Part shown: positions 1 to 64,000 of the stretch, in pieces | Numbering within the stretch: the first letter of the stretch is position 1 | How the letters are laid out: every line of letters starts with the position of its first letter | Virus record (IMG/VR): IMGVR_UViG_3300046517_002304 | Coordinates: 1 to 64,000 of that record | DNA: 64,000 nucleotides | Direction: 5' to 3' (one strand) | The notes under the pieces: model-generated | Databases searched by the model: none | The model's input: only the letters and a program-made list of their open reading frames with translations | Told to the model about the DNA's origin: nothing | Translations under genes and position numbers: made by a program

Positions 1-313
1 AAAAAAACGACTCATCTGATGGATACAGACATTCAATCTGATTTTCACGAAACAACCAATTGTACCTCGGGTCGTAAAGACATCCTAGCTTAACCGACGA
101 ATTAAAATACTTAAACTGCGCAGCAACATTGGCGCAACCACCCAACTTACAAACAGGAACATCATCTAATGAATGAAGAACCGGAAATGGGCCTTCTGGC
201 GAAATTCTATTTACGCTCACATTCAAATACTCGTCTACCATAGTATCGCCAAGGCAAATAACGTCTATCTTTTTTTGACGATTAAACTCTAAAAATTTGG
301 ATAAAACAGTCAT
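1..313 (-). CDS. hldE: HldE/RfaE domain I, heptose-7-phosphate kinase (PfkB family); runs off the window edge
   Basis: Not in the ORF track. Manual translation from ATG 313: MTVLSKFLEFNRQKKIDVICLGDTMVDEYLNVSVNRISPEGPFPVL...KLGGCANVAAQ, matching the HldE GDxMLDxY..RISPEAPVPV..GGAANVA signature. Confidence 0.85.
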   Translation of the reverse strand, partial: MTVLSKFLEFNRQKKIDVICLGDTMVDEYLNVSVNRISPEGPFPVLHSLDDVPVCKLGGCANVAAQFKYFNSSVKLGCLYDPRYNWLFRENQIECLYPSDESFF

Positions 314-373
314 ATTGAGCTAGTAATAAAGGAAATTGTGTGCTATAATGTAGTACCAAGCAAGGGAAAAATC

Positions 374-1648
374 ATGAACAACATAGAAATCAAAGATTAT
401 CTAAAAACTAAAATTCCATTTGACGATTCAGCAAAAACCATTGATTTCAAGAAATCACACGGTTCTTTCCTAGTAGATGCTGACGGCACTGAATACCTAG
501 ACCTATGTACATCTTTCGGCTCCGGATCTATCGGGTATAATCACCCCAAGCTACGCGAAAAAATGATGGAACATTCAGAAGTATTTATCAACAAAATTTC
601 CAATGCAGACCTTTACAGCTCTATACAGGCCAACTTTATAAAGAAGCTTTTTCAAATATTGCCGTCTGGATTTGAAAAATGTTTTTTAGTCGATAACGGA
701 ACTAACGCTGTTGATGCTGCACTCAAAACATGCTTTGACTTCTACGCCAAGAAACATAATATTAAAGAAGAAGATATTAATAATTTAAATATCATATCCT
801 TCCAAAACGGATTTCATGGCAGATGCGGCATTCCTATTAGTTTAACCTGCACCGATATAAATAAAACAAAACTATACCCTAAACATAAATTCACAAAAAT
901 AACCCCTCCTGGCGTTCACCACCCAATAGATGTCAGAAAAGTTGAACAACTAGAAGCAATAAGCTTAAACGAACTAGAAAACGCGCTATTTTCAGGTGGC
1001 ATTGTAGCGGTTATAATGGAGCCGCTACTCAGTGAAGGCGGAAATATCATACTTAGAAAAGAATATCTCCAAAAAGTCAGAGACATGACAGAGAGATATG
1101 GAACATTTTTAATCTTTGACGAAGTTCAAACATTCGCTATGACAGAAAAATTCTGGCTGTCAGAATATTACGGGGTTATACCAGACATCATATGTTTTGG
1201 TAAAAAGCTTCAAATTTCTGGATTTGCCGTCAATTCAAAAATTAATGAAGTACCAAATAACGTCTTCGTAGAAAAAAGTAGAATATCTAGCACCTTCTGC
1301 GGGTCAACGGCAGACATGCTAAGAGCTACATTTATATTAGAAATCATCCAAGAAGAAAATTTACTTGCCAATGCACAAAATCAAGGCGAATATATCGTCA
1401 ACAAAATAACCGAATTAAGCCAGAAATACAAGTCAATAACAAACATACGAGGGATTGGATTTCTAATTGGGTTTGACCTACCTACCGCCGATATGAGAGA
1501 TGCCCTTGCCAAGGAATTAAATAAACAGTTATTTATACTAACTTGCGGAAAACAATCAATACGATTAAGGCCGTTCCTAAACATGTCTAGAAATGAATGT
1601 AATACATTTCTCGGTGTTCTTGAATTTGCTCTTAACAATACTATCTAA
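374..1648 (+). CDS. lat: L-lysine 6-aminotransferase (class III PLP aminotransferase)
   Basis: FHGR, DEVQT and PDIICFGKK (PLP lysine) motifs; SRISSTFCGSTADMLRA resembles Lat. Start moved to ATG 374; TGcTATAAT extended -10 at 341-349. Confidence 0.8.
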   Translation: MNNIEIKDYLKTKIPFDDSAKTIDFKKSHGSFLVDADGTEYLDLCTSFGSGSIGYNHPKLREKMMEHSEVFINKISNADLYSSIQANFIKKLFQILPSGFEKCFLVDNGTNAVDAALKTCFDFYAKKHNIKEEDINNLNIISFQNGFHGRCGIPISLTCTDINKTKLYPKHKFTKITPPGVHHPIDVRKVEQLEAISLNELENALFSGGIVAVIMEPLLSEGGNIILRKEYLQKVRDMTERYGTFLIFDEVQTFAMTEKFWLSEYYGVIPDIICFGKKLQISGFAVNSKINEVPNNVFVEKSRISSTFCGSTADMLRATFILEIIQEENLLANAQNQGEYIVNKITELSQKYKSITNIRGIGFLIGFDLPTADMRDALAKELNKQLFILTCGKQSIRLRPFLNMSRNECNTFLGVLEFALNNTI

Positions 1649-1651
1649 AAA

Positions 1652-2533
1652 TTAGCAGTCATCATCAGGCGGTGGTGGGGCATCAGGGATATAGCCATCA
1701 TCATCAACTGGTGGCGGAACATTCCCATAATAATATCCTTCTTCTTCAGATGGATCTGCCTTCTCCATTACAGGGGAAGTTAGCAACAATATACTAAGCT
1801 CAGAAAAATCATCGTCACTATTAGACCAAACCCAATCTAAATTTCCACTAACATCTTTAGACATGTCTTTTAATAAGTCAATAGACATCATAAAAGCAAC
1901 ATGATCTAAAGGACGGCCACTTTTGTCAATCACAAAAGCCCGAATTCCAACTAAACCATAATCCAGCCAGCTACCAGATCCGCTATCTCCGGAAATAGTC
2001 GGCACATTAATTCTATGAAAAGTGCGTTCGGATAGCGATTTACTACGATAATTCACGCCGGTGACTTCTCCGGAGTTCAGCCTAGGAACGGCTGTTCCAT
2101 CACCTAATCCAAAACTAAAAACCTTAGTCCCGATATAAAGCTTTTCGCCAAAACTTATCGTTGCAGTGCATAGCTTTTTAGGGGTTACAAAAAATACAAG
2201 AGCCATATCAGTTTCAAAATCAGCATAATAAACCCGAGCCGCATATGTGCTAGCACTATCATATTCAGACCAGTTTTTATACTGATTAACGCCAACTTTA
2301 CAAGTTAAGTCTGTATCAACAACATGAGCACATGTTAGCGCTATATTATAATAAACATCGTCTACTTTATAACTTTTTAAAACCGTACCAGTTCCCATAT
2401 GACCCTCTGCTGTTGTTATTCTAACAGTGGGGTATAGACATTTTAAATGTAAATTAATATTAGGACTAGCAGAAAATATAGGAGAAACGAAAAAACTACA
2501 GGCAACAATGATGGTTAATGCAAGTCGGCTCAA
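1652..2533 (-). CDS. Secreted trypsin-like serine protease
   Basis: Signal peptide, TCAHVV, DMAL and GDSGSG triad motifs; acidic/Pro-rich tail; TTG start with AGGAG SD. Confidence 0.8.
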   Translation of the reverse strand: MSRLALTIIVACSFFVSPIFSASPNINLHLKCLYPTVRITTAEGHMGTGTVLKSYKVDDVYYNIALTCAHVVDTDLTCKVGVNQYKNWSEYDSASTYAARVYYADFETDMALVFFVTPKKLCTATISFGEKLYIGTKVFSFGLGDGTAVPRLNSGEVTGVNYRSKSLSERTFHRINVPTISGDSGSGSWLDYGLVGIRAFVIDKSGRPLDHVAFMMSIDLLKDMSKDVSGNLDWVWSNSDDDFSELSILLLTSPVMEKADPSEEEGYYYGNVPPPVDDDGYIPDAPPPPDDDC

Positions 2534-2588
2534 ATGATACTCCTAATGAAACGATAGAATAATATATCTAAGGTTGAATAAATATTAT

Positions 2589-3251
2589 ATGACAAACAAG
2601 TATTTAGTTATAATAATCATATTATTATTGGCCGTAATCATATTTAGACACAGCAGAACCACCATTGAAGTTGGCGTTCATCAGCCTAATACAAGCGAAA
2701 AAGTAAACCTAGATCCAGCAGTGCCGAAAGAAGACGTCGTAACCGAACCGACTCCAGCAGAAACTCCCAACACAGAAGTCAAAACAGACAGTCCCCCTAT
2801 GGTAATTGCTCCGGTGCCGGTGCCTGCCCCAATCCCAGTGCCCGACACAGTACCCCCACCAAAGAGTAACGATGTGGTTTTTGTGTATAGCATGACCGAT
2901 GCTATTAAAAAATCTAAAGAATTAAACAAAAAAATATTAGTATTCTTTCACGCTCCATGGTGCGGAGCATGCGAAACAATGAAAGACTATTTTCCAGGCT
3001 CTAAGCATCCTAATAAAGATGTAAAGACCGCCATGTTAGATTACGTTGTCTTTATGTGTAATACTGACGTTGACAGGGCAATGGCTAAAAAATATGGAAT
3101 TTACGGACTCCCAACCTATATTATCATTGATGAAAATGAAAATATCATCAAAAGCGGTGTCGGAGGACTACCAGCAAGACAATTTATTAGCTGGCTAAAC
3201 ATATCTAAATCAACAAAACCTAAAGCCAGATTTAATAACTCAAGACGATAG
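2589..3251 (+). CDS. Membrane-anchored thioredoxin-family protein
   Basis: N-terminal TM helix, Pro-rich linker, WCGAC active site, cis-Pro loop GLPT. Confidence 0.85.
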   Translation: MTNKYLVIIIILLLAVIIFRHSRTTIEVGVHQPNTSEKVNLDPAVPKEDVVTEPTPAETPNTEVKTDSPPMVIAPVPVPAPIPVPDTVPPPKSNDVVFVYSMTDAIKKSKELNKKILVFFHAPWCGACETMKDYFPGSKHPNKDVKTAMLDYVVFMCNTDVDRAMAKKYGIYGLPTYIIIDENENIIKSGVGGLPARQFISWLNISKSTKPKARFNNSRR

Positions 3252-3261
3252 AAAGAACAAA

Positions 3262-3630
3262 ATGACGAACATATTAGAAAAAGAAACACAAGCTGTAATT
3301 GCTGAATGGAATGCCATAAAGCCAACCGTTGCCGCTGGAGCCAAGGCGGCGTGGAAGTCAGTATCGGGATTTATGCTTAACGCCTTAGATGTGTTCGTTA
3401 TTGCAGTAGAACCTATGATACTGGCTGGCGGCGATAAAAAAGTTGCTGTTTTAACCGCTATTTCGTTAACATATGACTCTGTTGTTGCGCCTTTAATGCC
3501 TTTTTATCTAAAACCATTTAACTCCGCTATCAAGGCATTTATCATAATGACATTAGCGTCTTCTATGATTGATTTCGTAGTAAAGCAATATAATAAAATG
3601 GGTGGCGTACCTATGCAAGCTGCGAGCTAA
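3262..3630 (+). CDS. Small hydrophobic/membrane protein (holin-like size)
   Basis: 122 aa with several hydrophobic segments; function not recognised. Confidence 0.5.
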   Translation: MTNILEKETQAVIAEWNAIKPTVAAGAKAAWKSVSGFMLNALDVFVIAVEPMILAGGDKKVAVLTAISLTYDSVVAPLMPFYLKPFNSAIKAFIIMTLASSMIDFVVKQYNKMGGVPMQAAS

Positions 3631-3634
3631 TTTA

Positions 3635-4108
3635 ATGTTTAAAACATGGCTAGAAACAGTGCAATTAGAAAAACCTTTTGTATTTCTTGATCTTGATGAA
3701 ACACTAATTCACTGTTTGGATTATCCAGATGCAGAATCTATTATAGCAAGGCCGCATTTAGAGCAATTTTTAAAATCGGCCAACAAATTCGCTAACTTAT
3801 GTATTCTAACAAGAAGTCCCAAAAAATATGCAGATGCCATCATGCATAACTTAGGGCTATCTGAGTACTTTGCCCACATATTCAGTAGCAGGGACGATAA
3901 TGATATATGTAAAAAATTAAACTTAGACAAACAAAAATGGGTATTGGTGGACAATCGCTATGCCGATTTTCCCTACACCATTGAGAAGATGGGCCAACTT
4001 GGAAACAACGGCGAGTTGATCAAAATCAAATCATGGATAGGCGATAAAAATGATAATAGATTAATGAAAATTATACCCAAAATCAAAAAAACATTAAATA
4101 TCACATAA
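3635..4108 (+). CDS. NIF/FCP1-like HAD phosphatase
   Basis: LDLDETLIH, RPHLEQFL and LVDN motifs; N-terminus MFKTWLE. Confidence 0.8.
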   Translation: MFKTWLETVQLEKPFVFLDLDETLIHCLDYPDAESIIARPHLEQFLKSANKFANLCILTRSPKKYADAIMHNLGLSEYFAHIFSSRDDNDICKKLNLDKQKWVLVDNRYADFPYTIEKMGQLGNNGELIKIKSWIGDKNDNRLMKIIPKIKKTLNIT

Positions 4109-4142
4109 GATAACTTTCCGAGCCAGAAATAATAAATATAAT

Positions 4143-5084
4143 ATGGCAAAGAAAAAATACAAAAAAAATACATGCTTCCTACCAAAGTTCACCGTAGAAC
4201 CAGTGGTTAGTATGCTAGAAGCATCCCAACGCGCAGGATGGCAAATTACTAAATTTGACTTCCCTGACGTTTGGAAATATACAAGAGGCAAAGGTGTGGT
4301 CGTCGCCGTTATTGATAGCGGCTGCGATATGGATCATGAAGATTTAAAAGACAACCTTATCCCAGGCCCTAACTTCGTTATCCCTACATCCTTGCCAGAA
4401 GATGACTGTGGCCACGGTACGCATTGCGCCAGTTTGATCGCGGCCGAGAATAATGAAGTAGGTTTGATCGGACAATCCCCAGAAGCCAAAGTAATGGTAA
4501 TTAAAACATTGGACAGAAACGGGATAGGAAATTTACAGACTGTAGCCAAGGCTATCAGGTGGGCGGTAGACAGTAAGGCCGATATAATTTCTATGTCACT
4601 AGGATGTCCTAATGAAACTCCAGAAATATATAAAGCCGTAATGTATGCCTATAGCCAGAACGTACCTATATTCTGCGCATCTGGAAACTCTGGAAACCTA
4701 AACAATATATTCTGGCCCGCAAATTATAAAGAAACAATAAGCGTATCTGCTTATGATGAAAATATGCACAGAGCGCATTTTGCCAACGTATCTCCAAATA
4801 TTAACTTCTTTGCGCCAGGGACATCGTTATTCGGAGCATATCTAAATAATGATTATACGATTATGTCTGGAACAAGCATGGCCTGCCCGATAATGGCATC
4901 TGCCGCTGCTCTGATATTATCATATAAGAGAAACTATCAAACAGATATTAAATTAAATTCTGTTGAGGACTACCGAGATATTCTAAAACAATACTGCAAG
5001 CCTATTAGCGATAACTGCTCTCAGGGATTTGGGTTCTTTAATCCAGATGTATTTTTAGAGTGGATTAAGAAACAGCCGGTCTAA
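4143..5084 (+). CDS. Subtilisin-family S8 protease
   Basis: VAVIDSG, GHGTHCA and SGTSMACP catalytic motifs; no signal peptide. Confidence 0.92.
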   Translation: MAKKKYKKNTCFLPKFTVEPVVSMLEASQRAGWQITKFDFPDVWKYTRGKGVVVAVIDSGCDMDHEDLKDNLIPGPNFVIPTSLPEDDCGHGTHCASLIAAENNEVGLIGQSPEAKVMVIKTLDRNGIGNLQTVAKAIRWAVDSKADIISMSLGCPNETPEIYKAVMYAYSQNVPIFCASGNSGNLNNIFWPANYKETISVSAYDENMHRAHFANVSPNINFFAPGTSLFGAYLNNDYTIMSGTSMACPIMASAAALILSYKRNYQTDIKLNSVEDYRDILKQYCKPISDNCSQGFGFFNPDVFLEWIKKQPV

Positions 5085-5266
5085 TCACCTAATTTTGTTT
5101 TAGGATCAATTTTATCAATTTCTATTTTGTTCGCAAATTTTTTAGGCGAACAATACTTTTGAATATCCTCTTCAGTCAAACGGCCATGACGATCTGGCGT
5201 AAGAAATTTCTGCCAGTCATGTGGTCGCCACAACTTCAAATTTTTTATGTACTGTTCTGATGCCAT
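5081..5266 (-). CDS. Hypothetical protein
   Basis: 61 aa ORF, TAATG-coupled to upstream gene. Confidence 0.55.
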   Translation of the reverse strand: MASEQYIKNLKLWRPHDWQKFLTPDRHGRLTEEDIQKYCSPKKFANKIEIDKIDPKTKLGD

Positions 5267-5772
5267 TAGTCTATTTTTACTTTCTTTGCAATCAATTCTT
5301 CCTTTAATTTTTTAAACTCGGCAACCTTTTTTTTAGTCCGCTCCTTATCATACCAAGCCTCATATAAAGACATGATTTCTTTAAAGATTTCTTTTTCTTT
5401 GCTAATGGCGGCTATTCTCTTATTATGAGCAGACAATTCCTGCTTATATTTAACATTAACCTTTGGCTGATTACACTTGAGCATAATAGAGCAACAATCA
5501 TCTTCGGGATACTCTACTGCAACAGCGTAACTTAAGATATCTTTACACTCACAGTTTTCATGAATATACTTTGAGATATCATTCATGGATATCTCATTTC
5601 CTACATAAAATGTATGAATATATCGGTAATTATTAAACACTTCAACTGGCGGAAGTGGCTGGCCCCATGGAATACTTAAATACGGAGATTTATCTGGACG
5701 AAAATTAATATACGAATATCGTTTGCGTAATTTTTCAGGCACATAAGAAGGAAATTTAATTTTATCAAACAT
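5266..5772 (-). CDS. Hypothetical protein, paralog of 5789..6271
   Basis: MFDKIKFPSYVPEKLRKRYSYINF vs MFKKFDVSNLPEHLKKDYKFINF; shared EKxIF and C-terminal FxKLKxxLxAK. Confidence 0.7.
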   Translation of the reverse strand: MFDKIKFPSYVPEKLRKRYSYINFRPDKSPYLSIPWGQPLPPVEVFNNYRYIHTFYVGNEISMNDISKYIHENCECKDILSYAVAVEYPEDDCCSIMLKCNQPKVNVKYKQELSAHNKRIAAISKEKEIFKEIMSLYEAWYDKERTKKKVAEFKKLKEELIAKKVKID

Positions 5773-5788
5773 TTTTACTCTCCACCAA

Positions 5789-6271
5789 TCAATCAATTAA
5801 CTGTTTTGCCTTTAATTTGTTTTTTAATTTATTAAACTGGGCAATCTCTGATTTGGTCTGTTCTTCTTCTACAAAGTTATTATAAGCCGCAAGCACTGCC
5901 GGAAATATCTTTTTCTCTTCCTCATATATCTCGCTATCCTTCTGATACTTCTTGAGCAGAGTTTGATACTGTGGACTTTTCACATTCTTAATGTACATTA
6001 AATTAATTTCGGTTCCGTTCAATTCATCATAATTAGAATTTAGGGCATAATGGCTAATATCCTTATCATCACGATTATTATTAATATACTCAATAATGCT
6101 TGTGATGTATACTTCTCCACTATAAAACGAATAAACGCTTTCAAGTTTTACATAAGACTCATTAGGAGGAGTAGGATTCACCATAGATGGACTGCTAAAT
6201 GAAAAATTAATAAACTTATAATCTTTTTTCAAATGCTCGGGCAAATTACTAACATCAAACTTCTTAAACAT
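5789..6271 (-). CDS. Hypothetical protein, paralog of 5266..5772
   Basis: Tandem paralogy as above. Confidence 0.7.
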   Translation of the reverse strand: MFKKFDVSNLPEHLKKDYKFINFSFSSPSMVNPTPPNESYVKLESVYSFYSGEVYITSIIEYINNNRDDKDISHYALNSNYDELNGTEINLMYIKNVKSPQYQTLLKKYQKDSEIYEEEKKIFPAVLAAYNNFVEEEQTKSEIAQFNKLKNKLKAKQLID

Positions 6272-6731
6272 TTTTCATTCTCCTAATTTCATCTCTTATT
6301 TTTGCTGCTTCTTCGTATCTTTCTTCTAAGACAGCAGCTTTCATTTTTTGTTCTAGTAATAGAATCGTCTTCTTATTATCTTTCTTTAATGGACGACGAC
6401 CCACATGAATAGTTTTTTTACAATGCTTCTGCAAAAATGGCATAATAAAATCACTAAACGCTTCATAGCACTTCGGGCACCCCAACCTACCATTTTTAGT
6501 AAAATTAAATAAAGTCATCCCACAAACGCACTCTGATCCTGGTTTCTCACTTTCTACCGGCGGCAGCTCAAACCCAACTGCATCTATTAGTTTAAAAAGC
6601 TCATCTTTCAAGCCATATTTTACGGCGCAATCACGACAAGCCGAAACTGAAGTTTTTTTGCCATCAATAATTTTAACTACAGAAAGTATTCTCGGCTTAT
6701 CGCAAGGCTCATCGGTGAATGGGCAATTCAT
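6264..6731 (-). CDS. mcsA: McsA-like activator (Zn-binding CxxC motifs plus UVR domain)
   Basis: CRDC, CVCGMT..F.K.GRLGCPKCYEAF, HVGRRP and C-terminal AVLEERYEEAAKIRDEI. Confidence 0.88.
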   Translation of the reverse strand: MNCPFTDEPCDKPRILSVVKIIDGKKTSVSACRDCAVKYGLKDELFKLIDAVGFELPPVESEKPGSECVCGMTLFNFTKNGRLGCPKCYEAFSDFIMPFLQKHCKKTIHVGRRPLKKDNKKTILLLEQKMKAAVLEERYEEAAKIRDEIRRMKNV

Positions 6732-7303
6732 TCTTTTTCCTTCGGCTTTTCATCCTGTGGAATCAATCGAAGCTTCTGGTAAACTTTAATCATTTGTTTT
6801 CTGTAAACAACACACTCTTTCTTATCCTCTTCTAAAAGAAACGCTATATTGCCTGCGATAACCTTATCTAAAAATGCAATATGCTTGCTAGCGAAATCTT
6901 TACTCAAGCTTAAATATCGTGCTGACAAATCAACAAATTCTGCACTCAAATCTCCACCATCTACTGACTGTAACTTGCTGGCCATCTGTAAATGTATTTG
7001 ATACTGCTTATATGACAACCCATAATACTTCTCAAATACCTTAAGGATATAAGCAATTTTTTCGTAATCGTCCATATCTGAAAATTTATGTTTTTTGTCA
7101 GCAGATTGATAATTCTTATAGGTATCAAAATTATCAATACCCCCCAGTACTTCGGTCATTTCTTTCAATGTAGTCTCACTAAGCTTAATAACTTTATCAA
7201 GCGCTGCTGCTTGATCGGGGGTCGGCGTAGGAGAGGCGACCAAGTAATTGGAGCTAGCAATAGAAACCACAAACAACAGAGTCATCATCATCATTTTTCG
7301 CAT
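6728..7303 (-). CDS. Secreted helical hypothetical protein
   Basis: Signal-peptide-like N-terminus; SD AGGAG upstream. Confidence 0.65.
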   Translation of the reverse strand: MRKMMMMTLLFVVSIASSNYLVASPTPTPDQAAALDKVIKLSETTLKEMTEVLGGIDNFDTYKNYQSADKKHKFSDMDDYEKIAYILKVFEKYYGLSYKQYQIHLQMASKLQSVDGGDLSAEFVDLSARYLSLSKDFASKHIAFLDKVIAGNIAFLLEEDKKECVVYRKQMIKVYQKLRLIPQDEKPKEKE

Positions 7304-8129
7304 CTCTTATCTCCTGTAAGGTTAAAACTTTGGGAAGAACATCATTAGATATTTTACTAATCTCAATTTTCTGAATACTTCTTAAAGAAGTCCGCGGTTC
7401 ACTGTTACTTTTTACTTGCTTAACCGGACAACCAGTAAAAAAATGAACCTTTTTTAACTTTTCCTGCTCTTCTATAATGTTTTTATCTAAGAAGGCATGT
7501 TGGTACGCCTCTTGCCAATAATCGTACTCATAGTCTTTAAGAATAAAATCCCCGAATCCCTGATTGGTGAAAAAGTCCTTAACTAACATGCAATCAATTC
7601 CACACTTATTGGCAATATCATAGGCAAAAGATATTATCACAGACAAAGTAAATCCTATGTCTGCTTTATTCCTGCGTGACAACTCCATAACATAATCACG
7701 CATACCACTATACGGACTATGCCAAACAAAACAATCTGATACTGCCGCCTTTTCAGCATCCCTAGAATAAAGATCAAACAAATCTCCGATATTATCAAAT
7801 CGGTATTCTGCTAATCCACTAAATTGCGGATCAAAATTGAACGTCATCCAAGCTAGCGCACATCTATGGATGCTGCCAAGACAGCAAGACTGCTTTCTAT
7901 CTACCTGATTTTCAATCTGCCGAAATTTTCTAATAATAAAATCACAAAAATCAAGTTCCGTAATTCTATGCCGGAGCTGAACCGGCAAGTTGAGATAATT
8001 TTTATCCAATTTTGCAAAGTACGAATGCAGAGCATCCAATTTACAGGCTACAATGCCAGGAAGAAGACACTTCCACTGGCCCATTAAAGCGCCATCATAT
8101 TTAATGTCGCTGATAAATCGTGCGCTCAT
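7254..8129 (-). CDS. Hypothetical protein
   Basis: 291 aa ORF in a co-oriented run. Confidence 0.65.
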   Translation of the reverse strand: MSARFISDIKYDGALMGQWKCLLPGIVACKLDALHSYFAKLDKNYLNLPVQLRHRITELDFCDFIIRKFRQIENQVDRKQSCCLGSIHRCALAWMTFNFDPQFSGLAEYRFDNIGDLFDLYSRDAEKAAVSDCFVWHSPYSGMRDYVMELSRRNKADIGFTLSVIISFAYDIANKCGIDCMLVKDFFTNQGFGDFILKDYEYDYWQEAYQHAFLDKNIIEEQEKLKKVHFFTGCPVKQVKSNSEPRTSLRSIQKIEISKISNDVLPKVLTLQEIRDAKNDDDDSVVCGFYC

Positions 8130-8134
8130 TATTT

Positions 8135-8935
8135 TTACGGAAACACGGTGCCTTGGATTTGTAAAGTGGCCGAATCAGACGGCAGGGCCGCAGATCCCGC
8201 AGGTGTGACTCTTTTTAGCCAAAGAGGAAATCCTTCTTCGGCCCTCAATGTTGCTATTGTAATAGATCCGCTGGTAAATACAACCCCAGTTGGGGTAGTT
8301 GCGACATTTCCAGTGCTCTGAGCAATATCATTTCTTGGACCACCTTCTGTTATCGTGCTCATAGTTGGATTGGGTACAGATGGGGTCAAAGCATTCGTAT
8401 CTACCACCAAAAGATTTTGATTTCTATTGCCGTCATCACCGGTAAATGTTATTGTGTAATTAGAGCCACTTGAATGAGCACAAGAAACCTGTGACAAACC
8501 AGCGGTTCCATTCAACCCAGCCTGCAAATTTACGGCAAAAACTGACGGCGTATTGTCCCAGTTGATCTGGGGAGATAAAGCGTTTTCGTATTTTAGCACT
8601 AAATTTCCACCTGTTGGCGACCCATTTATCGCAATTCGCTGAACCTCATTTCTTGCTAAAACTCCAATAGTAATAGTAGAACCGCCAGCAATCTGGGATT
8701 GCAAAGAAACAGAAACATTGTAGAATACATCCGTTGAATTGTTATTAAATACGTAAATACAGCGATAGTCAGTATACCCGCTTTGAGCCTGTGCGGCAGT
8801 CACATTAGTGAACAAGTTATTCAGCGTTGTTCCGACTGCATGCGAACTAGGTTGCCCACCAAAAGAAAGAGCCGGATTAGTATTGCTTGAACCCCCTGAA
8901 AGCACTATGCTAATATCCGAAGCCATAATCGTCAT
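8135..8935 (-). CDS. Probable virion structural protein
   Basis: S/T/G/N-rich beta-type composition, NNLFxNVT..DYRCIYVFN and FPLWLKR; TAAATA box upstream. Confidence 0.6.
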   Translation of the reverse strand: MTIMASDISIVLSGGSSNTNPALSFGGQPSSHAVGTTLNNLFTNVTAAQAQSGYTDYRCIYVFNNNSTDVFYNVSVSLQSQIAGGSTITIGVLARNEVQRIAINGSPTGGNLVLKYENALSPQINWDNTPSVFAVNLQAGLNGTAGLSQVSCAHSSGSNYTITFTGDDGNRNQNLLVVDTNALTPSVPNPTMSTITEGGPRNDIAQSTGNVATTPTGVVFTSGSITIATLRAEEGFPLWLKRVTPAGSAALPSDSATLQIQGTVFP

Positions 8936-8961
8936 ACCTTATTTACCCTGAGAGGTTGAAA

Positions 8962-9855
8962 ATGCCAGACGAAGAAACAAAGGAACTCAAAATTACGTGG
9001 CAGCCTCGTAAAGGCGGGAAGCCATCCCAGATTTACACCACAGGGCTTGAATACTGCTTTATCAACAGCGAAAATCAACAGTGCCATGAATTTGTTTACT
9101 GCAAAGACTTCCTACATGACGCGGTTCATGCTTTTTTGTACGAAAAAGTCGCGGACATTTATGACTTCGTTTACGACCCCAAGAGCATGCCTCCCCTCAT
9201 GCTTTCTAGGACAAAAATTGCGCTAAGCAATGCGTCCGACAAAAATTTTGTCAGTAAAATGGATAATATGGTTGACTTCATCAACCAATGTGAGGTAAAA
9301 TTAAAACTCAAGAAGTCTAGGGGAATCCTTTGTAGTAACCCGCCAAAACAATATAAAAACGGTATTATAGTTTTAAGAGGTTCAGCTAAGTGGATAGAAG
9401 CGCCTCCAATGCTATCTTTATATACTCTTCTTATTAGAATAGGGTTTATCCATAAAAAGGGCGATAGTTATACCCAGACTATGGACGCTTTAATCAATGG
9501 ATCGGTTAAACCATATCAAAAAAATGATACCAGCTACCTCTCAAGCGCCAAGAAAAGTGTTGACAGGATTCTTGAAGAAGGGTATAGAAAAATATTCTAC
9601 AGCGATATCAAGCGAAATTATCCAAAAAATGTAGACATTGGAACGCTACACAACAGCTTCGGTATTGTCGGGTTCACTAGCAAATCTCCCAAACAATGGG
9701 TTCCAGGCTGGTGGAAATCTAAGAAAAAGAAAATCACTACCGCTGAAGCTGCGGCAGCTAACCCAGACGATTATTATATTGATTGCGAAATGGGACTGAC
9801 CAAAAAAGAAACCGCCAAACCGGAAACCATTAAAACAGAGGTGGCAAATGCCTAA
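8962..9855 (+). CDS. Hypothetical protein coupled to the COOH-NH2 ligase
   Basis: Overlaps the start of the downstream ligase; CKDFLHD motif. Confidence 0.65.
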   Translation: MPDEETKELKITWQPRKGGKPSQIYTTGLEYCFINSENQQCHEFVYCKDFLHDAVHAFLYEKVADIYDFVYDPKSMPPLMLSRTKIALSNASDKNFVSKMDNMVDFINQCEVKLKLKKSRGILCSNPPKQYKNGIIVLRGSAKWIEAPPMLSLYTLLIRIGFIHKKGDSYTQTMDALINGSVKPYQKNDTSYLSSAKKSVDRILEEGYRKIFYSDIKRNYPKNVDIGTLHNSFGIVGFTSKSPKQWVPGWWKSKKKKITTAEAAAANPDDYYIDCEMGLTKKETAKPETIKTEVANA

Positions 9856-10735
9856 ATCTTGGACAATCGGACATGATGTTGAATTTACGGTCTTTGACCC
9901 GAAAAGTAAGAAAATCAGAAGTGCTATCGGGGTAGTTCCTGGCAGCAAGGAATGCCCTTATGACCTCGGGGACGGCCATCGGGCTTTCTACGACAATGTG
10001 CTGGCAGAATGTAACTTAAAAGTTAGCAATTCCAAAGAAGATTTTATAGCAAATAACAAGGAATGTTTTCAGCGATATGCAGATGCAATTAAGCCGTGTG
10101 TTTTACTGCCGAAAGCATCCCACACATATCCGGCATCAGAACTTCAGCACGAAGATGCCTTAAAGTTTGGCTGCGATCAATCTTTTGATGCTTATACCGT
10201 CGCCCCAAATCCACCGCCCGACTGTCAGCCCGGTAATGGCTTCCGAACCGGGGGTGGTCATATTCACCTTGGTGGCGATTTCTTCCCCTTAAACGACGAC
10301 TGGGGGCGTATATGGGTCATTAGAATGATGGATATCTTCTTTGGAGTTCCGTCACTGTTTATTGACCAAGATCCAACGTCTATGGTAAGACGCAAGCTGT
10401 ATGGTGGAGCAGGGGATCATCGTCCGCAAGTCTACGGAGTTGAGTACAGGTCACCATCCAATTTCTGGGTAGCTACTCCTCAACTGGTCGCACTCACATA
10501 TGATATCTGTGATTTTGTGCTGGATGTCTGCATTAACGAGCAACATGAAGAAATTTATAATCTTCATGAAGACAATATCGTGAAATGCATCAATAATTGG
10601 GACAAAAAGGCGGCAAAACCCTTTATGGAAATATGCCGAAGACTAATGCCCAAAAAACTATGGGAAAACGTTGAGCAACTCTCTAAGCCGCGAGAAGACA
10701 AGTCGTTCTACGAGAGCTGGGGAATCAAGGCTTAG
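9848..10735 (+). CDS. phiEco32-like COOH-NH2 ligase type 2
   Basis: IGHDVEF, DNVLAE, FGCD, FRTGGGHIHLG, RRKLYGGAG and GVEYRSPSNFW motifs. Confidence 0.85.
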   Translation: MPKSWTIGHDVEFTVFDPKSKKIRSAIGVVPGSKECPYDLGDGHRAFYDNVLAECNLKVSNSKEDFIANNKECFQRYADAIKPCVLLPKASHTYPASELQHEDALKFGCDQSFDAYTVAPNPPPDCQPGNGFRTGGGHIHLGGDFFPLNDDWGRIWVIRMMDIFFGVPSLFIDQDPTSMVRRKLYGGAGDHRPQVYGVEYRSPSNFWVATPQLVALTYDICDFVLDVCINEQHEEIYNLHEDNIVKCINNWDKKAAKPFMEICRRLMPKKLWENVEQLSKPREDKSFYESWGIKA

Positions 10736-10752
10736 TCAAAATAATAGGCAAA

Positions 10753-10819
10753 TAGCCCAAACTGGCAATTAGCAAGTTTATTCCTTTCCTTATCTTTTTT
10801 ATACGGCCAGTTTGGGCTA
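10753..10819. repeat. Perfect 14-bp inverted repeat with 39-nt loop
   Basis: TAGCCCAAACTGGC (10753-10766) / GCCAGTTTGGGCTA (10806-10819). Confidence 0.9.
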
Positions 10820-10838
10820 CCAACCAACGGAGAAAAAC

Positions 10839-11486
10839 GTGCCAAAAAATCTAATCGGGAAATGGATAGTTGATGCGCCTGAGAACATAGAGCGGTGCAT
10901 CATCGCCTTCCCAGGAAGGGGAGGATCGGCTGAAAGTATGATGAGTCTTTGTCGTGCCATAAGGTTGCCGGATACATTGATTATATGCTTACAATCTAGA
11001 TATTTTGCTTGGTACGCATCTCCAAATGGAGCCAATGATCAATATGATGCTGTGCAAAGCATGAAGAATGCTATAAAAGAAATAACAAATACAATTAATA
11101 AAATAAAAGACTTTTGGGGAGTGTCGGACAACCAAATCGCCTTGCTTGGACATAGTGCTGGTAGCGTTGTCTCAATTCAAACTGCGCTAAACTTCAATTT
11201 CCGTGCGGTTATTTCCCTTGCCGGTGCTATTTTAGAGCCGGAAAAAATGCCGATATGCGCTATAGACACTCAATTTTTGCTTCAACACGACACTAATGAT
11301 GACTGCTTTTCTTGGGATGAACGATTCGTGCCAATGCATGACGCTCTAAAAACAAACAAGTATCATACAGAAATATGTATAGACAGAGGAAATGGGCATG
11401 ATTCATTTACGAACGAAGTCGTAGACTATGTGCAATCATTTCTAACTGAGAAGTTCAAAATTACCGCAGAAAGCGAAGAGTCCTAA
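10839..11486 (+). CDS. Alpha/beta hydrolase (carboxylesterase/phospholipase-like)
   Basis: PGRGG oxyanion loop, GHSAG nucleophile, C-terminal D and GH; GTG start after GGAG. Confidence 0.8.
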   Translation: MPKNLIGKWIVDAPENIERCIIAFPGRGGSAESMMSLCRAIRLPDTLIICLQSRYFAWYASPNGANDQYDAVQSMKNAIKEITNTINKIKDFWGVSDNQIALLGHSAGSVVSIQTALNFNFRAVISLAGAILEPEKMPICAIDTQFLLQHDTNDDCFSWDERFVPMHDALKTNKYHTEICIDRGNGHDSFTNEVVDYVQSFLTEKFKITAESEES

Positions 11487-11494
11487 AACTCTAA

Positions 11495-12244
11495 CTACTT
11501 ACTAAGATCAACAATCTTAAAACCTAGATTAAGCAAGTCAGCAAATCCATCTAAGGATTTCTTTGCCTGCATATCACCTAGAGTATCATTAATCTCATCA
11601 ATAGTAGCTTCTGTTAGTTGTTTTCCTGGGTTATAACCCTTGCTCAAATAAGACGCAAAGCTATAAAGAGCAGACTCAGTCCCACGATAAAACTTAAGAG
11701 CATCGTCTACCATCTTTTCTCTTGAGTAGCTTTCCGATACAACATACTTTGAGCACTTGGAGCACATCCCGTCTTTGGGGTCTTTACTGCCGCAATTACA
11801 GAAATAAGTGTCCATACCGTTGCCAAAATAATTGGCTTCTTCTTTTTTATCATGGCCATGCGCAGCGTGACTACCTTTACCTTCGCATTTGTCGCAATCA
11901 CAATTACACTTTGACTTTCCACCTTTATCCATCATGTCATCATCATCATCGTCCATGTCGTCGTCATCCATATCATCATCTTCGTCACCATCTACATCAT
12001 CATCGTCCATGTCGTCGTCGTCCATGTCATCATCTTCGTCACCATCTACATCATCATCGTCCATGTCTTCGGGTTCTGGGGCAATAGGTTGCTTAGGCGC
12101 TTCTGTAGTAACATCTTCAGTGGCGTCAACATTTGCCCATTGAGCACCGATTACGCCAATGGCCTTTGGTCCAGAAGAAAGTCCAAGTAAAGTAGAAGAT
12201 CCAAGACTTTCATGTAAAAGCTTCCAAGATTTAAAATCTATCAT
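11495..12244 (-). CDS. Highly acidic, Cys-cluster protein with capsid-targeting-like N-terminus
   Basis: MIDFKSWKLLHES start, poly-Asp tract, CNCDCDKC and CNC..CSKC. Confidence 0.7.
   Translation of the reverse strand: MIDFKSWKLLHESLGSSTLLGLSSGPKAIGVIGAQWANVDATEDVTTEAPKQPIAPEPEDMDDDDVDGDEDDDMDDDDMDDDDVDGDEDDDMDDDDMDDDDDDMMDKGGKSKCNCDCDKCEGKGSHAAHGHDKKEEANYFGNGMDTYFCNCGSKDPKDGMCSKCSKYVVSESYSREKMVDDALKFYRGTESALYSFASYLSKGYNPGKQLTEATIDEINDTLGDMQAKKSLDGFADLLNLGFKIVDLSK
11947..12067. repeat. 54-bp coding tandem repeat (about 2.2 copies)
   Basis: 11947-12000 and 12001-12054 differ at 2 positions; encodes the D/E/M-rich tract. Confidence 0.85.
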
Positions 12245-12292
12245 ATTATATTTTTCCTGCGATATAGGTGCTGAAATATATATCAAAGACAA

Positions 12293-13135
12293 TCAGCATT
12301 TTAGTTCACATAACACTTTTTCAGGCGATGAACTAAAATAGTCCGCTTGGAAAACGCGATTATTAATATTTGTTCTCTTAACCCACGATGTCGTCATAGG
12401 GGCTAAACAAGGAAAATACATCATTAGCTGCCGAACGTTAAAGTTATCTGCAACACAAGATAAGCCTGACTGAAACCCAACAAAAAAGACAGAATTTCTT
12501 ATTATATAGCAAATATTACTAATGTAAGAGTCAATATAAACAGTATTATGGACGCCTTGTCTAGTCAATCTGTCTCCTATTTCAGATAGGACGTTTTTAT
12601 CATACCCTGCACCTACTAATATAATAGGCAGATTAAACCTGTCATATATCCCCTTAACCAACTTGTGCCATTGATCTGTATTCCAAAGGTCCGTTCTAGA
12701 GCGATTAGTTCCAGAAACAAAAGCCGTAAGATACCGCCCATAAGGAGTGGGGCAACAATCCGTTCTAATAGGAACGCAAATATCAATAGGATATTCTAAA
12801 TCTATTTCATCTAGCCTAGTTCCGGACTCAAGCCACCGATTCGCCGAATATTCAAATGCAAAGCGCCCTTTTTGATATAAATCAAATATGCCTTTAATAT
12901 CAGGCTTTAAGCCAGCCACTCTGTGATAATCTGCTTCAGAAACCTTTTTAAAACAAGACTTTCCTACCTGTGGCAAAAGCTTGACGAATTCCCCAGATCT
13001 GTGCTGTACGGCATCATCGGCTATGGTTAATATGTTAAAATTAATCTTATCAAAATATGGGGCAAACTTTTGATATATCCAAAATATATCCCCAATACCT
13101 TGAGGAACATCCAGAGTAATTTCAGCGCCAATCAT
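12293..13135 (-). CDS. GT9-like (heptosyltransferase-like) glycosyltransferase
   Basis: PQGIGDIFW start motif, W..DQW, LVGAGYD, FFVGFQSGLS; coupled to hldD. Confidence 0.65.
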   Translation of the reverse strand: MIGAEITLDVPQGIGDIFWIYQKFAPYFDKINFNILTIADDAVQHRSGEFVKLLPQVGKSCFKKVSEADYHRVAGLKPDIKGIFDLYQKGRFAFEYSANRWLESGTRLDEIDLEYPIDICVPIRTDCCPTPYGRYLTAFVSGTNRSRTDLWNTDQWHKLVKGIYDRFNLPIILVGAGYDKNVLSEIGDRLTRQGVHNTVYIDSYISNICYIIRNSVFFVGFQSGLSCVADNFNVRQLMMYFPCLAPMTTSWVKRTNINNRVFQADYFSSSPEKVLCELKC

Positions 13136-13920
13136 GCAATAAATATAGTCGGCGACCAGTTAAAAATATCTTTAGTCCTGGCGATATCAGCACAGGTATG
13201 AAACTGATATGTATCTTTGAATGGGCAATCAATATAGTCTGGGATAATGTTAGAATTATACAATCTATTACAGTAATTTATTATATTTTCAAAAGGGACG
13301 CTGACTCCGCTACCTAAATTAAATACTCCACTTGTTTGCACGCTTATAGCACTCTTAATACACTCGCATACATCATCAATATGAATAAAATCACGCTTAG
13401 GATTGCCTTTAAATAAAATAGGCGGTTGGCCATTCTTGATCATATTGTTAATCTGATGTACCATGGATGCCCTTTTACCCTTGTGCTCTTCGCCAATAAG
13501 CGACCAGACATTGGTAAACCTAAAACCAATACAAGAAACATCTTTGTCTCTAGTCCAAGATAATGTCCATCCCTCAAAGTTCTTTTTACTCTGAGCATAT
13601 GGGGTTAAACAATCATGAACTGCGCCCGATGATGCCCAAATAAACTTGCGACATCCTTTGCCATAATAATAATCAAACATTTCAATCGGCCAATAATAAT
13701 TAGCTCTCATCATGGCGTCATAATCTCGGCTCTGCGTATCATTGTTTGCCGCAAGATGTATCAATACATCTGCCTGTCCCGCATCTTGCCAGTGGATTAT
13801 AGGAACTGCACTTGGCTGCTCATTCAAATGCCCTGTGCCAACTACATCGTGTCTCTGACATAGTATTCTAGACAAATATGATCCTACAAATCCGGTGGCA
13901 CCAGTGATTAATATTCTCAT
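13132..13920 (-). CDS. hldD: ADP-L-glycero-D-manno-heptose 6-epimerase-like SDR
   Basis: TGATGFVG, YAQSK, RFTNVW..EEHKGKRASMV, KRDFIHIDDV and YQFHTCAD match HldD/RfaD-specific motifs. Confidence 0.8.
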   Translation of the reverse strand: MRILITGATGFVGSYLSRILCQRHDVVGTGHLNEQPSAVPIIHWQDAGQADVLIHLAANNDTQSRDYDAMMRANYYWPIEMFDYYYGKGCRKFIWASSGAVHDCLTPYAQSKKNFEGWTLSWTRDKDVSCIGFRFTNVWSLIGEEHKGKRASMVHQINNMIKNGQPPILFKGNPKRDFIHIDDVCECIKSAISVQTSGVFNLGSGVSVPFENIINYCNRLYNSNIIPDYIDCPFKDTYQFHTCADIARTKDIFNWSPTIFIA

Positions 13921-14612
13921 GATTTCTTAAAAACAAAACTCATTACACCGTCACGGCCCGCAAGGGTTTCTGCATCGCTCGTTTCTATCAGTTCAAAACC
14001 ATATTCGGTTACACAATAAATCAAGCCATTTTGAGTGAAGTACTGAAGGTGCTCGCCTGGCTTCTTATGCTTTGACGACACGATATCATGAATATCATTA
14101 AAAATAGGCATGCTTATAAAAAGATATCCATTTTTCCGTACTTGCCGCAATATCTCTTCTGGCTTTTGAAAGTGTTCAAAAACATCCCACAGTGTAATCC
14201 CATTAAATTCAAGAAGCGTTTGATCTTTACTTAGCTCTTTATAAATACCTCTATCTTTTAGCCACTTCACGCCACATGGGTTAATATCATACCCGAATGA
14301 CCTAACTCTTAACTTTTTAATAAATTCTCCGCAACCAATCCCTACATCTAAAACCAAATCCTGATCTGACATATACTTTTCAACTAAACTACAACGATAT
14401 TTATTTAAGGCAATGGCAGTAGGAGTGTGCTCTAGGTCTACATAATGCTTCCAGTAAGCATCTGAATATTCAATAACTTTGTTTCTATCAATTTGCCAAG
14501 CAACCCCTATTTCAGGAATACCTTCTATACCGTCTGTAATAGAAACTACTTTATCGCCATATATGCCCCGTTTCAATAAGTCAAACATGCGATAATATAG
14601 TTCATAGTTCAA
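13917..14612 (-). CDS. Class I SAM-dependent methyltransferase
   Basis: VLDVGIGCG, YDIN, LWDVFEH, EHLQYF. Confidence 0.8.
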   Translation of the reverse strand: MNYELYYRMFDLLKRGIYGDKVVSITDGIEGIPEIGVAWQIDRNKVIEYSDAYWKHYVDLEHTPTAIALNKYRCSLVEKYMSDQDLVLDVGIGCGEFIKKLRVRSFGYDINPCGVKWLKDRGIYKELSKDQTLLEFNGITLWDVFEHFQKPEEILRQVRKNGYLFISMPIFNDIHDIVSSKHKKPGEHLQYFTQNGLIYCVTEYGFELIETSDAETLAGRDGVMSFVFKKS

Positions 14613-15498
14613 TTTTATTTTTCAGGAATTCATACGATTTATGCGGAGCATAATAGATGTGCTTGTATTTAAAACAATGATCGTCTGTGCTCTTTATCAT
14701 TAGGCTAGGATAACTAAAAATTTTAGCCGCAACTACTGATAGAACAGAATTAACGCCGATATAGCCGCTAGATTTTTTTAATATCTCCATGGCTTCAACT
14801 ATAGATGTTTGATTTGATAAATCTATTAAGTTTTTGCTGCCCGCAGGAATTAAATCAGGGCCAAGATTTAAAACAACCCCGCTCATCTCTAATCTTTGCA
14901 ACGATATAATAGTATTTTCCCAGTCACCTTTATCAAAATCCCTAGACGCAATTCTCTTATCACTAGAATATGGGCAAATTACCATGTATTTTTCTGGTAG
15001 TCCAAAATCAGAAACATTACATAACTGATTACTTAAAATGCTTGAATCATTATACTTGAGATACCCGGACGTAATGCGGGAAAACTTCGGACTGATGCTC
15101 CAGTCATCAGCATCAGACAGCCCTTGAGGAATATTCATTTTCTTAGTTTTTAAATGAACCATAACCTCATCTTTGGTAAAGAAGCACCAGAATTTAGAAA
15201 AATCATCATAAACTATAACATGATTTTTGAGCTTTGGAAAATTAGAAAGCCTTTTGAAAACTTCCATAATATGCTTGCTTTTATTAGTCGCATAATATAT
15301 CGTGTCCAGATTTTCTCTTTCATAATGAGAAAAATAGCTTTCTAAAGCAAGAACATCCCCAATTCCACCCGTCAGTAAAATACCACCAGACGATTCTTTA
15401 AATACTCTGGCAGGAGCATTAAATACTCTTTCTTTAATAAGCCGCTGATTACGGCTTTTAATTAAATATTGATTTCTTTCACTAAAGTTAAATGGCAT
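14602..15498 (-). CDS. GT9-like glycosyltransferase (paralog of 54842..55690)
   Basis: GGIGDVLALES, VICPYSS..RDF, DLSNQTSI.EA.EILK..GYIGVNS. Confidence 0.7.
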   Translation of the reverse strand: MPFNFSERNQYLIKSRNQRLIKERVFNAPARVFKESSGGILLTGGIGDVLALESYFSHYERENLDTIYYATNKSKHIMEVFKRLSNFPKLKNHVIVYDDFSKFWCFFTKDEVMVHLKTKKMNIPQGLSDADDWSISPKFSRITSGYLKYNDSSILSNQLCNVSDFGLPEKYMVICPYSSDKRIASRDFDKGDWENTIISLQRLEMSGVVLNLGPDLIPAGSKNLIDLSNQTSIVEAMEILKKSSGYIGVNSVLSVVAAKIFSYPSLMIKSTDDHCFKYKHIYYAPHKSYEFLKNKIEL

Positions 15499-17506
15499 AA
15501 TGCAAGTTTTTAGCTTCGCTGACAACTGATGCGGCAATCTCATCAGAGCAATTCAAAGCAATCTTAACCTTATTTATATTAGTGGAAATATCTTTAAGAG
15601 TCCTAAGTCCAGCAGTCCACAGTTTATTAGCCTTTACCCTGCCTATTCCGCTTAGCTTGACTATATCAACCATTTCAAATGGCACGCCATAATTTATCCT
15701 GGCTCTCAGTTGTTCTAGCCACATATGCCGGTTCCACATACCATGCATACGATTTATAGCAGATAAAACTTCTAGCGTTCGGCTAAAATCATATTGCAAC
15801 CCTCTCATGGGAGCGCTCAATATAGGATTCTCTTTTCCCTGTAATAAAAGATGGTAACAATACCCTACCTTAATTACCGATGCATTGTGCATATCAAAAT
15901 TAACCTTTTTTCGCCGCAATATATTAACATAGCCATCAGCTTCATCTACTTCCATTCTACTAGCAATGCCGCAGCGGTGGGTATCAATATTTGATAGCGC
16001 AATAGTTAGCCAATAATCATCTTGCTCTTTTTCGTTTTTAAAAAGGTGATCAAAATTAAAATATAAGTTAGAAACATCATATGGAGAATAGTAATACATG
16101 CTAGATATCTTGCCTAGCTGCGTCAAAGTATATGTGCCACTCTCTTCTTTCAATATACTACACTTTTTTAAACTATCCAGCATATTGTATATAAAATTAC
16201 TATCTAGTCTTAAGTTCTGATGATGAGAAAGCGTTTCTTTGAACCAATTATTTAACTCAGTCCTATTTGTTATGTTACCATGATGAATTTCGCTAACAAT
16301 ATGAAAGGCTAAATTTTTAAACGTTTCGTTCTTACCAACTAAGGATGACATAACATCAGGAGGATTATTAATTCTATATTTCCAATCTTCTATTTTACTA
16401 TCTGGCAATAGAACGTAAGCATCCCCTTCGTCTGACCCGTATCCTTTTCGGCCAGCTCTACCCATAGAATTTAAAATAGCGCTCACTTCCACTTCTGATA
16501 ATCCCCGATGAACTCCTAATACTATAACACCCTTAGCAGGCGTATTAACTCCAGCGGATAACGTTGATGTGGCAACCAGAACTTTCAAGCTATCACTATC
16601 TCTAAACTCATTTTCTATTTTAATCCTATCAGCTTTAGCTAAATCGGCAGTGTGATATTTGGCAACTATCCCCTCGGACGCTAGCTTCTTTAGCATTGCC
16701 AGTCCTGTTTTCTTACCATGCACAAATATAATGAATTTATCATTTAAGTTTTTCTTGATTATCTCAAGAGCCTTCTTCATTTTGGTCTCTTCTTTTTCTT
16801 CATATCTCCCTTTATCGCGATATGGAGTAAAGTACTTATTCAATTTACACGGACGATAATCAGACCTTAAAACATAAGTATCTCTACCCGTTATATTGCT
16901 AATCCAATTCCCTATTTCTTTATGATTTGGCATAACAGCAGATAAGGCCACAATCCTTGCCTTAGGATTAAGTTTCAAGAAATTCAATAGCCCAACCTCA
17001 ATGTGACTCCCACGAGACTCATCTCCCAACATATGAAATTCATCAATCACCAATGTCACATCGCCATTCAAAAAATCAGATTTATCTGACCGCGCCCTTG
17101 ACAGGGAGTTAAGAATTTCGTATGTCATGATAATAATATCGGCTTCCGCTAACTCTTTTTTTCTATCAGACGTAATCTGATAGTCTCCGGTACATATAGA
17201 CACTTTTAAGTCAGAAAAATGATGGTCTGATGATCGCCATTCATCAAACTTCTCTTGGGAGAGCGCCTTCATCGGCGATAAGTATATTCCTTTACCGCCA
17301 TGCTGCCTTATCGTGCTAGCGATATACATTTCCGCTATGGCAGTTTTACCAGCACTCGTATTCGCAGATATCAAGCAATTTTCTGGTTTATCAAAAACAG
17401 AAAATACTGCGCTCTGCACAGGATTAAAATGCTCGAATGAAAAACGACCGAACTTAAACTGTTCGGTCGAAATAATATCTTTAGATTCCGCAATTTCAAT
17501 AATCAA
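15488..17506 (-). CDS. Hel308/Ski2-like SF2 helicase with C-terminal HhH
   Basis: FNPVQ, TSAGKT, PMKAL, DEFH, LSA, TLSAGVNTPA, MGRAGR, GIGRVKA. Confidence 0.88.
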   Translation of the reverse strand: MIIEIAESKDIISTEQFKFGRFSFEHFNPVQSAVFSVFDKPENCLISANTSAGKTAIAEMYIASTIRQHGGKGIYLSPMKALSQEKFDEWRSSDHHFSDLKVSICTGDYQITSDRKKELAEADIIIMTYEILNSLSRARSDKSDFLNGDVTLVIDEFHMLGDESRGSHIEVGLLNFLKLNPKARIVALSAVMPNHKEIGNWISNITGRDTYVLRSDYRPCKLNKYFTPYRDKGRYEEKEETKMKKALEIIKKNLNDKFIIFVHGKKTGLAMLKKLASEGIVAKYHTADLAKADRIKIENEFRDSDSLKVLVATSTLSAGVNTPAKGVIVLGVHRGLSEVEVSAILNSMGRAGRKGYGSDEGDAYVLLPDSKIEDWKYRINNPPDVMSSLVGKNETFKNLAFHIVSEIHHGNITNRTELNNWFKETLSHHQNLRLDSNFIYNMLDSLKKCSILKEESGTYTLTQLGKISSMYYYSPYDVSNLYFNFDHLFKNEKEQDDYWLTIALSNIDTHRCGIASRMEVDEADGYVNILRRKKVNFDMHNASVIKVGYCYHLLLQGKENPILSAPMRGLQYDFSRTLEVLSAINRMHGMWNRHMWLEQLRARINYGVPFEMVDIVKLSGIGRVKANKLWTAGLRTLKDISTNINKVKIALNCSDEIAASVVSEAKNLHYAI

Positions 17507-17518
17507 ATTTAATACCTT

Positions 17519-18232
17519 TTAACAAAGAACGTCGCCATAATCATCAGGCGCAATACTTACAATCTTACACCCATCCGCTATTAAACCAGTTAACTTATCA
17601 ATTTTGATGTCCATTACAACTGGATCTGAAACAGTGTCTGGGATATTATCAAAATCTAAATTAATATCAAGCCAATTAATTCCTCTACAAGCCCTGTGTA
17701 TTCTACGAATACGCTTTGTTATATCGGCTATAGTCTTGTTATGTTTAAATTCTTTTTTCTTAACAATCGTAAACCAAAACGACTTCACATAATTAATCTG
17801 ATGCGACACAAAATCAAAAAACTTATTAAACCCAAAATATTCGTGAATAATTTCTTCAGTAAGATTAATTACTACGCCTCTTGTCCAAAGATCTCTAGCT
17901 TCATCTAAAGTATGGGCTATAGGAGTATGAACACGACACTCCATACATCCTGCTACCCACCCCAAAGAACCACAAGAATTAATAGTAAATTTTTCATGCT
18001 TACAAAAATTATAACTCTCCAAAAATCTTAAAAATTTACAATCTGGAAATACATCATAATCGCTCATCAGCGGCTGCTCATGCCAACTAACAATAGCCTC
18101 TATTGAGTTATCGCACAATTTGGCTCGATGGCGGCAAATACCGCATTTAACGAACCACCATATCTTGGCATCTTTATCCCATGAATATAGTGCCGGATTA
18201 TGACTGCATTCGGGCATGGGATTTCTGGACAA
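17519..18232 (-). CDS. Protein with two Lar-like Zn-finger repeats
   Basis: WFVKCGIC..EAIVSW and WVAGCMEC..EARDLW. Confidence 0.55.
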   Translation of the reverse strand: MSRNPMPECSHNPALYSWDKDAKIWWFVKCGICRHRAKLCDNSIEAIVSWHEQPLMSDYDVFPDCKFLRFLESYNFCKHEKFTINSCGSLGWVAGCMECRVHTPIAHTLDEARDLWTRGVVINLTEEIIHEYFGFNKFFDFVSHQINYVKSFWFTIVKKKEFKHNKTIADITKRIRRIHRACRGINWLDINLDFDNIPDTVSDPVVMDIKIDKLTGLIADGCKIVSIAPDDYGDVLC

Positions 18233-18239
18233 TGTAAAA

Positions 18240-18470
18240 TTAGATGCGCTTACTCAACTCGGTCTTTACCGAATCAGCAATTTCGTCAACCATCTTATAG
18301 AAGTCATCGCTACTTTTAGCAGACGCTAACCATTTATCAATATCTTTATGTTCTTTTTCAATAAAATGAAGAACATCATACATGTCGCCGTGTAATTTAT
18401 CGCCTAATCTATCAGAAACAAACTTCAAACTATCCTGATCCAAACGCTCAACAAAATTCTTAATAACCAT
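18240..18470 (-). CDS. Hypothetical protein
   Basis: 76 aa ORF with GAGG SD. Confidence 0.65.
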   Translation of the reverse strand: MVIKNFVERLDQDSLKFVSDRLGDKLHGDMYDVLHFIEKEHKDIDKWLASAKSSDDFYKMVDEIADSVKTELSKRI

Positions 18471-18485
18471 GATAATACCTCTTAA

Positions 18486-18944
18486 CTAAAAAAACTTGGA
18501 ACTTGATACATTTAAAACTCGGTGGAACTTTAAACCATTATACTCATCTTGTCTTACTGCGCCATAGCTCTTGTCTTCAATGGACTGATTATTTTTATTA
18601 AAGCAAACTGTCCAAATGTAAACCTTTCTATCATTTTGTATGATAGAAACATAATATAGTCCTAAACTACCTAAAAATCTCTCCGCTACTTTGCACACTA
18701 AAGAGAATGGAAGGAAGGCACCAAATGACGCATATATCTGCAATGTCTGCATATAATGCGCCTGGTGATCGTTCTTACTTAAAACAACACAGATGCCATA
18801 TCCATCAACATATAAATCTCTCTCTTTCAAGCAAATAATTTGCTTTTCATCGTCCATGCTAACAACCGGCCAAGAATACTCCATCAAAGCAGCAGATGCG
18901 TCGTGCATTTCCTTTATATGCTTTTCTAATAAAACACTTTGCAT
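18486..18944 (-). CDS. Hypothetical protein
   Basis: 152 aa; TATAAT 5 nt upstream of ATG. Confidence 0.65.
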   Translation of the reverse strand: MQSVLLEKHIKEMHDASAALMEYSWPVVSMDDEKQIICLKERDLYVDGYGICVVLSKNDHQAHYMQTLQIYASFGAFLPFSLVCKVAERFLGSLGLYYVSIIQNDRKVYIWTVCFNKNNQSIEDKSYGAVRQDEYNGLKFHRVLNVSSSKFF

Positions 18945-18974
18945 CCCTTATTATAATGCGGCGACTCAATTTTT

Positions 18975-20027
18975 TTAGAACTTACAGCTTTCGTCGTAAA
19001 GTGCCCATGAAAGTTCCTTGGGAGTCAAGTGCTCTTCGGGTCTAATTTCATGTCCGGCTTCCTTGAATCTCCTGAGGATATTTTGCAATTCTTTACTCGC
19101 AATCAGCCGCGAAGGGTCGTTAGACATAAACTTCATCATTCTGGCCAAAAACCAATCTCTAGTCTGTTGAAGCCCCTTTGAGAGTTCGTATGCCTTAGGA
19201 TTATCTGAAAATCCCAAAAATCTCATGGTATCTTCAGGATCAAGCCAGCACAAGTGGCTCCAAGGATCGCCAGGCTTATATTCTGGATTAATAGGTTGAG
19301 CAAGCGCTCTATCAATAAAATGTAGTAAGAATCTTATCCAGTTCTTAATTAAATATGCGTCCTTGCAGCCATCACCCTCAATTACCCGAAACTCAACAGT
19401 CCGGCGGGCGCTATCCTTCTTTAAGGACTTGGCATTCATCGTATAATATTTAACATCGCCTACACGATTGATGATTTCCTGAGGAGAATACTTTTCATCG
19501 TGCGATAAATTATTCGTCATGCCTATAACTTGGCAATAACGATTAACCTTTCGGTAATCTGGCACTGCGTCCAAAATAACAGGTTCGCACTTTATATACC
19601 ACGATAAAACTCTGGCAATCTGTTCATTTTCTAAATCAGAAAAATCAATATGAACATGAACAGAACAACGCTTGTCTGACTTTATCTTTGCGTCTTTAGA
19701 AAGTGCCTCAATAACACGGCACACTTTCTGAACGCCCTTCCATCCACTGAACGGAGGCGTGCAAACCTCCATACCGCAACTACTGTCTGGTTTAACAATC
19801 CATGTATTATTGTTATTAGTATGTTCCCAACCACGTACTTCGGCACCTTCTTCACTATTGGCATTCACAACTGACGCCACGTAATCAATGCCGGCAACCT
19901 TACTATTACCATCATCTGGTTTATTTTTACCATCAAAAGCGTTCAGCTCTATTTCAATACCGAATTTTCTGGTGGAAACAAACGCCACATGTTCGTGTCC
20001 CATTTCCTTCTTCCTGGTATCGCCCAT
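18975..20027 (-). CDS. Amidoligase_2 family COOH-NH2 ligase
   Basis: FGIEIE, PDSS.GMEVCTPP, CSVHVH, TVEFR. Confidence 0.85.
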   Translation of the reverse strand: MGDTRKKEMGHEHVAFVSTRKFGIEIELNAFDGKNKPDDGNSKVAGIDYVASVVNANSEEGAEVRGWEHTNNNNTWIVKPDSSCGMEVCTPPFSGWKGVQKVCRVIEALSKDAKIKSDKRCSVHVHIDFSDLENEQIARVLSWYIKCEPVILDAVPDYRKVNRYCQVIGMTNNLSHDEKYSPQEIINRVGDVKYYTMNAKSLKKDSARRTVEFRVIEGDGCKDAYLIKNWIRFLLHFIDRALAQPINPEYKPGDPWSHLCWLDPEDTMRFLGFSDNPKAYELSKGLQQTRDWFLARMMKFMSNDPSRLIASKELQNILRRFKEAGHEIRPEEHLTPKELSWALYDESCKF

Positions 20028-20069
20028 ATTTCACCCTACCTTTTTGTGTGCCTGAAATTCAATAACGCC

Positions 20070-20098
20070 AATATACTTCATTTGCATCAATGTGTCAA
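20070..20098 (-). promoter_or_regulatory. Sigma70-type promoter for the amidoligase
   Basis: TTGACA-N17-TATATT on the minus strand. Confidence 0.75.
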
Positions 20099-20121
20099 TA
20101 ACATTTATCGAACGAATGCTC

Positions 20122-20150
20122 TTGCTGAAACAGTTTTTTTCGTGTAAAAT
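20122..20150 (+). promoter_or_regulatory. Sigma70-type promoter (divergent)
   Basis: TTGCTG-N17-TAAAAT upstream of AAGGAG and ATG 20176. Confidence 0.6.
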
Positions 20151-20175
20151 ACTCAAAATTCAACAAGGAGATAGC

Positions 20176-20709
20176 ATGAAGAAGCCAGTAAAGAAGAGTG
20201 TAAGAGAAAAAAAGACGAAAATTATCAGCAACGAAAAATGTCTGATGGTGAAGCATGGTAATAAACAGTATTTTACGGATGAAAAAAACTACCCAATGTT
20301 GATTGAATTCGGCAAGAAATTTGACGCCGAAATTTCCGTCGTAAAGGTAAATGAAGCCGAATTGCTCATTGATCTGCAAACGCTCGCGGAATGTCTCTGC
20401 AATCCAGATTATATCCCATCCAAAACAGAAGTCAATGTAGAAGTTTTAGAATCAAGACTGCTTCCAAAAAAGAAAATCATAGTAGAAAAAGAACAATCCA
20501 AATCTACCGTGGAAGATGAAATGGAAAAACTGCTGCGGTCTGGCAAGCCGCTGGCAATCGCAGAACTTTACGCCAAATGGCAAGACATAGAAGACGGCGA
20601 TTACCAAAAGGTTTACAACAAATTTATAAAAATTAAAAGCACGCTAATAAAAGAAGGCTACTCCATTGAGCGTGTTCGCAAGGGAATTTACATCGCAAAG
20701 AAAGCATAA
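20176..20709 (+). CDS. Hypothetical protein, possible C-terminal winged HTH
   Basis: C-terminal LIKEGYSIERVRKGIY wing-like segment. Confidence 0.6.
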   Translation: MKKPVKKSVREKKTKIISNEKCLMVKHGNKQYFTDEKNYPMLIEFGKKFDAEISVVKVNEAELLIDLQTLAECLCNPDYIPSKTEVNVEVLESRLLPKKKIIVEKEQSKSTVEDEMEKLLRSGKPLAIAELYAKWQDIEDGDYQKVYNKFIKIKSTLIKEGYSIERVRKGIYIAKKA

Positions 20710-20711
20710 GC

Positions 20712-20867
20712 ATGGAATTAATCACTGATTTATTATCGGGAAACTATTCCACCGTTCAATTTATGTGGAATTACTCAGCTTTTTACCGTATTCAAATAAT
20801 TTTATTTGCGATAGTCGTACCGTGTTTACTTATTGCGTTTATAAATTCATTTCGCAAATGGAAATAA
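20712..20867 (+). CDS. Small membrane protein (51 aa)
   Basis: Manual translation MELITDLLSGNYSTVQFMWNYSAFYRIQIILFAIVVPCLLIAFINSFRKWK fills the gap exactly. Confidence 0.6.
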   Translation: MELITDLLSGNYSTVQFMWNYSAFYRIQIILFAIVVPCLLIAFINSFRKWK

Positions 20868-20868
20868 T

Positions 20869-21360
20869 TCAGATCAGCTTCTTCTCACCGCTGAAAAGAA
20901 TTTCTTCTCCAAAATGATGGTCTATAAAAGAATGCTCTACGCCACCACGGCGCAAGATGTCTAGGCCAATCTCTACCGGCATCTTCCATCGCTCTGGTGT
21001 ACTATCGTACATGCTTTTAAGTCCAATCACTTCTCGGACTCCGCATTCTACAATAGCGCGAGCGCAATCTGGACAAGCAAACCAAATGCAGTACAGCGTA
21101 GAGTCTTCAGAGCCAGACTCTCCCCATTTAGCAGATGAATATAGAGCAACTCTCTCAGCATGCTCCATTATATTCATTTTTTCATCTCTGGTTAGCTTAG
21201 ACACATCACATGGAATGGTAGGGCGATTATAGCCATCATACCAAGCAATTCCGCCGGGACAATTTGTTACTAAGACTGATCCATTCTGAGTGGACGGATC
21301 AGGGCTTTTCTGTGCATTATTAACCGCCCGCAGCAACCAATCTATATGAGATTTTTCCAT
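20869..21360 (-). CDS. dCMP deaminase
   Basis: SPDPSTQNG, GYN, HAE and CPDC Zn motifs. Confidence 0.9.
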   Translation of the reverse strand: MEKSHIDWLLRAVNNAQKSPDPSTQNGSVLVTNCPGGIAWYDGYNRPTIPCDVSKLTRDEKMNIMEHAERVALYSSAKWGESGSEDSTLYCIWFACPDCARAIVECGVREVIGLKSMYDSTPERWKMPVEIGLDILRRGGVEHSFIDHHFGEEILFSGEKKLI

Positions 21361-21363
21361 TGA

Positions 21364-22539
21364 TTATCCGTCCAATTCTTGTTCATCAACAATATCTTGC
21401 TCTGCTAATGTACTCTGGGATGCAGACGTAGCCTTGCCAAACATATCAATATAATACTGCACATCTGATACATCTTCGGCATCTACAAGCTTAGGGCATT
21501 GTAGCAATACTTCAGCGGGCACATCATTTCTCTCTTGGCTAGATTTAAAGCTAACTTCTTCTCCCCCCGTATATTCTAAACCAACCTTATAGTTTCCTTT
21601 TGACCCAGTTATTCTTCCTGATCTTACTAAAGAATCTAGCATGCCTGAAAATGGAGCAATGCCCATATCAAAAAACAAAAACATAGATTCAACATTTTGA
21701 AATGGCTTAAAGCATTTGTTCTTAACGTTAGAGACATTAACTCTAATACCTATAACATTGTCTAACGAATCTTTAATGCGCTTTGATGCCCTAGTTTGCA
21801 TTCTTAGGCTCGCATAGTAAGGAATTGACGTACCGCCGGTTGGACTTTCTGTCGGACCAAACATTACGCCTATCTTACTTCTTAGCTGGTTAATAAAAAT
21901 TACACTAACATTATTTTTATCTAATACACCGCCTAATACACGAAGCTGCTCTGATATAACTTTTGCGCGCTCCCCTGGACGGGTTACCCCGCCGCCTGCG
22001 GCCTTACGAGCCGCTAGTGATAGGTCCATCATATCCACTTCCACGCTTTCACGCTCACTAGGACTAGCTGCGATTGAATCATAAACTATAACAATCGGTT
22101 TTTCCTTAGCAACCTTTTCTCGTAATACGCGAATAATAGTATGAATCTTAGCAAATCCTTTTTCTAAAGAATCAACTTTTACTATAATTGTTTGCTTCGC
22201 TGACAATCCCGAAACCTTAATGGCAAATTCTTTTGATAAAGAATTCTCTGCATCAATGAAGACCCCAATTCCCCCACACTTTTGAACACCGCGCAGAATG
22301 TTGGTAGCAAATAAAGTTTTGCATGACGACGACATTCCAAACAACTCTATAATTCGTCCGCTTGGTACTCCCCCGCCGCAAAATCGGCCAGAGCACGCAA
22401 AATTAAGAGCAAGATTTCCTGTATCAATCCATGTAGATACACTATCAATCTTATCTAAAATATCTCCGCCAATATCAGCGGCCAATCCTTCAAAATCAAC
22501 TTCTACTTCGTTTCCTTTATCAATTTTCTTTTTTGCCAT
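21364..22539 (-). CDS. uvsX: RecA/UvsX recombinase
   Basis: DTGNLALN, GRIIELFGMSSSCKT, FIDAE, YDSIA, INQLRSKIGVMFG, KNK. Confidence 0.92.
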   Translation of the reverse strand: MAKKKIDKGNEVEVDFEGLAADIGGDILDKIDSVSTWIDTGNLALNFACSGRFCGGGVPSGRIIELFGMSSSCKTLFATNILRGVQKCGGIGVFIDAENSLSKEFAIKVSGLSAKQTIIVKVDSLEKGFAKIHTIIRVLREKVAKEKPIVIVYDSIAASPSERESVEVDMMDLSLAARKAAGGGVTRPGERAKVISEQLRVLGGVLDKNNVSVIFINQLRSKIGVMFGPTESPTGGTSIPYYASLRMQTRASKRIKDSLDNVIGIRVNVSNVKNKCFKPFQNVESMFLFFDMGIAPFSGMLDSLVRSGRITGSKGNYKVGLEYTGGEEVSFKSSQERNDVPAEVLLQCPKLVDAEDVSDVQYYIDMFGKATSASQSTLAEQDIVDEQELDG

Positions 22540-22549
22540 TACCTATTCC

Positions 22550-22828
22550 TTATCTTAATTTAATTAAACCATCATCTACTTCAAAGCTAATTTGAGTCTT
22601 GTCATTCTTAATGACCGTAATATGCGCATTCTTTCCTTTGCCGCGAATAATCTCTACATCAACCATACCGCTAATACTCTGCCCAGACTGGGTAAATATC
22701 TTGTGGTATCGTGAAATAGAACAACGTACTCTAGAAACATGGCAGTGCTCTGGATCTACTTCTGCCTCTTTAATAATAGAATTAATGTTAGTCAGCTTGT
22801 TAAGACCTTCAAATTTCATCTCTAGCAT
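22550..22828 (-). CDS. Hypothetical protein
   Basis: 92 aa in a coupled run. Confidence 0.6.
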   Translation of the reverse strand: MLEMKFEGLNKLTNINSIIKEAEVDPEHCHVSRVRCSISRYHKIFTQSGQSISGMVDVEIIRGKGKNAHITVIKNDKTQISFEVDDGLIKLR

Positions 22829-23091
22829 GATGCTTTCCCTTTTTTAACTTTGCCTCTAAAAACTTTCATCTCAACCATAAACTTGTCACAAAACTCATCA
22901 AAAAAATCATCTATATTAAAATTATCTTCATTATAAACTAATCTTAACAAAAGATGCTTTTCAATCTTGCCGTCTTTATTTTTCTTTGACACTGGTCCAG
23001 CGACCATATCAAATGGAGTGTCGGCTTCCTTTACAAATTCTAAACTCTTAATCATTGATGTCGCTATCAATTCTATCTTGCCGCACTTCAT
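22822..23091 (-). CDS. Hypothetical protein
   Basis: 89 aa in a coupled run. Confidence 0.6.
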   Translation of the reverse strand: MKCGKIELIATSMIKSLEFVKEADTPFDMVAGPVSKKNKDGKIEKHLLLRLVYNEDNFNIDDFFDEFCDKFMVEMKVFRGKVKKGKASC

Positions 23092-23260
23092 TAATTAAAT
23101 CAGATAGCATCTGCTGCATAGACTGACATTCGTCATTGCTTCCTGTAGCAAAAAATCGCCACTTATCAGCACAATAAATCTCTAAACAACTTTCACACCA
23201 AGGTTCATCTTCTGTTTCAACAATTCTAATTCTATTCATTTTTGCACCTCTACGAGCCAA
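23048..23260 (-). CDS. Hypothetical protein
   Basis: Short ORF; true start may be MNRIR at the ATGA overlap. Confidence 0.45.
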   Translation of the reverse strand: MARRGAKMNRIRIVETEDEPWCESCLEIYCADKWRFFATGSNDECQSMQQMLSDLINEVRQDRIDSDIND

Positions 23261-23475
23261 CCAAGGGGATTTCCAAAAAACCTCGCCGGAGCATTGTGGG
23301 GAATCTTAAGCACTTTATTTAGATCGCCCCACTCAACTGAAAGTTTTCTAGAACTTCCTTTTCGCCTAAATTCTATTCGGTCATGATACATCGTAACAAT
23401 AACCGGTCCTTTAACTCCAAAGTTATCAGAAACCTCTAACTCTCTCTTCACCGGCTTTTCAAGCTTTGTGGCCAT
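23236..23475 (-). CDS. Small basic hypothetical protein
   Basis: 79 aa, AAGGA SD. Confidence 0.7.
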   Translation of the reverse strand: MATKLEKPVKRELEVSDNFGVKGPVIVTMYHDRIEFRRKGSSRKLSVEWGDLNKVLKIPHNAPARFFGNPLGWLVEVQK

Positions 23476-23492
23476 GATAACTTTCCTTTATG

Positions 23493-23557
23493 AACTCGCC
23501 ACTGAAATTATTATAAAAATTCACCTCCTCAGGGCATCAGTGGCGAGTTTGTTTTTT
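23493..23557. repeat. Perfect 13-bp inverted repeat with 31-nt loop containing TCACCTCCT, followed by a T-tract
   Basis: AACTCGCCACTGA (23493-23505) / TCAGTGGCGAGTT (23537-23549). Confidence 0.9.
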
Positions 23558-23654
23558 AAAGTATGTTAACTAAAGTAATTCATTATAAATAACAAGCATA
23601 GTGAATTTTATCATCTGTCTATAGCCTGTTTAAATCATTTCAATAGCCAATACT

Positions 23655-24560
23655 TTATAGGTCGTCAATATTAATATTCTTCAAAAAATCGTCGTCTGTA
23701 AGAGCCATGTCTACGTCAGCAGTAGCAAAATCTTCCTTCTTAGACGAAGAAGCGGCCACCTTTGTAACTGTAGCTGGTGCTTTATCAAATGGAGCACGCT
23801 CCACTTTTACAGACTCATCAACCTCTAGACCGCGAAAAATATTTACTTCTTTTAATAGAACGTCAAACGGCTGTGGCTTCTTCCAAGAATTTAGATCATG
23901 GCATTCAGCAAGCCACTCCTTGCAAACCTTCTTATCCTTATGCAAGGGACTTGCGTCCATAAATTCGCTACTCTTCCAGTTTGGATATTCACCCTTAAGT
24001 TCTCGGACGCAATTTAGATCACGGCCAGTTTCAATATCCGTAATATCGCCGAAGCCCTTCTTGTTAAGAAGTGGATTGCCTACGATTGACTTGATAATGT
24101 AAGTGTGAAGTTCTTTTCCTGCACTCAAAATCTTATGAAAGACATCGTACTTTGCTTCGCCCTTTTCGTCAATTTCCTTGCGGACAACAACATTATAGAA
24201 ATAACGTTCAACTGGCTTAATAGAACGAGCCTGTGCTTGTAGTTCTTTTACTTGATTTTCACTTAGATCAGGATTCTCTGACTTCTTCCATAGCGAAGAA
24301 TAAAATTCGCATACTGGACACTGACCCTGCCACATTCCACCGACTAAATTCTTTGAGCACTGAAATCGCTTACCGTTAATAGTATGATTTCTAATAGCCA
24401 CATAAATTGTATCGTTATCATGGCTAGGAGGAAGAATGCGAACTATTGTGCTGCATTCGCCAGGCGGGAAGCGAACAAAGTCCTTAAGAAAATTCTTATT
24501 CTGTCCATTACCTTCAACTCGCTCCAACTCGCTCTTAAATGCTTCTAAATTAATACCCAT
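23655..24560 (-). CDS. gp32-like single-stranded DNA-binding protein
   Basis: VRILPP, H..C..CPVCE Zn site, RYFYNVVVR, DITDIETGRD, acidic tail; start MGINLEAF after GGAG. Confidence 0.85.
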   Translation of the reverse strand: MGINLEAFKSELERVEGNGQNKNFLKDFVRFPPGECSTIVRILPPSHDNDTIYVAIRNHTINGKRFQCSKNLVGGMWQGQCPVCEFYSSLWKKSENPDLSENQVKELQAQARSIKPVERYFYNVVVRKEIDEKGEAKYDVFHKILSAGKELHTYIIKSIVGNPLLNKKGFGDITDIETGRDLNCVRELKGEYPNWKSSEFMDASPLHKDKKVCKEWLAECHDLNSWKKPQPFDVLLKEVNIFRGLEVDESVKVERAPFDKAPATVTKVAASSSKKEDFATADVDMALTDDDFLKNINIDDL

Positions 24561-24645
24561 TTTCTTCTCCGTATTGTTAAAAAATTGTTTCTTGATAGTA
24601 CTTATATCGTCCTGGTTTTTAAAACACATTATATAATTCTGAGAA

Positions 24646-25194
24646 TTATTTACAATCTTGTGTTTTTGCCATTAGCTTACCAACAGAATCTTTGCAAAAA
24701 CTTGCCTGTCTTCGTTCAATTAATTCAAAAATTACATTAACTAGCAAATTTTGTTCCGTAAATGATTGAGTTAATTCATCGCATACAAGCGGATCTTCCG
24801 TCAAAAACTTAAACCCAGCATCTTTAAACTTCTGCATCTCGCTCTCAACCGATTCTGTAGAATATGCACAATGATGTACCCCGCCAATGTTACCTCTATT
24901 AGCAACATATTTTGCTACGATGGACTCTGGATCGGAACTAGAAGAAATAAACAAATCTGGCATAGTCTGATACCTAATTCCATCATGCTCAATAATTCTA
25001 GGAGCGTCCTTTTTATCTTTTAGTCCTTTAGGCATCAAGACCGTGCATTTCGTACTTTGCGTGCTTCCATCAGGAAACTCGGGTTCAAATTTATCTGCTA
25101 TCTCATAACCAAACAAATTAACAAACATATCGCAGGCTGCGTCATGATTATTGCGGTTGATACGAAAAGCAATATGGTCTAAAGAATTAATCAT
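24646..25194 (-). CDS. VOC-family protein resembling the HPPD C-terminal domain
   Basis: LDHIAF, GGVHHCAY, LTQSFT, FELIER..F (H/H/E metal triad). Confidence 0.75.
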   Translation of the reverse strand: MINSLDHIAFRINRNNHDAACDMFVNLFGYEIADKFEPEFPDGSTQSTKCTVLMPKGLKDKKDAPRIIEHDGIRYQTMPDLFISSSSDPESIVAKYVANRGNIGGVHHCAYSTESVESEMQKFKDAGFKFLTEDPLVCDELTQSFTEQNLLVNVIFELIERRQASFCKDSVGKLMAKTQDCK

Positions 25195-25245
25195 TTATTT
25201 CTCCTTGTGTACATTTATCGGAAGATATAAGAAAATATATTAGCC

Positions 25246-25764
25246 TTATTTTCTGCGATTTAATGGCTTACCAGAATCAGGAATAATTGGCCCGTCATAA
25301 TAAATTTTTCCATCTTCTGTCGGACTAAACGCCTTGTCCAAACCAGGGACCGCCGCAACAAAATAAATAGGATCTGCAACTATGGCAATCCCGTAATCAT
25401 TTACAACTAAATAATTACCATTGCTCATATCTTGTATAATAGGATATGACTTGCCAATAGTAAATCCTTTTATAGGACTTCTTCTACCTATCTCTTCCGG
25501 CAAAAAAACCTCTCTTCTTATTACTTTTGCCTGCTTCCTATTTGTCTTAGGCAAAACATCAACCTTAATTCCTGAATCATACTTCTTCTTTTTTTCTAAA
25601 TCGCTCAATATTTCATATGCATCGCTCACTTCTCTAAATTTTACGGTGGACGTACCATTATTGCTATCAGGATGATATTTCTTTGCTAGTTTTTTATATG
25701 CTCGCTTAATATCATCCTGTGATGCCGATAATGACAGCTCTAATATCTTATAGAGATCAGCCAT
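25246..25764 (-). CDS. J-domain protein fused to a shared SH3-like module
   Basis: DLYKIL..IKRAYKKLAKKYHPD..AYEILSD. Confidence 0.9.
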   Translation of the reverse strand: MADLYKILELSLSASQDDIKRAYKKLAKKYHPDSNNGTSTVKFREVSDAYEILSDLEKKKKYDSGIKVDVLPKTNRKQAKVIRREVFLPEEIGRRSPIKGFTIGKSYPIIQDMSNGNYLVVNDYGIAIVADPIYFVAAVPGLDKAFSPTEDGKIYYDGPIIPDSGKPLNRRK

Positions 25765-26471
25765 TACCGTCTCCTGAGCGGCTGCATGGAATCTTGAGTT
25801 TCAGGAATAATCTCACCGCCATACTGGAGTTTATTCGCCTGCATCATCTGATTTCGCATTTCAGCTTCACGACCCTGGATGTACTCGGCGCTTTCCGCTA
25901 TAGGTCCATCAAATATAATGCCTTTTCCAATACTACTAAAATATGCGGCATTTACAGCCATTTCCATGTTTACATCATTCACTACTACGTAATTTCCAGC
26001 ATCAGTTTCTCTAATAATTCCGTACTTTCTACCAGGAGTTAAATTTCTAATCGGACTAGCTCCAGCTATATCAGGCGAAAATACTTCTTCTCTAATAACT
26101 TTAATTTTAGGTTTTGGAGGAGCGACCGGAACTGGCTTGTCAACAACATGTGTTACAAGCTGCGGCTTGTCTTCCTCCGCAGTAATTCCGCCATCTACTA
26201 CGCCACTCACACTAAATGAAAACTTACGATTTTTAATCACAATGCCATCTTTAGTTTCTTTAAACGAAACCTTACGCTTAACATATTCATATGGCTCAAC
26301 GTCAACAATAAAAATATCTCTACGAGCTAACTGCGATGCAACAAAACTAGCAACCTGCTCTAATGGGACTTCTTCCTCTTTCTTTCCCAGTGTTTTGCGC
26401 ATAGTATGGTCTTCTGTGTCATACCTTCCGCTTTCCAATCTCTTATGGTAATGAAATATTAGCTCAAACAT
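25764..26471 (-). CDS. Hypothetical protein carrying the shared SH3-like module
   Basis: C-terminal half aligns by eye with the J-protein C-terminal half. Confidence 0.75.
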   Translation of the reverse strand: MFELIFHYHKRLESGRYDTEDHTMRKTLGKKEEEVPLEQVASFVASQLARRDIFIVDVEPYEYVKRKVSFKETKDGIVIKNRKFSFSVSGVVDGGITAEEDKPQLVTHVVDKPVPVAPPKPKIKVIREEVFSPDIAGASPIRNLTPGRKYGIIRETDAGNYVVVNDVNMEMAVNAAYFSSIGKGIIFDGPIAESAEYIQGREAEMRNQMMQANKLQYGGEIIPETQDSMQPLRRR

Positions 26472-26480
26472 ACTTTTTCC

Positions 26481-27071
26481 TTATTTAGTAATAATACCGA
26501 CACCATACCGAGTATTAAATTTTTCAAAATTTCTATTTCTAACCTTACAAAATACATTAAATATTTCTGGATTAACGTCAATGTAATCTACTACAAATAT
26601 AACATCATAATTTAGTACATCCCAAGCAAAATTCAAGTATTCGCTCATTTTTTCCTTATCTTTTTCTCTTATAAAAACAATTTGCGGCCGTTGATCTTTG
26701 ACTAATTTCTTGAACCCTTCATCTAATTGCCCATAATAAAAGTAAAATTTGTCCTTGTAAACACGTCTTATGTTATGCCTAGTCATGTTATCTGGGTAAT
26801 AATCATTTGTCTTATTTTGAAATGCTGTAAAACTCTTGACACTGGGACATCCGCACAAAAAACTACCACTACATATTCCTAGTCCTAATCCAAACTCTAC
26901 ACAGCTACTCGGGGTAATATCCTGTCCTAAGTAGTAATAAAACGGCAAGTACATCGGATCAGAAAGCTCTGAACTTTTATAATCATTTTCGCTATTAAGG
27001 CTAAATTTATTCAACAATACACTTGCAATATTATTTTTTTTAAGTTTTTGGCGGATTTTTTCACAGTCCAT
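26481..27071 (-). CDS. Methyltransf_24-like protein, degenerate
   Basis: YYYLGQ..PSSCVEFGLGLG resembles 30768..31367 but lacks the IDGxH motif. Confidence 0.55.
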   Translation of the reverse strand: MDCEKIRQKLKKNNIASVLLNKFSLNSENDYKSSELSDPMYLPFYYYLGQDITPSSCVEFGLGLGICSGSFLCGCPSVKSFTAFQNKTNDYYPDNMTRHNIRRVYKDKFYFYYGQLDEGFKKLVKDQRPQIVFIREKDKEKMSEYLNFAWDVLNYDVIFVVDYIDVNPEIFNVFCKVRNRNFEKFNTRYGVGIITK

Positions 27072-27104
27072 AAATTTATCATAGCGAAAGCAGCTAAATA
27101 TTGC

Positions 27105-27830
27105 ATGATAGAATGCATCCAAGTGTGTGTGAATTACGGAGATTTCTTAGCCTGGACCCTGCCGTTTAACCGAATGCAGTTTGATAATATGGTAATTGTC
27201 ACATCGGTAGAAGATACCTTAACTCAAAAAATTTGCGAATACTGGCATGTTCGTTGTATAAAAGTAAGAATCAATAAAGATGAAGGTTTCCCAAAAGGAA
27301 AACTAATCAATATCGGGTTAGAAAACCTAAAACAAACTGATTGGGTTGTTCATATGGATGCGGACATCTACCTACCCCCGCACTTCAAGCGAACTATGGA
27401 AACCATTACATTAGACAAAGATGCAATCTATCATATGGATAGAATGAATTGTAGTAATTTTGCCGACTGGATTCGCTTTCTACAAAAACCATTAGTGCAA
27501 CATGAAAATGATATTTTTGTTCACTCTGGCCCATTTCCTACCGCGACTAGAGTGGCCAGCCTAAGCCGCGACGGAATTATAGCTATTGGATTTTTTCAAT
27601 GTTTTCATCAAGGTACTAAAAACCTTAAGTATAATGAAGAACATACAAGCGCAGCAAGAGGCGACATGCTATTCGGCATGAAGTTTCCAAGAGACAAAAG
27701 GCAATTCTTACCAGAATGTATTGCTATTCATCTTGAAACTAAAATAAAAGAAGGCGAACCACATGGACAAAACTGGGATGGACGCAAGACTCCACCATTC
27801 ACTATAGATGGACCGTCCAATGCAAAATAA
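27105..27830 (+). CDS. GT-A/GT2-like glycosyltransferase
   Basis: KGKLINIGL, WVVHMDADIYL (DxD), GFFQCF. Confidence 0.75.
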   Translation: MIECIQVCVNYGDFLAWTLPFNRMQFDNMVIVTSVEDTLTQKICEYWHVRCIKVRINKDEGFPKGKLINIGLENLKQTDWVVHMDADIYLPPHFKRTMETITLDKDAIYHMDRMNCSNFADWIRFLQKPLVQHENDIFVHSGPFPTATRVASLSRDGIIAIGFFQCFHQGTKNLKYNEEHTSAARGDMLFGMKFPRDKRQFLPECIAIHLETKIKEGEPHGQNWDGRKTPPFTIDGPSNAK

Positions 27831-28131
27831 CAAAAAGCACAATCCGGAACTACTCAATCACATAACCGTTCGTCATAAAAACGAAAAGGTGGAATTTGTT
27901 TACTTATCAGAACAAAAAAAGGACGCCAAAAAAACGTTTCATCAACTATGCCATCACTTTGATGGGGCTGGATATAATCCATGCGTAATCAATGATGAAA
28001 ATGGAAATCAATTAGCTAAGCTTATATCGGTTTACACCGGCAAGAAAGCCAAGTCAGCATTAGGTGATTTCTGGGGCGGATTATTCCTCGGAGCAACGGT
28101 CACTGCTCTTATTGTTATATGCATACTATAA
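27820..28131 (+). CDS. Hypothetical protein with C-terminal TM helix
   Basis: FWGGLFLGATVTALIVICIL. Confidence 0.6.
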   Translation: MQNNKKHNPELLNHITVRHKNEKVEFVYLSEQKKDAKKTFHQLCHHFDGAGYNPCVINDENGNQLAKLISVYTGKKAKSALGDFWGGLFLGATVTALIVICIL

Positions 28132-28616
28132 TGTTAAATTTCACAGAATGGCTCACTTTTAATGAAGGTCTAAAAATTATAAACGTAGACCCAGAAGAAG
28201 ACTGGGAAATGGGACAAGAGGCAGAAAATATCGCTCACAAAGTCAACATACACATTTCTAGAAATAAAAACCTAACCCTAGTAGCGCTAAATGATCAGGA
28301 AGAAGTAATAGGAGCAGTCTATACTTCATATGAAAAAGACCACAGCGCATCAGAAAATGCGGGCGAGGAAATGTTCCATTTTGATTTTGACGTGGTGGTA
28401 GATCCTAGGTGGCAAGGATATGAAATGGTAGGAATAAAACTAATAAAGGCCGCAGAACAGGAAAGAAAGCATTTAGATATTATGTATGGCCATAAATCAT
28501 ACACCAGAACATGGGTTGTGAACCCGCGATTAGCTAAAATACTTCAACATCCAAGGTTTGGATATGAATCCGAAGGTGAACACGAAGGCGGATCTCACCA
28601 CCTAACAAAGTATTAA
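28131..28616 (+). CDS. GNAT-like acetyltransferase with capsid-targeting-like N-terminus
   Basis: VVVDPRWQG...VGIKLIKAA (motif A), VNPRL..FGY; starts MLNFTEWLTFNE. Confidence 0.65.
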   Translation: MLNFTEWLTFNEGLKIINVDPEEDWEMGQEAENIAHKVNIHISRNKNLTLVALNDQEEVIGAVYTSYEKDHSASENAGEEMFHFDFDVVVDPRWQGYEMVGIKLIKAAEQERKHLDIMYGHKSYTRTWVVNPRLAKILQHPRFGYESEGEHEGGSHHLTKY

Positions 28617-29902
28617 ACAGCTTTTTGTTTAACTAAATCTAATTCAACCCCATTAACTCCAGCTAAGGCTCTCCAGGTTTCTTCCATGGACAACTCTCTA
28701 CTAACCTTAATGTCTTCGGATTCGGATAAAGATTTATCGTCCTTAATAGAAAAAACAATATCGCCATTACTACTAAATTTTTTATCAATCTTCGAAGCAT
28801 ATTCAGTTGAACGCTTAGCCCCAAATATATTCATCTGATATTCATAACTAACCACAACGTTAGTTTGTGGAGGAACAATATTCCAATCTAAATGTATTGT
28901 GCTATTATCAATGTCAGCATTGCCGCGCAAAATATAAAACTCATCCTGATCGCGCGAGGGGGCCAATATTAGGGCGTTGCTATCGTTAACGGTAAACAAG
29001 CAAATAACATCATCATCTACGTAAACAGAACCTTTAATCGACGACGGATTAATGTTTTTATACCCTAGCCGATATGTGGTATGCTTGCCATTAAAGCCAA
29101 TATGAGAAACCGACTCATTGATAGACTTACGCACTTCTTCGCACCACTTTTCGCTCTTACCAACTCCAGACTTATGTCTAGCTAAACTTTCTTCGGTAAT
29201 CGCTTGAAAATTAGCCGCATCTACGACAATCGTATTACCGCAATCATCTATGGTTGTATAAAGTATTCTTGTGTCATCTGATGCCTCGCATAAAATAGGG
29301 TATATCTTTTCATTAGTCAATTTGTGTTTCGGATTATAGTTAATCGGAGCACTGGTAAAAATTTCATACCTTAATATGCCAGACTTATCAAACGGCTCTT
29401 TGCCTTCGGCCTGACGCTCACACTTAGGTAAATCTGCATCATTATTTTTAACTGCTATTACTTTTCTATTTTCATCCTTGGGTGGAGTTTGTTTAATATT
29501 CCAAGTTAATTTTAAAATACCGTTTCCAAAAGTGGCTTCTGGATCACCAATTAGATTGTCGGGCAAAACAATATTTCTAGTAAATGAAGACCTCTTTAGT
29601 TCTTTCTGATAAAAAGTAGCCTGACTATACGAAACATCACTTTCCATCTTGCCGGAAATTTGCAGGATTCCAGATGGAAGAATTTCTACTTGAATATCTT
29701 TATGTTGTACCCCTGGTACGGCGGCCTCTACAATATACTTGCCATCATTGGTGGTTATTGTGTCAGCTTTTGGGTAGCTGCCATCTTTAAGAATGTTTTT
29801 ATAGTTTCTGCGGCCATCATCAAAAAACTGGCTAAAAAACTGATCAAACTGGCGTTCAATGGGGGTAAAAAACTCATCGCGACGGGACATTAAATTGTTC
29901 AT
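28613..29902 (-). CDS. Hsp20 fused to the shared SH3-like module and a further beta domain
   Basis: YPKADT..AAVPG..ELKRSSFTRNIVLP..ATFGNGILKL, followed by about 280 extra residues. Confidence 0.85.
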   Translation of the reverse strand: MNNLMSRRDEFFTPIERQFDQFFSQFFDDGRRNYKNILKDGSYPKADTITTNDGKYIVEAAVPGVQHKDIQVEILPSGILQISGKMESDVSYSQATFYQKELKRSSFTRNIVLPDNLIGDPEATFGNGILKLTWNIKQTPPKDENRKVIAVKNNDADLPKCERQAEGKEPFDKSGILRYEIFTSAPINYNPKHKLTNEKIYPILCEASDDTRILYTTIDDCGNTIVVDAANFQAITEESLARHKSGVGKSEKWCEEVRKSINESVSHIGFNGKHTTYRLGYKNINPSSIKGSVYVDDDVICLFTVNDSNALILAPSRDQDEFYILRGNADIDNSTIHLDWNIVPPQTNVVVSYEYQMNIFGAKRSTEYASKIDKKFSSNGDIVFSIKDDKSLSESEDIKVSRELSMEETWRALAGVNGVELDLVKQKAV

Positions 29903-30016
29903 TTTGTTTCTTCCTAATTATTAAAAGACCTATTAAGTATCTTTGCGAGCAAACTCTACAAGATGAATGCCCTATAGTCTATTATATGAATGAAAAGTTA
30001 TTTTTTACAATAATTT

Positions 30017-30730
30017 TTACCTACAATGCAAAAACATATTGTGTTTTAGCTCAAAATTATGCTCACATTTTTGTCCATTTAGATAAACTTCATATCCGTT
30101 AGAATACAAAATGTCTAACAGCTCCTGCGGATCAAAGCCGTGATACTCCATACTGACCTTTTCAAAAAGATGTGTTTCAATTTCCAGCTTCGGCTTCTTC
30201 TTAAGCATCTCTTTAGCTCCACGCAATACGGCTATTTCATATCCCTCAACGTCAATTTTAATAACATCTGGTGCAATCCCCAAATCATCTAAAGCTATAG
30301 TTTCTACTTCGGTTCCACGGCTATCAACCATTTCTTCAGATATAAACTTCTTCATCCCGCTTTTTTCATCTGCTATATTACTGTATATCTGATAATCTAT
30401 AACGTCATTTAGCTGAAAATTACGCTTTATAATAGGAATATTGCTTGGATTAGCTTCAATAACTATAATTTTAGACTTAGACCGCATTACCATGCTTAGG
30501 GCAACGCTTCCTATGTTGGCGCCTACATCTATAACAACATCGCCAGGAGAAATCAAATCTCTTAAAAAAAGGTTTCTTTTATTCTGAACTTCAACAGCAT
30601 CATCCCAAGAACATTTTAAATCATCGCAAATAGTTTTTAGACCATACCAGTTTTCATCACGATCATTGGATATGCAAAGCTTAAACCAATTATCCCAAAC
30701 TTTATGATGCTCAATATACGGGTATACCAT
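30017..30730 (-). CDS. FkbM-family methyltransferase
   Basis: IDVGANIG, IEAN, IKIDVEGYE.AVLRGA. Confidence 0.9.
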   Translation of the reverse strand: MVYPYIEHHKVWDNWFKLCISNDRDENWYGLKTICDDLKCSWDDAVEVQNKRNLFLRDLISPGDVVIDVGANIGSVALSMVMRSKSKIIVIEANPSNIPIIKRNFQLNDVIDYQIYSNIADEKSGMKKFISEEMVDSRGTEVETIALDDLGIAPDVIKIDVEGYEIAVLRGAKEMLKKKPKLEIETHLFEKVSMEYHGFDPQELLDILYSNGYEVYLNGQKCEHNFELKHNMFLHCR

Positions 30731-30767
30731 ATGTTATTTACTATCAAGAACTAATCTAAATATAGCA

Positions 30768-31367
30768 ATGGTAGCCGAAATACAAAAATTAATAGAATCC
30801 TGTGCCAAAACAGAAGATGATATTCTTTCTTTGGTTAAAAATCCAATAGACGATGGCGTGGACTGGCTTGGAAAGGGAACTTACATAGCATACTATGCCA
30901 TAGGGCAATATTTAAGACCAAAAAGCATAGTAGAAATAGGGGTAAGATATGGATATTCCCTAGAATCAATGAGGCGAGGAAGTGGTGAAACCAAACACAT
31001 TTTCTGCTTTGACAACGAGCAAGATTGCCTAGGATCTGGCGAATACGTATTCAATAAATTAAAAGACGTAGAACTTGAGACTTTAGATGTAATCAACGCA
31101 AACACACAAGCGATCAATTCATTAAACATCAATATGAAAATAGACTTAGGGCATATTGACGGATGTCATACCTTTGACGGAGTCTATCACGATTGCATAC
31201 TTGTTTCAAAGGTTATGAAAAGAAACGGGGTTATCTTAGTAGATGATGTTCTACATGGCAAAGATAGCGATGAAGTGAGATGGGGCGTAGATAAATTTTG
31301 CTGGGAGCGCGATATTAAACCAATGGTAATTGAGTGCCATAGAGGGCTATACGTAATTCAACTTTAG
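30768..31367 (+). CDS. Methyltransf_24 family methyltransferase
   Basis: VEIGVRYGYS, HIDGCH, VDDV. Confidence 0.85.
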   Translation: MVAEIQKLIESCAKTEDDILSLVKNPIDDGVDWLGKGTYIAYYAIGQYLRPKSIVEIGVRYGYSLESMRRGSGETKHIFCFDNEQDCLGSGEYVFNKLKDVELETLDVINANTQAINSLNINMKIDLGHIDGCHTFDGVYHDCILVSKVMKRNGVILVDDVLHGKDSDEVRWGVDKFCWERDIKPMVIECHRGLYVIQL

Positions 31368-32332
31368 CCAAAATTAGCAGGATACCCTTCACGAATAAAC
31401 CAAGTCAAAGCTTCACTTACAGTTGGCCTTACCATAGTTTTAAAATTGTCATAAGCCATATCCATGGGATCAGCAATATTATCTTGCATGCTTTTAAGAA
31501 TTCTAGGTAGTAAAAAAATCGTTGGGACGTTAAGATTGTTCGCCAGAAGACCTACCCCACCCGGAAATTGAAATGAAAACTTACACCTTTTAAGACACGC
31601 TAGGGTAATGCCTAAGTGTTTTCCTACTACCATTTCTGTCTTGCAGCCTCTAGACTTCATAATTTCATATACATCCTTAGTGCGGTCGTAATCCCAAGAT
31701 GCTCCTGAAAATAAAAATGAATAATTCCTACACTCTGGTATATTATGCACACCGGTTAAAAACTCAACCCACTCATCGGTATTCCAAATGTTCCATCCTG
31801 GTCTTACCTGTCGATCTTTTTCTTTATTAGAAACAAAGCAAAAAAAGGTATTCGGACCTAATCTTTGCATTATGCTATCTGCTTCATGATAATGTTCTTG
31901 CGGTATATTTATAGGATAATGCCAATCAAGCGGCAATTTAGGAAGCCAATCCGAAAGCTTCTTACTCCGCTCAAGCCATAAATTACATGAAAGATTAATC
32001 TTCCAAGGTTTTCCACAAAGATAATCGTATTTGCCATTACAATCGGCCCAATCATCCCCCAGACAATTTTGCATAACCTCAAAGCTTGTAACAGAATCAT
32101 CATATCCAGCCCAACGAACATTAGGCGATAATAACTGAACAAATTCTTCTGCTCGCCTTAATTCATTCTTGGATGCTACTGATAATAAAATTTCACGACC
32201 AAGCTTTTGTTTAAGGTTAAATATCTTGGCTATTGCCCAATGTATATCTCCCATTCCGGCACAGCACCTAAACTGAATTACATTATGGACCCCAAAATCT
32301 TCGGGGCGATATACTTTTGTATCTACAGGCAT
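31364..32332 (-). CDS. GT9-like glycosyltransferase (divergent)
   Basis: AGMGDIHW, WNTDEW, GASWD, PGGVG; paralog of 12293 and 32994. Confidence 0.55.
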   Translation of the reverse strand: MPVDTKVYRPEDFGVHNVIQFRCCAGMGDIHWAIAKIFNLKQKLGREILLSVASKNELRRAEEFVQLLSPNVRWAGYDDSVTSFEVMQNCLGDDWADCNGKYDYLCGKPWKINLSCNLWLERSKKLSDWLPKLPLDWHYPINIPQEHYHEADSIMQRLGPNTFFCFVSNKEKDRQVRPGWNIWNTDEWVEFLTGVHNIPECRNYSFLFSGASWDYDRTKDVYEIMKSRGCKTEMVVGKHLGITLACLKRCKFSFQFPGGVGLLANNLNVPTIFLLPRILKSMQDNIADPMDMAYDNFKTMVRPTVSEALTWFIREGYPANFG

Positions 32333-32335
32333 TAT

Positions 32336-32992
32336 CTAGCTCCTTATCTTAGAAGACTCGCATCTACTAGAATTTCTAACCACAATCCAGTAACAATGAT
32401 TTTTTCTTAAGTGCTTAACATTATTCCATTTACTAGACTGTAAATTTCCCGCTGACGGGTCGCATTTAATTAACAGGTCACAAGGCGTCATACCAACTTC
32501 TAGGGTAGCATTAACAAAATCCACATGCTGCCATTGGTATCTATGATTATGGACAATATCTGCAATCTTAGCCAAAACAATTCCATTCTTATTTAAAACT
32601 CTTTTCGCTTCTTTTAAAAATGGAATAAACATACCGCTTACATTATCTCCTTCTCTACCTTCGCCGTCAGATGTTATGCCATATGATTTTTCCCAAATTT
32701 TAGAACTGTTCTCAGATGCCGCATTTGTGGGAAGATGTGGAGGGTCAAAAACAATAATATCATATGAGCCATCGGCAAATGGTATAGCGGTAAAATCGGC
32801 CACAACGTCTAAAGACAAATCTGGATTAATATCCATTCTAGTCGGCGCATAGGATGATCCAATCCACATCTTTCCAGAGTTATAGGTAACGTCTAATATT
32901 TTAGGATTTGCTACGGAACTGTGCACTTCTATTAATATCCTAATAGCTTCTACATCACGTCCATTTAGAACAGTCTTATAGCGCTTAGACAT
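32336..32992 (-). CDS. Phage SAM-dependent (probable DNA amino-) methyltransferase
   Basis: ILDVTYNSGKMW, IVFDPPHL, EAKRVL..G. Confidence 0.7.
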   Translation of the reverse strand: MSKRYKTVLNGRDVEAIRILIEVHSSVANPKILDVTYNSGKMWIGSSYAPTRMDINPDLSLDVVADFTAIPFADGSYDIIVFDPPHLPTNAASENSSKIWEKSYGITSDGEGREGDNVSGMFIPFLKEAKRVLNKNGIVLAKIADIVHNHRYQWQHVDFVNATLEVGMTPCDLLIKCDPSAGNLQSSKWNNVKHLRKNHCYWIVVRNSSRCESSKIRS

Positions 32993-32993
32993 A

Positions 32994-33983
32994 TTACCAA
33001 CCATTATCCTTTATAAAATTTAAAATTTCATTCACGCCATGCCGACCATAGTAGCACGGAAAATATGTCTTGCCTGTAACGGAACCGGGCTTAGTCCAAG
33101 CAAATGCCATATCCTCATGAAAAGCAATATAATGTTCGTAACTTATGCTATCGTCATGATTCTTAGGAGTGCGTTTTTGTCTCCACCACATAGCCGTTTT
33201 TGTTCCCATATAATTAGCACAAACTCCAAGTCCAGACTGGTAACTAATCATAAATCTAGCATTTTTAATTACAGCAAGAGTATGCTCGATAGGCCATTGG
33301 CTAATGAAGTTCTTCCACCATAATTTCATTTTAGTTTTAGGTCTAATATTATTGTTATAATACTCTAAATCCCAATCTGCTCCCACAACAATAATTTTAA
33401 CTCCATACGCCTCATGGAGTCTATCGCCTAAATCTACCCATTCTTGGGCAGTAAAAATTAGCCCTCTATTATGACCAGAATGAGAGCAATTTCCACCCTC
33501 TCCGGCTATAAAGAAAATAACATACTCGCCCATAGTATCTTTAAATTTATTTGTGTACTCTTTTTCAGCATCTAACCAATTAAACTCATTGAATATTTCA
33601 AAATTAGATTCAACGTCTGGCAACCAGTCCGAAAGATTAATTCCTCTTTCCAGCGGTGCATTCGGCATCATTACGAAGTCAATATTTTTTAAAGATGGAT
33701 TTTTACCATCAGGAATATATCTATACAGACCATCTTCTGTAGCGAGAGGCCCTTCAAGTAAAACTGGACCATGCCTATTGACATGTGGCATAACATATGG
33801 TTCTACAGAATTAACAAATTTAAATTTTCTTAAGAACTCAATCGCACGACTTTCTATGTTATTAGCATTCCAGACGCCGACCTTCAAATCAATCCTGTTA
33901 TCGCCGTGCTTCTTAACAAGACCTTGTGCTTTAACTAAGCACCATACAGAATCGCCCACGCCTTGAGGAACAAGTATGTTCAT
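32994..33983 (-). CDS. GT9-like glycosyltransferase
   Basis: PQGVGDSVW, VVGADWD, FMISYQSGLG. Confidence 0.6.
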   Translation of the reverse strand: MNILVPQGVGDSVWCLVKAQGLVKKHGDNRIDLKVGVWNANNIESRAIEFLRKFKFVNSVEPYVMPHVNRHGPVLLEGPLATEDGLYRYIPDGKNPSLKNIDFVMMPNAPLERGINLSDWLPDVESNFEIFNEFNWLDAEKEYTNKFKDTMGEYVIFFIAGEGGNCSHSGHNRGLIFTAQEWVDLGDRLHEAYGVKIIVVGADWDLEYYNNNIRPKTKMKLWWKNFISQWPIEHTLAVIKNARFMISYQSGLGVCANYMGTKTAMWWRQKRTPKNHDDSISYEHYIAFHEDMAFAWTKPGSVTGKTYFPCYYGRHGVNEILNFIKDNGW

Positions 33984-34462
33984 TATTTCTTTCCGATAAT
34001 CTTGTCTGCTTCAGCAACGGCTTGTTGCCAATCAGAAGTACCAGGAGAAAATTTTATGGAAGTGAACAATTTATCCAATTCTTTTCGAATATTTTGGGCG
34101 AGGTTCACGAGGCAATCATGGGCGCGATCAAATGAACGAAGATATGCTTGAATGGCATCTCTTGCGTACTTAGCCTGACGAACCTTCTTAAGACACTCCT
34201 GCACCTTTTCGTCGCCTTTGGCGCTTGCCTCAGCTAGCTTATCACTAGAAGTACCCTTACATTCTATAAACTTTTTATGATATTCTGAATCATATTCATC
34301 CTCAAGAAGCGAAAGAATATAATTAGCCTTTGTTAATTGCTCAGCATAATATGAATACAAAGACGCCTCTTCTTGGAGGCGTTGATTTAACGTAGCTTCG
34401 CTAAACTTAAGGTGTTCAGGATCTAATTCAACTTCTGTTTTGCCTACATGTACTTTTGTCAT
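33983..34462 (-). CDS. UvsY-like recombination mediator
   Basis: About 160 aa helical coiled coil, next to the gp41-like helicase. Confidence 0.55.
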   Translation of the reverse strand: MTKVHVGKTEVELDPEHLKFSEATLNQRLQEEASLYSYYAEQLTKANYILSLLEDEYDSEYHKKFIECKGTSSDKLAEASAKGDEKVQECLKKVRQAKYARDAIQAYLRSFDRAHDCLVNLAQNIRKELDKLFTSIKFSPGTSDWQQAVAEADKIIGKK

Positions 34463-34477
34463 TTTATCTTCTTCAAA

Positions 34478-35887
34478 TTAGTTAGAGTTTTGTTTAAAAT
34501 TCTTTGGGAGAGAAACATTTTCATTAGTGCTCTGGACAACAGCATTCATTCTATTTGCATATGCTTCGTTAGAAATCTCAACCATATCTAAGCTATCTGT
34601 GCACTTATAGTGAACTAAATATCCACTCCTACCGTCTCTATGTTTGGCTACCCAAATTCTACCGACACCAGCCGACTTTTCTGTAGTTGACTGATTAATT
34701 GACCACAGGGCATCCAGCGGCTTAACAGCATCATACGATCCGGACAAATTACTATCCTGTAAAACAGACCCAGAATTCTGCGCATCCCTAGCGCTTCTAT
34801 TTCCTTGTAGTCCAGTGAAGATAACTATTTTTTCTTCCATGGCCAATGCTCTTAGATCTCGGATAGCAAGATAATAAGACTGATGCATAGGCATAGCTGG
34901 ATCAAAGCTAAGTTCTCCAAGATAGTCTAAACAAATCAAGTCAGGAACAAATTTTTCAATATGTAGCATTGACAGATATGATCTTAACTTTTTAACAGTC
35001 AAAGTACCCGCCGCAAATTGCTTGATGATCAATCTTCGCTCACCTATCGGTCCAACACTACTCGCCGACTCATTAACAGCATCAATTACTATGTCTCTTT
35101 CCTGAGCCAAACTGCCTACGCCTACTCCGCTTAACTGAGAATCCATTCTTAATGCCGTTTTTTCCGCGCTAAGCTCTAGAGTAATATAAAGTACTTTCTT
35201 CCCCTGTGCGCAGTTTGCTATCGCCTGCTTAGAGAGTATTAATGACTTGCCGACGCCAGATGACCCCATTACTGCGGCGCATTCTCCACGACATATTCCG
35301 CCAGCACGCAATCCCTTGTCTATCGTAGGAAATCCGCTAGTAAATGTTTCATTATTATCCTGCATCTTCATCATATTTTCATAACGCTGCTGAACTGTAT
35401 TAAAGTAATCAATACCATCATCATCGTTCTTTTCAACAGTCAAGGCGTCGTTGAAAATCTTGTAAATCTTCTCCCATTTGCCGTCAACTTTTTTCCCCAA
35501 TATATCTGTAGCGTGAACAATCGCTTGTCGCATAGTCTGAATTTTAGTGAACTCTGCTACTTTATCAGTAAGGTATTCTCTGGTTTCAATACCAGCCTCA
35601 TAACAGCTCATTACTGTTCTTAATTCATAAATATAAGCGTCCCTTTTTATATCATCATTCTGAATCTTTTCTTTAATCTCTTGCTCAATATATTCCTTCT
35701 TAGGAACCTGACGATATTTGTCAAAAAACTGCAAGATAATATCACAAATTACTTCATGAGATTTATCTTCAAAGTAAAACGGCTTCACCAAGCTAGAGCT
35801 TTGCTTAAGAAAATAAGGATCTTTCAACATTGCCCCTAGCAACATTTGCTGCATATAAACATCAAACTCGTACTTTTCTTCTATCAT
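34478..35887 (-). CDS. dnaB: DnaB/gp41-like replicative helicase
   Basis: SGFPTID, GSSGVGKS, YITLE, DYL, QGNR, AKHRDG. Confidence 0.9.
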   Translation of the reverse strand: MIEEKYEFDVYMQQMLLGAMLKDPYFLKQSSSLVKPFYFEDKSHEVICDIILQFFDKYRQVPKKEYIEQEIKEKIQNDDIKRDAYIYELRTVMSCYEAGIETREYLTDKVAEFTKIQTMRQAIVHATDILGKKVDGKWEKIYKIFNDALTVEKNDDDGIDYFNTVQQRYENMMKMQDNNETFTSGFPTIDKGLRAGGICRGECAAVMGSSGVGKSLILSKQAIANCAQGKKVLYITLELSAEKTALRMDSQLSGVGVGSLAQERDIVIDAVNESASSVGPIGERRLIIKQFAAGTLTVKKLRSYLSMLHIEKFVPDLICLDYLGELSFDPAMPMHQSYYLAIRDLRALAMEEKIVIFTGLQGNRSARDAQNSGSVLQDSNLSGSYDAVKPLDALWSINQSTTEKSAGVGRIWVAKHRDGRSGYLVHYKCTDSLDMVEISNEAYANRMNAVVQSTNENVSLPKNFKQNSN

Positions 35888-35890
35888 AAT

Positions 35891-36091
35891 TTATTTCTTA
35901 AAACAACCAGCTATTCTTTCGGCACACTTAGGGCAAATAACAAACATATTATCTAACCAATATCCACTTAACGGCTTATTTCTAGATAAATGATTTAGAA
36001 AAACCGTAGCCGTCTTATCTTTACTGTTTCCGCATACTGCACAACTCAGCATAGAGTTTTTGCTCAGGCTTATCCAATTTTCTTCTTTCAT
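35891..36091 (-). CDS. Small Zn-finger protein
   Basis: CAVC..CPKC. Confidence 0.6.
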   Translation of the reverse strand: MKEENWISLSKNSMLSCAVCGNSKDKTATVFLNHLSRNKPLSGYWLDNMFVICPKCAERIAGCFKK

Positions 36092-36092
36092 A

Positions 36093-36275
36093 TTAATTTA
36101 AGAGCACTATGCCTTTTTTAGAATCATCAATTAACTTAATGCCGGTAGAAAACTTAGAAACCCCATGCATTTCTTCAACACTCCTCAGCTTAACTATATC
36201 AAAATTAGACAACAGTAGTACTTCGGCTGTTTCATCACACATCATTAACTTTTCTACCAATTCTTTAACAGTCAT
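36093..36275 (-). CDS. Small phage hypothetical protein
   Basis: MTVKELVEKL start is common in phage small ORFs; GGAG SD. Confidence 0.65.
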   Translation of the reverse strand: MTVKELVEKLMMCDETAEVLLLSNFDIVKLRSVEEMHGVSKFSTGIKLIDDSKKGIVLLN

Positions 36276-36284
36276 GTTGAACTC

Positions 36285-36650
36285 CTAAAACGTAGGTTTC
36301 TTAGACAAATCAATAATTACATCATTCTGACAAGGCGCAGGATTGACCCATGCTTTGCTACTCCCAATCATCGTAGTAGATTCACTCTCCGTCTCAATAA
36401 TACATGGAGTCTTTACAACATGTGGTGAATGATAGTGATATATCATATCGTCGCCAATTTCGCCTATGCCACAAGTAATATTATGCGTCTTGGTCTTTCT
36501 ATTACGCTTTGGCTTATATTCCTGTTCCGCCTTAGCCCAATTCTCTAATTCGTTGCCATCTACACAACCAGAATTAATCCAGTTATAATATGCAGCTTCT
36601 CTAATCGCCTTCTCTTTTTCTTCTAATTTCTTGCCATACTTGGTTTTCAT
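36285..36650 (-). CDS. DUF2934-domain protein
   Basis: IREAAYYNW..G..ENWAKAEQE. Confidence 0.75.
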   Translation of the reverse strand: MKTKYGKKLEEKEKAIREAAYYNWINSGCVDGNELENWAKAEQEYKPKRNRKTKTHNITCGIGEIGDDMIYHYHSPHVVKTPCIIETESESTTMIGSSKAWVNPAPCQNDVIIDLSKKPTF

Positions 36651-36662
36651 AATTCTTTCTTT

Positions 36663-36914
36663 CTACGAAAAATCTGTTTCTAAATCATTATGACAGAAGG
36701 TCGTCGGCTTACTGTCTAACTTAATCTGCTCTTTCTTTTTTGAATAGGCATCTTTAAGCAACTTTTGATACCTATCAAGCTTCATGCTCATGTCTTCAAT
36801 AAAATTTGCATCTTCATCACTGAATTCACACAGCGCTCCATTGTTTGCTCTTTCGGGCGAAACTACATAGTAAAACTGATTACGATCATAATAATCAATA
36901 ATTATTTTTTGCAT
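36663..36914 (-). CDS. Hypothetical protein
   Basis: 83 aa, TAATG-coupled. Confidence 0.6.
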   Translation of the reverse strand: MQKIIIDYYDRNQFYYVVSPERANNGALCEFSDEDANFIEDMSMKLDRYQKLLKDAYSKKKEQIKLDSKPTTFCHNDLETDFS

Positions 36915-37378
36915 TATATCACGAAATCCTTAACTAATTTAATAAAATCTCTATTAGCCAACTTTGCTCTGGGGGCAGTAAGTATTCCGCTGCACTCATT
37001 AACTTGCGTAATCCCGCTGCAATTAAAGTATATGGAGCCAGTACAACAATCTGCATTCCATGGATCAGAATGAACAACTTCACCGTGCCATACAACATTA
37101 TTAAACTTATTAGAAATTACATTAGCCCATTTGATTCCATCGTCACTAAACCATATGTCTATTATGAATTCTGAAGGAGCACTATACTCAGTGGGAATAG
37201 CTCTCAAATCTTCAGAATAGCAGCCTGATACCCATCGGCTAAATGGGAGGCAGTTCCAGAAACCAGAACTAATGTAAAACTTATTATAGCTATCTTCTAA
37301 TTTAGCTGGTGGATTCCATAAAACCAAATCAGAATCTCTTACTACAAACCTGGTTTGCATTATATCACGAAATCCTTA
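36908..37378. repeat. 25-bp exact direct repeats flanking one ORF
   Basis: TTTGCATTATATCACGAAATCCTTA at 36908-36932 and 37354-37378. Confidence 0.92.
36914..37360 (-). CDS. Hypothetical Trp/Cys-rich protein inside the repeat-bounded cassette
   Basis: 148 aa; ends KDFVI like the upstream gene. Confidence 0.65.
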   Translation of the reverse strand: MQTRFVVRDSDLVLWNPPAKLEDSYNKFYISSGFWNCLPFSRWVSGCYSEDLRAIPTEYSAPSEFIIDIWFSDDGIKWANVISNKFNNVVWHGEVVHSDPWNADCCTGSIYFNCSGITQVNECSGILTAPRAKLANRDFIKLVKDFVI

Positions 37379-37902
37379 TCGCTAAGAGAAACTAATCCAA
37401 TCCTAATTCCACTATCCTTGGTCACTTTTTTACCAATATGCTTAGTGGCATTCCAAATAATTGACTTAATATAAATTTCAAATTTCCTGTTAACCAATAG
37501 TTTAGCGCTTACATCTGGAAAAAGCTCTTTGGGAACATATCTATTAAGAATTAAATCAAGCATATTCTCTTGATGATCCCCAAAGGTACGCTTGTTCGCA
37601 CCATGGTGTCTACGATTTTCCCAAAGCCGCTCTAGTTCGCAAACTATACAAAAAATAAACTTATCCTTACAATATGCCTTAGCAATTTCTAATGAATCCT
37701 CAATATATGTCTGCCGCTTAAAATAAACAGCAGCCTTAGTTAAGGCCATTTTTGTTTCTTGAATTACGTCTTCAATTTCTAAGAAACTTCCGCTGTTGTA
37801 ATTGCGTCTTAATAGCTTCCAAGAAGCATCATAACAAAGACGACCATACTTCTTATCTAATAACGCATACTCATCATTAGTTATCGCAAACTTATTCTTC
37901 AT
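37360..37902 (-). CDS. Sigma70 region-2-like protein (possible phage sigma factor)
   Basis: KYGRLCY..EDVIQETKMALTKA...KFEIYIKSIIWN; no region 4 visible. Confidence 0.45.
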   Translation of the reverse strand: MKNKFAITNDEYALLDKKYGRLCYDASWKLLRRNYNSGSFLEIEDVIQETKMALTKAAVYFKRQTYIEDSLEIAKAYCKDKFIFCIVCELERLWENRRHHGANKRTFGDHQENMLDLILNRYVPKELFPDVSAKLLVNRKFEIYIKSIIWNATKHIGKKVTKDSGIRIGLVSLSDKDFVI

Positions 37903-37924
37903 GCTAGATATATCGGTAATAACT

Positions 37925-39145
37925 TTATACTCCTTTAGTTTCGGCTACATTTAGTTTCAACCCAGGGTAAAAATCATCATCTTTCTCCAATACATGAATT
38001 ATACTATTCAAAGTATCTGTATCTCCAGCGTCAAGCTGTACGACATAACCGTCATGAATATTAAACATGATATTTTTGTGTTTGTGGAAAAGTTGAATTA
38101 GTTTATGCTGGCAAACTGTTGCAGCGGCTGACTGTATCAGGAAATTCCCAACCTGATATTTATGATCAACCTTCTTAATTCTACCAAAATAATTCTGCGC
38201 TACCGTGTCGCTATTAACGCTATCCAACCACTTAAAAACATCGGGAATTCTATTTTTTATTAAAGACAAAATCTTAACAACATGCTCCCTGCCTATACCA
38301 GAATTTTCTGATAACGTGTCTGGACCACCACCATAAATAAATGGTAAAAATAATAACTTCATCTTCTTGCGAGATGCAGATGAGCATTCTTGCCTAAACA
38401 AATCTTTGTATAAGTTACAATAAAAATCAGAGCCGTTAATAAGTTTAAGCAACTCTTTGTCTTGTGACAACCACTGTAGAACAGAAACTTCCATATGCTT
38501 GTAATCAACTGTCCAAATTTCCTTATTATATCCACTTGGTTTTATCTTCTCTTTAATTTCCGGCGACAAAGTATGAGGGACAATATATCTTTCATTTACC
38601 TTGCTACACGACATCCTGCCTTGTGACTGCCCTTCAATCTCATAATTAGTATACCGGACATTTTTGCCGACGATTATTTTCATATTCTCTAATGACGGAA
38701 TGACTTCGGTAATCAAAGGAAGATGAACATTTTTATAGACCGATTTCCATGTATCCGGCAACTCTTTAAAAATACCAACGGCATCTAAAAACGTCTCGGG
38801 GCAAGAAACGGGTAAGCCGCAAAAAGCGGCAATTACCTTTAAATCTATAATCTTTCCATCAAATTTAGAAAAACCGTTATCTCCAAATCTATGTTTTATA
38901 TGCGAAACAAATCTCTTAAAATCATATACTAAAATCGTTTTCTGATGAAAGAGTTCTTGCAAAACTGTTAAATTACTTCTAAAACTACCGTCTATTTCAA
39001 AATTAAAACAGTAGTTTTGATTACTCAATTCTAGTTTTCCAGAAAATGTATCTGTGAAATCAACGATTTCTGGAATCGTCCTAAAGAAAAGAACGCCGCT
39101 ATCCTTAAAATGACTAATATGACTCACAAAATCAAATAAAAGCAT
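37925..39145 (-). CDS. Short family A DNA polymerase-like protein
   Basis: GRMS, motif A DYKHME, motif B RKKMKLLFLPFIYG, NFLIQSAAA, motif C IHDG. Confidence 0.8.
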   Translation of the reverse strand: MLLFDFVSHISHFKDSGVLFFRTIPEIVDFTDTFSGKLELSNQNYCFNFEIDGSFRSNLTVLQELFHQKTILVYDFKRFVSHIKHRFGDNGFSKFDGKIIDLKVIAAFCGLPVSCPETFLDAVGIFKELPDTWKSVYKNVHLPLITEVIPSLENMKIIVGKNVRYTNYEIEGQSQGRMSCSKVNERYIVPHTLSPEIKEKIKPSGYNKEIWTVDYKHMEVSVLQWLSQDKELLKLINGSDFYCNLYKDLFRQECSSASRKKMKLLFLPFIYGGGPDTLSENSGIGREHVVKILSLIKNRIPDVFKWLDSVNSDTVAQNYFGRIKKVDHKYQVGNFLIQSAAATVCQHKLIQLFHKHKNIMFNIHDGYVVQLDAGDTDTLNSIIHVLEKDDDFYPGLKLNVAETKGV

Positions 39146-39154
39146 GTGTACCAG

Positions 39155-40279
39155 TTATCGTGAAATTTCCACTGCGACGTTAAGATTCAACTTAAAAAAC
39201 TCATCTTGTATGACGGATGCTATGTATTCTGCGTGTTTGTCTTGTGCTAAGATACAATCATGAACTGTCAATATCTGCACATCTGGATTTTCACTCATTA
39301 TCCTTTTGCAAATCTTATGAATGAATATATCCGACTCAATCTTCTGCAATTCTCTGGCTAAGTTTTTATAATCATCTTTCTTGTAGAACTGGATAGCATC
39401 TGAAATCGTTGGGAAATACTTAGCAAATTTTTTTGCAGTCTTTCTACCAAAGAAAACATTTTTAAATAACCGATTTTTTATATTTTTTTTATCACTTTCA
39501 TTTATTTTATATAATTCAGAACAATGATTGTAGAATACACCCATCTCAGTTAGTTTTCTATATTCTAAAACATCCTGATTATTTTTAATATAATTTTTAT
39601 TAATCAATTTATCAACAAGCAGATTCAATAAAAGAGGCTGACAATTCTTTATATCAATTTGGGTTAACTTTTCGCCATTAATCATTAATTGCTTACGATG
39701 AGATCTTTTAAGAGTTGTAATATTGGTGTGCGTTCTGCCATAAGTATCAACATGCAGATATACTTTTTTATTTTTAATCCAATCCACCACCTTGGCATGA
39801 TGTATATTTAACTCGCCAAAATGACTATCATCAATGCTAGTTTGCTTTAAACACGCATATAAATATTCATAAATATTGCCTTTAGCAGTTAATTTATGAC
39901 GATTTCGCTTCTTTAGCTTCTTAATAAGCACCGCATCATCTACGGAAACAGTTCTATATCCATGTTCGTAAAGTGGAGCAATACGATAATTTTGAGAAAA
40001 TCTCCCAACACTATAGGTTTTATTAACTAAAATAACATCGCAATCTATCAATAATTTTTTGTATTCCAAGTACCTTCTAGTAAACATGTTTTCAAGATAC
40101 TTCCAATGCAGCTTGGCCCAAAGATCATGGTCTCTACCATGCGTCATACCCCGCACACACACCATTTCAACAAACCAATACATGCGCTGCAAATGCTTCT
40201 TAGACTTCAAATGTTTATACTTTTCCGGTATGATATTTTCTAAAATTAAATTTTTAGGAACAAATATTCTGTATTTCAT
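39155..40279 (-). CDS. Divergent superfamily-A polymerase-like protein
   Basis: GRTHTNIT, DIKNCQP, LQKIES, TVHDC; probable start MKYRIF at 40279. Confidence 0.6.
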   Translation of the reverse strand: MKYRIFVPKNLILENIIPEKYKHLKSKKHLQRMYWFVEMVCVRGMTHGRDHDLWAKLHWKYLENMFTRRYLEYKKLLIDCDVILVNKTYSVGRFSQNYRIAPLYEHGYRTVSVDDAVLIKKLKKRNRHKLTAKGNIYEYLYACLKQTSIDDSHFGELNIHHAKVVDWIKNKKVYLHVDTYGRTHTNITTLKRSHRKQLMINGEKLTQIDIKNCQPLLLNLLVDKLINKNYIKNNQDVLEYRKLTEMGVFYNHCSELYKINESDKKNIKNRLFKNVFFGRKTAKKFAKYFPTISDAIQFYKKDDYKNLARELQKIESDIFIHKICKRIMSENPDVQILTVHDCILAQDKHAEYIASVIQDEFFKLNLNVAVEISR

Positions 40280-40487
40280 ACAGTGTACATCGTGCCAAAT
40301 GCATTTTTCCATTAGTGGTATTCGAAAAAAAACACAGGGATGTGTGGCTAATGATTGATAGGACACAATTTAGATCTTTTTAGTACTTTAAGTACCTAGG
40401 ATTTTATTGTACTTTTCTAATATTATTAGTACTTCTGATTTATTAATACAAACATTAATGATTAATCATTGAGAGTACGATAAACAT

Positions 40488-41174
40488 ATGATGTTAATAG
40501 AAGAATTGATCTTTAATTATAAGATAACTGATGATAAAGAGAAACTATCAGTATTCATATCTCATCTCTTCTACTCATACGTACAGAAACTCTTTCCTAA
40601 TAATAACATGGTTAGGTTCTCTTGGAAGAAAGACCCTAGAGAAAACATTCTCTTTAAATACTGCTATAAACTTGTAAATGAAACAAGCGGTAAACTTAAC
40701 GCTACCGACTATGAAATATACCTAAGAGCACAAATAGCTGTAATTAAGAACGTTCATGATGTTCTCGCTAAAGATATCATGATTTCCGAACGTTGCTTAG
40801 TAGGAGAAAAGGCGTGGAAAAGATATGTATTTTACAAACATCAGTATGATTTAAAATTACAGCTTAAGTCTGCGAAAGAAGTTGGGGTAAGCTTGCATGA
40901 TTACAGTTTCGTTATTAATGAATTAAAACGATCTAAAAAAGTGCTGACCGCTAAATTAGGTGATTTAAATAAAGAATCTATAGAAAAAGCAGTAAATGGC
41001 AGAGCTATTTTTAGATGGCATGCCGTTGGTTTAATTTCAGGTTACTATCTTGCCTTATCGGAAATTGCTAAGAAAAGCCAATTTTATCCTGACTTGTCAT
41101 TGTATAGAGACGGCCTGACGCCTGAAGTTAAAGAGTTTTTTAAACAAGAATTTGGCTATGAGATTATAAATTAA
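40488..41174 (+). CDS. Hypothetical protein
   Basis: 228 aa, divergent from the polymerase-like pair. Confidence 0.7.
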   Translation: MMLIEELIFNYKITDDKEKLSVFISHLFYSYVQKLFPNNNMVRFSWKKDPRENILFKYCYKLVNETSGKLNATDYEIYLRAQIAVIKNVHDVLAKDIMISERCLVGEKAWKRYVFYKHQYDLKLQLKSAKEVGVSLHDYSFVINELKRSKKVLTAKLGDLNKESIEKAVNGRAIFRWHAVGLISGYYLALSEIAKKSQFYPDLSLYRDGLTPEVKEFFKQEFGYEIIN

Positions 41175-41500
41175 GCCATTTGCGACAGATGAAAGTTTCT
41201 GCGATCTTTAATTTTACTAAACTCCCCGATCAGATCTCTATCTAGGCTAATTTTTTTAGCTTCCATGTCAGATTGACCGTCTTTTTTGACGGTCCACTCA
41301 ACACTTATCTGCCCATGTTTTAACATATCCATCAGTTTTTCGGCAGCGTATGGACCTTCCCAAGGCATATTGTATAACGGGCGTATTACGTATTTGCGGT
41401 CATTGCCTTCTAAAAGAAGCATGGGTGGCTCTTCTGCGACTTCCTGCCCGAATAGTGGGACACCATAGTTTTCTTTGATGTACTGTAAGAAACTCTTCAT
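41171..41500 (-). CDS. GYF_2 (DUF4339)-like protein with capsid-targeting-like N-terminus
   Basis: GPYAAEKLMDMLKHGQISVEWTVKKDG; starts MKSFLQYIKE. Confidence 0.6.
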   Translation of the reverse strand: MKSFLQYIKENYGVPLFGQEVAEEPPMLLLEGNDRKYVIRPLYNMPWEGPYAAEKLMDMLKHGQISVEWTVKKDGQSDMEAKKISLDRDLIGEFSKIKDRRNFHLSQMA

Positions 41501-41679
41501 TACTTACAAATACATGGATTACAACTGCAACCCATTCCCTTGCAACAAGCGGTTGGCATGCCTGGTTTGCACCCGCAATTTTTGGTGCAAGAGCACTGAG
41601 ATGTATTAACAACCCCAAATAAACGGTACCCACCGGCGATGGCCAGTAAAATTGCTGTTACAAATATAAAGTTTTTCAT
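41500..41679 (-). CDS. Exported metallothionein-like Cys-rich peptide (59 aa)
   Basis: Manual translation MKNFIFVTAILLAIAGGYRLFGVVNTSQCSCTKNCGCKPGMPTACCKGMGCSCNPCICK; AGGAG SD and TAAATA upstream; TAATG-coupled to the next gene. Confidence 0.8.
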   Translation of the reverse strand: MKNFIFVTAILLAIAGGYRLFGVVNTSQCSCTKNCGCKPGMPTACCKGMGCSCNPCICK

Positions 41680-41707
41680 AATTTTTCTCCTATAGTATTT
41701 AGTTTTT

Positions 41708-42637
41708 TTAGTAGGAATCTAGTAAATGCATGATAATATGAGCCATTTTCTTTACATGCATGGATGGTGATAGATGTACGTCCCACGAAACAATATCTGG
41801 AACCCATCTATGGACTCTAATCGGCGATGAGATTTCTTGTCCGATACACTTAACTAAACCTGTTTTAGGATTGAAGCTCATGTCAATATTGAATTGCTCC
41901 AGTCGTTCGCCATCAACAGGTCTCATCATGCCGCCGCCGCGAACACTAAAGTAAGTAATGTATCTGTTGTTATTTATTCTTTTAGTTTTCTCATAGATAA
42001 ACCATTCTGGCTTCTCATTTTGAACCCAACTGTCTATCATCTTCACCAAAGGCAGTAGATCGTATTCTTTTTCAGGGTTTAATGGTTTTTCTTTTACTAA
42101 ATGCTCCATATTTTCCCATATTACATCTATAATTTTATTCTCTACATCTGGATCTTCTGATTTTGGCTTAAACTGTATTAATGGTATAGCAGATATACAC
42201 TGCCAAACTAACTCGCCCTCAAAATTATGGCTTAAAACCGATACAAATGCCTTCCAAGAACCGAGTGGGCTTAAGTCTAGTTCTATTGCGCCTTCATTGT
42301 ACTCGCCATGAGCAATATCTTTATTGCTATTTTTATTTTTGTGACCCCATATAATGCTATCACTCCATATCTCTATTGGTTTTAGCGCACCTAACTTTCG
42401 CTTAGACAAAGTATCAATAATTACACCCGCTTCTGCGGGTTGAATAGCATGGTTGTTTTTAGATATTGGTTGGAGTTTACTAAGTTTTCCAAAGCCGAAA
42501 ATATCTTTGTGCTTCCCGAAGTATTCTTCTGGCTCTGCTCTTTTGGGAAGTTTTTGAAGATTTGGGTCTATAACAGGCCGTTCTTTGGATTTAAATCCAA
42601 ACATGTCTTCTTGCATCCAGTTAGCGAAACTTCCCAT
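41708..42637 (-). CDS. Hypothetical protein with capsid-targeting-like N-terminus
   Basis: MGSFANWMQED; TAAATA-N4-ATG. Confidence 0.7.
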   Translation of the reverse strand: MGSFANWMQEDMFGFKSKERPVIDPNLQKLPKRAEPEEYFGKHKDIFGFGKLSKLQPISKNNHAIQPAEAGVIIDTLSKRKLGALKPIEIWSDSIIWGHKNKNSNKDIAHGEYNEGAIELDLSPLGSWKAFVSVLSHNFEGELVWQCISAIPLIQFKPKSEDPDVENKIIDVIWENMEHLVKEKPLNPEKEYDLLPLVKMIDSWVQNEKPEWFIYEKTKRINNNRYITYFSVRGGGMMRPVDGERLEQFNIDMSFNPKTGLVKCIGQEISSPIRVHRWVPDIVSWDVHLSPSMHVKKMAHIIMHLLDSY

Positions 42638-42660
42638 ACCTTATTTAGTTGAATTTAAAA

Positions 42661-43191
42661 TTAAAACTGCTCATTAGTACCCTTCACAAAATTATAAAAA
42701 TCAGCTAGTTCATCATTTGACCTAGGAAGATACTTATTTTGAGAACGGTCAAAATCCTGCGCAGCCTTTCGTCCGTACACCTTTATTACTCTTGCTTTAG
42801 ATGGGTCGTTAACAAAAAATTCGTTACCGAAACCCCGGCTAGATTGGAAATATTGATTTCTTGGAACTTGAGTCATGTCAATTAAGGCTACGTATTGCCT
42901 ATTTCCATAGCTTGACCAGTTAGCCAGATGAGATGTGATCATAAATTTACCAACGTCTACCCCTCCTGTAGCCAAGCTAGACATATCTCTAGGGCCTTTG
43001 TTTGGGTCTATCTGAAAATTAGGATCATCTGTCCAATGCCAATACAAACCATGCTTAATTTGTATTTGATAATCTTGATAAAAATCTTTTAAAGATGGAG
43101 CCTTTATGGCTTCAGCGGCAAGTCCACGAAGAATGGCGGTTTTTAGGTTCCACTTGCGAGATTCTTCTAGGAATAGCTTAAATGAACTCAT
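42661..43191 (-). CDS. Possible ADP-ribosyltransferase-fold protein with capsid-targeting-like N-terminus
   Basis: LYWHWT..FMITS..NEFFV spacing resembles the H-Y/S-E ART core; starts MSSFKLFLEE. Confidence 0.45.
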   Translation of the reverse strand: MSSFKLFLEESRKWNLKTAILRGLAAEAIKAPSLKDFYQDYQIQIKHGLYWHWTDDPNFQIDPNKGPRDMSSLATGGVDVGKFMITSHLANWSSYGNRQYVALIDMTQVPRNQYFQSSRGFGNEFFVNDPSKARVIKVYGRKAAQDFDRSQNKYLPRSNDELADFYNFVKGTNEQF

Positions 43192-43208
43192 GCAATATAT
43201 ATTGTATG
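43189..43208. promoter_or_regulatory. Bidirectional TATATA box with ATG 4 nt away on each strand
   Basis: CAT-gcaa-TATATA-ttgt-ATG. Confidence 0.7.
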
Positions 43209-43496
43209 CAAACCTTTAAACAGTATTGGGAATCTCGGGTTTTAGGCGCAGATGACATTAAGCGAATTATCTTTAACTCGCTTGGGATCAATATTGACAG
43301 CGCGCAGGAAAAAGACTATCTTAACAATAATCTTTCTGACTACAGCAACCGAAATGAGATTTTACGCGCACAGGCGATTAGAGAGTTGCCAAATTTTGAT
43401 GAAATCAAAAGAGTTATTACCGTAGACTACAACAAATTCACAATCGGTACTCTAATAAGCTACATAGACAAATTGGTAAATCCAGGAGAAATCTGA
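43206..43496 (+). CDS. Hypothetical protein with capsid-targeting-like N-terminus
   Basis: MQTFKQYWES. Confidence 0.7.
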   Translation: MQTFKQYWESRVLGADDIKRIIFNSLGINIDSAQEKDYLNNNLSDYSNRNEILRAQAIRELPNFDEIKRVITVDYNKFTIGTLISYIDKLVNPGEI

Positions 43497-44293
43497 TGCC
43501 ACAAAGATTTTTGATGTCGTATCCAGAGTTTTTTGACGTAAATTACGAAATCAACACTTGGATGGACGTAAAAAACAAGCCTGATAACTTTCTTGCCAAT
43601 AAACAGTGGCGAAGACTGTATCAGTTGCTTATTACATTAGGGGCAAATGTTGACGTTGTAGACGGCCATAAAGATTATCCTGATTTAGTTTTTACTGCTA
43701 ATGCAGGAACGGTTAAGGGAAAGGTTTTTATTCCTTCTAATTTCAAGTATAAGGAACGACAAGGCGAATCTTTGATATATAACAGATGGTTTGCCGAAAA
43801 TGGTTTTGAGTTAAAATCTCTACCATCAGAAGTTTCTTTTGAAGGGCACGGAGACGCGATATTCTTTCAAGACAAACTGATTCAGGGACATGGATTTCGT
43901 AGTTCTTATGAATCTCATCAAAAATTAAGCGACTTATTAGAAACCGAAGTTGTGCCTGTAGAGTTGACGAATGGTCATTTTTATCATTTAGATACTTGTC
44001 TTTTTGTTCTGAATCAAGCCACTCCATCTATTATTTATTTCCCAGGCGCTTTTTCACCAGAGAGTGTGGCGGTAATTGAAGGATTACCATGCGATAAACT
44101 ACAAATATCAGAAGATGAAGCGCATGGATTTGCTTGTAATGCAATACAGGTAGGAGGGTGCGTGATTTTATCTGAAGGATGTGAAGAAACTGCGGAATGG
44201 CTAATGGATAGAGGGATTAAAGTATTTTTTAACGATGTAAGCCAGTTTAACTTGGCTGGTGGCGGGAACGCCTGTATGGTGTTGGAAATTTAA
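43496..44293 (+). CDS. Amidinotransferase/DDAH-family (arginine dihydrolase-like) enzyme
   Basis: FLMSYPEFFDVNYEINTWM, PDLVFTANAG, FEGHGD, YHLDT, GGNACM. Confidence 0.88.
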   Translation: MPQRFLMSYPEFFDVNYEINTWMDVKNKPDNFLANKQWRRLYQLLITLGANVDVVDGHKDYPDLVFTANAGTVKGKVFIPSNFKYKERQGESLIYNRWFAENGFELKSLPSEVSFEGHGDAIFFQDKLIQGHGFRSSYESHQKLSDLLETEVVPVELTNGHFYHLDTCLFVLNQATPSIIYFPGAFSPESVAVIEGLPCDKLQISEDEAHGFACNAIQVGGCVILSEGCEETAEWLMDRGIKVFFNDVSQFNLAGGGNACMVLEI

Positions 44294-44296
44294 TTA

Positions 44297-44695
44297 TTAT
44301 ATGGGAGTAAACTTCCCAAACATTTTGCATGCGGCATCGCATAATTGAATTGACAACGATATATTCTTTTGATCAATGGCATCTTTTAATTCAAAAACCT
44401 TTTTCTGAAGTTCTTTTAGGAAATCTAATATTTTAATTGTCGCGCCATATTTTGGTCTTACAGACATTTTATCTATACCATCCTGTATTGCTTCGTAACA
44501 TCGCCCCAACATTCTTTCTGCCCAATGAATATCTCTAGTTCCCTTGCTGGCCATATCCAGCATTTCTTTAGTCATAAATATTGGCTCGCCGATTGAGTTT
44601 AGGATACTTATCATAAATCCAGTAAACATTTCTTCATCCGTATACATTGGAGCATCGTTTCCGTCATTCTCTAGCCACAGTTTAAAACTACTCAT
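44297..44695 (-). CDS. Hypothetical protein with capsid-targeting-like N-terminus
   Basis: MSSFKLWLEND. Confidence 0.7.
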   Translation of the reverse strand: MSSFKLWLENDGNDAPMYTDEEMFTGFMISILNSIGEPIFMTKEMLDMASKGTRDIHWAERMLGRCYEAIQDGIDKMSVRPKYGATIKILDFLKELQKKVFELKDAIDQKNISLSIQLCDAACKMFGKFTPI

Positions 44696-44901
44696 TTATG
44701 CTTCTTTCTTCGCTTTCGCTTTTTTTCATGGCTAGTATAATAACCACCCCATGACCATACTGGCATTGCCATAGGCAGTCCAAATCCCCCACCGGCACCA
44801 CCATTTGATCCGGCTCCGCACATACCTCCTGTGCCGCCAGCTCCCGCCATCCCACCGCCACAACCACATTGTTCCATACGCCATTGTTCAAATGTTTTCA
44901 T
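44692..44901 (-). CDS. Small Gly-rich protein with basic tail and capsid-targeting-like N-terminus
   Basis: MKTFEQWRME..GGG..KKRKRRKKHK; TAAATA-N4-ATG. Confidence 0.7.
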   Translation of the reverse strand: MKTFEQWRMEQCGCGGGMAGAGGTGGMCGAGSNGGAGGGFGLPMAMPVWSWGGYYTSHEKKRKRRKKHK

Positions 44902-44943
44902 GCTATATTTACTATTTTTTACGCAAACATTTAATATGAATTT

Positions 44944-45516
44944 TTATGGTTTACCGAGACTCAAGGCTCTAACGCCCCATCCTAAGTATATGCCATAGGT
45001 GATTCGTTCCGCGTCAAGCATAAGCATATTGGTTGCCTTAAGCCAACTATTGATAATTTCAATGGTAATTGGTCGCTCATGCGCCTTTGACACACCGGAT
45101 ACATGTTCCGCCGACTCATTTTGAGCATCTAACGAACGATTGTCTTCTGGACATGTTATAATTAAAATTCCGCCTGGTTTTAATACGTTTCTTGTATTTG
45201 TGATTATTGTTTTAGCATCTTCATCACTAAAGTGTTCTAGTATATCTCCTAAAACAGCGACATCTGCGGTCGCATTAAATGGGAATGGTAATCTAGCATC
45301 GTGAATAATATCGGCTTGAGTTGGGCAATCATTGGCTCCAGACCATTGATTTATATCAATGTTGATAGCTTGAAAGTCATACTTTAATAAGCCGCAGTCA
45401 ATGTCGCATCCGATATTAAGAATCCTTTGCCCTTTTTGAAGGTACTTTCTTTGGAAGACATATTGATGTAGTTGGCGGCAGACTTCTAGTTTTGCGGCAG
45501 CTTCTTCTGGCGTCAT
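44944..45516 (-). CDS. Class I SAM methyltransferase (Methyltransf_11-like)
   Basis: ILNIGC, NIDI, LPF, DILEH, VLKPGG.LIITCP. Confidence 0.85.
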   Translation of the reverse strand: MTPEEAAAKLEVCRQLHQYVFQRKYLQKGQRILNIGCDIDCGLLKYDFQAINIDINQWSGANDCPTQADIIHDARLPFPFNATADVAVLGDILEHFSDEDAKTIITNTRNVLKPGGILIITCPEDNRSLDAQNESAEHVSGVSKAHERPITIEIINSWLKATNMLMLDAERITYGIYLGWGVRALSLGKP

Positions 45517-45553
45517 AATAGATTTTCCTTATAGTGAATCTATTATAGGTGGT

Positions 45554-45739
45554 TTATTTTACTTTTTTAACCTTCTTCTTTTTAATAATTATATTTGGCA
45601 TATCACAGGCGCAACATCCGGTTTCAGAAGTTTCATCTTTTTGCGGCATAGATTGAGTGTTGGATGAACAGGCATCGCTTCCTGCCATATTGTCTAAGGA
45701 AGTTTCTTTAATTTTAATCCACTCATGGAAAGTTTGCAT
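45554..45739 (-). CDS. Small protein with capsid-targeting-like N-terminus and Lys tail
   Basis: MQTFHEWIKIKE..CCAC..KKKKVKKVK. Confidence 0.6.
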   Translation of the reverse strand: MQTFHEWIKIKETSLDNMAGSDACSSNTQSMPQKDETSETGCCACDMPNIIIKKKKVKKVK

Positions 45740-45750
45740 ATATATTATAT

Positions 45751-45954
45751 ATGGCCGCTTGCCCTACTATCATCAGTTCTGAAGACCCCACTTTTCCAGA
45801 ATTTCAGAGGCCCTATACGCCGATTACGTATCAGAGTTGCCGTGGGTGCGCCGATTCACAGGTTACAGATAATGCATATCCATTGCCCGATCTAGTGATA
45901 AATAATACACCAAAAGTCGTAGTAGGAAGATTATCTCGTCAAGATTTTTCTTGA
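45751..45954 (+). CDS. Hypothetical protein
   Basis: 67 aa, divergent from 45739 across an 11-nt AT spacer. Confidence 0.55.
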   Translation: MAACPTIISSEDPTFPEFQRPYTPITYQSCRGCADSQVTDNAYPLPDLVINNTPKVVVGRLSRQDFS

Positions 45955-45966
45955 AATTGACGATAA

Positions 45967-47370
45967 ATGTATATGGATGTCATTGTAATTGAAAATAGTT
46001 ATTCATGCTTATTAAGCGATAATGAAAAGCTAAAAGATGTGCTTTGGACATCTCTAAGGTTCAGAGACAGGAACTATTTTCATAATCGCGCCTATAAAAT
46101 GAAAAAGTGGGACGGGTTCGTTGATTTCTTTAATAAGAAAAACGGAAAGTTTCTTACAGGACTACTGCCTGAAGTAAAAACTATATTAAAACTTAAAGGT
46201 GTTGAGTACGAAGTTTCTGATCGTCGTACATCGCTTGATTTTTTGCACCAGAAGATAGATGAAGATTTTTTGGGTAATGGGTATAAGTTAAGAGATTATC
46301 AGATGGAGTACATTGAGAATATTTCAAAGTATAAAAGAGGTATTATTGATTCTAAAACTGGCTCGGGTAAAACCTTAATGATGGCTGGTATTGTTAAAAA
46401 TTTGCCGAAGGGGACTAAAGTACTAATTCTCTGTAATAGGAAATCATTAGTAGAACAAAATTATAATGAGCTAATTGAGTTTGGGATTGAGGGTGTCGGA
46501 AGAGTATATGACAAATATAAAGAGCCTAATACAATTACTTGTAGCACGATACAAAGTTGTAAACATATAGATAAATTGATTCCAGGAATTCAGGCTATCA
46601 TTATTGATGAGTTACATTTGCTAAGCAGTGGTAAGGCAAAGAAGCTGTACGCGAAGTTAAAAAATTGTTCTGTTCGTGTTGGTTTAAGCGCTACTCCGTT
46701 TAAATTTGGTGGCAAAGATTTGACGCAGAAGTTTTTGGTCAAGGGGTGGATTGGGCCGATTATTAAGGTGCTAGAGTCTACTGATACCGGATTCTTAACG
46801 ACTAAAGAATTGCAGGACAGGAATATTTTATCAACCGTAGAATGCACATTTTTTAAAGTTGATAAGCCTCAGTTAAAATATGAGGTTTACATAGATGCCG
46901 TCACCAAGGGCATCGCCCAGAATGATTATTTGAATAATATGGTTAAAAAAATAATTACTGAAATGTCTGGTAGAACGCTTATACTAGTTGACAGGATCGA
47001 ACACGGCGACCGGCTGAAAGAATTAATTCCACATGCTTATTGGATACAAGGAAAAGATAACCTTGACAGCAGGCAATTTGTGATAGATAAACTGACGGCT
47101 AATGAACAGGCCGTGGGCATCGCAACAGCCGGCATATTATCTGTAGGCGTGAACGTATTCGTTCACCAACTGGTGAATTTATGTGACTCTAATGCAGAGC
47201 ATATATTGCTACAGGCATTAGGAAGAGGGCTTAGAGTTAAAAGCGACAAGCAACACTTAAAGTATTACGATTTCTTATTTGAAATCAATCAGTATTTAAA
47301 CGATCATTCAAAAAATAGAATCAAGATATTAGAGAAGCAAGGATATTCGGTATCTATCGTTGATTTATAA
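45967..47370 (+). CDS. uvsW: UvsW-like SF2 helicase
   Basis: WDG, LRDYQ, TGSGKT, DELH, SATP, HG, QALGRGLR, HSKNR. Confidence 0.88.
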   Translation: MYMDVIVIENSYSCLLSDNEKLKDVLWTSLRFRDRNYFHNRAYKMKKWDGFVDFFNKKNGKFLTGLLPEVKTILKLKGVEYEVSDRRTSLDFLHQKIDEDFLGNGYKLRDYQMEYIENISKYKRGIIDSKTGSGKTLMMAGIVKNLPKGTKVLILCNRKSLVEQNYNELIEFGIEGVGRVYDKYKEPNTITCSTIQSCKHIDKLIPGIQAIIIDELHLLSSGKAKKLYAKLKNCSVRVGLSATPFKFGGKDLTQKFLVKGWIGPIIKVLESTDTGFLTTKELQDRNILSTVECTFFKVDKPQLKYEVYIDAVTKGIAQNDYLNNMVKKIITEMSGRTLILVDRIEHGDRLKELIPHAYWIQGKDNLDSRQFVIDKLTANEQAVGIATAGILSVGVNVFVHQLVNLCDSNAEHILLQALGRGLRVKSDKQHLKYYDFLFEINQYLNDHSKNRIKILEKQGYSVSIVDL

Positions 47371-47844
47371 AACCTGACTATGCTTAAATGACTTTGTAGG
47401 ATATTCTGAAGTTCCATGCACTCCATTCCCGATGCCATCATTCATAAAGAAGATCATTGCGTATTTAGCACTTATCTGTAAAGAGAACCGTAATATTTTG
47501 CCTTTCGTTAGCCATGAATCGCATGAACAGTGAATAACTATTACGGGTTTATTGTCATGATCAGTAGTCTTGCAGGTAAGATTTACATTTAAAGGCATTT
47601 TGGCTACTTGCGGGCATCTTATTTTTATTCCCTTTGTGATATAATCAAAAGACGCCAATGTATTTTTTTGATTCTTATTATATGGCGATTTTAAAGATGT
47701 CCGTGGGTTCATCTTTTTAGAAATCGTCGGCTTTGGCTTGTTTGTATTATGCCTTTTGTTGATTAATATAATTTGCTTTGGGTGCTGCGGAGTAAGTTTT
47801 GTAATCTCTATTTGAGATCTACTATCGGTTATTTTGTTCTTCAT
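47365..47844 (-). CDS. Basic hypothetical protein
   Basis: 159 aa ORF. Confidence 0.55.
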   Translation of the reverse strand: MKNKITDSRSQIEITKLTPQHPKQIILINKRHNTNKPKPTISKKMNPRTSLKSPYNKNQKNTLASFDYITKGIKIRCPQVAKMPLNVNLTCKTTDHDNKPVIVIHCSCDSWLTKGKILRFSLQISAKYAMIFFMNDGIGNGVHGTSEYPTKSFKHSQVL

Positions 47845-47869
47845 GGCAGTTGGACTGCATAGTTTTAAT

Positions 47870-48529
47870 TTAATCTTGGGCGTGGATTACTTTGAATGTA
47901 AGAAAAAATTGCTTTGTTCTAGTCTTAAAGCGCTCTTGGTTATTTGAGTCGTAAATAACGACTTCATCTGCCCGAACTTCCATAGTAAAACATTTGCCTT
48001 TTTGAGATCCATCTATAGCCGATAGAAAGATATTACAGAAAAGAACTCCTGCCTGAACTTTCTCTCTGCCATCAACGCGAAACGATTGATTTCTGAGAGA
48101 CAAAATAAGGGTGTCGCCAGCAAACAGGTTATTGTAAATATCTACAGCTACGGATATATCGCTTGGCTTAAAATGATGGCTCGGTGGCATATCTATTGTT
48201 GTTTCACCGACTTTAATTATCTGGCTAATATCGCATCCATCAGAAATATTTCCGCCAAGTTTTTCTATGATTATTTGTGATTTTATTCTAGAAATTATGT
48301 CAAAAAACAGACCGATATCAATGTCATCAATCCTGATCTTATAGCCTATACTTGGCCTTATTATAGCAGATTTATCCTTTTTATATTGGATAACCTTTGC
48401 CATATATTCTCCCTTGGTCGGGTCTAGAATTTCAGACACAACAAGGTATACGTTTGCGGGGACTTTATGTTTTTTTCCCCACTTCATCGGAATTGCATTC
48501 CGAATTATAGTTCCTAAAGGAAGATGCAT
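47870..48529 (-). CDS. Hypothetical protein
   Basis: 219 aa, TAATG-coupled. Confidence 0.6.
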   Translation of the reverse strand: MHLPLGTIIRNAIPMKWGKKHKVPANVYLVVSEILDPTKGEYMAKVIQYKKDKSAIIRPSIGYKIRIDDIDIGLFFDIISRIKSQIIIEKLGGNISDGCDISQIIKVGETTIDMPPSHHFKPSDISVAVDIYNNLFAGDTLILSLRNQSFRVDGREKVQAGVLFCNIFLSAIDGSQKGKCFTMEVRADEVVIYDSNNQERFKTRTKQFFLTFKVIHAQD

Positions 48530-49734
48530 TATTCGTTCATCACCGTCAGCTTACTGGCATTAAATGTCTGATTGGCGATGGATATTATATCATCATTTTT
48601 GACATTGTCAATACAAGAAATAAAATCAGTTAACGTAGGAGTAATTCCTCCATTCTGGAACCAATCATTAGCCATCATAGAGTTCAATGACGCGCTTCCC
48701 TCAAAAGCCGACGCGATCTTATACGAAAAATTACGCTTAGCTACGTCCAAGACATCATCGCTAAAGCCATGTTTTTTGACAGATTCAACAATTAAACGAG
48801 ATTCAGCGGTTGCCTGCTGGACATTTTTCTTATTTAGCTGTACGTATAAATGTATCAATGATTCGTCATTAACGGAATCGCAGAAGGATGAAGCTGAGTA
48901 GCAAAGACCTAGTTCTTCTCGCAGTCTGTCAAAGAGCATTGAAAACATCCCACCACCCAATCCAACCGTCAGTAAATCTGTTAATATTTCTAGCTGTAAG
49001 TTGCTTCCTGGTGATGGACATGGATAAGAAATGTCTAAGAATGATTGTTCGCTGTTGTGCTGGAACGTGTATGGATCTAAATTCAAAGTAGGTTTTTCAA
49101 AAGTATTAAGATCTCCGCTTGGAAATTCTGTCGGGAGAATTTCGCTTAGTATCTGGAAGAACTCCGACGACGGAACTCCCCCGACAACCGAAAGGATGAT
49201 ATTTTCTTTATTGTAATATTTAGATTTAAAATCTAAAAGCGTCTGTATATTCATTTCAGCGATGCTTTTCTTGGTTCCGATAATATCGTGGCCAGGCGCA
49301 CCGTAAATATTAGATGTCATATTGTAAAAGAAATAATGAGAAGGGTTGTCAACGCAAGACTGCTCTTCTGCAAGGATAGTCCCCTTTTCTATTTCAAACT
49401 CGTCTGCCGGAAAAGACGAATGGAAAAACATTTCAGCCAGAATAGCAAATGCGTCTTTGAAATTTTTGGACAACGCCGTAATGAAATACATGGTTTCATT
49501 ATAGCTTGTGCTAGCGTTGATAGATCCTAGCCTCGCTGTAGTTTTATTGATTTCTTTATAATCTTTAAATTTGGTCCCCTTAAAAAACATATGCTCTAAA
49601 AAGTGAGCCGCGCCATATTCTTTTTCTACTTTTTCCATAGAAGATCCGGTGTTTACTACAAACTTAATGTTTGTAATTGGGCTACTGTTGTCTTTAAACA
49701 GAACCGTCCAGCCGTTGATTTTGTACGTTTTCAT
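48529..49734 (-). CDS. M16-family zinc peptidase
   Basis: GAAHFLEHMFFKGT, NASTS, LGGGMFSMLFDRLREELGLCY; start MKTYK at 49734. Confidence 0.92.
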   Translation of the reverse strand: MKTYKINGWTVLFKDNSSPITNIKFVVNTGSSMEKVEKEYGAAHFLEHMFFKGTKFKDYKEINKTTARLGSINASTSYNETMYFITALSKNFKDAFAILAEMFFHSSFPADEFEIEKGTILAEEQSCVDNPSHYFFYNMTSNIYGAPGHDIIGTKKSIAEMNIQTLLDFKSKYYNKENIILSVVGGVPSSEFFQILSEILPTEFPSGDLNTFEKPTLNLDPYTFQHNSEQSFLDISYPCPSPGSNLQLEILTDLLTVGLGGGMFSMLFDRLREELGLCYSASSFCDSVNDESLIHLYVQLNKKNVQQATAESRLIVESVKKHGFSDDVLDVAKRNFSYKIASAFEGSASLNSMMANDWFQNGGITPTLTDFISCIDNVKNDDIISIANQTFNASKLTVMNE

Positions 49735-49756
49735 GTTTTCCTGACTATAGTAGGTT

Positions 49757-50269
49757 ATGGCTATAAATTCTTGCAGCAAGGGTAAGCGAATTGAACGACA
49801 GTTAGTAGATACGCTTAACGAACGTTTCGTAGATATTTTATCACAAAATCCTTCGTGGGGCAAGTTCTCTAGGACGGTAGGATCTGGCAATCGGTGGGCG
49901 CAGCACGTTGTTTTGTCCGAAGATATTAAAAGTCTTTATACTGGGGACTTAGTGACTCCAGGGAAAAATTTTAAATTTACGATAGAGTGTAAGGGTGGAT
50001 ATAATCACATTGATTTAAATGGAGCTTTTAACGGTAACAGGGAAATAGATGCCTTTATTAAACAAGCCGAAGATGATGCTCAACGCAGTGGTAAAAAACC
50101 TATGGTTATGTGGCAAAAGACCAGAAAACCTTCTTTGGCTATAATTAAAATGTCCGACTTAGGAAGTCACATAAAAAAAATTAAGTTTTATATGAAATAT
50201 AATCAATGGGCAATAGTGTCGTTAAACGATTTTTTAAAATTACCTGATGATTTTTTCTTTACGATATAG
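49757..50269 (+). CDS. Holliday junction resolvase-like PD-(D/E)xK nuclease
   Basis: NSCSKGKRIER, GDL, IECK, QAEDDA..KKP. Confidence 0.75.
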   Translation: MAINSCSKGKRIERQLVDTLNERFVDILSQNPSWGKFSRTVGSGNRWAQHVVLSEDIKSLYTGDLVTPGKNFKFTIECKGGYNHIDLNGAFNGNREIDAFIKQAEDDAQRSGKKPMVMWQKTRKPSLAIIKMSDLGSHIKKIKFYMKYNQWAIVSLNDFLKLPDDFFFTI

Positions 50270-50271
50270 TC

Positions 50272-51270
50272 TTATGTTGTGAAGACTTCACATGATTTCA
50301 TTTGACTTTCGTTTAGTCCAATAAGACTTTGGTCACATAAACGACATAAGTAAATACCTTCTGACGCCCTTAGCTCAACAACCTTAAAGAAATCTTCATG
50401 ATTAAGTGATCTTCCTTGTAGTTGTTCACGAAGACAAAAATTCTTTCTTACTCTCCATATAGCAGATCTTTTATTATTAGTATGCTTAGATATTTTTTTA
50501 ATTTCACATTGATCAGATATGCTAGAAGCGTTTAGCTTGTCTATTTGGATAGAAAACTTTGCGTTTTCATAAAGTTCGCAGCTATTATTTATTTGATAGG
50601 CAGTAGCTTCTTTTGACTCTCCGAGGAGATTTGTTGTTTTATGATAATAATGTGACTTACCAGTTACTTTAAATATTTCTCCAGGCTCAAACTTAAACGT
50701 GTACAAAACAAATGGCTTAGATACAATATACTCAGTACCGACGATTATATTTGGCTCTGTGCTCTTCCAGGGGTTGTGTGATATGTCATAATAATCCTGC
50801 CACTCTTCGTTTTCGTAATTTTCGTATTTATCGATTGCCTTATCTACTGCTTTATTGTCCCATAATTTGAATAATGAAAAGTTATTCTGTAGGCTTTCTA
50901 GCGTCACTCCACAGAATAACTTATCGGATATGGTGCAGGTGATATTAAAAACACCTGCACCAACCTTAGTTATAATAAATATCTTATGGCTTCGCTCTTC
51001 TCCCTTGTCATGATAAAGTATCGTATCACATAAGTAATTTGATACATGCACCTTACCATCAGTGCTTGCGGTAATCGGAACGAAGTGGTCGCAGGATTTT
51101 TTTAATGTAGATTCTAATAATACTGGATTAGATTTAGAGTCGTCCGATCTTTTTAAGACACAGTATTCAGGAGGATGATTAACTGCTGTTATTATGTAAT
51201 AACCATTACCACTAAGGCCAGGCGTGATACAGCTTTTTTTAGCCCGAACTATGTCACCTGGTAGAAACAT
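50272..51270 (-). CDS. Hypothetical protein with repeated KOW/SH3-like segments
   Basis: FLPGDIVRAK and FEPGEIFKVTG. Confidence 0.55.
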   Translation of the reverse strand: MFLPGDIVRAKKSCITPGLSGNGYYIITAVNHPPEYCVLKRSDDSKSNPVLLESTLKKSCDHFVPITASTDGKVHVSNYLCDTILYHDKGEERSHKIFIITKVGAGVFNITCTISDKLFCGVTLESLQNNFSLFKLWDNKAVDKAIDKYENYENEEWQDYYDISHNPWKSTEPNIIVGTEYIVSKPFVLYTFKFEPGEIFKVTGKSHYYHKTTNLLGESKEATAYQINNSCELYENAKFSIQIDKLNASSISDQCEIKKISKHTNNKRSAIWRVRKNFCLREQLQGRSLNHEDFFKVVELRASEGIYLCRLCDQSLIGLNESQMKSCEVFTT

Positions 51271-51311
51271 TTAGAATGACGCATTCTTTTCTAGAGAATG
51301 GAGCAGCTATT

Positions 51312-51671
51312 TTAGAGAGTAAAGATTGACTTACCAGTGTTCTCGTCAATCTGCCAGTGAATATTAAATGTATTTTCTAAATCGGCAGCTACGTTAGCTC
51401 TTGCGCTACGCAGAGCAGCAACAACGTATAGAGCACTTGGATTCTCTTGATTTTTATACTCGCCTATTGTTTGCGTAATATTTTTAATCATTCTGATTAA
51501 TTGACGCGGGTCAACGGCGAACTTTTTCCCGCACACCTTCAGTTCCTTCTTGCGATCAAGGCTGATGGGAAAGTTATTTTTCTTGACGAGAATCTCGGTA
51601 TTCCCATCTTCTTTTTTTGCGGGCACTGAGATTGTCGTTTTGTCTGGTAAGAATCTATTAATTAGACTCAT
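51312..51671 (-). CDS. Hypothetical protein
   Basis: MSLINRF start after AGGAG, directly downstream of the GATase. Confidence 0.6.
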   Translation of the reverse strand: MSLINRFLPDKTTISVPAKKEDGNTEILVKKNNFPISLDRKKELKVCGKKFAVDPRQLIRMIKNITQTIGEYKNQENPSALYVVAALRSARANVAADLENTFNIHWQIDENTGKSIFTL

Positions 51672-51672
51672 T

Positions 51673-52947
51673 TTAGTTCTCCTGCACTTTAGATTCAAGG
51701 TTCACTAGGTCACCATAAACGTCCTGCAACGTGTCAATCACAAGACTACAATTTTCTTCATATTTGTCTTCTTCATCGTTTTGAGCAAGAATGGTCACGA
51801 TGCTATCTGCTGCTTCAAGTTTATTTTCTATGCTCTGAATGCTCTCAACAAGAGATTCCTTGTTTATATTCGCAAGGGTATCATCACCAGTGGACACTTC
51901 TAAAGTAGTGTCTTCATCAGGGTCGTTCTGTTGGTCAATCATATCTTGTGAATTTATCAAATGCTCGTCAACCAGCACCTCTGATGTCTTGTCCTGCTTA
52001 ATAATGGACAACGGTGTCTTTGTCGTTTTTTCTGTATCATTAATAACGGTTGTGGGAGCCTTCCCAGTTTTTTTCTCTTTCTTTTGTTTTGACTTACCCG
52101 CCGGAGTAGTTGACTGGACCTTCTTAATCTGGAACCTCTCATAAGTTGGCAAGTCACTAGTACCCGCCAACTTTAAGACCCATGTCTGGAAATCAGGGAA
52201 TATAATAACGCTTTCAGGAATACACTTTCGCGCTTCTTCGCTTACGTCCTGTGACGTTTGCTCCCAGATTTTATCTGTTGAACAGAAAAAGAATTGCCCG
52301 AGAGTTTCAGTAGCATCAATCACATGAATAGGACGGGTATTTCCATCACGGAACAACCAGAGATACCGGTCGCCGTTAGTCATGTATTCACCAACTGCAA
52401 CTGCCATCGCACCATAATGAACGTTGGCAAAGATGTCTTCAATGCCAGTGATTCTGTCAAGGATATGTTTTTCGGTATCTGTGGCGAAATTATACGCCGC
52501 TTTTTCAGAGGAATGCTCAAACATTCGCAGCAATATTTCGCTGTCGCATCCAGAATCCGTTTCATACTCTTGTTTCAGATTTTCATACTCAGCAATTTTG
52601 CCGTTGTGAACCAGTGCTATGGTCTGATCATCGGATACGTGTGGATGATTATTTTTATTAACTTTTTCATCACCCATCTTCGTTGGCTGGCGACAGTGGG
52701 CGATCATAAGGGATGGATTCATATCCTTTGTGTTTTTCCACACATTGGTTTTAATATAATCAGTTGCCTTGATAGGCTTTTTATCCCAAGAGATTTTACC
52801 CTTGGTTTCGCCGTCATCTTTTTGGCAGCACCAAAAGCCAGTGGCGTCTAGGCCACGAGATTCGGTTCGGACAAGAAGGGCAGACATAATCTCATAGGTG
52901 ATTTTGGGATTCTTGCTGACCCCTATGTATCCTGCGATTCCGCACAT
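51673..52947 (-). CDS. Class II (Ntn) glutamine amidotransferase with acidic C-terminal extension
   Basis: MCGIAG, RGLDATG, HCR, NNHPH, LVHNG, DSE. Confidence 0.88.
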   Translation of the reverse strand: MCGIAGYIGVSKNPKITYEIMSALLVRTESRGLDATGFWCCQKDDGETKGKISWDKKPIKATDYIKTNVWKNTKDMNPSLMIAHCRQPTKMGDEKVNKNNHPHVSDDQTIALVHNGKIAEYENLKQEYETDSGCDSEILLRMFEHSSEKAAYNFATDTEKHILDRITGIEDIFANVHYGAMAVAVGEYMTNGDRYLWLFRDGNTRPIHVIDATETLGQFFFCSTDKIWEQTSQDVSEEARKCIPESVIIFPDFQTWVLKLAGTSDLPTYERFQIKKVQSTTPAGKSKQKKEKKTGKAPTTVINDTEKTTKTPLSIIKQDKTSEVLVDEHLINSQDMIDQQNDPDEDTTLEVSTGDDTLANINKESLVESIQSIENKLEAADSIVTILAQNDEEDKYEENCSLVIDTLQDVYGDLVNLESKVQEN

Positions 52948-52964
52948 GTCGTTTCTCTCTTCGT

Positions 52965-53309
52965 TTACAGGGAATTCGTTTGAATTGTGTCTTTGCCGGC
53001 TAGATTATGCATTGTTTCAGCAGTTTGGTCAATAGCACCTTTCAAATCTTCGCTGGTATCGATAGATTTTAGTATAAAAACGGCAACCTTTTGAAGCTCT
53101 TTAAGCGTGCTGGTATCAGAATCGTCCCAATCGTCGTTTAATATTTTACGAATCTCATTGGCGATATTTGTAGCTGTTTTGATAATCTGCCTACTGCCCA
53201 TTTGAGCAGCATCATTTTGCAAAGAATCTATCGCATTTACGATTGGACCGATACGGTCGTTTAAGATTTTCTTTTGTTCGTTCAAGACGAACTTTTTGAA
53301 GCGTGTCAT
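52965..53309 (-). CDS. Helical protein with capsid-targeting-like N-terminus
   Basis: MTRFKKFVLNE; TATATA-N4-ATG. Confidence 0.7.
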   Translation of the reverse strand: MTRFKKFVLNEQKKILNDRIGPIVNAIDSLQNDAAQMGSRQIIKTATNIANEIRKILNDDWDDSDTSTLKELQKVAVFILKSIDTSEDLKGAIDQTAETMHNLAGKDTIQTNSL

Positions 53310-53326
53310 ACGATATATATGGTAGC

Positions 53327-54025
53327 ATGGAAAACGAAAAAAATCAAGACCACATTGAAATGGCTTTATTCAGAGCTGGACCTTTGCATCCTTACAGGCT
53401 TAAAATTGAAAAAATGCTCAAGGATTTACCGGTAAAAACTGGCGACATTTTGTTTCGGCTGGATGGATACGTGTTTTGGGGATTGTTCAATTTTAGCGAA
53501 ACTGTATGCACTTTAACAAAATCAAATTTTGATCATGCTGCCGTAGTTTACGTAGAAAACGAAATTCCGATGGTGGTAGAAATAAGTGACCAGGGATGTA
53601 CTTTGTTTCGCCTTGTAGATTGGGCAGATTATGTTTTTGCTTCCACTTTTTCCGTTTACAGACTAAAGACCGGACTGGATACTGACGCCAATATAGCAAA
53701 ATTGCAGGAGTCTGTCAAGACTCTTATTGCCAGCGATCCAGATTATGATTTTTCGTTCGGTAATGAAAATGGTAAATTTTATTGCACAGAGTTTGTGGCA
53801 AAGGTTTATGAAGATGCTGGTTTGCCTTTAATGAAACCCATGTTAATAAAAGACATTATGGGTGGCGGCTGGAGATACTGGCTATTTTATGCAATAAACA
53901 AATTAGCTGGAAAAATTACTGGAATGTGTTTTAACGCGGAGACTCCGATGTATTTTGTTGGTAACAATAAACAAGGAATGATGTCATCGCCGCTAATTAG
54001 TTTGATGGCTAAGATTAGTTTCTAA
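53327..54025 (+). CDS. Permuted papain-like NlpC/P60 (YiiX/YebB-like) enzyme
   Basis: GDILFR, FDHAAV, YDF, FYCTEFV. Confidence 0.8.
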   Translation: MENEKNQDHIEMALFRAGPLHPYRLKIEKMLKDLPVKTGDILFRLDGYVFWGLFNFSETVCTLTKSNFDHAAVVYVENEIPMVVEISDQGCTLFRLVDWADYVFASTFSVYRLKTGLDTDANIAKLQESVKTLIASDPDYDFSFGNENGKFYCTEFVAKVYEDAGLPLMKPMLIKDIMGGGWRYWLFYAINKLAGKITGMCFNAETPMYFVGNNKQGMMSSPLISLMAKISF

Positions 54026-54826
54026 TAATCTACTTTCAGCTATATCGCAGTATTTTTGTTCCAAGTCAATTCCGATGTATTGTCTGCCAGCATTTTTTGC
54101 AGCAACGCATGTAGTTCCCGATCCGCAAAATGGGTCTAAAATAATATCGCCGATGAAAGATGCTAATTTTATACATCTATGAGGTATCTCTAATGGAAAC
54201 GGTGCAGGATGCCCAAATTTGTTTTTTCCCATAGCTGGTGGTACGGCCCAAATTTGCATTCCATAAGACTTGAATTCTTCTGGAGTTAGCGCAGATTGCT
54301 TTCGTAAATCATCAGTTACATCTTTTCTTGTTCCTGATTTGCGGAACCATAAGATATACTCTACTTCTTGCACTAGAGGGATTTCGCCGGGTGAATGGAA
54401 GCGGCCATATGACCCGAGTAGACGGTTAGAACCACCTGATGCATGCGATCCTCTAATCTTTTTCCACAAGACAATTTCTTTGTAATCTAAAGCATTGCGT
54501 AAATGCATAATTAAATGTGCATGAGACGGCAAGACTATATTTTTCCCTAAGTTTTTTAAGCTTGTATGTCTGTCGTCAATGTTAATTACTAATTTTCCTG
54601 CTGGCTTTAATATTCTGACGCATTCATCAAAAATTGAACAAAGCCATGAGATATAAATGTTCCATTCACCAACGACATCTTTGCTTTTGGCATCGCCACC
54701 TTGATGGTAGTCTAATGTCTGTATAAAATATGGAGGACTAGTAATCACCATGTTCACACATTCATTGGGCATTTTCTTTAATATTTCTAGGGAATCTCCG
54801 CATATAATTTTGTTAGTTTCTAGCAT
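53993..54826 (-). CDS. Beta-class N4C/N6A DNA methyltransferase
   Basis: TSPPY, HPAPFP, LDPFCGSGTT. Confidence 0.92.
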   Translation of the reverse strand: MLETNKIICGDSLEILKKMPNECVNMVITSPPYFIQTLDYHQGGDAKSKDVVGEWNIYISWLCSIFDECVRILKPAGKLVINIDDRHTSLKNLGKNIVLPSHAHLIMHLRNALDYKEIVLWKKIRGSHASGGSNRLLGSYGRFHSPGEIPLVQEVEYILWFRKSGTRKDVTDDLRKQSALTPEEFKSYGMQIWAVPPAMGKNKFGHPAPFPLEIPHRCIKLASFIGDIILDPFCGSGTTCVAAKNAGRQYIGIDLEQKYCDIAESRLLETNLSHQTN

Positions 54827-54841
54827 GTACTATAATAGTTC

Positions 54842-55690
54842 GTGAACATTTTTATATCAGGCGGCATAGGCGATTTCATAGCATTAGAGTCTCATTTTTC
54901 CGATGAGATGCGGAGTGAATTAAAGACAGTATACCTTGCTAGCAGGGCCAATAAAGAAATAGCCGAACTCATTAATGCCGTTTATCCTAATGTTAAATGT
55001 GAAATTGTGTGGAGTGACTTTACTAAATTTCCTTGTTTCTTTAGCATAGATGATTTTAAATTAGCTGGTGGAAGTATTTCTGATGATGTAGAAGATTGGA
55101 GCATAATGGCCAAGTTCAATCTAGGTGAAATTACTAGAATGAGTATTCCAGGCCAGTCTCCATTAGAAATATTGCATGAGTTTCAGAGAAAAAATAAATT
55201 ACTTTCAGAATATAATGGCTCTAGTTTTTTGAAGAATAGATTGTGTAATTTACCTGAAAAGTTAGATTGTTATAATGATTTTATAAGAAGATGGAGTAAT
55301 AGAAGTAGAGATACTTTGCTTAATGATTACGTAGTTATTTTTCCTTATACTGGCACCCCTACTACTTCCGCAGGTAGAAATTTTAATGACATAGACTGGA
55401 AATACGTAAAAACTGTAAATAAAAAGGCTATTGTACTCGGAAACCTTTTTAATCAGCCAATCCCGCCTTTAGCCTTTAATGTAAAAACGACAATACCAGA
55501 GTCTATTGAAATATTAAAGGGCGCATCCGGGTATATCGGCATTGATTCATTCTTATCAGTGCTTGCCGCTAAGTTATTTGAATACCCTAATCTAAAAGTT
55601 AAAAGTATCAATCCACATTGCTATAATGCTAAACACATTTATTATGCGCCGCAAACTAATTTTGAATTTTTAAAGGAAAGTATATGCTAG
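54842..55690 (+). CDS. GT9-like glycosyltransferase (paralog of 14602..15498)
   Basis: GGIGDFIALES, GYIGIDSFLSVLAAKLF, HIYYAP. Confidence 0.7.
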   Translation: MNIFISGGIGDFIALESHFSDEMRSELKTVYLASRANKEIAELINAVYPNVKCEIVWSDFTKFPCFFSIDDFKLAGGSISDDVEDWSIMAKFNLGEITRMSIPGQSPLEILHEFQRKNKLLSEYNGSSFLKNRLCNLPEKLDCYNDFIRRWSNRSRDTLLNDYVVIFPYTGTPTTSAGRNFNDIDWKYVKTVNKKAIVLGNLFNQPIPPLAFNVKTTIPESIEILKGASGYIGIDSFLSVLAAKLFEYPNLKVKSINPHCYNAKHIYYAPQTNFEFLKESIC

Positions 55691-56424
55691 GGTTAAATAA
55701 GATTTATTATGGAAATTGTGTTGACGTTATGTCTGGATGCATAGAAGACAATACAATTCATTTAATTGTTACTTCACCGCCGTATCACATCCAAAAGGAC
55801 TATGAGAAAAAAACTACTTACGATGATTATTGTGCGATGATGGAGTCTTTCTTTAAAGAATCGCAACGAGCTTTAATTGGCGGCGGATATTTGGTTGTAA
55901 ACTTTGGAGATTACTTTAATTCTGGTAATCGGTTTTATACGTCTGATGTTCCTGCATGTTACCCAGCAGCGTTAAACTATTTTAACTGGGGCGTCACAAA
56001 AGCCGGAATGGACTTGCAAGCAACAAGAATATGGAGAAAGAAATTTGCAAAAATGGGAATCCCGTTTGTTTGCAACAAAGCGCCTCGTGGAATTTATGAT
56101 TATGAACATATTTGGACGTTTAGAAAAAAGAATGGAAGTAAAGAAGAGTTTGTAAACGATAGAAAGTTATCTCAGCGTGGAGTGCTGGGGGAATCTTGGA
56201 AATCAGCGGCTAAGATAGGCGAGCATTGTTCTGGATTCCCAGTTGAACTACCAGAGTGGGCTATTAAAGTTTATAGTAAAAATGAGAGCGATATTGTTTT
56301 AGATCCGTTCATCGGTGGAGGCACGACGGCAGTTGCGGCCAAAAACCTTGGGCGTAGCTATATCGGGATAGACTGCTGCGCAGAATATTGTAAATTAGCT
56401 ATGGAAAGATTAATGACGCAATAA
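55684..56424 (+). CDS. Beta-class N4C/N6A DNA methyltransferase
   Basis: TSPPY, HCSGFP, LDPFIGGGTT. Confidence 0.9.
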   Translation: MLGLNKIYYGNCVDVMSGCIEDNTIHLIVTSPPYHIQKDYEKKTTYDDYCAMMESFFKESQRALIGGGYLVVNFGDYFNSGNRFYTSDVPACYPAALNYFNWGVTKAGMDLQATRIWRKKFAKMGIPFVCNKAPRGIYDYEHIWTFRKKNGSKEEFVNDRKLSQRGVLGESWKSAAKIGEHCSGFPVELPEWAIKVYSKNESDIVLDPFIGGGTTAVAAKNLGRSYIGIDCCAEYCKLAMERLMTQ

Positions 56425-56470
56425 GACGTTGACGATCTAATTAATAGAATTTTTAAAAAAGGAAATGATT

Positions 56471-56641
56471 ATGAATTTTGTAGCTGGGGACGTAGTGAAG
56501 CATAAGTCGGGAAAAGGGCCAAAGATGGTTGTAGTTTTTACAGAAATTAGCGCAACACCAGTATGGTGTCAGTACTGGAATGATCCGATACAACTATTTC
56601 AGCAATTTGCTTTTGCAGCAGAAGTGCTTAAGAAGGTTTAG
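56471..56641 (+). CDS. YodC/DUF2158-like small protein
   Basis: Manual translation MNFVAGDVVKHKSGKGPKMVV..WCQYW..FAAEVLKKV. Confidence 0.75.
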   Translation: MNFVAGDVVKHKSGKGPKMVVVFTEISATPVWCQYWNDPIQLFQQFAFAAEVLKKV

Positions 56642-56647
56642 TCGTCT

Positions 56648-56929
56648 ATGAAAAACGAAGAATGGTCAGAGTATGCTTATACTGAAAACGGCGTAGAGAA
56701 GAAGGCATATTACAAGTGGGCTGAAATAAAGCCATATTGGGATGACATAGGTGGAATGCTTCATACACATGATTTTGTATGGAAGGATGGCTCTGCTCCC
56801 GCTGCATTTTATGAAGAGAATCAAAAAAGTTTTGACCGTCATATGAAGTTTATGTATGCAGTGCTTATTGCTTTGGTATTGGGATTTTTAGGCATGGTAA
56901 TACACATATGTTCAGTGGGCCGCTGCTGA
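56648..56929 (+). CDS. Hypothetical protein with C-terminal TM helix
   Basis: 93 aa. Confidence 0.6.
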   Translation: MKNEEWSEYAYTENGVEKKAYYKWAEIKPYWDDIGGMLHTHDFVWKDGSAPAAFYEENQKSFDRHMKFMYAVLIALVLGFLGMVIHICSVGRC

Positions 56930-56966
56930 TTTTTATCTGCTAAAACAGATTTTGGCCATTTCCCGC

Positions 56967-56994
56967 TTGATCATAATTTCTTTTCTGCTAGAGT
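56967..56994 (+). promoter_or_regulatory. Sigma70-type promoter
   Basis: TTGATC-N16-TAGAGT with a TGn extension. Confidence 0.5.
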
Positions 56995-57043
56995 ACCCGA
57001 AGCTGTTTTTAGCACGTAAAAAACCGTTGAGCAGGACGACCAA

Positions 57044-57958
57044 ATGCCTGAATTAAAGATTGAAAAAGTCAAGTGGAAGTGGGCCAAAGAGGTACAGCAA
57101 AAGAGCGTTTACCGCGACGACGAATTTGTACGCACTAAGACAGCCGAAGATGCTCTTGCCGCCACTGATTTTTTGTTAACAAAACCGAGTGGCTTGACAT
57201 ATACCATCACAGTTATTCGTGATGGCGAATATTTTACTTACTACCGGCATTCAATGCCATGTCTTGGCGGGCTTGTGAAATACCGAGATTCACATGGTTC
57301 ACGGCATTTCATGAATCCGTATTTCCCGAGAGATATTCGTGTTGCTTATCCAGACGGAGATACTGTCTTTATTGGTTGCGCCCGCCAAAACACCAAAGAT
57401 GTTTTTAAGAGTACTCCATATTACGAATTCATTTTCTCTCCAGAGTCGCCATGGGTGTCTGCCTTTGGCAAGAAAGAGTCAATAATATTTAAAGACAACT
57501 ACTTTGTCCTTACGGATATGAATACCGATCCAACGGTTTTCTATTCTTTAATGAGGTTGGGTGGATTTGCATATCACCATGGAGCTAGCTCTAAACGCGA
57601 TCCGAGAGCGGAAATTCTCTTAACCAAGACGACCGCCGGTGATCCGCGTAGGCTAGCTGGACAGAAGCCTCTACGAATTTCTGGAGGCACATGGGCGGAA
57701 GGATTCGGATACACTCGTCCATATAATGAGTCTATTTTTAAGACAACACTGCCGACCAAGTATAAGGATTTCGGCAAGTTAGCGGGGTATCCGAACGCTC
57801 CTTACGATAATTCGCATTTCATTTCTGAAATGAAGAAGGTGTTTAATGTCACCTTTGCGGCTGGGGTGAACGCCTTAGCAAAAATAGAAGACGATGTGTT
57901 GATAAAAGCTTGGGATTATTTTAAGAAGCAGTCCGAAGAATTGAGCGATACGGTTTAG
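57044..57958 (+). CDS. Hypothetical protein (probably early)
   Basis: 304 aa, AGGA SD, sigma70-like promoter upstream. Confidence 0.7.
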   Translation: MPELKIEKVKWKWAKEVQQKSVYRDDEFVRTKTAEDALAATDFLLTKPSGLTYTITVIRDGEYFTYYRHSMPCLGGLVKYRDSHGSRHFMNPYFPRDIRVAYPDGDTVFIGCARQNTKDVFKSTPYYEFIFSPESPWVSAFGKKESIIFKDNYFVLTDMNTDPTVFYSLMRLGGFAYHHGASSKRDPRAEILLTKTTAGDPRRLAGQKPLRISGGTWAEGFGYTRPYNESIFKTTLPTKYKDFGKLAGYPNAPYDNSHFISEMKKVFNVTFAAGVNALAKIEDDVLIKAWDYFKKQSEELSDTV

Positions 57959-57978
57959 TATATAAGTGGAGAAATAAA

Positions 57979-58164
57979 ATGGCGGCTGACCCAAACGGAA
58001 TTAATTATCCAGAAGACCCAGAATTACGACGAATACTCGCAAATGAGATTCGGAAGTTGCAGGAAAGCACTCCTGAAAGAAAAGCGACTACAGAAGCGTC
58101 TAAACATTGGTCAGAATATGCCGCAAAAGTAGTTAAAAGAATTCAAAGCGAAAGAGGGAATTAA
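57979..58164 (+). CDS. Hypothetical protein
   Basis: 61 aa, GGAG SD. Confidence 0.6.
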   Translation: MAADPNGINYPEDPELRRILANEIRKLQESTPERKATTEASKHWSEYAAKVVKRIQSERGN

Positions 58165-58170
58165 TATAAA

Positions 58171-58971
58171 TCAGTTCCACCATGATAATACTTCCTGATT
58201 CGCTTTTCCGCGAATTCCAGAAATACCGCCCTTGCTTCTGGCGCAGTTAATAGCCACATAATTGTCTGATAACGGAATAGCTTCAGACACATAGCATTTG
58301 CATTTTAATCCAGCGGCATACTTCACTACATCAAATGAATGTCCGTATCCAGTAGTGCCAGAATAAGGTGGGTCAATGTATACAACTCCATTTGTTGGAA
58401 TAAATGTTGTAATATCTTGGTGATATGCTTTAATTCCTGACATATGTTCTACGATAGCCGACATACGCTCATACAGCGTATCTTTCATTGGCATCATTGG
58501 ATTAACTGGACTTCGGCGGTTTGAAGTCTCGGTCGGAAGCCAGTAGCTACGAAAGCTAGTATTCTTCCATTTATTATCATTGATCCATATTGCTTTAGAT
58601 CCAAAGGAACCTGCTTGTAGAATTAAGTAAACATATGGAGTTAATATGTCGGCGGGTTGTTGGGATAGATTTTTAATATAACTTTGTATTTCAGAAATAC
58701 TTTTTGGTATCTTACCTAATTCGCTTTTGAAAATATCTAGGCTAAAGGTTTTGTCGGCGATACTTTGCCAGACAATTCCCCAAGGGCCAGCATCAAGCAT
58801 ATGAATTTTACTTGGATTGTATCCGCGATTTATTAACTCAATACTAATTGAACCGGAGCCACAACAAAGATCATAAAAGTTTTTGTGGTCGGTTCCTATA
58901 ATATCAGTTATCTGTTTGGATATTCTAGATTTGCCGCCTTGATAAGCTACTGGCGTTTGGATTCGGACCAT
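58171..58971 (-). CDS. D12-class DNA adenine methyltransferase-like
   Basis: YQGGKSR, DLCCGSGSIS, YIDPPY. Confidence 0.85.
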   Translation of the reverse strand: MVRIQTPVAYQGGKSRISKQITDIIGTDHKNFYDLCCGSGSISIELINRGYNPSKIHMLDAGPWGIVWQSIADKTFSLDIFKSELGKIPKSISEIQSYIKNLSQQPADILTPYVYLILQAGSFGSKAIWINDNKWKNTSFRSYWLPTETSNRRSPVNPMMPMKDTLYERMSAIVEHMSGIKAYHQDITTFIPTNGVVYIDPPYSGTTGYGHSFDVVKYAAGLKCKCYVSEAIPLSDNYVAINCARSKGGISGIRGKANQEVLSWWN

Positions 58972-59120
58972 TTTTTGAGATTATCTAATATTTCTTGCGG
59001 TGGTAGCGAGAATGGATAGAATGGATGTAGTTTTCTGGCGGCTATGTCGGCATTATATTGTTGCGTGCATAGGATTGGAAATAGCTTGGCTGCTAGTATG
59101 AAGTCGTCGCGGGAAATCAT
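58947..59120 (-). CDS. Hypothetical protein
   Basis: ATGA-coupled to the endonuclease stop. Confidence 0.45.
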   Translation of the reverse strand: MISRDDFILAAKLFPILCTQQYNADIAARKLHPFYPFSLPPQEILDNLKKWSESKRQ

Positions 59121-60259
59121 GATAATAATGAATCTGGATCGCAATACTTATTTCTTGCCTGAATTGCATCATTAAGTACCTTAAATTTACCTATTGTTTT
59201 TCGTTTTCCGTTAACTGGAGCAGTAACTAAATAATGTCCTGATTTTAAATAGTTTATATATTTGTGGCCTGATTTAGGGAGAAGATCACACGGACATAAA
59301 GATTTTTCGTTTATTGAGTGCGGAGTTTTAGTAAAGGTAACTCCATGACAACATTTTAACACTACATGAATATCTGTTGACTGGTAATCAGACATTAAGT
59401 TCCACTTAAGTTTATCTAATTTTTCTTTTAATACCTGCTTACTATGAGCGACTATTTCTAGCGACTTACTTTCACGATTCTCGCACTTACGCGCAAAGCA
59501 TTTCCATGGTATAAAAGGCTTGACTCCGGCGATGAAGTTAAACCAGTTATCCCCCGATAATCTAATGATTGGGTGATTGTTATCATGCCTATTTCTTAAG
59601 TATATTTTCCCAGATACTCCTAGATCTCTTTGTAGTACATAATTCAAAAATTCAGCATCGTGTAACGTAAATCCATCGGTGTGAAGTACGAGGTATCTGC
59701 CGTCTATATTATTATGTCCATCATCGCAAAACCATACTGCCGCCGCTACCCACGATAGATTAATTTCTTGAGGTATGGATTTTATACCACTTGGATACCA
59801 TTTATTTCTAAGTTCTAAAAAAATAGGATGCTGTACAGTTCTAAATGATACCGAATACGAGTATTCCCCACCCCAGTTAGATATTTCATGATTAATACAT
59901 CCGTTAACAGATGATGGTTTTCTTCGTTTGATTTCTTTTAATTCTAATGAAAAAGGAGATAATATACTTTTTATGAAAGACACATATTCAGTATTATTGC
60001 TCATTTGCTTAAGAGTGAATCTACTTTGAGAGTAATTGCCCTTAGGCTTCTCAAGAGAGCCGTCGCCCAGTAAATTTCCAGTTATATATTCTGTTTGTAT
60101 GGCGGTTAGAACATTTGGGTATAATGCTGCATGTTGAGCAGATTTATGTTTAGCCGCGCAATCTGCGGAGCAGCATTTTCTTTTATTTTCTTGTGACGGA
60201 ATAACAAAAAATTTAGAACCACAGCATAAGCATATTTTGTCCGACCCGCTCATCGTCAT
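59117..60259 (-). mobile_element. Free-standing LAGLIDADG homing endonuclease (Zn finger + LAGLIDADG_2 + AP2-like)
   Basis: CLCC..CCSADC, GNLLGDG, WFCDDG, C-terminal GKF..DAIQARN; overlaps the nrdB stop. Confidence 0.85.
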
Positions 60260-61314
60260 AGTTCAAACCCACTTAAATCCATACTTTGAACATCATTGAC
60301 CATAGCATTAATTTTGTAGTTAGTCAAGGTATGCTCTTGAGGAGCAACTTGAACTGCCGATGTATTGTTCCAGTTTGAGAGCCATCCGATAGGATTCTTA
60401 ACATTGCCAAAAAGTTGTGGTAATCCGAGAGATTTAGTTCTAATATTACATAACCATTCTATGTACTGAGCGAGTATTTTTTCATTCAGCCCAAGGATAG
60501 AGCCATCTTTAAATAAATATTCAGCCCATTGCTTTTCGGATTCAACGGCATCCTTAAACATATCCATTGCTATATCTTTATTTTTCTTAACGGTTTCAGT
60601 AAATCCTTCATCATCTACATTGGTTAGCAGTTTAATAATTTGCTGAGTGATAATTACGTGTTTATTTTCATCTCTGTTTATAAGCTTTAAAATATCGGCA
60701 TTCCCAATTAGCTTACGATTCTGGCCGAATGCGAAGCTGCAAGCAAACGAGACGTAAAACTTAATACTTTCCATGATATTAGTCGCTATTAAGCTTAAGA
60801 AAATATTATCTTTAATGTTATCTTTGGTAGAATTTAGAAGATTGTCATATTTTTCCTTTGTAGATTGTGCTCTACTAACAATTTCTTTATCTTCTAAAAT
60901 ACTATTAAATATTTCATTAGGGTCATTAAAAATGCCTTTGATCACGTACGTATAGCTATATGAATGTATATTTTCGAAGAACATCCACGTATTCATCGCA
61001 AACTCTAGTTCTGGTAAACTCACATGCTCTGTGAGCGTATTGATATATCTGGAAATAATTGAATCTAGTAAAGTTTGATATTTAAGATTAGATGTAAAAA
61101 TAAATTGTTCATTCTTACTTAGACTGTCAAATGACGCTTTGTCTAATTCTACGGATACTTCTTCAGGCGTCCAAAAATTTTGAATTTGTTCTCTAGCCAA
61201 CTTGTAAAATACTGGATATCGAAACGCATCGTATCTTTGCAACGAGAGTTTTGCTCCGAGAAACATTGGTTCTTTTGTGGTATCTACTGTTATATTATTT
61301 AAAACTGTTTTCAT
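60256..61314 (-). CDS. nrdB: Ribonucleotide reductase class Ia beta subunit
   Basis: FWTPEE, QTLLDS, ENIHSYSY, ESIKFYVSF, RDENKH, VAPQE. Confidence 0.95.
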   Translation of the reverse strand: MKTVLNNITVDTTKEPMFLGAKLSLQRYDAFRYPVFYKLAREQIQNFWTPEEVSVELDKASFDSLSKNEQFIFTSNLKYQTLLDSIISRYINTLTEHVSLPELEFAMNTWMFFENIHSYSYTYVIKGIFNDPNEIFNSILEDKEIVSRAQSTKEKYDNLLNSTKDNIKDNIFLSLIATNIMESIKFYVSFACSFAFGQNRKLIGNADILKLINRDENKHVIITQQIIKLLTNVDDEGFTETVKKNKDIAMDMFKDAVESEKQWAEYLFKDGSILGLNEKILAQYIEWLCNIRTKSLGLPQLFGNVKNPIGWLSNWNNTSAVQVAPQEHTLTNYKINAMVNDVQSMDLSGFEL

Positions 61315-61315
61315 G

Positions 61316-63577
61316 TTACAAGCTGCATGCTCCTGACTCGCATCCTCTTATTTGAGATTCATCAGTACTATCGACATAACCATCGTTTGAGTTGAGGTAA
61401 TAAAGTGTTTTAATTCCAACTTTCCATGCATATAATTGCTCTTTTATGATCAAACTCATTGGAATTTCTTTGGTCTCAAAGTGATCATAATTATAGTACA
61501 CGTTGGTTGAAATGGACATATCTACGTACTTCTGGCAAGTGGCAGCGATGTTAAGCATTCCGATATTGCTTCGCATGTCAAATGCTTTAGTGTAATGATT
61601 TTTATAACGATTAAATTCTGGTACAATTTGCTTTAAGTTCCCTTTTTTAGATTTTTTAATCGATAAAAGTTGTCTCGGTGCCTCAATTCCATTTGTACTA
61701 TTTTGAATGACCGAAGAACTTTCTACTGGCATAATTGCCGTTAGCGTACTATGTCTTAGTCCGTATTTTATTATATCGGCACGAAGTGCTTCCCAGTTGA
61801 ATGAAAGTTTTCTATCCACGATAGTGTCTACAAACTTTGTGTATGTATCTATTGGCAGGATACCTTGCGAATACTTAGTGAGATTAAATTTTTTGCATGC
61901 TCCTTTTTCCTTAGCAAGATTACAAGATGCCTTAAGTAGATTGTATTGAATTGCTTCCATCCATTCATCTATAAGGTAACATGCTTTTGGATCTTCGTAT
62001 TTTAACTTATTTACAGCAAGAAATGCCGCCAGATTTGTTATTCCCACACCTAGAGATCTTCTATTAACGGCAAAATTTTCTGCCGCCTTAACTGGGTATT
62101 GCTGATGATCAATAACAGCGTCAAGTAATCGTACGATAATATCGCAAACTGATTCTAGTTCGTCAAAATCTTTTATTTTTAATAAATTAACTGCTGATAG
62201 TATGCATACTCCAATTTCTGCATCTGGATCATCTATATGTTTTTGGGGCACTAGAGGCTGGAGAATCTCACAACACAAGTTTGTAACATTGATTTTGTCC
62301 TTGAAACTATTGTGTGAATTAGCATGATCAACGTTTAGGGCATAAATTCTCCCAGTTTCCAATCGTTCGCGTACATATGCTTCCATGAACTCTTTTGCCT
62401 TGACTTTTTTTCTAAATTGTAAACTTTCGTCTTTTTCGTACTTCTTATACAAATCGTCAAATTCAGGAAGACCAAATGCAGAATAAAGCCCTTTTGCCTC
62501 ATGCGGAGAAAATAAGGTAATATAATCATCCGCAATTAATCTTTCATAAAATAATTTACTAAATGAAACGCAGTAGTCTAATTGTCTGACAGAGAATTCA
62601 GCAGTTTTAGAATTATTTTTTAGTGTTATCATTTCCATGGATTCGTAGTGCCAGAATGGAAATGTGACGGTTGCGTTTGCTCCTCTAATTCCATTCTGGC
62701 TGCATGACTTAACCGTTGCCTCAAAAATTTTAGCGTAAGGTATTACTCCAGTGTGCACTACTTCAGATTTGCGAATGGGAGATCCTATTGGGCGAATTCT
62801 CCCAAGATTGATGCCAATCCCCGCTCGTTTACTGGAGTAGTAAGCGACAGACGTTGCCGCACTCATGATTCCTTCCATTGAATCATCAATATCGATTAAG
62901 CAGCATGAACTGTACTGCCGAACTAGTGTTCTAACACCAGCCATTATTGGAGTTGGTAAATTAATTTTAAACTTACTGATATAATCATAGCACTTACGGA
63001 CATAATGTAGACGGCAATCTTCTGGATAATTTGCGAATAAAGTCATAGCAATTAATATGTTCGCAAACTGCGGAGTTTCGTGTAATGTTCCGGTAAGTCG
63101 GTCTTGGCACAAATATTTATCGACTAACTGCTGTAGTCCCGCATAAGTGAAATCATAATCCCTATCATGATTTACAAAGCGATTAATTTTATGAATTTCT
63201 GTTTCGGTATACTTTTCTAAAATAAACTTGTCGTAAATTCCCTTATTTACATTTTCTTGAATTTGCTCTAATAATCGGGGAGGTTCTTCGCCGCCCCAAA
63301 CTTCTTTCCTTACCCAGAATAAAAGTAAACGAGCTGCCACATATTGATATGAGGGAGCATCTTCTGATATCAAATTATTCGCTGATCGAATGAGCAAATT
63401 GTGAATTTCTTTAGTCGAAATGCCATCCACTAATTCCAACTTCGCCCCGACCTCAATTTCCGACACAGAAGTATCTGGATAACCATCACACCCCCAACTT
63501 AAAACCTTATGAATTTTCTCAATATCTAACTCTTCCAGCCGCCCATTCCTCTTCCTTACATTAATTTTTCCCGACAT
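61316..63577 (-). CDS. nrdA: Ribonucleotide reductase class Ia alpha subunit with ATP cone
   Basis: VRKRNG ATP cone, PTPIMAG, SSCC, NLCCEI, MPVESSS, TLYY, C-terminal CESGAC. Confidence 0.97.
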   Translation of the reverse strand: MSGKINVRKRNGRLEELDIEKIHKVLSWGCDGYPDTSVSEIEVGAKLELVDGISTKEIHNLLIRSANNLISEDAPSYQYVAARLLLFWVRKEVWGGEEPPRLLEQIQENVNKGIYDKFILEKYTETEIHKINRFVNHDRDYDFTYAGLQQLVDKYLCQDRLTGTLHETPQFANILIAMTLFANYPEDCRLHYVRKCYDYISKFKINLPTPIMAGVRTLVRQYSSCCLIDIDDSMEGIMSAATSVAYYSSKRAGIGINLGRIRPIGSPIRKSEVVHTGVIPYAKIFEATVKSCSQNGIRGANATVTFPFWHYESMEMITLKNNSKTAEFSVRQLDYCVSFSKLFYERLIADDYITLFSPHEAKGLYSAFGLPEFDDLYKKYEKDESLQFRKKVKAKEFMEAYVRERLETGRIYALNVDHANSHNSFKDKINVTNLCCEILQPLVPQKHIDDPDAEIGVCILSAVNLLKIKDFDELESVCDIIVRLLDAVIDHQQYPVKAAENFAVNRRSLGVGITNLAAFLAVNKLKYEDPKACYLIDEWMEAIQYNLLKASCNLAKEKGACKKFNLTKYSQGILPIDTYTKFVDTIVDRKLSFNWEALRADIIKYGLRHSTLTAIMPVESSSVIQNSTNGIEAPRQLLSIKKSKKGNLKQIVPEFNRYKNHYTKAFDMRSNIGMLNIAATCQKYVDMSISTNVYYNYDHFETKEIPMSLIIKEQLYAWKVGIKTLYYLNSNDGYVDSTDESQIRGCESGACSL

Positions 63578-63681
63578 TTATTCTCAATCCTTCTTATTTT
63601 TAGATAAGGTATGTAAGTATAACATACTCAAATTTTATACTCTTGCCCGACATACATATATCGTGGATTATAGGACAACGC

Positions 63682-64000
63682 ATGAAAACTTTTTTAGAAT
63701 ATTTTCAACTATATGAAGACACATCAAATGATGTGCAGATGGCTTTCGGTGATGCCGAAAGTAAGGTAAAAAGTATATTCGCATACCTACACAAGGTTAT
63801 GATGAATACGTGGGGAAAACAGGCTCCATCGTGGGATGATCAATTAAAAAACAAGGTAATCGGTGAGCTACAAAACGTTATTGACAAGCTTAAAGGAAAA
63901 GTAAATAAAACCGAAGCATGTGATGCCGCAAAAATGGCAGTCAAAGAAAGCATTGTTTTGCTTGAAGGCGGCGCAATTCCAGATTGGATGCAAGGTATGG
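63682..64000 (+). CDS. Partial protein with capsid-targeting-like N-terminus
   Basis: Manual translation MKTFLEYFQLYED..., open to the window end; AGGA SD and TACATA upstream. Confidence 0.7.
   Translation, partial: MKTFLEYFQLYEDTSNDVQMAFGDAESKVKSIFAYLHKVMMNTWGKQAPSWDDQLKNKVIGELQNVIDKLKGKVNKTEACDAAKMAVKESIVLLEGGAIPDWMQGM

What the first reader, a model, noticed from the sequence alone, without database searches (positions are those of the whole stretch)
1..55690. Dispersed phage-encoded ADP-heptose glycosylation system with five GT9-like transferases, partly interleaved with DNA methyltransferases
Seen: an HldE kinase (1-313, missed by the ORF track); an HldD-like epimerase (13132) in a coupled run with a methyltransferase and two GT9-like genes; three more GT9-like paralogs (31364, 32994, 54842) forming two subfamilies (GxGDxxW and GGIGDxxALES); a GT2; and FkbM/Methyltransf_24/11 enzymes. 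A DPPH methyltransferase lies between the GT9s at 31364 and 32994, and the GT9 at 54842 is flanked by two beta-class DNA MTases. Known: HldE and HldD make ADP-L-glycero-D-manno-heptose, which GT9 enzymes transfer onto the LPS core, and related enzymes heptosylate proteins. Inference: the phage builds a methylated multi-heptose glycan on the virion, on host LPS (superinfection exclusion) or, more speculatively, on DNA.
Basis: partly seen in the sequence, partly recalled or inferred. Interest (0 to 1): 0.8.

Follow-up and report, generated by a model that had tools for sequence, protein, structure and literature searches.

The report
Huge-phage ADP-heptose glycosylation gene set
A 511-kb uncultured phage carries the two enzymes that make ADP-heptose, five very diverged phage-only relatives of bacterial heptosyltransferases and several sugar-type methyltransferases, which together look like a pathway for a methylated heptose glycan whose target (most likely phage protein, not DNA) is still unknown.

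Summary
The window is the first 64 kb of a 511-kb IMG/VR phage contig.

- **Donor enzymes:** the fragment at 1-313 lies on the minus strand. It is the start of a complete 473-aa bifunctional HldE. The gene at 13132 is HldD-like and keeps its catalytic residues.
- **Conserved core:** in about 27 related phage contigs the recurring partner is a GT9-like gene next to, or fused with, a Methyltransf_23 enzyme. HldD or HldE is often nearby.
- **DNA methyltransferases:** adjacency is above chance in this window (P about 0.005) but is not conserved in relatives. The DPPH methyltransferase belongs to a highly conserved, widespread family.
- **Departures from GT9:** only one of the five paralogues keeps all three catalytic residues known from WaaC.
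- **Distribution:** both subfamilies look phage-restricted. Relatives sit in glycan clusters with sulfo-, pyruvyl- and mannosyltransferases.

Best reading: a soluble, phage-specific pathway that builds a methyl-decorated heptose glycan, probably on phage proteins. Host LPS remodelling is the main rival and DNA glycosylation is unlikely. The acceptor is untested. gmhA and gmhB were not found in the sequence I could see.

The parts
1..313 (-). First 104 codons of hldE (bifunctional heptose-7-P kinase / heptose-1-P adenylyltransferase). The rest lies beyond the left edge, at the other end of the contig.
   Evidence: Frame found. The full 473-aa gene with PfkB + CTP_transf_like is present on L001 and on a 59-kb contig. 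NCBIfam HldE scores 1e-65, rfaE_dom_I 5e-37 and rfaE_dom_II 5e-38, all below the equivalog cut-offs.
14602..15543 (-). GT9-like transferase B (subfamily 2, motif GGIGDxxALES), first gene of the coupled run. It has Asn where WaaC has Asp261.
   Evidence: 37% identical to E. Orthologues in 17 related contigs, usually followed by Methyltransf_23. Residue check.
13917..14612 (-). SAM-dependent methyltransferase (Methyltransf_23), the conserved partner of both transferase subfamilies. Probably an O-methyltransferase acting on the glycan.
   Evidence: Pfam 3.8e-12 and phrog_6564 1e-50. Adjacent or fused to the transferase in 14 related contigs. Fusion proteins P0062, P0321 and P0329. Weak PDB match to UbiG O-methyltransferase.
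13132..13920 (-). HldD-like ADP-heptose 6-epimerase. It is shortened (262 aa, against 310 in E. coli).
   Evidence: TIGR02197 9e-39, below its cut-off. 26% identity to E. coli HldD at 1e-26, with the Ser/Tyr/Lys triad and the second Lys conserved. Found within 10 kb of the transferase in 7 related contigs.
12293..13135 (-). GT9-like transferase A (subfamily 1, motif QGIGDxxW), last enzyme of the coupled run.
31364..32332 (-). GT9-like transferase C (subfamily 1). It has Pro at the WaaC Asp261 position.
   Evidence: blastp to A 4e-14. It has its own orthologue next to an A-type gene in L008/L027 (1.5e-71). Residues.
32994..33983 (-). GT9-like transferase D (subfamily 1).
   Evidence: blastp to A 1e-7 and to C 1e-5. 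Orthologue in L013 (3e-64). Weak TIGR02195 heptosyltransferase II hit at 0.013.
54842..55690 (+). GT9-like transferase E (subfamily 2), the only paralogue with all three WaaC-type catalytic positions (Asp, Arg for Lys, Asp).
30017..30730 (-). FkbM-type methyltransferase, a probable second glycan methyltransferase.
   Evidence: PF05050 4e-17. A Methyltransf_24 + Methyltransf_21 fusion lies beside an sf1 transferase and an RGP-like gene in L002.
30768..31367 (+). Methyltransf_24 (class I O-methyltransferase-like), converging on transferase C.
   Evidence: PF13578 2e-14. Homologues near transferases in L002 and L011.
27048..27830 (+). Possible GT2-like protein. Uncertain, so membership in the system is not established.
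   Evidence: PF13704 8.5e-4, below its cut-off. No PHROG hit and no PDB hit.
44944..45516 (-). Small class I methyltransferase (Methyltransf_23/11). A possible further member, not linked by context.
   Evidence: PF13489 5.6e-7 and PF08241 8e-6.
32336..33004 (-). DPPH-motif methyltransferase between D and C. A neighbour, probably a DNA (amino) methyltransferase and not part of the glycan pathway.
   Evidence: phrog_24333 'DNA methyltransferase' 3e-24. Motif. 412 homologues, 57-79% identity in the 120 listed. Unrelated to the Methyltransf_23 partner. Not found beside transferases in relatives.
53993..54826 (-). N6/N4 DNA methyltransferase flanking E. A neighbour, not part.
   Evidence: PF01555 4e-43. 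Only one distant homologue within 10 kb of a transferase in 32 related loci.
55684..56424 (+). N6/N4 DNA methyltransferase overlapping the end of E by 7 nt. A neighbour, not part.
   Evidence: PF01555 3.5e-34. The adjacency is not conserved.

Best explanation
This is a phage-encoded cytoplasmic glycan-building pathway based on ADP-heptose.

- **Donor supply:** HldE phosphorylates and adenylylates D-glycero-D-manno-heptose phosphate. The isomerase and phosphatase steps presumably come from the host, or from genes outside the sequence I could read. The HldD-like enzyme then converts ADP-D,D-heptose to ADP-L,D-heptose.
- **Transfer:** five soluble, minimal GT-B transferases add sugars one after another to a phage-specified acceptor. 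They come from two old, phage-restricted offshoots of family GT9, and each has its own orthologues in other phages.
- **Decoration:** the Methyltransf_23 enzyme methylates or caps the product. It is the constant partner of these transferases and is sometimes fused to them. FkbM and Methyltransf_24 enzymes probably add further methyl groups.
- **Acceptor:** most likely phage (virion) protein.
- **DNA methyltransferases:** those lying next to three of the transferases are independent, mobile genes.

Shown here: the enzyme identities at fold or family level, the operon-like coupling, the conserved co-occurrence and the fusions. Inferred: the donor sugar, the order of steps, methylation of the glycan, and the acceptor.
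For: **Donor enzymes**
- HldE is complete and has both domains.
- The HldD-like gene keeps its catalytic residues and sits inside the transferase operon.

**Fold and residues**
- GT9 structures are the closest for both subfamilies. ESM Atlas neighbours are GT9 clusters.
- The catalytic Asp equivalent to WaaC D13 is invariant in both subfamilies, and the ribose-binding acid (WaaC E222) is invariant in sf1.

**Conserved linkage**
- Transferase + Methyltransf_23 occurs in 14 of about 27 related contigs, HldD in 7 and HldE in 2.
- One 37-kb contig carries, co-directionally, mannosyltransferase, GT9, GT9, sf1 transferase, Methyltransf_23 and HldE.
- Fusion proteins include GT9 + sf1 + Methyltransf_23, sf2 + Methyltransf_23, and sf1 with a sulfotransferase or a Maf-like domain.

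**Complex glycan context**
- One relative lies among sulfotransferases, a pyruvyl transferase, a cytidylyltransferase, a Maf-like protein and a mannosyltransferase.

**Phage-specific acceptor**
- Atlas clusters are 75-100% viral.
- The sf1 profile finds 1211 representative clusters.
- Motif scans of 185,579 cellular genomes found no relative.
- Identity to WaaC/WaaF is only 9-15%.

**Soluble enzymes**
- No hydrophobic segment is present in any of them.

**Precedent for protein acceptors**
- TibC is among the structural matches.
- An 'Aah/TibC' protein from an uncultured phage appears in BFVD.
- Virus-encoded GT-GT-methyltransferase enzymes that build capsid glycans are known from chlorovirus A064R (my own knowledge).
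- Virion glycosylation is known in mycobacteriophages (Freeman et al. 2023, as cited in PMC12801897).
Against: - No acceptor was identified. No structural gene lies beside the transferases in the window, which is a replication and nucleotide-metabolism region.
- Four of the five paralogues lack the Asp equivalent to WaaC D261: Gln in A and D, Pro in C, Asn in B. Subfamily 1 also lacks a fixed Lys192 equivalent. In WaaC, D261A costs about 2000-fold in activity and K192A about 900-fold (PMC5713226). Some paralogues may therefore use another donor or be weak enzymes.
- No gmhA or gmhB was found in the window or in related loci. A search with E. coli GmhA did not reach this contig.
- HldE and HldD score below NCBIfam equivalog cut-offs.
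- The Methyltransf_23 substrate is unknown.
Confidence: 0.45

Rival explanations
1. The system remodels the host envelope. The phage transferases add (methyl-)heptose to the host LPS core or to another lipid-linked glycan during infection. This would change the receptor and block superinfection or progeny loss. HldE and HldD would act as auxiliary metabolic genes that keep ADP-heptose available.
For: - The canonical role of GT9 is heptosylation of the LPS inner core, and WaaF and WaaC are the closest structures.
- A heptosyltransferase in another huge phage has been interpreted this way (PMC10747093).
- WaaC and WaaF also lack membrane anchors, so the solubility of the phage enzymes does not argue against this reading.
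Against: - Both subfamilies look phage-restricted and are far from any cellular GT9. A recently captured host gene would look different.
- The proteins are 40-60 residues shorter than WaaC/WaaF, and key residues differ.
- Five paralogues, fusions to methyl- and sulfotransferases, and tandem GT9 megaproteins suggest a dedicated product rather than a tweak of a conserved core.
- The host is unknown.
Confidence: 0.25
2. The GT9-like enzymes glycosylate phage DNA, for example on a hydroxymethylated pyrimidine. They would work alongside the neighbouring DNA methyltransferases to evade restriction.
For: - Three of the five transferases touch a DNA methyltransferase in this window (P about 0.005 by chance). 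Two of these junctions overlap, as in coupled genes.
- The genes sit among replication genes.
- Phage GT-B enzymes that put mono- and di-heptose on 5hmC have been shown (bioRxiv 10.1101/2023.12.21.572611).
Against: - The adjacency is not conserved. No related locus has a DNA methyltransferase directly beside the transferase. D12 enzymes lie 1-8 kb away, and only in syntenic huge phages.
- The DPPH methyltransferase is a highly conserved, widespread family.
- The window has no C5-methyltransferase, TET/JBP-type oxygenase or dNMP hydroxymethylase.
- Known DNA heptosyl GTs resemble T4 beta-GT. T4 beta-GT is not among the top 50 structural matches of either model.
- The transferases have near-neutral pI.
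- Relatives sit in clusters with sulfo- and pyruvyl-transferases typical of glycans.
Confidence: 0.08
3. The association with heptose is loose. The GT9-like proteins transfer other sugars, or some are inactive scaffolds. HldE and HldD would serve an unrelated purpose, such as sustaining host LPS synthesis or feeding the RGP-like enzyme.
For: - The Asp261 equivalent is lost in four of five paralogues and Lys192 in sf1.
- Many related contigs show transferase + methyltransferase without HldD or HldE within 10 kb.
- hldE is coupled to an RGP-like (UDP-arabinopyranose-mutase-like) gene rather than to a GT9-like gene.
Against: - HldD sits inside the transferase operon here and in six other contigs.
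- HldE follows transferase + methyltransferase in a co-directional string on another contig.
- The catalytic base and the nucleotide-binding positions are conserved.
Confidence: 0.12

Closest known systems
LPS inner-core heptosyltransferases WaaC (HepI) and WaaF (HepII), CAZy GT9 / Pfam PF01075
   Same: - Two-Rossmann GT-B fold, with these structures as the best matches for both subfamilies.
- N-terminal Gly-Asp catalytic base.
- Ser/Thr-rich phosphate loop and an acidic ribose-binding residue.
- ADP-heptose-making genes in the same genome and operon.
   Different: - 9-15% identity and no hit to PF01075.
- 40-60 residues shorter.
- The Asp261 equivalent is replaced in four of five paralogues, and Lys192 is Arg in sf2 or absent in sf1.
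- The families appear phage-restricted.
- Constant partnership or fusion with a methyltransferase.
Bacterial autotransporter heptosyltransferases TibC / Aah (BAHT)
   Same: A GT9-type fold that uses ADP-heptose on a protein acceptor in the cytoplasm. TibC is among the structural matches.
Virus-encoded capsid glycan machinery (chlorovirus PBCV-1 A064R, a GT-GT-methyltransferase; mycobacteriophage virion glycosylation)
   Same: Viral, soluble, multi-transferase sets with a sugar methyltransferase. Fusion architectures of the type GT + GT + methyltransferase occur among relatives.
   Different: These systems use different transferase families and donors (rhamnose or hexoses, not heptose). No link to capsid genes is shown here. 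The comparison rests on my own knowledge and on the citation in PMC12801897.
Phage DNA sugar hypermodification clusters (T4 alpha/beta-GT; 5hmC glycosylation clusters of Burke et al., bioRxiv 10.1101/2023.12.21.572611)
   Same: Phage GT-B enzymes lying next to DNA methyltransferases. Heptose has been found on 5hmC in one such cluster.
   Different: Those clusters pair the transferase with a C5-methyltransferase and a TET-like oxygenase, and they use a cytidylyltransferase route. Their transferases resemble T4 beta-GT. Here the methyltransferases are N6/N4 and D12 types, no oxygenase is seen, and the fold is GT9.
Chain-terminating methyltransferases of O-antigen synthesis (E. coli O8/O9a WbdD)
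   Same: A SAM-dependent methyltransferase tightly coupled to the glycosyltransferases that build a glycan. This suggests a capping role for the Methyltransf_23 partner (my own knowledge).
   Different: No sequence relationship was shown, and WbdD also has a kinase domain. This is an analogy only.

Membership tests
GT9 heptosyltransferases (CAZy GT9, Pfam PF01075) | GT-B fold closest to WaaC/WaaF | tested here: met
GT9 heptosyltransferases (CAZy GT9, Pfam PF01075) | Match to the PF01075 model above its gathering score | tested here: not met
   No Pfam hit for any of the five at E<=0.01. Only weak TIGR02195 hits for A (0.0077) and D (0.013). Some homologues and fusion partners do reach PF01075.
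GT9 heptosyltransferases (CAZy GT9, Pfam PF01075) | Catalytic base Asp13 (WaaC numbering) | tested here: met
   The Gly-Asp in the first strand-loop is invariant in both alignments and present in all five paralogues.
GT9 heptosyltransferases (CAZy GT9, Pfam PF01075) | Lys192 near the anomeric carbon | tested here: inconclusive
   Subfamily 2 has an invariant Arg at the same spacing before the conserved Trp. Subfamily 1 has no fixed basic residue there. The mapping is by sequence pattern, not by a superposed structure.
GT9 heptosyltransferases (CAZy GT9, Pfam PF01075) | Asp261 in the D(T/S)GL motif | tested here: not met
   Asp is kept only in E (and in nearly all other sf2 proteins). B has Asn, A and D have Gln (near-invariant in sf1) and C has Pro. 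The importance of D261 comes from PMC5713226.
GT9 heptosyltransferases (CAZy GT9, Pfam PF01075) | Use of ADP-L-glycero-D-manno-heptose as donor | not testable with these tools
   Supported only by gene linkage to HldD and HldE.
HldE (bifunctional heptose kinase / adenylyltransferase) | PfkB kinase domain followed by a cytidylyltransferase-like domain, matching the HldE model end to end | tested here: met
   473 aa; NF008454 covers residues 11-464 at 1e-65. The score of 222 bits is below the equivalog cut-off of 521, so it is a diverged member. Only the first 104 aa lie in the window.
HldD (ADP-heptose 6-epimerase) | SDR fold with Ser/Tyr/Lys and the second catalytic Lys; best match to TIGR02197 | tested here: inconclusive
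   The best family is TIGR02197 (9e-39), but 133 bits is below its 274.6 cut-off. The catalytic residues align with E. coli HldD. The protein is about 48 aa shorter.
Complete ADP-heptose pathway | GmhA isomerase and GmhB phosphatase present | tested here: not met
   No homologue of E. coli GmhA or GmhB in the window or in the related loci searched. The other 447 kb of the contig could not be read. A HAD/NIF phosphatase at 3602-4108 is unrelated to GmhB by sequence.
BAHT protein heptosyltransferases (TibC/Aah) | TibC N-terminal domain (PF21129) and a length of about 400 aa | tested here: not met
   No such domain was found. The proteins are 280-329 aa. The structural alignment covers only TibC residues 93-386.
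Phage DNA glycosylation clusters | Adjacent enzyme that makes a hydroxymethyl or hydroxy pyrimidine (dNMP hydroxymethylase, or C5-methyltransferase + TET/JBP) | tested here: inconclusive
   None among the ORFs scanned with Pfam or PHROGs. About 20 shorter ORFs in the window were not scanned, several scanned ORFs have no annotation, and the rest of the genome is unseen.
Phage DNA glycosylation clusters | Conserved adjacency of the transferase and a DNA methyltransferase in relatives | tested here: not met
   None of the 32 related loci has a DNA methyltransferase directly adjacent to the transferase.

The most novel reading that the evidence does not exclude
Two phage-restricted offshoots of the heptosyltransferase family, always paired with a methyltransferase, build a methyl-capped heptose oligosaccharide on virion proteins of huge phages. 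This would be the first heptose-based viral glycan and a new acceptor class for GT9-type enzymes. Some paralogues, with Gln, Pro or Asn in place of the heptose-binding Asp, would handle modified donors such as methylated or furanose heptose supplied by the RGP-like mutase homologue coupled to hldE.
Probability: 0.3. Interest if true: 0.75.

Novelty: new variant of a known kind. Interest (0 to 1): 0.55.

Why it matters
Heptosyltransferase-like genes in phage metagenomes are usually filed as host-derived 'LPS auxiliary genes'. This analysis shows that they form large, phage-only families: at least 1,200 sequence clusters for one subfamily. They have their own conserved partner, a methyltransferase, and their own donor-making genes.

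If they decorate virions, they would affect adsorption, immune recognition and stability of huge phages. They would also add heptose to the short list of sugars that viruses attach to their own particles. If they act on LPS, they would be a new kind of receptor editing by lytic phages. Either way, the minimal 280-residue enzymes with altered catalytic residues are useful material for understanding donor and acceptor choice in GT9 enzymes.

Tried and rejected
- **Direct family scans:** Pfam, PHROGs and NCBIfam scans of the five transferases gave nothing or only marginal hits. I had to go through homologue alignments and structure prediction.
- **Cultured relatives:** megablast of 20 kb against GenBank phages found no match. 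tblastn found only one uncultured 595-kb phage for E and nothing for A.
- **sf2 profile against PDB sequences:** no GT9 hit. Fold search was needed.
- **GmhA/GmhB:** the search with E. coli GmhA in IMG/VR returned only close relatives on other contigs. The phmmer search of all window and locus ORFs was negative. The rest of the contig could not be fetched.
- **Is the DPPH methyltransferase a sugar methyltransferase like the Methyltransf_23 partner?** Rejected. The two show no similarity, and the DPPH enzyme is a very conserved, widespread family annotated as a DNA methyltransferase.
- **Is the acidic Cys-rich protein downstream of A (11495-12292) a conserved acceptor?** Rejected. It has no homologue in any related locus.
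- **Promoter and terminator scans:** both clusters were at chance level and say nothing about operon limits.
- **Cellular genome scans:** nothing found. One attempt failed for lack of a conserved stretch. These scans depend on short motifs, so absence is not proof.
- **Literature:** Freeman et al. 2023 could not be read.

Full report
**What the window is.** The 64-kb window equals positions 1-64000 of IMG/VR contig IMGVR_UViG_3300046517_002304, which is 511,233 bp long. Locus coordinates returned for window genes are identical to contig coordinates. A cluster record gives a longest contig of 511,254 bp. G+C content is about 37% and there are no tRNA genes. The gene content is that of a huge phage's replication and nucleotide-metabolism region:
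- UvsX/RecA, a gp32-like protein and a DEAD helicase;
- DnaB, a split family-A polymerase, a second helicase and both ribonucleotide reductase subunits.

GenBank phages hold no close relative. The only tblastn hit is an uncultured 595-kb phage.

**Checking the observation.** All elements exist.
- The 'HldE' piece at 1-313 is on the minus strand and is the N-terminus of a gene cut by the contig end. Two other assemblies carry the gene whole: 473 aa with PfkB + CTP_transf_like domains. NCBIfam matches HldE end to end at 1e-65 and each domain model at about 1e-37, all below the equivalog cut-offs.
- The five 'GT9-like' ORFs fall into two subfamilies. In sf1, A (12293), C (31364) and D (32994) are 20-23% identical, with E values from 4e-14 to 1e-5. 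In sf2, B (14602) and E (54842) are 37% identical at 3e-49. The subfamilies are related only at profile level (hhalign E 1.8e-5).
- The run B / Methyltransf_23 / HldD-like / A (15543 to 12293, minus strand) has overlaps of 11, 4 and 4 nt.
- D, the DPPH methyltransferase and C form a second co-directional string. E is flanked by two N6_N4 methyltransferases, one overlapping it by 7 nt.
- FkbM and Methyltransf_24 genes lie next to C.
- The 'GT2' at 27048 is marginal.

**Are they GT9?** No curated model recognises them. The evidence is indirect but consistent.
- An alignment of sf1 homologues finds WaaF (0.024), WaaC and TibC as its best PDB sequences.
- AlphaFold models are confident: pLDDT 94 for A and 87 for E.
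- Several sf2 homologues carry PF01075, and JGI names two sf2 homologues and one sf1 homologue ADP-heptose:LPS heptosyltransferase.
- ESM Atlas neighbours are GT9 clusters that are almost entirely viral.

**Catalytic residues.** I used E. coli WaaC from the K-12 record and the three residues shown by mutagenesis to matter: D13, K192 and D261 (PMC5713226).
- The catalytic base (D13) is invariant in both subfamilies.
- The ribose-binding acid (WaaC E222) is invariant as Asp in sf1.
- K192 is an invariant Arg in sf2 and is not fixed in sf1.
- D261 is kept in E and in nearly all other sf2 proteins. It is Asn in B, Gln in A and D (near-invariant across sf1) and Pro in C.

These proteins therefore share the GT9 fold and its base, but they fail two formal membership criteria: the family-model score and, for four of the five, D261. 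Their donor specificity cannot be taken for granted.

**What travels with them.** I fetched 32 loci around homologues from IMG/VR and other assemblies and searched their ORFs with the window's proteins.
- By far the most frequent companion is the Methyltransf_23 enzyme. It occurs in 14 of about 27 distinct contigs, for both subfamilies, usually abutting the transferase and sometimes fused to it (P0062; P0321 and P0329).
- The HldD-like epimerase recurs in 7 contigs and HldE in 2.
- A further contig has a co-directional string: mannosyltransferase, GT9, 2OG oxygenase, radical SAM, GT9, sf1 transferase, Methyltransf_23 and HldE.
- Another relative sits among two sulfotransferases, a cytidylyltransferase, a Maf-like protein, Methyltransf_24, an epimerase, a polysaccharide pyruvyl transferase and a mannosyltransferase.
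- A, C and D each have their own orthologues elsewhere (1e-64 to 1e-71). The paralogues are therefore old and presumably do different steps.
- The sf1 profile finds 1211 representative clusters in 1.84 billion proteins. Many are 500-1150-aa fusions with further GT9 domains, Methyltransf_23, a sulfotransferase or a Maf-like domain.
- Motif-based scans of 185,579 cellular genomes found no member of either subfamily.

**The DNA methyltransferases.** The window holds four: 32336, 53993, 55684 and 58171. Three transferases touch one, which random gene order gives with P about 0.005. The adjacency is nevertheless absent in relatives. No locus has a DNA methyltransferase next to the transferase. A D12 enzyme lies 1-8 kb away only in closely syntenic huge phages. 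The DPPH enzyme has 412 homologues, and the 120 listed share 57-79% identity. This pattern fits a mobile orphan methyltransferase, and the enzyme is unrelated to the Methyltransf_23 partner. I read the adjacency as local genome history, not as a functional unit.

**Most likely mechanism.**
1. HldE, with isomerase and phosphatase steps from the host or from unseen genes, makes ADP-D,D-heptose.
2. The HldD-like enzyme, whose catalytic residues are intact, makes ADP-L,D-heptose.
3. The five soluble transferases extend a glycan stepwise. None of the enzymes has a hydrophobic segment.
4. Methyltransf_23, and probably FkbM and Methyltransf_24, methylate it.

I favour phage proteins as the acceptor for four reasons. 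The families are phage-restricted and very far from host GT9. The GT9 fold is already known to act on proteins (TibC/Aah). Relatives are built into multi-enzyme glycan clusters and into GT-GT-methyltransferase fusions like those that build viral capsid glycans. The enzymes are cytoplasmic, where virion proteins are made. I put the pathway itself at about 0.75 and the full statement, including the protein acceptor, at 0.45.

**Rivals.**
- *Host LPS or envelope remodelling (0.25)* is the classical role of GT9 and cannot be excluded without knowing the host.
- *DNA glycosylation (0.08)* has a precedent for heptose on 5hmC. That system uses C5-methyltransferase + TET and a T4 beta-GT-like enzyme, neither of which is seen here. 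The near-neutral pI of the transferases and the glycan-type neighbours also argue against it.
- *A loose or absent link to heptose (0.12)* is kept alive by the substituted D261 position.

**Comparison with the known.** Heptosyltransferase-like genes in phage metagenomes have been noted and called LPS auxiliary genes (PMC10747093; UniProt names). I found no description of the following in the searched literature:
- two phage-restricted subfamilies;
- their constant methyltransferase partner;
- the operon with HldD;
- the altered catalytic residues.

I rate this a new variant of a known kind.

**Limits.** The acceptor, the donor and the methylation target are all inferred. Only 64 kb of 511 kb could be read. 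Residue mapping to WaaC is by sequence and profile alignment, not by structure superposition at residue level. Absence from cellular genomes rests on short-motif scans.

Noticed in passing
L001:921-1868 (minus strand; just left of window position 1, on the other end of the contig): A 315-aa RGP-family protein (PF03214) overlaps the end of hldE by 29 nt. It matches plant UDP-arabinopyranose mutase (PDB 8cid) at 1e-17. An orthologue (3e-102) lies beside a Methyltransf_24-FkbM fusion and an sf1 transferase in L002. It could be a pyranose-furanose mutase acting on the heptose nucleotide, or a further transferase.
   Followed up: partly
window 338-11486: A block of genes is syntenic with 664-kb and 122-kb phage contigs. 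The block holds:
- a lysine-6-transaminase-like aminotransferase;
- a trypsin-like protease;
- a thioredoxin;
- a NIF/HAD phosphatase;
- a subtilase;
- a phiEco32-type COOH-NH2 ligase;
- an alpha/beta hydrolase.

In the other phages it sits with glutamate dehydrogenase, AdoMet decarboxylase and a radical SAM/SPASM enzyme. This looks like a conserved peptide or metabolite modification module of this huge-phage clade.
   Followed up: partly
59-kb Logan contig left of the window (no DNA held): PrkA kinase, DUF444 and SpoVR genes (the YeaG-YeaH-YcgB stress triad of bacteria) lie together a few kb beyond hldE in the phage genome.
   Followed up: no
window 11495-12292 (minus): The last gene of the transferase run encodes a 265-aa protein with pI 4.05. 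It has long Asp/Met-rich repeats and two Cys clusters. It has no family hit and no homologue in related loci.
   Followed up: partly
window 14602-15543 (transferase B): B alone among 39 aligned sf2 proteins has Asn instead of the conserved Asp in the IDS motif (WaaC D261 position). Its orthologues in other phages keep Asp. It may be weakened or have a changed specificity.
   Followed up: partly
window 32336-33004: The DPPH methyltransferase belongs to a very conserved family. It has 412 homologues, the 120 listed share 57-79% identity, and they occur on contigs from 1 kb to 554 kb. Pfam barely recognises it.
   Followed up: partly
window 59117-60259: A LAGLIDADG homing endonuclease gene sits directly upstream of the ribonucleotide reductase small-subunit gene, overlapping it by 4 nt.
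   Followed up: no
window 37925-40366: The family-A DNA polymerase appears split into two adjacent ORFs of 403 and 406 aa. Only the second matches the DNA_pol_A model.
   Followed up: no
window 18975-20027, 43496-44293, 48529-49890, 51673-52947, 53303-54025: Five enzymes unusual for a phage are scattered between the replication genes:
- Amidoligase_2;
- a DDAH/amidinotransferase-like protein;
- an M16 insulinase-type peptidase;
- a class II glutamine amidotransferase;
- a C92 permuted papain-like amidase.
   Followed up: no
window 25246-25764 and 28613-29902: The phage encodes two chaperone-type proteins: a DnaJ-domain protein, and a 429-aa protein with an HSP20 domain.
   Followed up: no
L052:17668-17973 and L053:3193-3387: Related huge phages carry very short ORFs (64-101 aa) that hit the T4 Gp23 major capsid model. 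They lie inside the syntenic metabolic block, far too short to be a capsid protein.
   Followed up: no

What the first reader, a model, noticed from the sequence alone, without database searches (positions are those of the whole stretch)
2579..53319. TA[A/T]ATA exactly 4 nt upstream of ATG at ten genes: a leaderless late-expression programme
Seen: TAAATA-N4-ATG at starts 2589(+), 4143(+), 8935(-), 27105(+), 30730(-), 42637(-) and 44901(-); TATATA-N4-ATG at 43191(-), 43206(+) and 53309(-); N5 spacing at 30768(+). Leadered variants (TANATA, then SD) occur at 2533, 12244, 41679 and 63682. Known: T4 late promoters are a lone -10 box (TATAAATA) with the start a few nt downstream. Inference: fixed spacing puts transcription start at or next to the AUG, giving leaderless mRNAs. 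Probable early genes (20027, 20176, 57044) instead have sigma70 -35/-10 boxes and longer leaders. The motif also corrects several ORF-track starts.
Basis: partly seen in the sequence, partly recalled or inferred. Interest (0 to 1): 0.75.

Follow-up and report, generated by a model that had tools for sequence, protein, structure and literature searches.

The report
Promoter boxes fused to start codons
In this 511-kb soil phage about 45 genes, several of them virion genes, carry a T4-late-promoter-like box (TAAATA or TATATA) exactly 4 bases before their ATG; this most likely makes messenger RNAs that begin at the start codon, a layout absent from T4 itself, but no RNA 5' ends were available to prove it.

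Summary
All 11 sites exist. In the window TAWATA-N4-ATG occurs 16 times against 4.2 expected. In the whole 511-kb phage genome it opens 46 ORFs, against about 4 at any other spacing.

The box is strict: one-mismatch variants are not enriched. It has no -35 partner and no Shine-Dalgarno (0/41). It is followed by a pyrimidine at -1 and the A of ATG in 98% of cases, against 51% in other genes.

It marks heads of transcription units:
- 59% of these genes sit at divergent junctions, against 15% of SD-led genes.
- One palindromic TATATA serves two back-to-back genes, twice.
- A terminator hairpin abuts the box.

The phage encodes a gp55-like late sigma with no region 4, and no RNA polymerase of its own was found. 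Box-led genes include tail tube, sheath stabiliser and head closure. A 595-kb relative shows the same signal; T4 and a T4-like cyanophage keep the box 20-29 nt upstream.

Best reading: a T4-type late promoter moved up against the ATG, giving leaderless late mRNAs. The start site is inferred, not observed.

A second, more abundant box, TAGTTATCC-N10-ATG, marks the early-looking region. The closest precedents are the leaderless middle/late mRNAs of Thermus phages.

The parts
2579..2591 (+). TAAATA-N4-ATG heading a thioredoxin-like gene (2589-3251)
   Evidence: divergent junction
4133..4145 (+). TAAATA-N4-ATG heading a subtilase S8 gene (4143-5084)
8933..8945 (-). TAAATA-N4-ATG heading a 266-aa gene (8135-8935); divergent junction with a 26-nt gap
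27095..27107 (+). TAAATA-N4-ATG heading a weakly GT2-like gene (27105-27830); divergent junction with a 33-nt gap; moves the start from the TTG at 27048
30728..30740 (-). TAAATA-N4-ATG heading an FkbM-type methyltransferase gene (30017-30730)
30757..30770 (+). TAAATA-N5-ATG heading a Methyltransf_24 gene (30768-31367), divergent partner of 30730; reads tagc|a ATG, so a one-base leader is predicted
42635..42647 (-). TAAATA-N4-ATG heading a 309-aa gene (41708-42637)
43189..43208 (.). One palindromic TATATA (43196-43201) serving two back-to-back genes: CAT-N4-TATATA-N4-ATG, with starts at 43191(-) and 43206(+)
   Evidence: the same architecture at 87726/87741, kept in a 79% relative
44899..44911 (-). 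TAAATA-N4-ATG heading a 69-aa ORF (start at 44901)
53307..53319 (-). TATATA-N4-ATG heading a 114-aa gene (52965-53309); divergent junction with a 17-nt gap
41679..41701 (-). Candidate leadered form: cTAAATActaT|AGGAG...ATG, where the predicted start falls on the SD
   Evidence: single case, not statistically supported
12242..12282 (-). Candidate leadered form: TATATA-N32-ATG with an AGGAAA Shine-Dalgarno
   Evidence: single case

Best explanation
The window is the first 64 kb of a complete 511-kb T4-related huge phage from soil. The hexamer TA(A/T)ATA is the -10-like element of a promoter class that has no -35 element. It is most probably read by host RNA polymerase carrying the phage's gp55-like late sigma factor. 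The box sits 4 bases before the ATG, and those bases end in purine-pyrimidine. Transcription is therefore predicted to start on the A of the ATG, or 1-5 bases before it in the N5-N9 variants. The resulting mRNA has no leader and no Shine-Dalgarno and would be translated from its 5'-terminal AUG. Shown here: the motif, its spacing, its strictness, its placement at heads of transcription units, the sigma gene, the kinds of genes it heads, and its conservation. Inferred: the start site, the sigma that reads the box, the late timing, and leaderless translation.
For: Spacing and strictness:
- 46 ORF-opening ATGs at N4 against about 4 at other spacings; 16 against 4.2 expected in the window.
- One-mismatch variants are not enriched.

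Promoter-like anatomy:
- Nothing is conserved from -45 to -12; -11 is rarely T; -2 is a purine in 38/46; -1 is a pyrimidine in 44/46.
- -1 is a pyrimidine in 98% of called class-1 genes against 51% of other genes.
- The Y|R step stays at the N4 boundary when the ATG lies 1-5 nt further on.
- No SD in 0/41 box-led genes, against 38% of other genes.
- ATG 46, GTG 2, TTG 1 at N4, while about 15% of SD-led starts are non-ATG.

Heads of transcription units:
- 59% have a divergent upstream neighbour against 15% of SD-led genes (odds ratio 8.1, p=6e-9). Median divergent gap is 30 nt against 81 nt.
- One TATATA palindrome serves both genes at 43191/43206 and at 87726/87741. A relative with 79% aa identity keeps it while the spacers changed.
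- A terminator hairpin lies directly upstream of the box at 490997, and a hairpin with a T-run at 428380. The same is seen in IMG/VR relatives.

Machinery:
- A gp55-like sigma of 156 aa matches phrog_234 at 1e-10, has Sigma70 region 2 only, and is 31% identical to T4 gp55 over 78 aa.
- No beta' domain and no T7-type RNA polymerase were found.

Late character:
- Targets include tail tube, sheath stabiliser, head closure and a virion structural protein.
- The box is absent from 250.7-428.4 kb, the early-looking block of small same-strand genes.

Relatives and controls:
- LR756511.1 (595 kb) has N4=21 and N5=27 against 1-4 background, with pyrimidine at -1 in 21/21 N4 cases.
- T4 and cyanophage S-IOM18 have TAAATA 20-29 nt upstream of the ATG and at most 1 case at N4.
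- The first 45 nt of class-1 ORFs fold slightly less (-3.75 against -4.75 kcal/mol, p=0.03).

Literature: the T4 late promoter is a lone -10-like box read by gp55 (PMC2988020, PMC7892883). A -10 box adjacent to the ORF is the recognised signature of leaderless genes (PMC12340547).
Against: - No 5' ends: the only RNA run held four short pieces of a relative's capsid gene.
- Geometry is one base tighter than in T4. By the base positions reported in PMC7892883, the box ends at -6 there and at -5 here. In sigma-70 terms a 4-nt discriminator is unusually short.
- TAAATA is not enriched in sense orientation elsewhere in intergenic DNA (19 against 13). If this is the general late promoter, most SD-led late genes, including the major capsid gene, must lie in operons behind it or use something else.
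- No gp45-type clamp was found and gp33 was not searched for by profile; the 88-aa ORF next to the sigma matches nothing.
- Orthologues in the 595-kb relative often have an SD instead of the box.
- The box sits where an SD would sit, and in the relative its spacing spreads from N4 to N8.
- The host is unknown, so its ability to translate leaderless mRNA is untested.
Confidence: 0.68

Rival explanations
1. The hexamer acts in the RNA, not the DNA. It would be an AU-rich, non-Shine-Dalgarno ribosome-binding or enhancer element, for example a site for protein S1 or a phage factor, placed where an SD normally sits, on mRNAs that start further upstream.
For: It occupies -10 to -5, the usual SD position, and excludes an SD. 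In LR756511.1 the spacing spreads over N4-N8, as SD spacing does. Orthologues swap the box for an SD. The phage carries its own IF3. No RNA data exclude upstream starts.
Against: A ribosome site should be spread evenly through operons, yet the box is eight times enriched at divergent junctions whose gaps have a median of 30 nt. One palindrome serves both strands. A terminator hairpin abuts the box. Pyrimidine at -1 followed by a purine is a start-site signature and stays at the N4 boundary when the ATG moves. The hexamer tolerates no mismatch, unlike AU-rich enhancers. It resembles the T4 late box, and a gp55 homologue is present.
Confidence: 0.12
2. The box is a promoter that gives leaderless mRNA, but it is read by the host's primary sigma factor, perhaps remodelled by a phage protein as in Thermus phages P23-45 and phiYS40. 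The gp55-like protein would not be involved, and the genes need not be late.
For: TAAATA and TATATA are also near matches to a sigma-70 -10 hexamer. Thermus phage middle/late genes are leaderless (PMC3594737). No gp45 was found and no gp33 candidate is known. Many box-led genes in the window are enzymes rather than virion parts.
Against: The last base of the hexamer is A, not the near-invariant T of sigma-70 boxes, and 4 nt to +1 is shorter than sigma-70 usually allows. No TG extension is conserved at -12/-13. The core equals the last six bases of the T4 late box TATAAATA. A region-2-only gp55 homologue is encoded. The box is excluded from the early-looking block.
Confidence: 0.15
3. Chance or composition: an AT-rich genome throws up AT-rich hexamers near ATGs, and ORF calling picks them out.
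For: The genome is 37% G+C. About 4 of the 16 matches in the window are expected by chance, and at least two of them are not genuine gene starts.
Against: There is a tenfold excess at one spacing only. Other AT-rich hexamers show no such spike. No shuffle of 100 reached the observed count. The signal recurs in a 42% G+C relative and is absent from 35% G+C T4.
Confidence: 0.01

Closest known systems
Bacteriophage T4 late promoters (TATAAATA, read by gp55 with gp33 and the gp45 clamp)
   Same: A lone, strictly conserved AT-rich -10-like box with no -35. The core TAAATA equals the last six bases of the T4 box. A gp55-family sigma with region 2 only is encoded. Virion genes are among the targets. 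The phage is T4-related: gp20 portal and gp23 capsid.
   Different: In T4 and in a T4-like cyanophage the box lies 20-29 nt before the ATG and the mRNA has an SD leader; here it lies 4 nt before the ATG with no SD. The first two bases of the T4 octamer are not conserved here. TATATA is accepted as well as TAAATA. The distance to the predicted +1 is one base shorter. No gp45 was found, and gp33 was not identified.
Leaderless middle/late mRNAs of Thermus phages phiYS40 and P23-45
   Same: A phage temporal class whose promoters lack a -35 and whose transcripts start at the start codon. phiYS40 infection shifts the IF2/IF3 balance in favour of leaderless translation (PMC3594737). This phage has its own IF3 gene.
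   Different: From my own knowledge of the Thermus phage literature, not checked here, those promoters are extended -10 boxes read by host sigma-A remodelled by small phage proteins. Here there is no TG extension, and a phage sigma of the gp55 family is the likely reader. The host is unknown and not a known leaderless-rich lineage. Most of this phage's other genes use SD.
The '-10 region adjacent to ORF' pattern of Deinococcus-Thermus and Actinobacteria (TANNNT a few bp before the start codon)
   Same: A -10 box at a fixed short distance from the start codon, without an SD, that also corrects gene starts (PMC12340547, PMC4633059).
   Different: That is a cellular, housekeeping-sigma habit with a looser TANNNT box; from my own knowledge its spacer is also longer and GTG starts are common. 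Here the hexamer is exact, the spacer is 4 nt and the start is ATG only, in a phage.

Membership tests
T4-type late transcription (gp55 / gp33 / gp45 on TATAAATA) | Lone -10-like AT-rich box with no conserved -35 | tested here: met
   In the logo of 46 sites nothing is conserved from -45 to -12 and TAWATA is invariant at -10..-5.
T4-type late transcription (gp55 / gp33 / gp45 on TATAAATA) | Full octamer TATAAATA | tested here: not met
   Only the last six bases are kept. -11 is A24/C10/G9/T3 and -12 is unconserved. TATAAATA itself does not occur in sense orientation in same-strand intergenic DNA.
T4-type late transcription (gp55 / gp33 / gp45 on TATAAATA) | Phage-encoded gp55-family sigma (region 2 only) | tested here: met
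   ORF at G000 95290-95760(+): phrog_234 at 1e-10, Pfam Sigma70_r2 only, 31% identity to T4 gp55 over 78 aa.
T4-type late transcription (gp55 / gp33 / gp45 on TATAAATA) | gp45 sliding clamp and gp33 co-activator | tested here: inconclusive
   No hit for phrog_223, PF02916 or the T4 gp45 sequence. Clamp-loader-like AAA+ genes are present. gp33 was not searched for by profile. The 88-aa ORF next to the sigma matches nothing.
T4-type late transcription (gp55 / gp33 / gp45 on TATAAATA) | Heads late (virion) genes | tested here: met
   Tail tube, sheath stabiliser, head closure and a virion structural protein carry the box. However, the capsid and portal genes have SD leaders.
T4-type late transcription (gp55 / gp33 / gp45 on TATAAATA) | Start site about 6 nt after the box, on an SD-bearing leader | tested here: not met
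   The box is 4 nt from the ATG with no SD. T4 and S-IOM18 have it at N20-N29. The start site itself could not be tested.
Leaderless genes (-10 box adjacent to the ORF) | -10-like box at a fixed short distance from the start codon | tested here: met
   Spike at N4.
Leaderless genes (-10 box adjacent to the ORF) | No Shine-Dalgarno | tested here: met
   0/41 against 38% of other genes.
Leaderless genes (-10 box adjacent to the ORF) | Primary 5' end on the start codon | not testable with these tools
   Only one RNA run was found, with four short pieces of a relative's capsid gene.
Leaderless genes (-10 box adjacent to the ORF) | 5'-terminal AUG preferred | tested here: met
   ATG 46, GTG 2, TTG 1 at N4; about 15% of SD-led starts are non-ATG.
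Thermus-phage type middle/late promoters | Extended -10 (TG upstream of the hexamer) read by the host primary sigma | tested here: not met
   No TG at -12/-13. Which sigma reads the box cannot be tested here.

The most novel reading that the evidence does not exclude
This huge-phage lineage expresses a large share of its genes, roughly 120 of about 800-1100, from leaderless or near-leaderless mRNAs. It uses two dedicated promoter classes without a -35: TAGTTATCC-N10-ATG in the early-looking block and TAWATA-N4-ATG in the late block. It also retunes start-codon selection with its own IF3, so that host SD-led and phage leaderless messages are treated differently.
Probability: 0.25. Interest if true: 0.8.

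Novelty: new variant of a known kind. Interest (0 to 1): 0.6.

Why it matters
Huge phages are known almost only from metagenomes, and nothing is known about how they are transcribed. If this reading holds, three things follow.

- The best-studied phage promoter, the T4 late box, has in one lineage been pushed up against the start codon. This removes the leader and the ribosome-binding site and makes 15-50-nt bidirectional control regions possible.
- The box is a practical annotation rule. It fixes the true start of about 45-55 genes here, and about 50-80 in a 595-kb relative, and it marks their temporal class.
- Leaderless translation would be a routine route for a phage whose other genes use Shine-Dalgarno. 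That makes the phage's own IF3 gene an obvious candidate for study.

It also gives a small, testable system: one sigma of 156 aa and a 6-bp box.

Tried and rejected
- RNA evidence: both run searches and the single read-laying run were used. Six DNA runs hold the phage. The one metatranscriptome holds only four pieces of 78-259 nt, 90-97% alike, inside the capsid gene. There is no 5'-end information.
- Single-sequence searches with T4 gp55 and gp45 found nothing. The profile phrog_234 then found the sigma. phrog_12791, phrog_223 and PF02916 found nothing.
- A general 'leadered late promoter' class: TAAATA is not enriched in sense orientation in intergenic DNA. Only a small N18 peak was seen.
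- A degenerate version of the box: one-mismatch variants are at background.
- A CCGATAAA motif that caught my eye in intergenic DNA is not enriched, 31 against 20 expected.
- Genome-wide sigma-70-like promoters: 34 against about 21 in shuffles, too weak to define an early class.
- Host inference from the phage IF3: the best matches are 30-42% identical and spread over many phyla.
- Footprinting of the 246193/246244 pair: no relatives in IMG/VR. The tail-tube query found only the same phage.
- Literature: no paper mentions LR756511 or leaderless genes in huge phages. phiKZ and AR9 transcripts are reported as leadered (PMC8244752, PMC5312081).
Full report
**What the sequence is**

The window is the first 64 kb of G000. 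G000 is an IMG/VR virus record of 511,233 bp with direct terminal repeats, 37.4% G+C, rated 100% complete.

It encodes a T4-type portal (gp20, with an intein) and a gp23-type major capsid protein. It is held by soil and rhizosphere metagenomes.

Its nearest deposited relative is the 595-kb 'uncultured phage' LR756511.1, with 42% aa identity in the portal. IMG/VR fragments with about 65% capsid identity come from phages of similar estimated size.

It is therefore a T4-related huge phage of an unknown soil bacterium.

**The observation**

All eleven sites are present as described.

- In the window, TAWATA-N4-ATG occurs 16 times against 4.16 +/- 1.99 in shuffles, and none of 100 shuffles reached 16.
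- Genome-wide, a scan of the spacing from 0 to 12 gives 61 matches at N4 against 10-25 elsewhere. Counting only ATGs that open an ORF of 60 aa or more, N4 gives 46 against 2-9.
- Other AT-rich hexamers show no such spike.
- One-mismatch versions of the hexamer are at background at that offset, 25 against about 23.

So the signal is an exact six-base box at one distance.

**Anatomy**

In the 46 sites nothing is conserved upstream of -11. Position -11 is rarely T. Positions -10 to -5 are TA(A/T)ATA. Position -2 is a purine in 38 of 46, and -1 is T (35) or C (9).

Among called genes, -1 is a pyrimidine in 98% of box-led genes against 51% of all others.

When the ATG lies 5-9 bases from the box instead of 4, the pyrimidine-purine step mostly stays at the N4 boundary. 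Examples are tagc|aATG, tagt|aaATG and tggt|agcATG.

None of 41 box-led genes has an SD-like word, against 38% of the rest.

At N4 the start codon is ATG 46 times, GTG twice and TTG once. SD-led starts in the same genome are about 15% GTG or TTG.

**Why I read it as a promoter acting in DNA**

- Box-led genes sit at the heads of transcription units. 59% have a divergently transcribed upstream neighbour, against 15% of SD-led genes (odds ratio 8.1, p = 6e-9). The median divergent gap is 30 nt against 81 nt, which leaves no room for a separate promoter and leader.
- Twice, one palindromic TATATA lies midway between two back-to-back ATGs 15 nt apart, at 43191/43206 and at 87726/87741. In a relative with 79% protein identity the palindrome is unchanged, while both spacers have changed and one has gained a base.
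- A terminator hairpin stands directly before the box at 490997 and a hairpin with a T-run at 428380. The same is seen in two IMG/VR relatives, where orthologous genes carry TAAATA in one and TATATA in the other, both at N4.
- A pyrimidine at -1 and a purine at +1 is the usual start-site preference of bacterial RNA polymerase (established knowledge).
- A small secondary peak at N18 consists of TAAATA-N4/5-GGAG-N8-ATG. There the SD begins just where the start is predicted.
- The first 45 nt of box-led ORFs are slightly less structured than those of SD-led ORFs (p = 0.03).

**Who reads it, and when**

- The profile of T4 gp55 (phrog_234) finds one ORF of 156 aa at 95.3 kb (E about 1e-10). It has Sigma70 region 2 only and is 31% identical to T4 gp55 over 78 residues.
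- A second sigma, with regions 2 and 4, lies at 457 kb.
- No beta' domain and no T7-type polymerase was found, so the phage presumably uses host core enzyme.
- The T4 late promoter is a lone -10-like box read by gp55 (PMC2988020, PMC7892883). The bases reported as flipped out at -12, -9 and -8 (PMC7892883) place TATAAATA at -13 to -6. The box here equals its last six bases.
- Box-led genes include a tail tube, a sheath stabiliser, a head-closure protein, a virion structural protein and large Laminin_G_3 proteins.
- The box is absent from 250.7-428.4 kb. That block holds small genes (median about 90 aa), 90-98% of them on one strand, and looks like an early region.

**Controls and relatives**

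- In T4 and in the T4-like cyanophage S-IOM18 the same hexamer piles up 20-29 nt before ATGs, with at most one case at N4. Those are the classical leadered late mRNAs.
- In LR756511.1 the hexamer opens ORFs at N4 (21), N5 (27), N6 (11), N7 (8) and N8 (13), against 1-4 elsewhere. A pyrimidine is at -1 in 21/21 N4 and 22/27 N5 cases.
- A 72-kb fragment of another relative gives N4 = 6 and N5 = 4 against 0-2.
- Orthologous genes do not always keep the layout. Of about ten pairs between G000 and LR756511.1, four keep a box near the ATG and five have an SD instead.

**Weak points**

- No transcript 5' end was available.
- The predicted start is the fifth base after the box. In T4 it is the sixth. 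I assume the T-A step selects it, and N5 is the commonest spacing in the relative.
- Outside the N4-N9 and N18 positions the box is not enriched in intergenic DNA.
- The capsid and portal genes have SD leaders. So this is not the only route to late expression.
- No gp45-type clamp was found, and gp33 was not identified.
- The host, and hence its capacity for leaderless translation, is unknown.

**A second class**

The commonest upstream word in the genome is TAGTTATCC.

- GTTATCC occurs 211 times, mostly on the minus strand between 259 and 420 kb.
- It stands exactly 10 nt before an ORF-opening ATG 46 times, 11 nt 6 times and 13 nt 20 times, against 0-5 at other spacings.
- It has no -35, a pyrimidine at -1 in 90% of cases, and ATG only.
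- In the N13 group a C-A step is kept at the N10 position (cATcATG). This argues that the promoter fixes the start independently of the codon.
- This box is not found in the relatives.

The two boxes never share territory.

**What is known**

- Leaderless middle and late mRNAs are reported for Thermus phage phiYS40 (PMC3594737).
- A -10 box next to the ORF is the accepted mark of leaderless genes in Deinococcus-Thermus and mycobacteria (PMC12340547, PMC4633059).
- The jumbo phages phiKZ and AR9 have leadered transcripts (PMC8244752, PMC5312081).
- I found nothing on leaderless genes in T4-related or huge phages.

**Verdict**

It is best filed as a new variant of a known kind.

Noticed in passing
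G000 259-420 kb (outside the window), e.g. 278964(-), 279519(-), 280495(-): A second promoter-like box, (T)TAGTTATCC.T. GTTATCC occurs 211 times. It lies exactly 10 nt before an ORF-opening ATG 46 times (N11: 6; N13: 20) against 0-5 at other spacings. It has no -35, a pyrimidine at -1 and ATG only. It fills the early-looking block that lacks the TAWATA box, and it is absent from the relatives.
   Followed up: partly
G000 260.8-274.6 kb: Ten back-to-back modules GGATAACT-N11-12-AGTTATCC, which are bidirectional pairs of the second box. They lie in a stretch of up to 50% G+C with one box every 230 bp or so.
   Followed up: partly
G000 470401-470655(-); ORF L087:1438-2082(-), 214 aa: The phage encodes a full-length translation initiation factor IF3 homologue (IF3_C 61.5 bits). 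Its best cellular matches are 30-42% identical and spread over many phyla. This is relevant because IF3 discriminates against leaderless mRNA in E. coli.
   Followed up: partly
G000 480493-480633(-): A weak ribosomal protein S21-like match (20 bits, below the Pfam cut-off) in an 83-aa frame.
   Followed up: no
G000 457.4-458.0 kb(-) (L065:1090-1737): A second phage sigma factor of 215 aa with regions 2 and 4 (phrog_351 at 8e-28). Its promoter class is unknown, and neither box found here has a -35.
   Followed up: partly
window 37360-37902(-): A 180-aa ORF with a very weak Sigma70_r2 match in the genome search (E 0.036) and no Pfam or PHROG hit. Probably nothing, but it lies inside the window.
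   Followed up: partly
G000 172935-175430(+): The T4-type portal gene carries an intein (Intein_splicing, residues 130-332). The LR756511.1 portal aligns over 99% of the query, so it probably has one too.
   Followed up: no
G000 153450-153632(-): A short second match to the gp23 capsid family (36 bits) interrupted by TAG and TAA stops. It looks like a capsid-gene fragment 8 kb from the intact gene, next to the box-led gene at 153771.
   Followed up: no
G000 498299(-), 495234(-), 485183(-), 236076(-), 215732(-): A minimal-leader form, TAAATA-N4/5-GGAG-N8-ATG (peak at N18, 8 against about 2). The predicted transcript would begin at or a base before the Shine-Dalgarno.
   Followed up: partly
window 20070-20098(-): A near-consensus sigma-70 promoter, TTGACA-17-TATATT (11/12), about 40 nt before the ATG at 20027. 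It suggests the host polymerase uses classical -35/-10 boxes.
   Followed up: partly
G000 127085-134827(-): A 2580-aa ORF headed by the TAAATA box, with no PHROG match at all.
   Followed up: no
G000 267995-358116: Only four tRNA genes (Met twice, Arg-TCT, Leu-TAA), all on the minus strand inside the early-looking block.
   Followed up: no

Follow-up and report, generated by a model that had tools for sequence, protein, structure and literature searches.

A probable T4-like capsid-targeting tag on some 38 proteins of a 511-kb soil phage points to an expanded set of candidate packaged cargo

T4 Alt is an ADP-ribosyltransferase that is packaged in the phage head, ejected, and modifies host proteins. 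The internal head proteins (IPs) of T4 carry a capsid targeting sequence (CTS), a 10-19-aa tag of the form M-K-T-[Y/F]-x-E-F-I-x-E on otherwise unrelated proteins. In the T4 genome (AF158101), IPI begins MKTFKEF..., IPII and IPIII begin MKTYQEFIAE, gp24 begins MAKINELLRE and Alt begins MELITELFDE. Mutagenesis of the T4 tag links residues 4 and 7 to targeting and residues 8 and 10 to processing; gp21 cuts after L/I-x-E, and T4 ejects Alt and the IPs that bear a CTS (PMC9026906). In the giant phages phiKZ, 201phi2-1 and SPN3US, many head proteins are likewise processed after Glu by a gp21-related protease, and internal proteins are ejected as a large bolus (PMC5694885, PMC9026906). However, their propeptides are mostly longer than 100 aa, with the motif S/A/G-x-E and no short common tag, and these phages differ in capsid and lifestyle (virion RNA polymerase, phage nucleus).

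We scanned a 511,233-bp IMG/VR record with terminal repeats and 856 called proteins, from an uncultivated phage of soil and rhizosphere metagenomes; the window is its first 64,000 nt. Judged from its sequence, the phage is a member of the T4 superfamily. Homologues of gp20, gp21, gp23, gp4, gp19, gp25 and gp53 are all present by phmmer or Pfam, and pairwise search of the 511-kb genome found no gp55 homologue. The major capsid protein matches Gp23 (E=4.8e-87) and is about 30% identical to the capsid proteins of cyanophages and other T4-like phages, and the portal gene matches Portal_T4 (E=5.7e-63). A Peptidase_S77 prohead protease gene lies on the minus strand at 164128-164814 (E=1.4e-25). Its product is 35% identical to T4 gp21, and the two line up at the LDHP His and GVSTRG Ser, which we take to be the catalytic residues. 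Between the protease and capsid genes, in the same place as gp22 in T4, is a 303-aa acidic coiled-coil ORF that has no sequence match to T4 gp22 and no PHROG match; it is a candidate scaffold by its position, coiled coil and acidic composition only.

The initial annotation described twelve proteins in the window that share the N-terminal motif M-x-x-F-x-x-[WFY]-x(1-4)-E, one of them in a shortened form. All twelve peptides are present where it placed them (Table 1), but the number is an undercount for the genome. When the motif is relaxed to allow F at position 2-3, 38 of the 856 called proteins begin M-x(0-2)-F-x-x-[WFY]-x(1-4)-E, where internal Met would predict 2.4 (p=5e-32). The other 26 tagged genes lie outside the window, and the whole set forms several clusters spread over the 511 kb. 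One of these is the cluster of seven starts first placed at 41.1-45.7 kb, which we locate at 41.5-45.7 kb. The comparison of N-terminal with internal positions gave 18 N-termini against 0.6 expected for the strict motif (p=1e-20), and a reversed motif used as a control gave 2 against 3.4. Within the window, replication and nucleotide-metabolism genes are all untagged, and the RNR, SSB and methyltransferase genes there lack the tag; an equal frequency in replication genes had been named in advance as evidence against a targeting role.

Across the roughly 38 proteins, the tag is 7-13 residues long, with the consensus M-(x)-x-F-(K/R)-(E/Q)-[W/F/Y]-[L/I/V]-x(0-3)-E. Positions outside the regex selection are also biased: F+4 is hydrophobic in 35 of 38 tags (p=1e-13), F+1 is K/R in 20 and F+2 is E/Q/D in 19. 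Two positions before the Glu, 36 tags have L/I/V/M/F/W/Y and 16 have an aromatic residue (W/F/Y), compared to L/I in T4; immediately after the Glu, 29 have S/D/T/A/G/N. This end fits the context expected for gp21 cleavage, namely a Glu with a hydrophobic residue two positions ahead of it. Residues 3-7 are helical in the structure model considered below, forming a short amphipathic N-terminal helix. Only two paralogous pairs occur among the 38 proteins, and the tag is a modular element on otherwise unrelated ones.

These features support the proposal that the tag is of the T4 capsid-targeting type. The functional positions of the T4 CTS (4, 7, 8 and the final Glu) are those conserved here, the tag matches IPI, IPII and IPIII, and a diverse cargo accompanies a gp21-family protease and a gp23/gp20 head. 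Unlike T4, the phage prefers Trp at position 7 and often places an aromatic residue two positions ahead of the Glu. The scale also differs: the same scan finds about 4 tagged proteins in T4 (IPI-III and gp61.1), to which T4 adds variant tags on Alt and gp24, whereas there are about 38 here, in several clusters, and about 40 in a relative. What sets the tag apart from the propeptides of the phiKZ group is its shortness, its uniformity and its direct likeness to T4.

Table 1. Tagged genes of the 64,000-nt window and one shared spacer. Tags are given through the Glu; "Next" is the residue that follows.
Positions	Strand	Tag	Next	Length	Features
3635..4108	+	MFKTWLE	T	157 aa	NIF-like (HAD superfamily) phosphatase; Pfam NIF E=1.5e-21, Hydrolase 1e-6; start 5 nt past preceding stop
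11495..12244	-	MIDFKSWKLLHE	S	249 aa	Very acidic mature protein, pI 4.1, poly-Asp stretch; no Pfam or PHROG family found; TATAAT directly adjoins ATG
28131..28616	+	MLNFTEWLTFNE	G	161 aa	Weakly GNAT/acetyltransferase-like; PHROG acetyltransferase 1.5e-4; Pfam Acetyltransf_7 E=0.014, below cut-off
41171..41500	-	MKSFLQYIKE	N	109 aa	GYF_2 E=0.072, not significant
41708..42637	-	MGSFANWMQE	D	309 aa	No family or atlas lead found; TAAATA box 4 nt upstream
42661..43191	-	MSSFKLFLE	E	176 aa	Weak ADP-ribosyltransferase-fold leads
43192..43205				14 nt	Divergent intergenic spacer gcaATATATATtgt, common to tagged genes 43191 and 43206; single palindromic box 4 nt from both ATGs
43206..43496	+	MQTFKQYWE	S	96 aa	No match in family searches
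44297..44695	-	MSSFKLWLE	N	132 aa	Purine-rich leader, without box
44692..44901	-	MKTFEQWRME	Q	69 aa	Small Gly/Cys-rich peptide, polybasic C-terminal tail KKRKRRKKHK; mature pI 10.0; TAAATA box 4 nt upstream
45554..45739	-	MQTFHEWIKIKE	T	61 aa	Small peptide, polybasic tail KKKKVKKVK; 11-nt spacer atatattatat common to divergent gene at 45751
52965..53309	-	MTRFKKFVLNE	Q	114 aa	17-nt spacer with TATATAT box common to gene at 53327
63682..64000 (window end; extends to 64515)	+	MKTFLEYFQLYE	D	277 aa	Only a weak PHROG match, 3.3e-4

Nine of the 12 window genes start at the first ATG of the open frame. The genes at 28131 and 43206 start at the second, which is favored at 28131 because it overlaps the upstream stop as TAATG and at 43206 because the TATATA box ends 4 nt before it.

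Genome-wide, the tagged cargo with annotation support consists of a NIF/HAD phosphatase, a NUDIX hydrolase and a RelA/SpoT-like nucleotidyltransferase (RelA_SpoT), the last two from family searches, together with an ADP-ribosyltransferase (ART) fold, a weak GNAT match and polybasic-tail peptides. For about 30 of the 38 proteins no recognisable function was found. Among the labels first given to the window proteins, the HAD phosphatase is firm, the GNAT is weak and the GYF_2 match is not significant. The acidic and basic peptides are borne out by the proteins at 12244, 44901 and 45739. Four tagged peptides of 4-6 kDa are Gly/Ala-rich with polybasic tails, and such tails could neutralise DNA charge. 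The label "ART-like" is only a weak lead in the window, where the 43191 protein has atlas leads to PARP, Arr-ms and ART-PolyVal with every score below the reliable level; a stronger candidate for an ART fold lies just outside, at 69605.

The tagged 69605 protein has 275 aa and a Pfam PARP match below the cut-off (E=1.8e-4). PF00644 is present in four of its six homologues, and all six carry the tag. When its AlphaFold2 model was searched with Foldseek, nearly all of the best 50 matches belonged to the ART superfamily, with weak scores (best E=8e-4, TM 0.27-0.39). The nearest, also at weak scores, were Tpt1/KptA and toxin-type ARTs. In the model, the tag is a low-confidence N-terminal helix preceding the ART-fold domain. 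We consider this protein a putative ART-fold analogue of T4 Alt, with which it shares an N-terminal propeptide-type tag ending in Glu. It has no sequence homology to Alt, which is far longer at 682 aa.

Many tagged genes had also been credited with an upstream "TANATA box." We find TA[TA]A[TA]A exactly 4 nt before the ATG in 15 of 38 tagged genes versus 27 of 818 others; allowing 4-6 nt, the counts are 21 and 47. The (C/A)TAAATA and TATATA boxes of tagged genes resemble the T4-family late promoter, TATAAATA / NATAAATA (PMC2984593), and an exact TATAAATA stands ahead of the gp25-like gene. In T4, however, the promoter is about 27 nt upstream and a Shine-Dalgarno sequence is present. Here, 4-6 nt separate the end of the box from the ATG and there is no Shine-Dalgarno, so the mRNAs should have little or no leader. 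The box also precedes the gp4-like and gp25-like genes, as well as SbcC-like, SSB and homing-endonuclease genes. Since non-structural genes have it too, unlike in T4, this class of boxes suggests candidate late promoters only. The tag occurs without the box as well, as the purine-rich leader of the 44695 gene demonstrates.

We consider it quite probable that the tags are T4-type capsid targeting sequences (N-terminal propeptides), that the tagged proteins are packaged and that at least some are injected. Taking the parts separately and by analogy with T4, the tag is very probably a head-targeting propeptide and is likely cleaved after its Glu; the chances are about even that most of the cargo is ejected and acts on the host. 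Expression would be driven by the TAAATA/TATATA boxes adjoining the ATG, given their likeness to T4-family late promoters, and would yield leaderless transcripts. The aromatic pair, at T4 positions 4 and 7, would then dock the pre-protein on the prohead scaffolding core, as the T4 mutagenesis suggests. Cleavage by the prohead protease after the tag Glu, with a hydrophobic residue two before it, would free the mature protein inside the shell. There it would stay with the DNA after packaging, and ejection like that of T4 IPI-III and Alt would bring at least some of these proteins into the host to act at time zero. We infer packaging, cleavage, ejection and action before phage transcription from homology with T4; an RNA run contained nothing from the 41-46 kb cluster. 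The tagged set would be a greatly expanded version of this already known system. Because the tag is readable from sequence alone, it provides a testable list of proteins that a giant phage probably packages and injects.

Could the shared N-terminus have another origin? It might be a by-product of constraint on the nucleic acid, such as leaderless initiation, an initially transcribed promoter element or a copied recombination cassette. The strong link between the tag and a box 4-6 nt before the ATG without a Shine-Dalgarno fits this idea, as do the 9-36-nt divergent spacers at many tagged genes. Yet the F and E codons of the tags mirror genome usage, the Leu codons are mixed as in the genome, third-position identity is 0.37 and no two tags exceed 0.74 nucleotide identity over 27 nt. 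The tag is thus conserved and selected at the peptide level, not the nucleotide level. In addition, 17 tagged genes lack the box, some having ordinary leaders, while about 47 genes have the box without the tag and have unrelated N-termini; an orthologous NIF-RelA/SpoT fusion likewise has the box but not the tag. The codon analysis therefore largely refutes this explanation, which we regard as extremely improbable. Short amphipathic N-terminal helices serve many purposes, so the tag might instead direct proteins to the membrane, to secretion or to a phage-built compartment, or be a chaperone signal or a degron, its likeness to the T4 CTS being convergent. This is hardly more credible: the T4 match includes non-hydrophobic residues (M-K-T-F-K/Q-E-), the final Glu lies in a gp21-type context, and the acidic character of the tag is unsuited to membrane binding or Sec/Tat export. 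Moreover, the tag was found only alongside T4-type heads in the contigs checked, with Gp23 on all IMG/VR contigs of 181-572 kb that have MKTFxEW tags.

A more serious alternative accepts that the tag targets the head but casts most of the tagged proteins as internal parts of the head or scaffold core rather than as host effectors. Their counterparts would be the gp67/gp68 peptides of T4 or the inner body of phiKZ, and they would serve a very large capsid in assembly, head-size control or DNA condensation. Several tagged genes are close to the head module (142989, 153771/155201, 165093), the four tiny polybasic-tail peptides and a poly-acidic protein like T4 gp67 would suit such roles, most tagged proteins lack an enzymatic signature, and the processing of many inner-body proteins is known from giant phages of the phiKZ type (PMC9026906). 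On the other side, at least five or six tagged enzyme folds (NIF phosphatase, NUDIX, RelA/SpoT, ART fold, GNAT-like) have no obvious assembly role, and T4 ejects its CTS-bearing IPs and Alt. We judge the alternative unlikely as an account of the whole set, though it and the effector reading can both hold, for different tagged proteins.

It is possible, at somewhat less than even odds in our estimation, that soil T4-superfamily phages of 450-600 kb form a clade whose capsids are loaded with a 40-50-member arsenal for injection with the DNA, and that the tag and ATG-adjoining promoter form a portable "package-me" cassette that any gene can gain or lose. Such an arsenal would include several ART-fold proteins, an alarmone-synthetase-like enzyme, a NUDIX hydrolase, a phosphatase, an acetyltransferase and polybasic peptides that coat the DNA, and its membership would be legible from sequence through the 7-13-aa tag. 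A 595-kb relative, LR756511, has 38-44 tags; enrichment was not found in two other T4-type jumbo phages. Untagged members of the NUDIX and NIF/RelA-SpoT families are present in relatives. Two orthologues that seemed untagged proved to have mis-called starts; MEFRKWLE lies in frame a short way upstream. Orthologues at 26-45% identity retain the tag. In the 595-kb relative, the 42637 orthologue has the tag MKSFASWFNE at 26% body identity, and the 53309 orthologue (37% identity) starts MEFKKFLITE, followed by Q.

The 511,233-bp genome encodes 38 called proteins that start with a short tag, M-x(0-2)-F-x-x-[WFY]-x(1-4)-E, compared with 2.4 predicted from internal methionines (p=5e-32). All twelve tagged peptides listed for the window in the initial annotation were recovered, including the seven genes it had placed at 41-46 kb. 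Its own stricter motif occurs at 18 N-termini against 0.6 expected from internal methionines (p=1e-20), and a reversed-motif control returned 2 against 3.4 expected. Positions that were not selected for are also skewed: a hydrophobic residue occupies F+4 in 35 of the 38 tags (p=1e-13), Lys or Arg occupies F+1 in 20, and Glu, Gln or Asp occupies F+2 in 19. Relaxing the motif (non-F at position 4, or a non-aromatic position 7) gave no significant excess and added just a few plausible members, among them the starts at 157167 and 157396 (MKTWTQYCE, MKTWTQYLE). Besides 41-46 kb, tagged genes cluster at 63.6-74, 81-86, 143-165, 232-251, 309 and 490.8-491 kb. With the tag removed, all-against-all BLAST of the 38 carriers found only two paralogous pairs, so about 36 unrelated families have the tag in common.

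Codon analysis led us to reject an origin of the motif at the nucleotide level. Conserved Phe (TTT:TTC 26:12) and Glu (GAA:GAG 27:10) residues are encoded much as they are genome-wide, leucines in the tag use a mixture of codons, and identity at third positions among tags is 0.37. Codon usage and low third-position identity thus point to selection on the peptide.

The tag consensus, M-(x)-x-F4-(K/R)-(E/Q)-[W/F/Y]7-[L/I/V]8-x(0-3)-E, recalls the capsid targeting sequence (CTS), a propeptide that the gp21 prohead protease removes from T4 internal proteins. The T4 record gives MKTYQEFIAE as the N-terminus of both IPII and IPIII, MKTFKEF as that of IPI, MAKINELLRE as that of gp24 and MELITELFDE as that of Alt. 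The first ten residues of IPIII suffice for capsid targeting, which depends mostly on residues 4 and 7, while processing depends on residues 8 and 10 and gp21 cuts after the Glu of L/I-x-E (PMC9026906). These key positions are exactly the ones conserved in the tag. A hydrophobic residue lies two before the Glu in 36 of 38 tags, a small or polar residue follows it in 29 of 38, and tag length ranges from 7 to 13 residues. In T4, replacing the Glu by Asp blocks processing. The same scan of T4 returned IPII, IPIII and gp61.1, against 38 here. Taken together, the comparison argues that the tags represent a genuine T4-type capsid-targeting system, grown about tenfold. By homology with T4, we infer that tagged proteins would be targeted to the capsid, cleaved and ejected. 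The literature searched contained no account of such targeting sequences from huge phages. The T4 hit gp61.1 (AF158101 18966-19130, minus strand), a hypothetical protein of 54 aa outside the known IP genes, has a CTS-like start, MKTFKEFIKE.

The genome belongs to a member of the T4 superfamily. It is an IMG/VR virus record, of which the window forms the first 64 kb, with direct terminal repeats, 39% G+C and the standard genetic code, and a crude gene caller placed about 856 genes over 92% of the sequence. Besides the T4-type head proteins in the table, it encodes homologues of gp4, gp19, gp25 and gp53. The prohead protease is 35% identical to T4 gp21, with the LDHP histidine and GVSTRG serine aligned. 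The order protease, 303-aa acidic coiled-coil ORF, capsid matches T4 genes 21-22-23; no sequence match was found for the 303-aa ORF, a putative scaffold. Single-sequence queries with T4 gp55 and gp22 found nothing in the genome, which does not count as evidence that they are absent. A 20-kb portion of the window had no megablast match among GenBank phages, and a sequencing-run search found near-identical DNA only in soil and rhizosphere metagenomes, the runs with the window being DNA runs. The short Gp23-like fragment outside the window is broken by two stop codons and adjoins the tagged paralogues 153771 and 155201. Only one Peptidase_S77 homologue occurs in this phage, compared with two in the 595-kb relative (LR756511.1, 242621-242989 and 526118-526534, both minus strand).

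Features of the genome with their coordinates and support
Feature	Position	Strand	Support
Gp23 major capsid protein	161684-163135	-	E=4.8e-87
Gp23-like fragment	153450-153632	-	profile positions 4-62, E=1.6e-9
Portal_T4 protein			E=5.7e-63
Peptidase_S77 prohead protease	164128-164814	-	E=1.4e-25
NIF/HAD, tagged	3635-4108		firm
RelA_SpoT, tagged	490246-490788 (start 490788)		above gathering score, firm
NUDIX, tagged	235840 (start)		firm
gp32-like SSB	23655-24629		PHROG
DNA methyltransferase-like genes and ribonucleotide reductase pair	53993-56424, 60256-63577		apparent, from N-terminal sequences only
Small untagged Cys-rich protein	45751-45954	+	
Small untagged Cys-rich protein	140716-140901	-	

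The tag is also found in related phages. Contigs with a capsid protein about 65% identical contain tagged genes, and in LR756511, the complete genome of an uncultured phage whose capsid protein is 61% identical, 38-44 first-Met ORFs are tagged. Recognizable orthologues retain the tag even though their bodies are only 26-42% identical (MGSFANWMQE versus MKSFASWFNE; MTRFKKFVLNE versus MEFKKFLITE). For the protein at 69605, all six database homologues are tagged. Two of them seemed untagged (L193:5951-5974 and L194:5585-5608) through mis-called starts at the second ATG; MEFRKWLE lies in frame just 5' of both, after a TATATA box. Lacking a ribosome-binding site ahead of their true start, such genes are truncated by gene callers, and since automatic calls drop the tag, tags are probably under-represented in public protein sets. 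An MKTFxEW scan of IMG/VR returned numerous genuine tags at N-termini, often with several at one locus, and Gp23 is encoded in all five large contigs tested from it (181-572 kb). The same motif scan showed no enrichment in two T4-type controls, the 309-kb jumbo phage Xoo-sp13 and the first 300 kb of LR756508, indicating that the expansion is specific to this clade.

The tag is separable from its carrier. The LR756511 NUDIX orthologue lacks it, as does a NIF-RelA/SpoT fusion in another phage (L238:1887-2798, P0002), which has an ATAAATA-N4-ATG box in front. That fusion contains NKEWVED, a tag-like remnant, at the domain junction; in the genome studied here, NIF and RelA/SpoT each have a tagged gene of their own, and some 24 kb lie between the two when counted across the genome ends. 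The idea that tagged cargo is less conserved than other proteins ("hyperplastic") was rejected, as the difference in the share with a match in LR756511 (16% of tagged proteins, 21% of the others) is non-significant.

Pfam, PHROG and atlas searches returned nothing for most of the cargo. The initial annotation had named several enzymes and a GYF_2 binder, and its HAD phosphatase is firm, as are two further assignments (table). For its GNAT and ART-like proteins the signals are weak (28131 and 43191, respectively), and the GYF_2 score of 41500 was not significant. An ADP-ribosyltransferase fold is supported for the modelled 69605 protein: Pfam PARP is sub-threshold, PF00644 is found in four homologues, and nearly all of the top 50 Foldseek matches of its AlphaFold2 model (pLDDT 76) belong to the ART superfamily, with weak scores. 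The tag in this model is a low-confidence N-terminal helix before the domain. The 250726 protein resembles DUF2441-like proteins. The 12244 protein is strongly acidic, and four small peptides (44901, 45739, 85924 and 490997) share one layout: tag, Gly/Ala-rich stretch, polybasic tail. The RNR, SSB and methyltransferase genes of the window lack the tag.

To our knowledge, the non-DNA capsid contents of huge phages are largely unknown, and almost none of these phages has been cultivated. Provided the tag behaves as it does in T4, sequence alone would let some 40 packaged proteins be listed for each genome, about tenfold the T4 number. Among them one could look for functions in first-minute host takeover or in anti-defence with concrete candidates at hand, and other metagenomic phages could be mined by a simple rule. 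It could also carry the T4 "expression-packaging-processing" idea over to other capsids.

The promoter-like box reported before many tagged genes is real: TA[TA]A[TA]A lies 4-6 nt 5' of the ATG, without a Shine-Dalgarno sequence, in 21 of 38 tagged genes versus 47 of 818 others, or about 70 genes genome-wide. Divergent gene pairs with 5-40-nt spacers number 32 (window examples, 43192-43205, 45740-45750 and 53310-53326), and many of these spacers contain either a single palindromic ATATATAT or a pair of TAAATA boxes placed back to back. The box is similar to the T4-family late promoter, NATAAATA (PMC2984593), and is found before the gp4-like and gp25-like genes. It is not a late promoter of structural genes alone, as SbcC-like, SSB and homing-endonuclease genes have it too. 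In T4 the late promoter lies some 27 nt before the ATG, and a ribosome-binding site occupies part of that interval. The spacing here suggests that late-type promoters like those of T4 would give leaderless transcripts. One soil metatranscriptome contained 7% of capsid-gene words, and nothing from it mapped to 41-46 kb. The two small untagged proteins in the table each belong to a divergent box-sharing pair; the partner of the 45751 gene is the tagged gene 45739, and that of the 140901 gene is untagged. Both have Cys-rich N-termini and a common PEFQ motif near residue 17-20 (MAACPTIISSEDPTFPEFQR, MSCCDPNQSNQNVPDAPEFQ).
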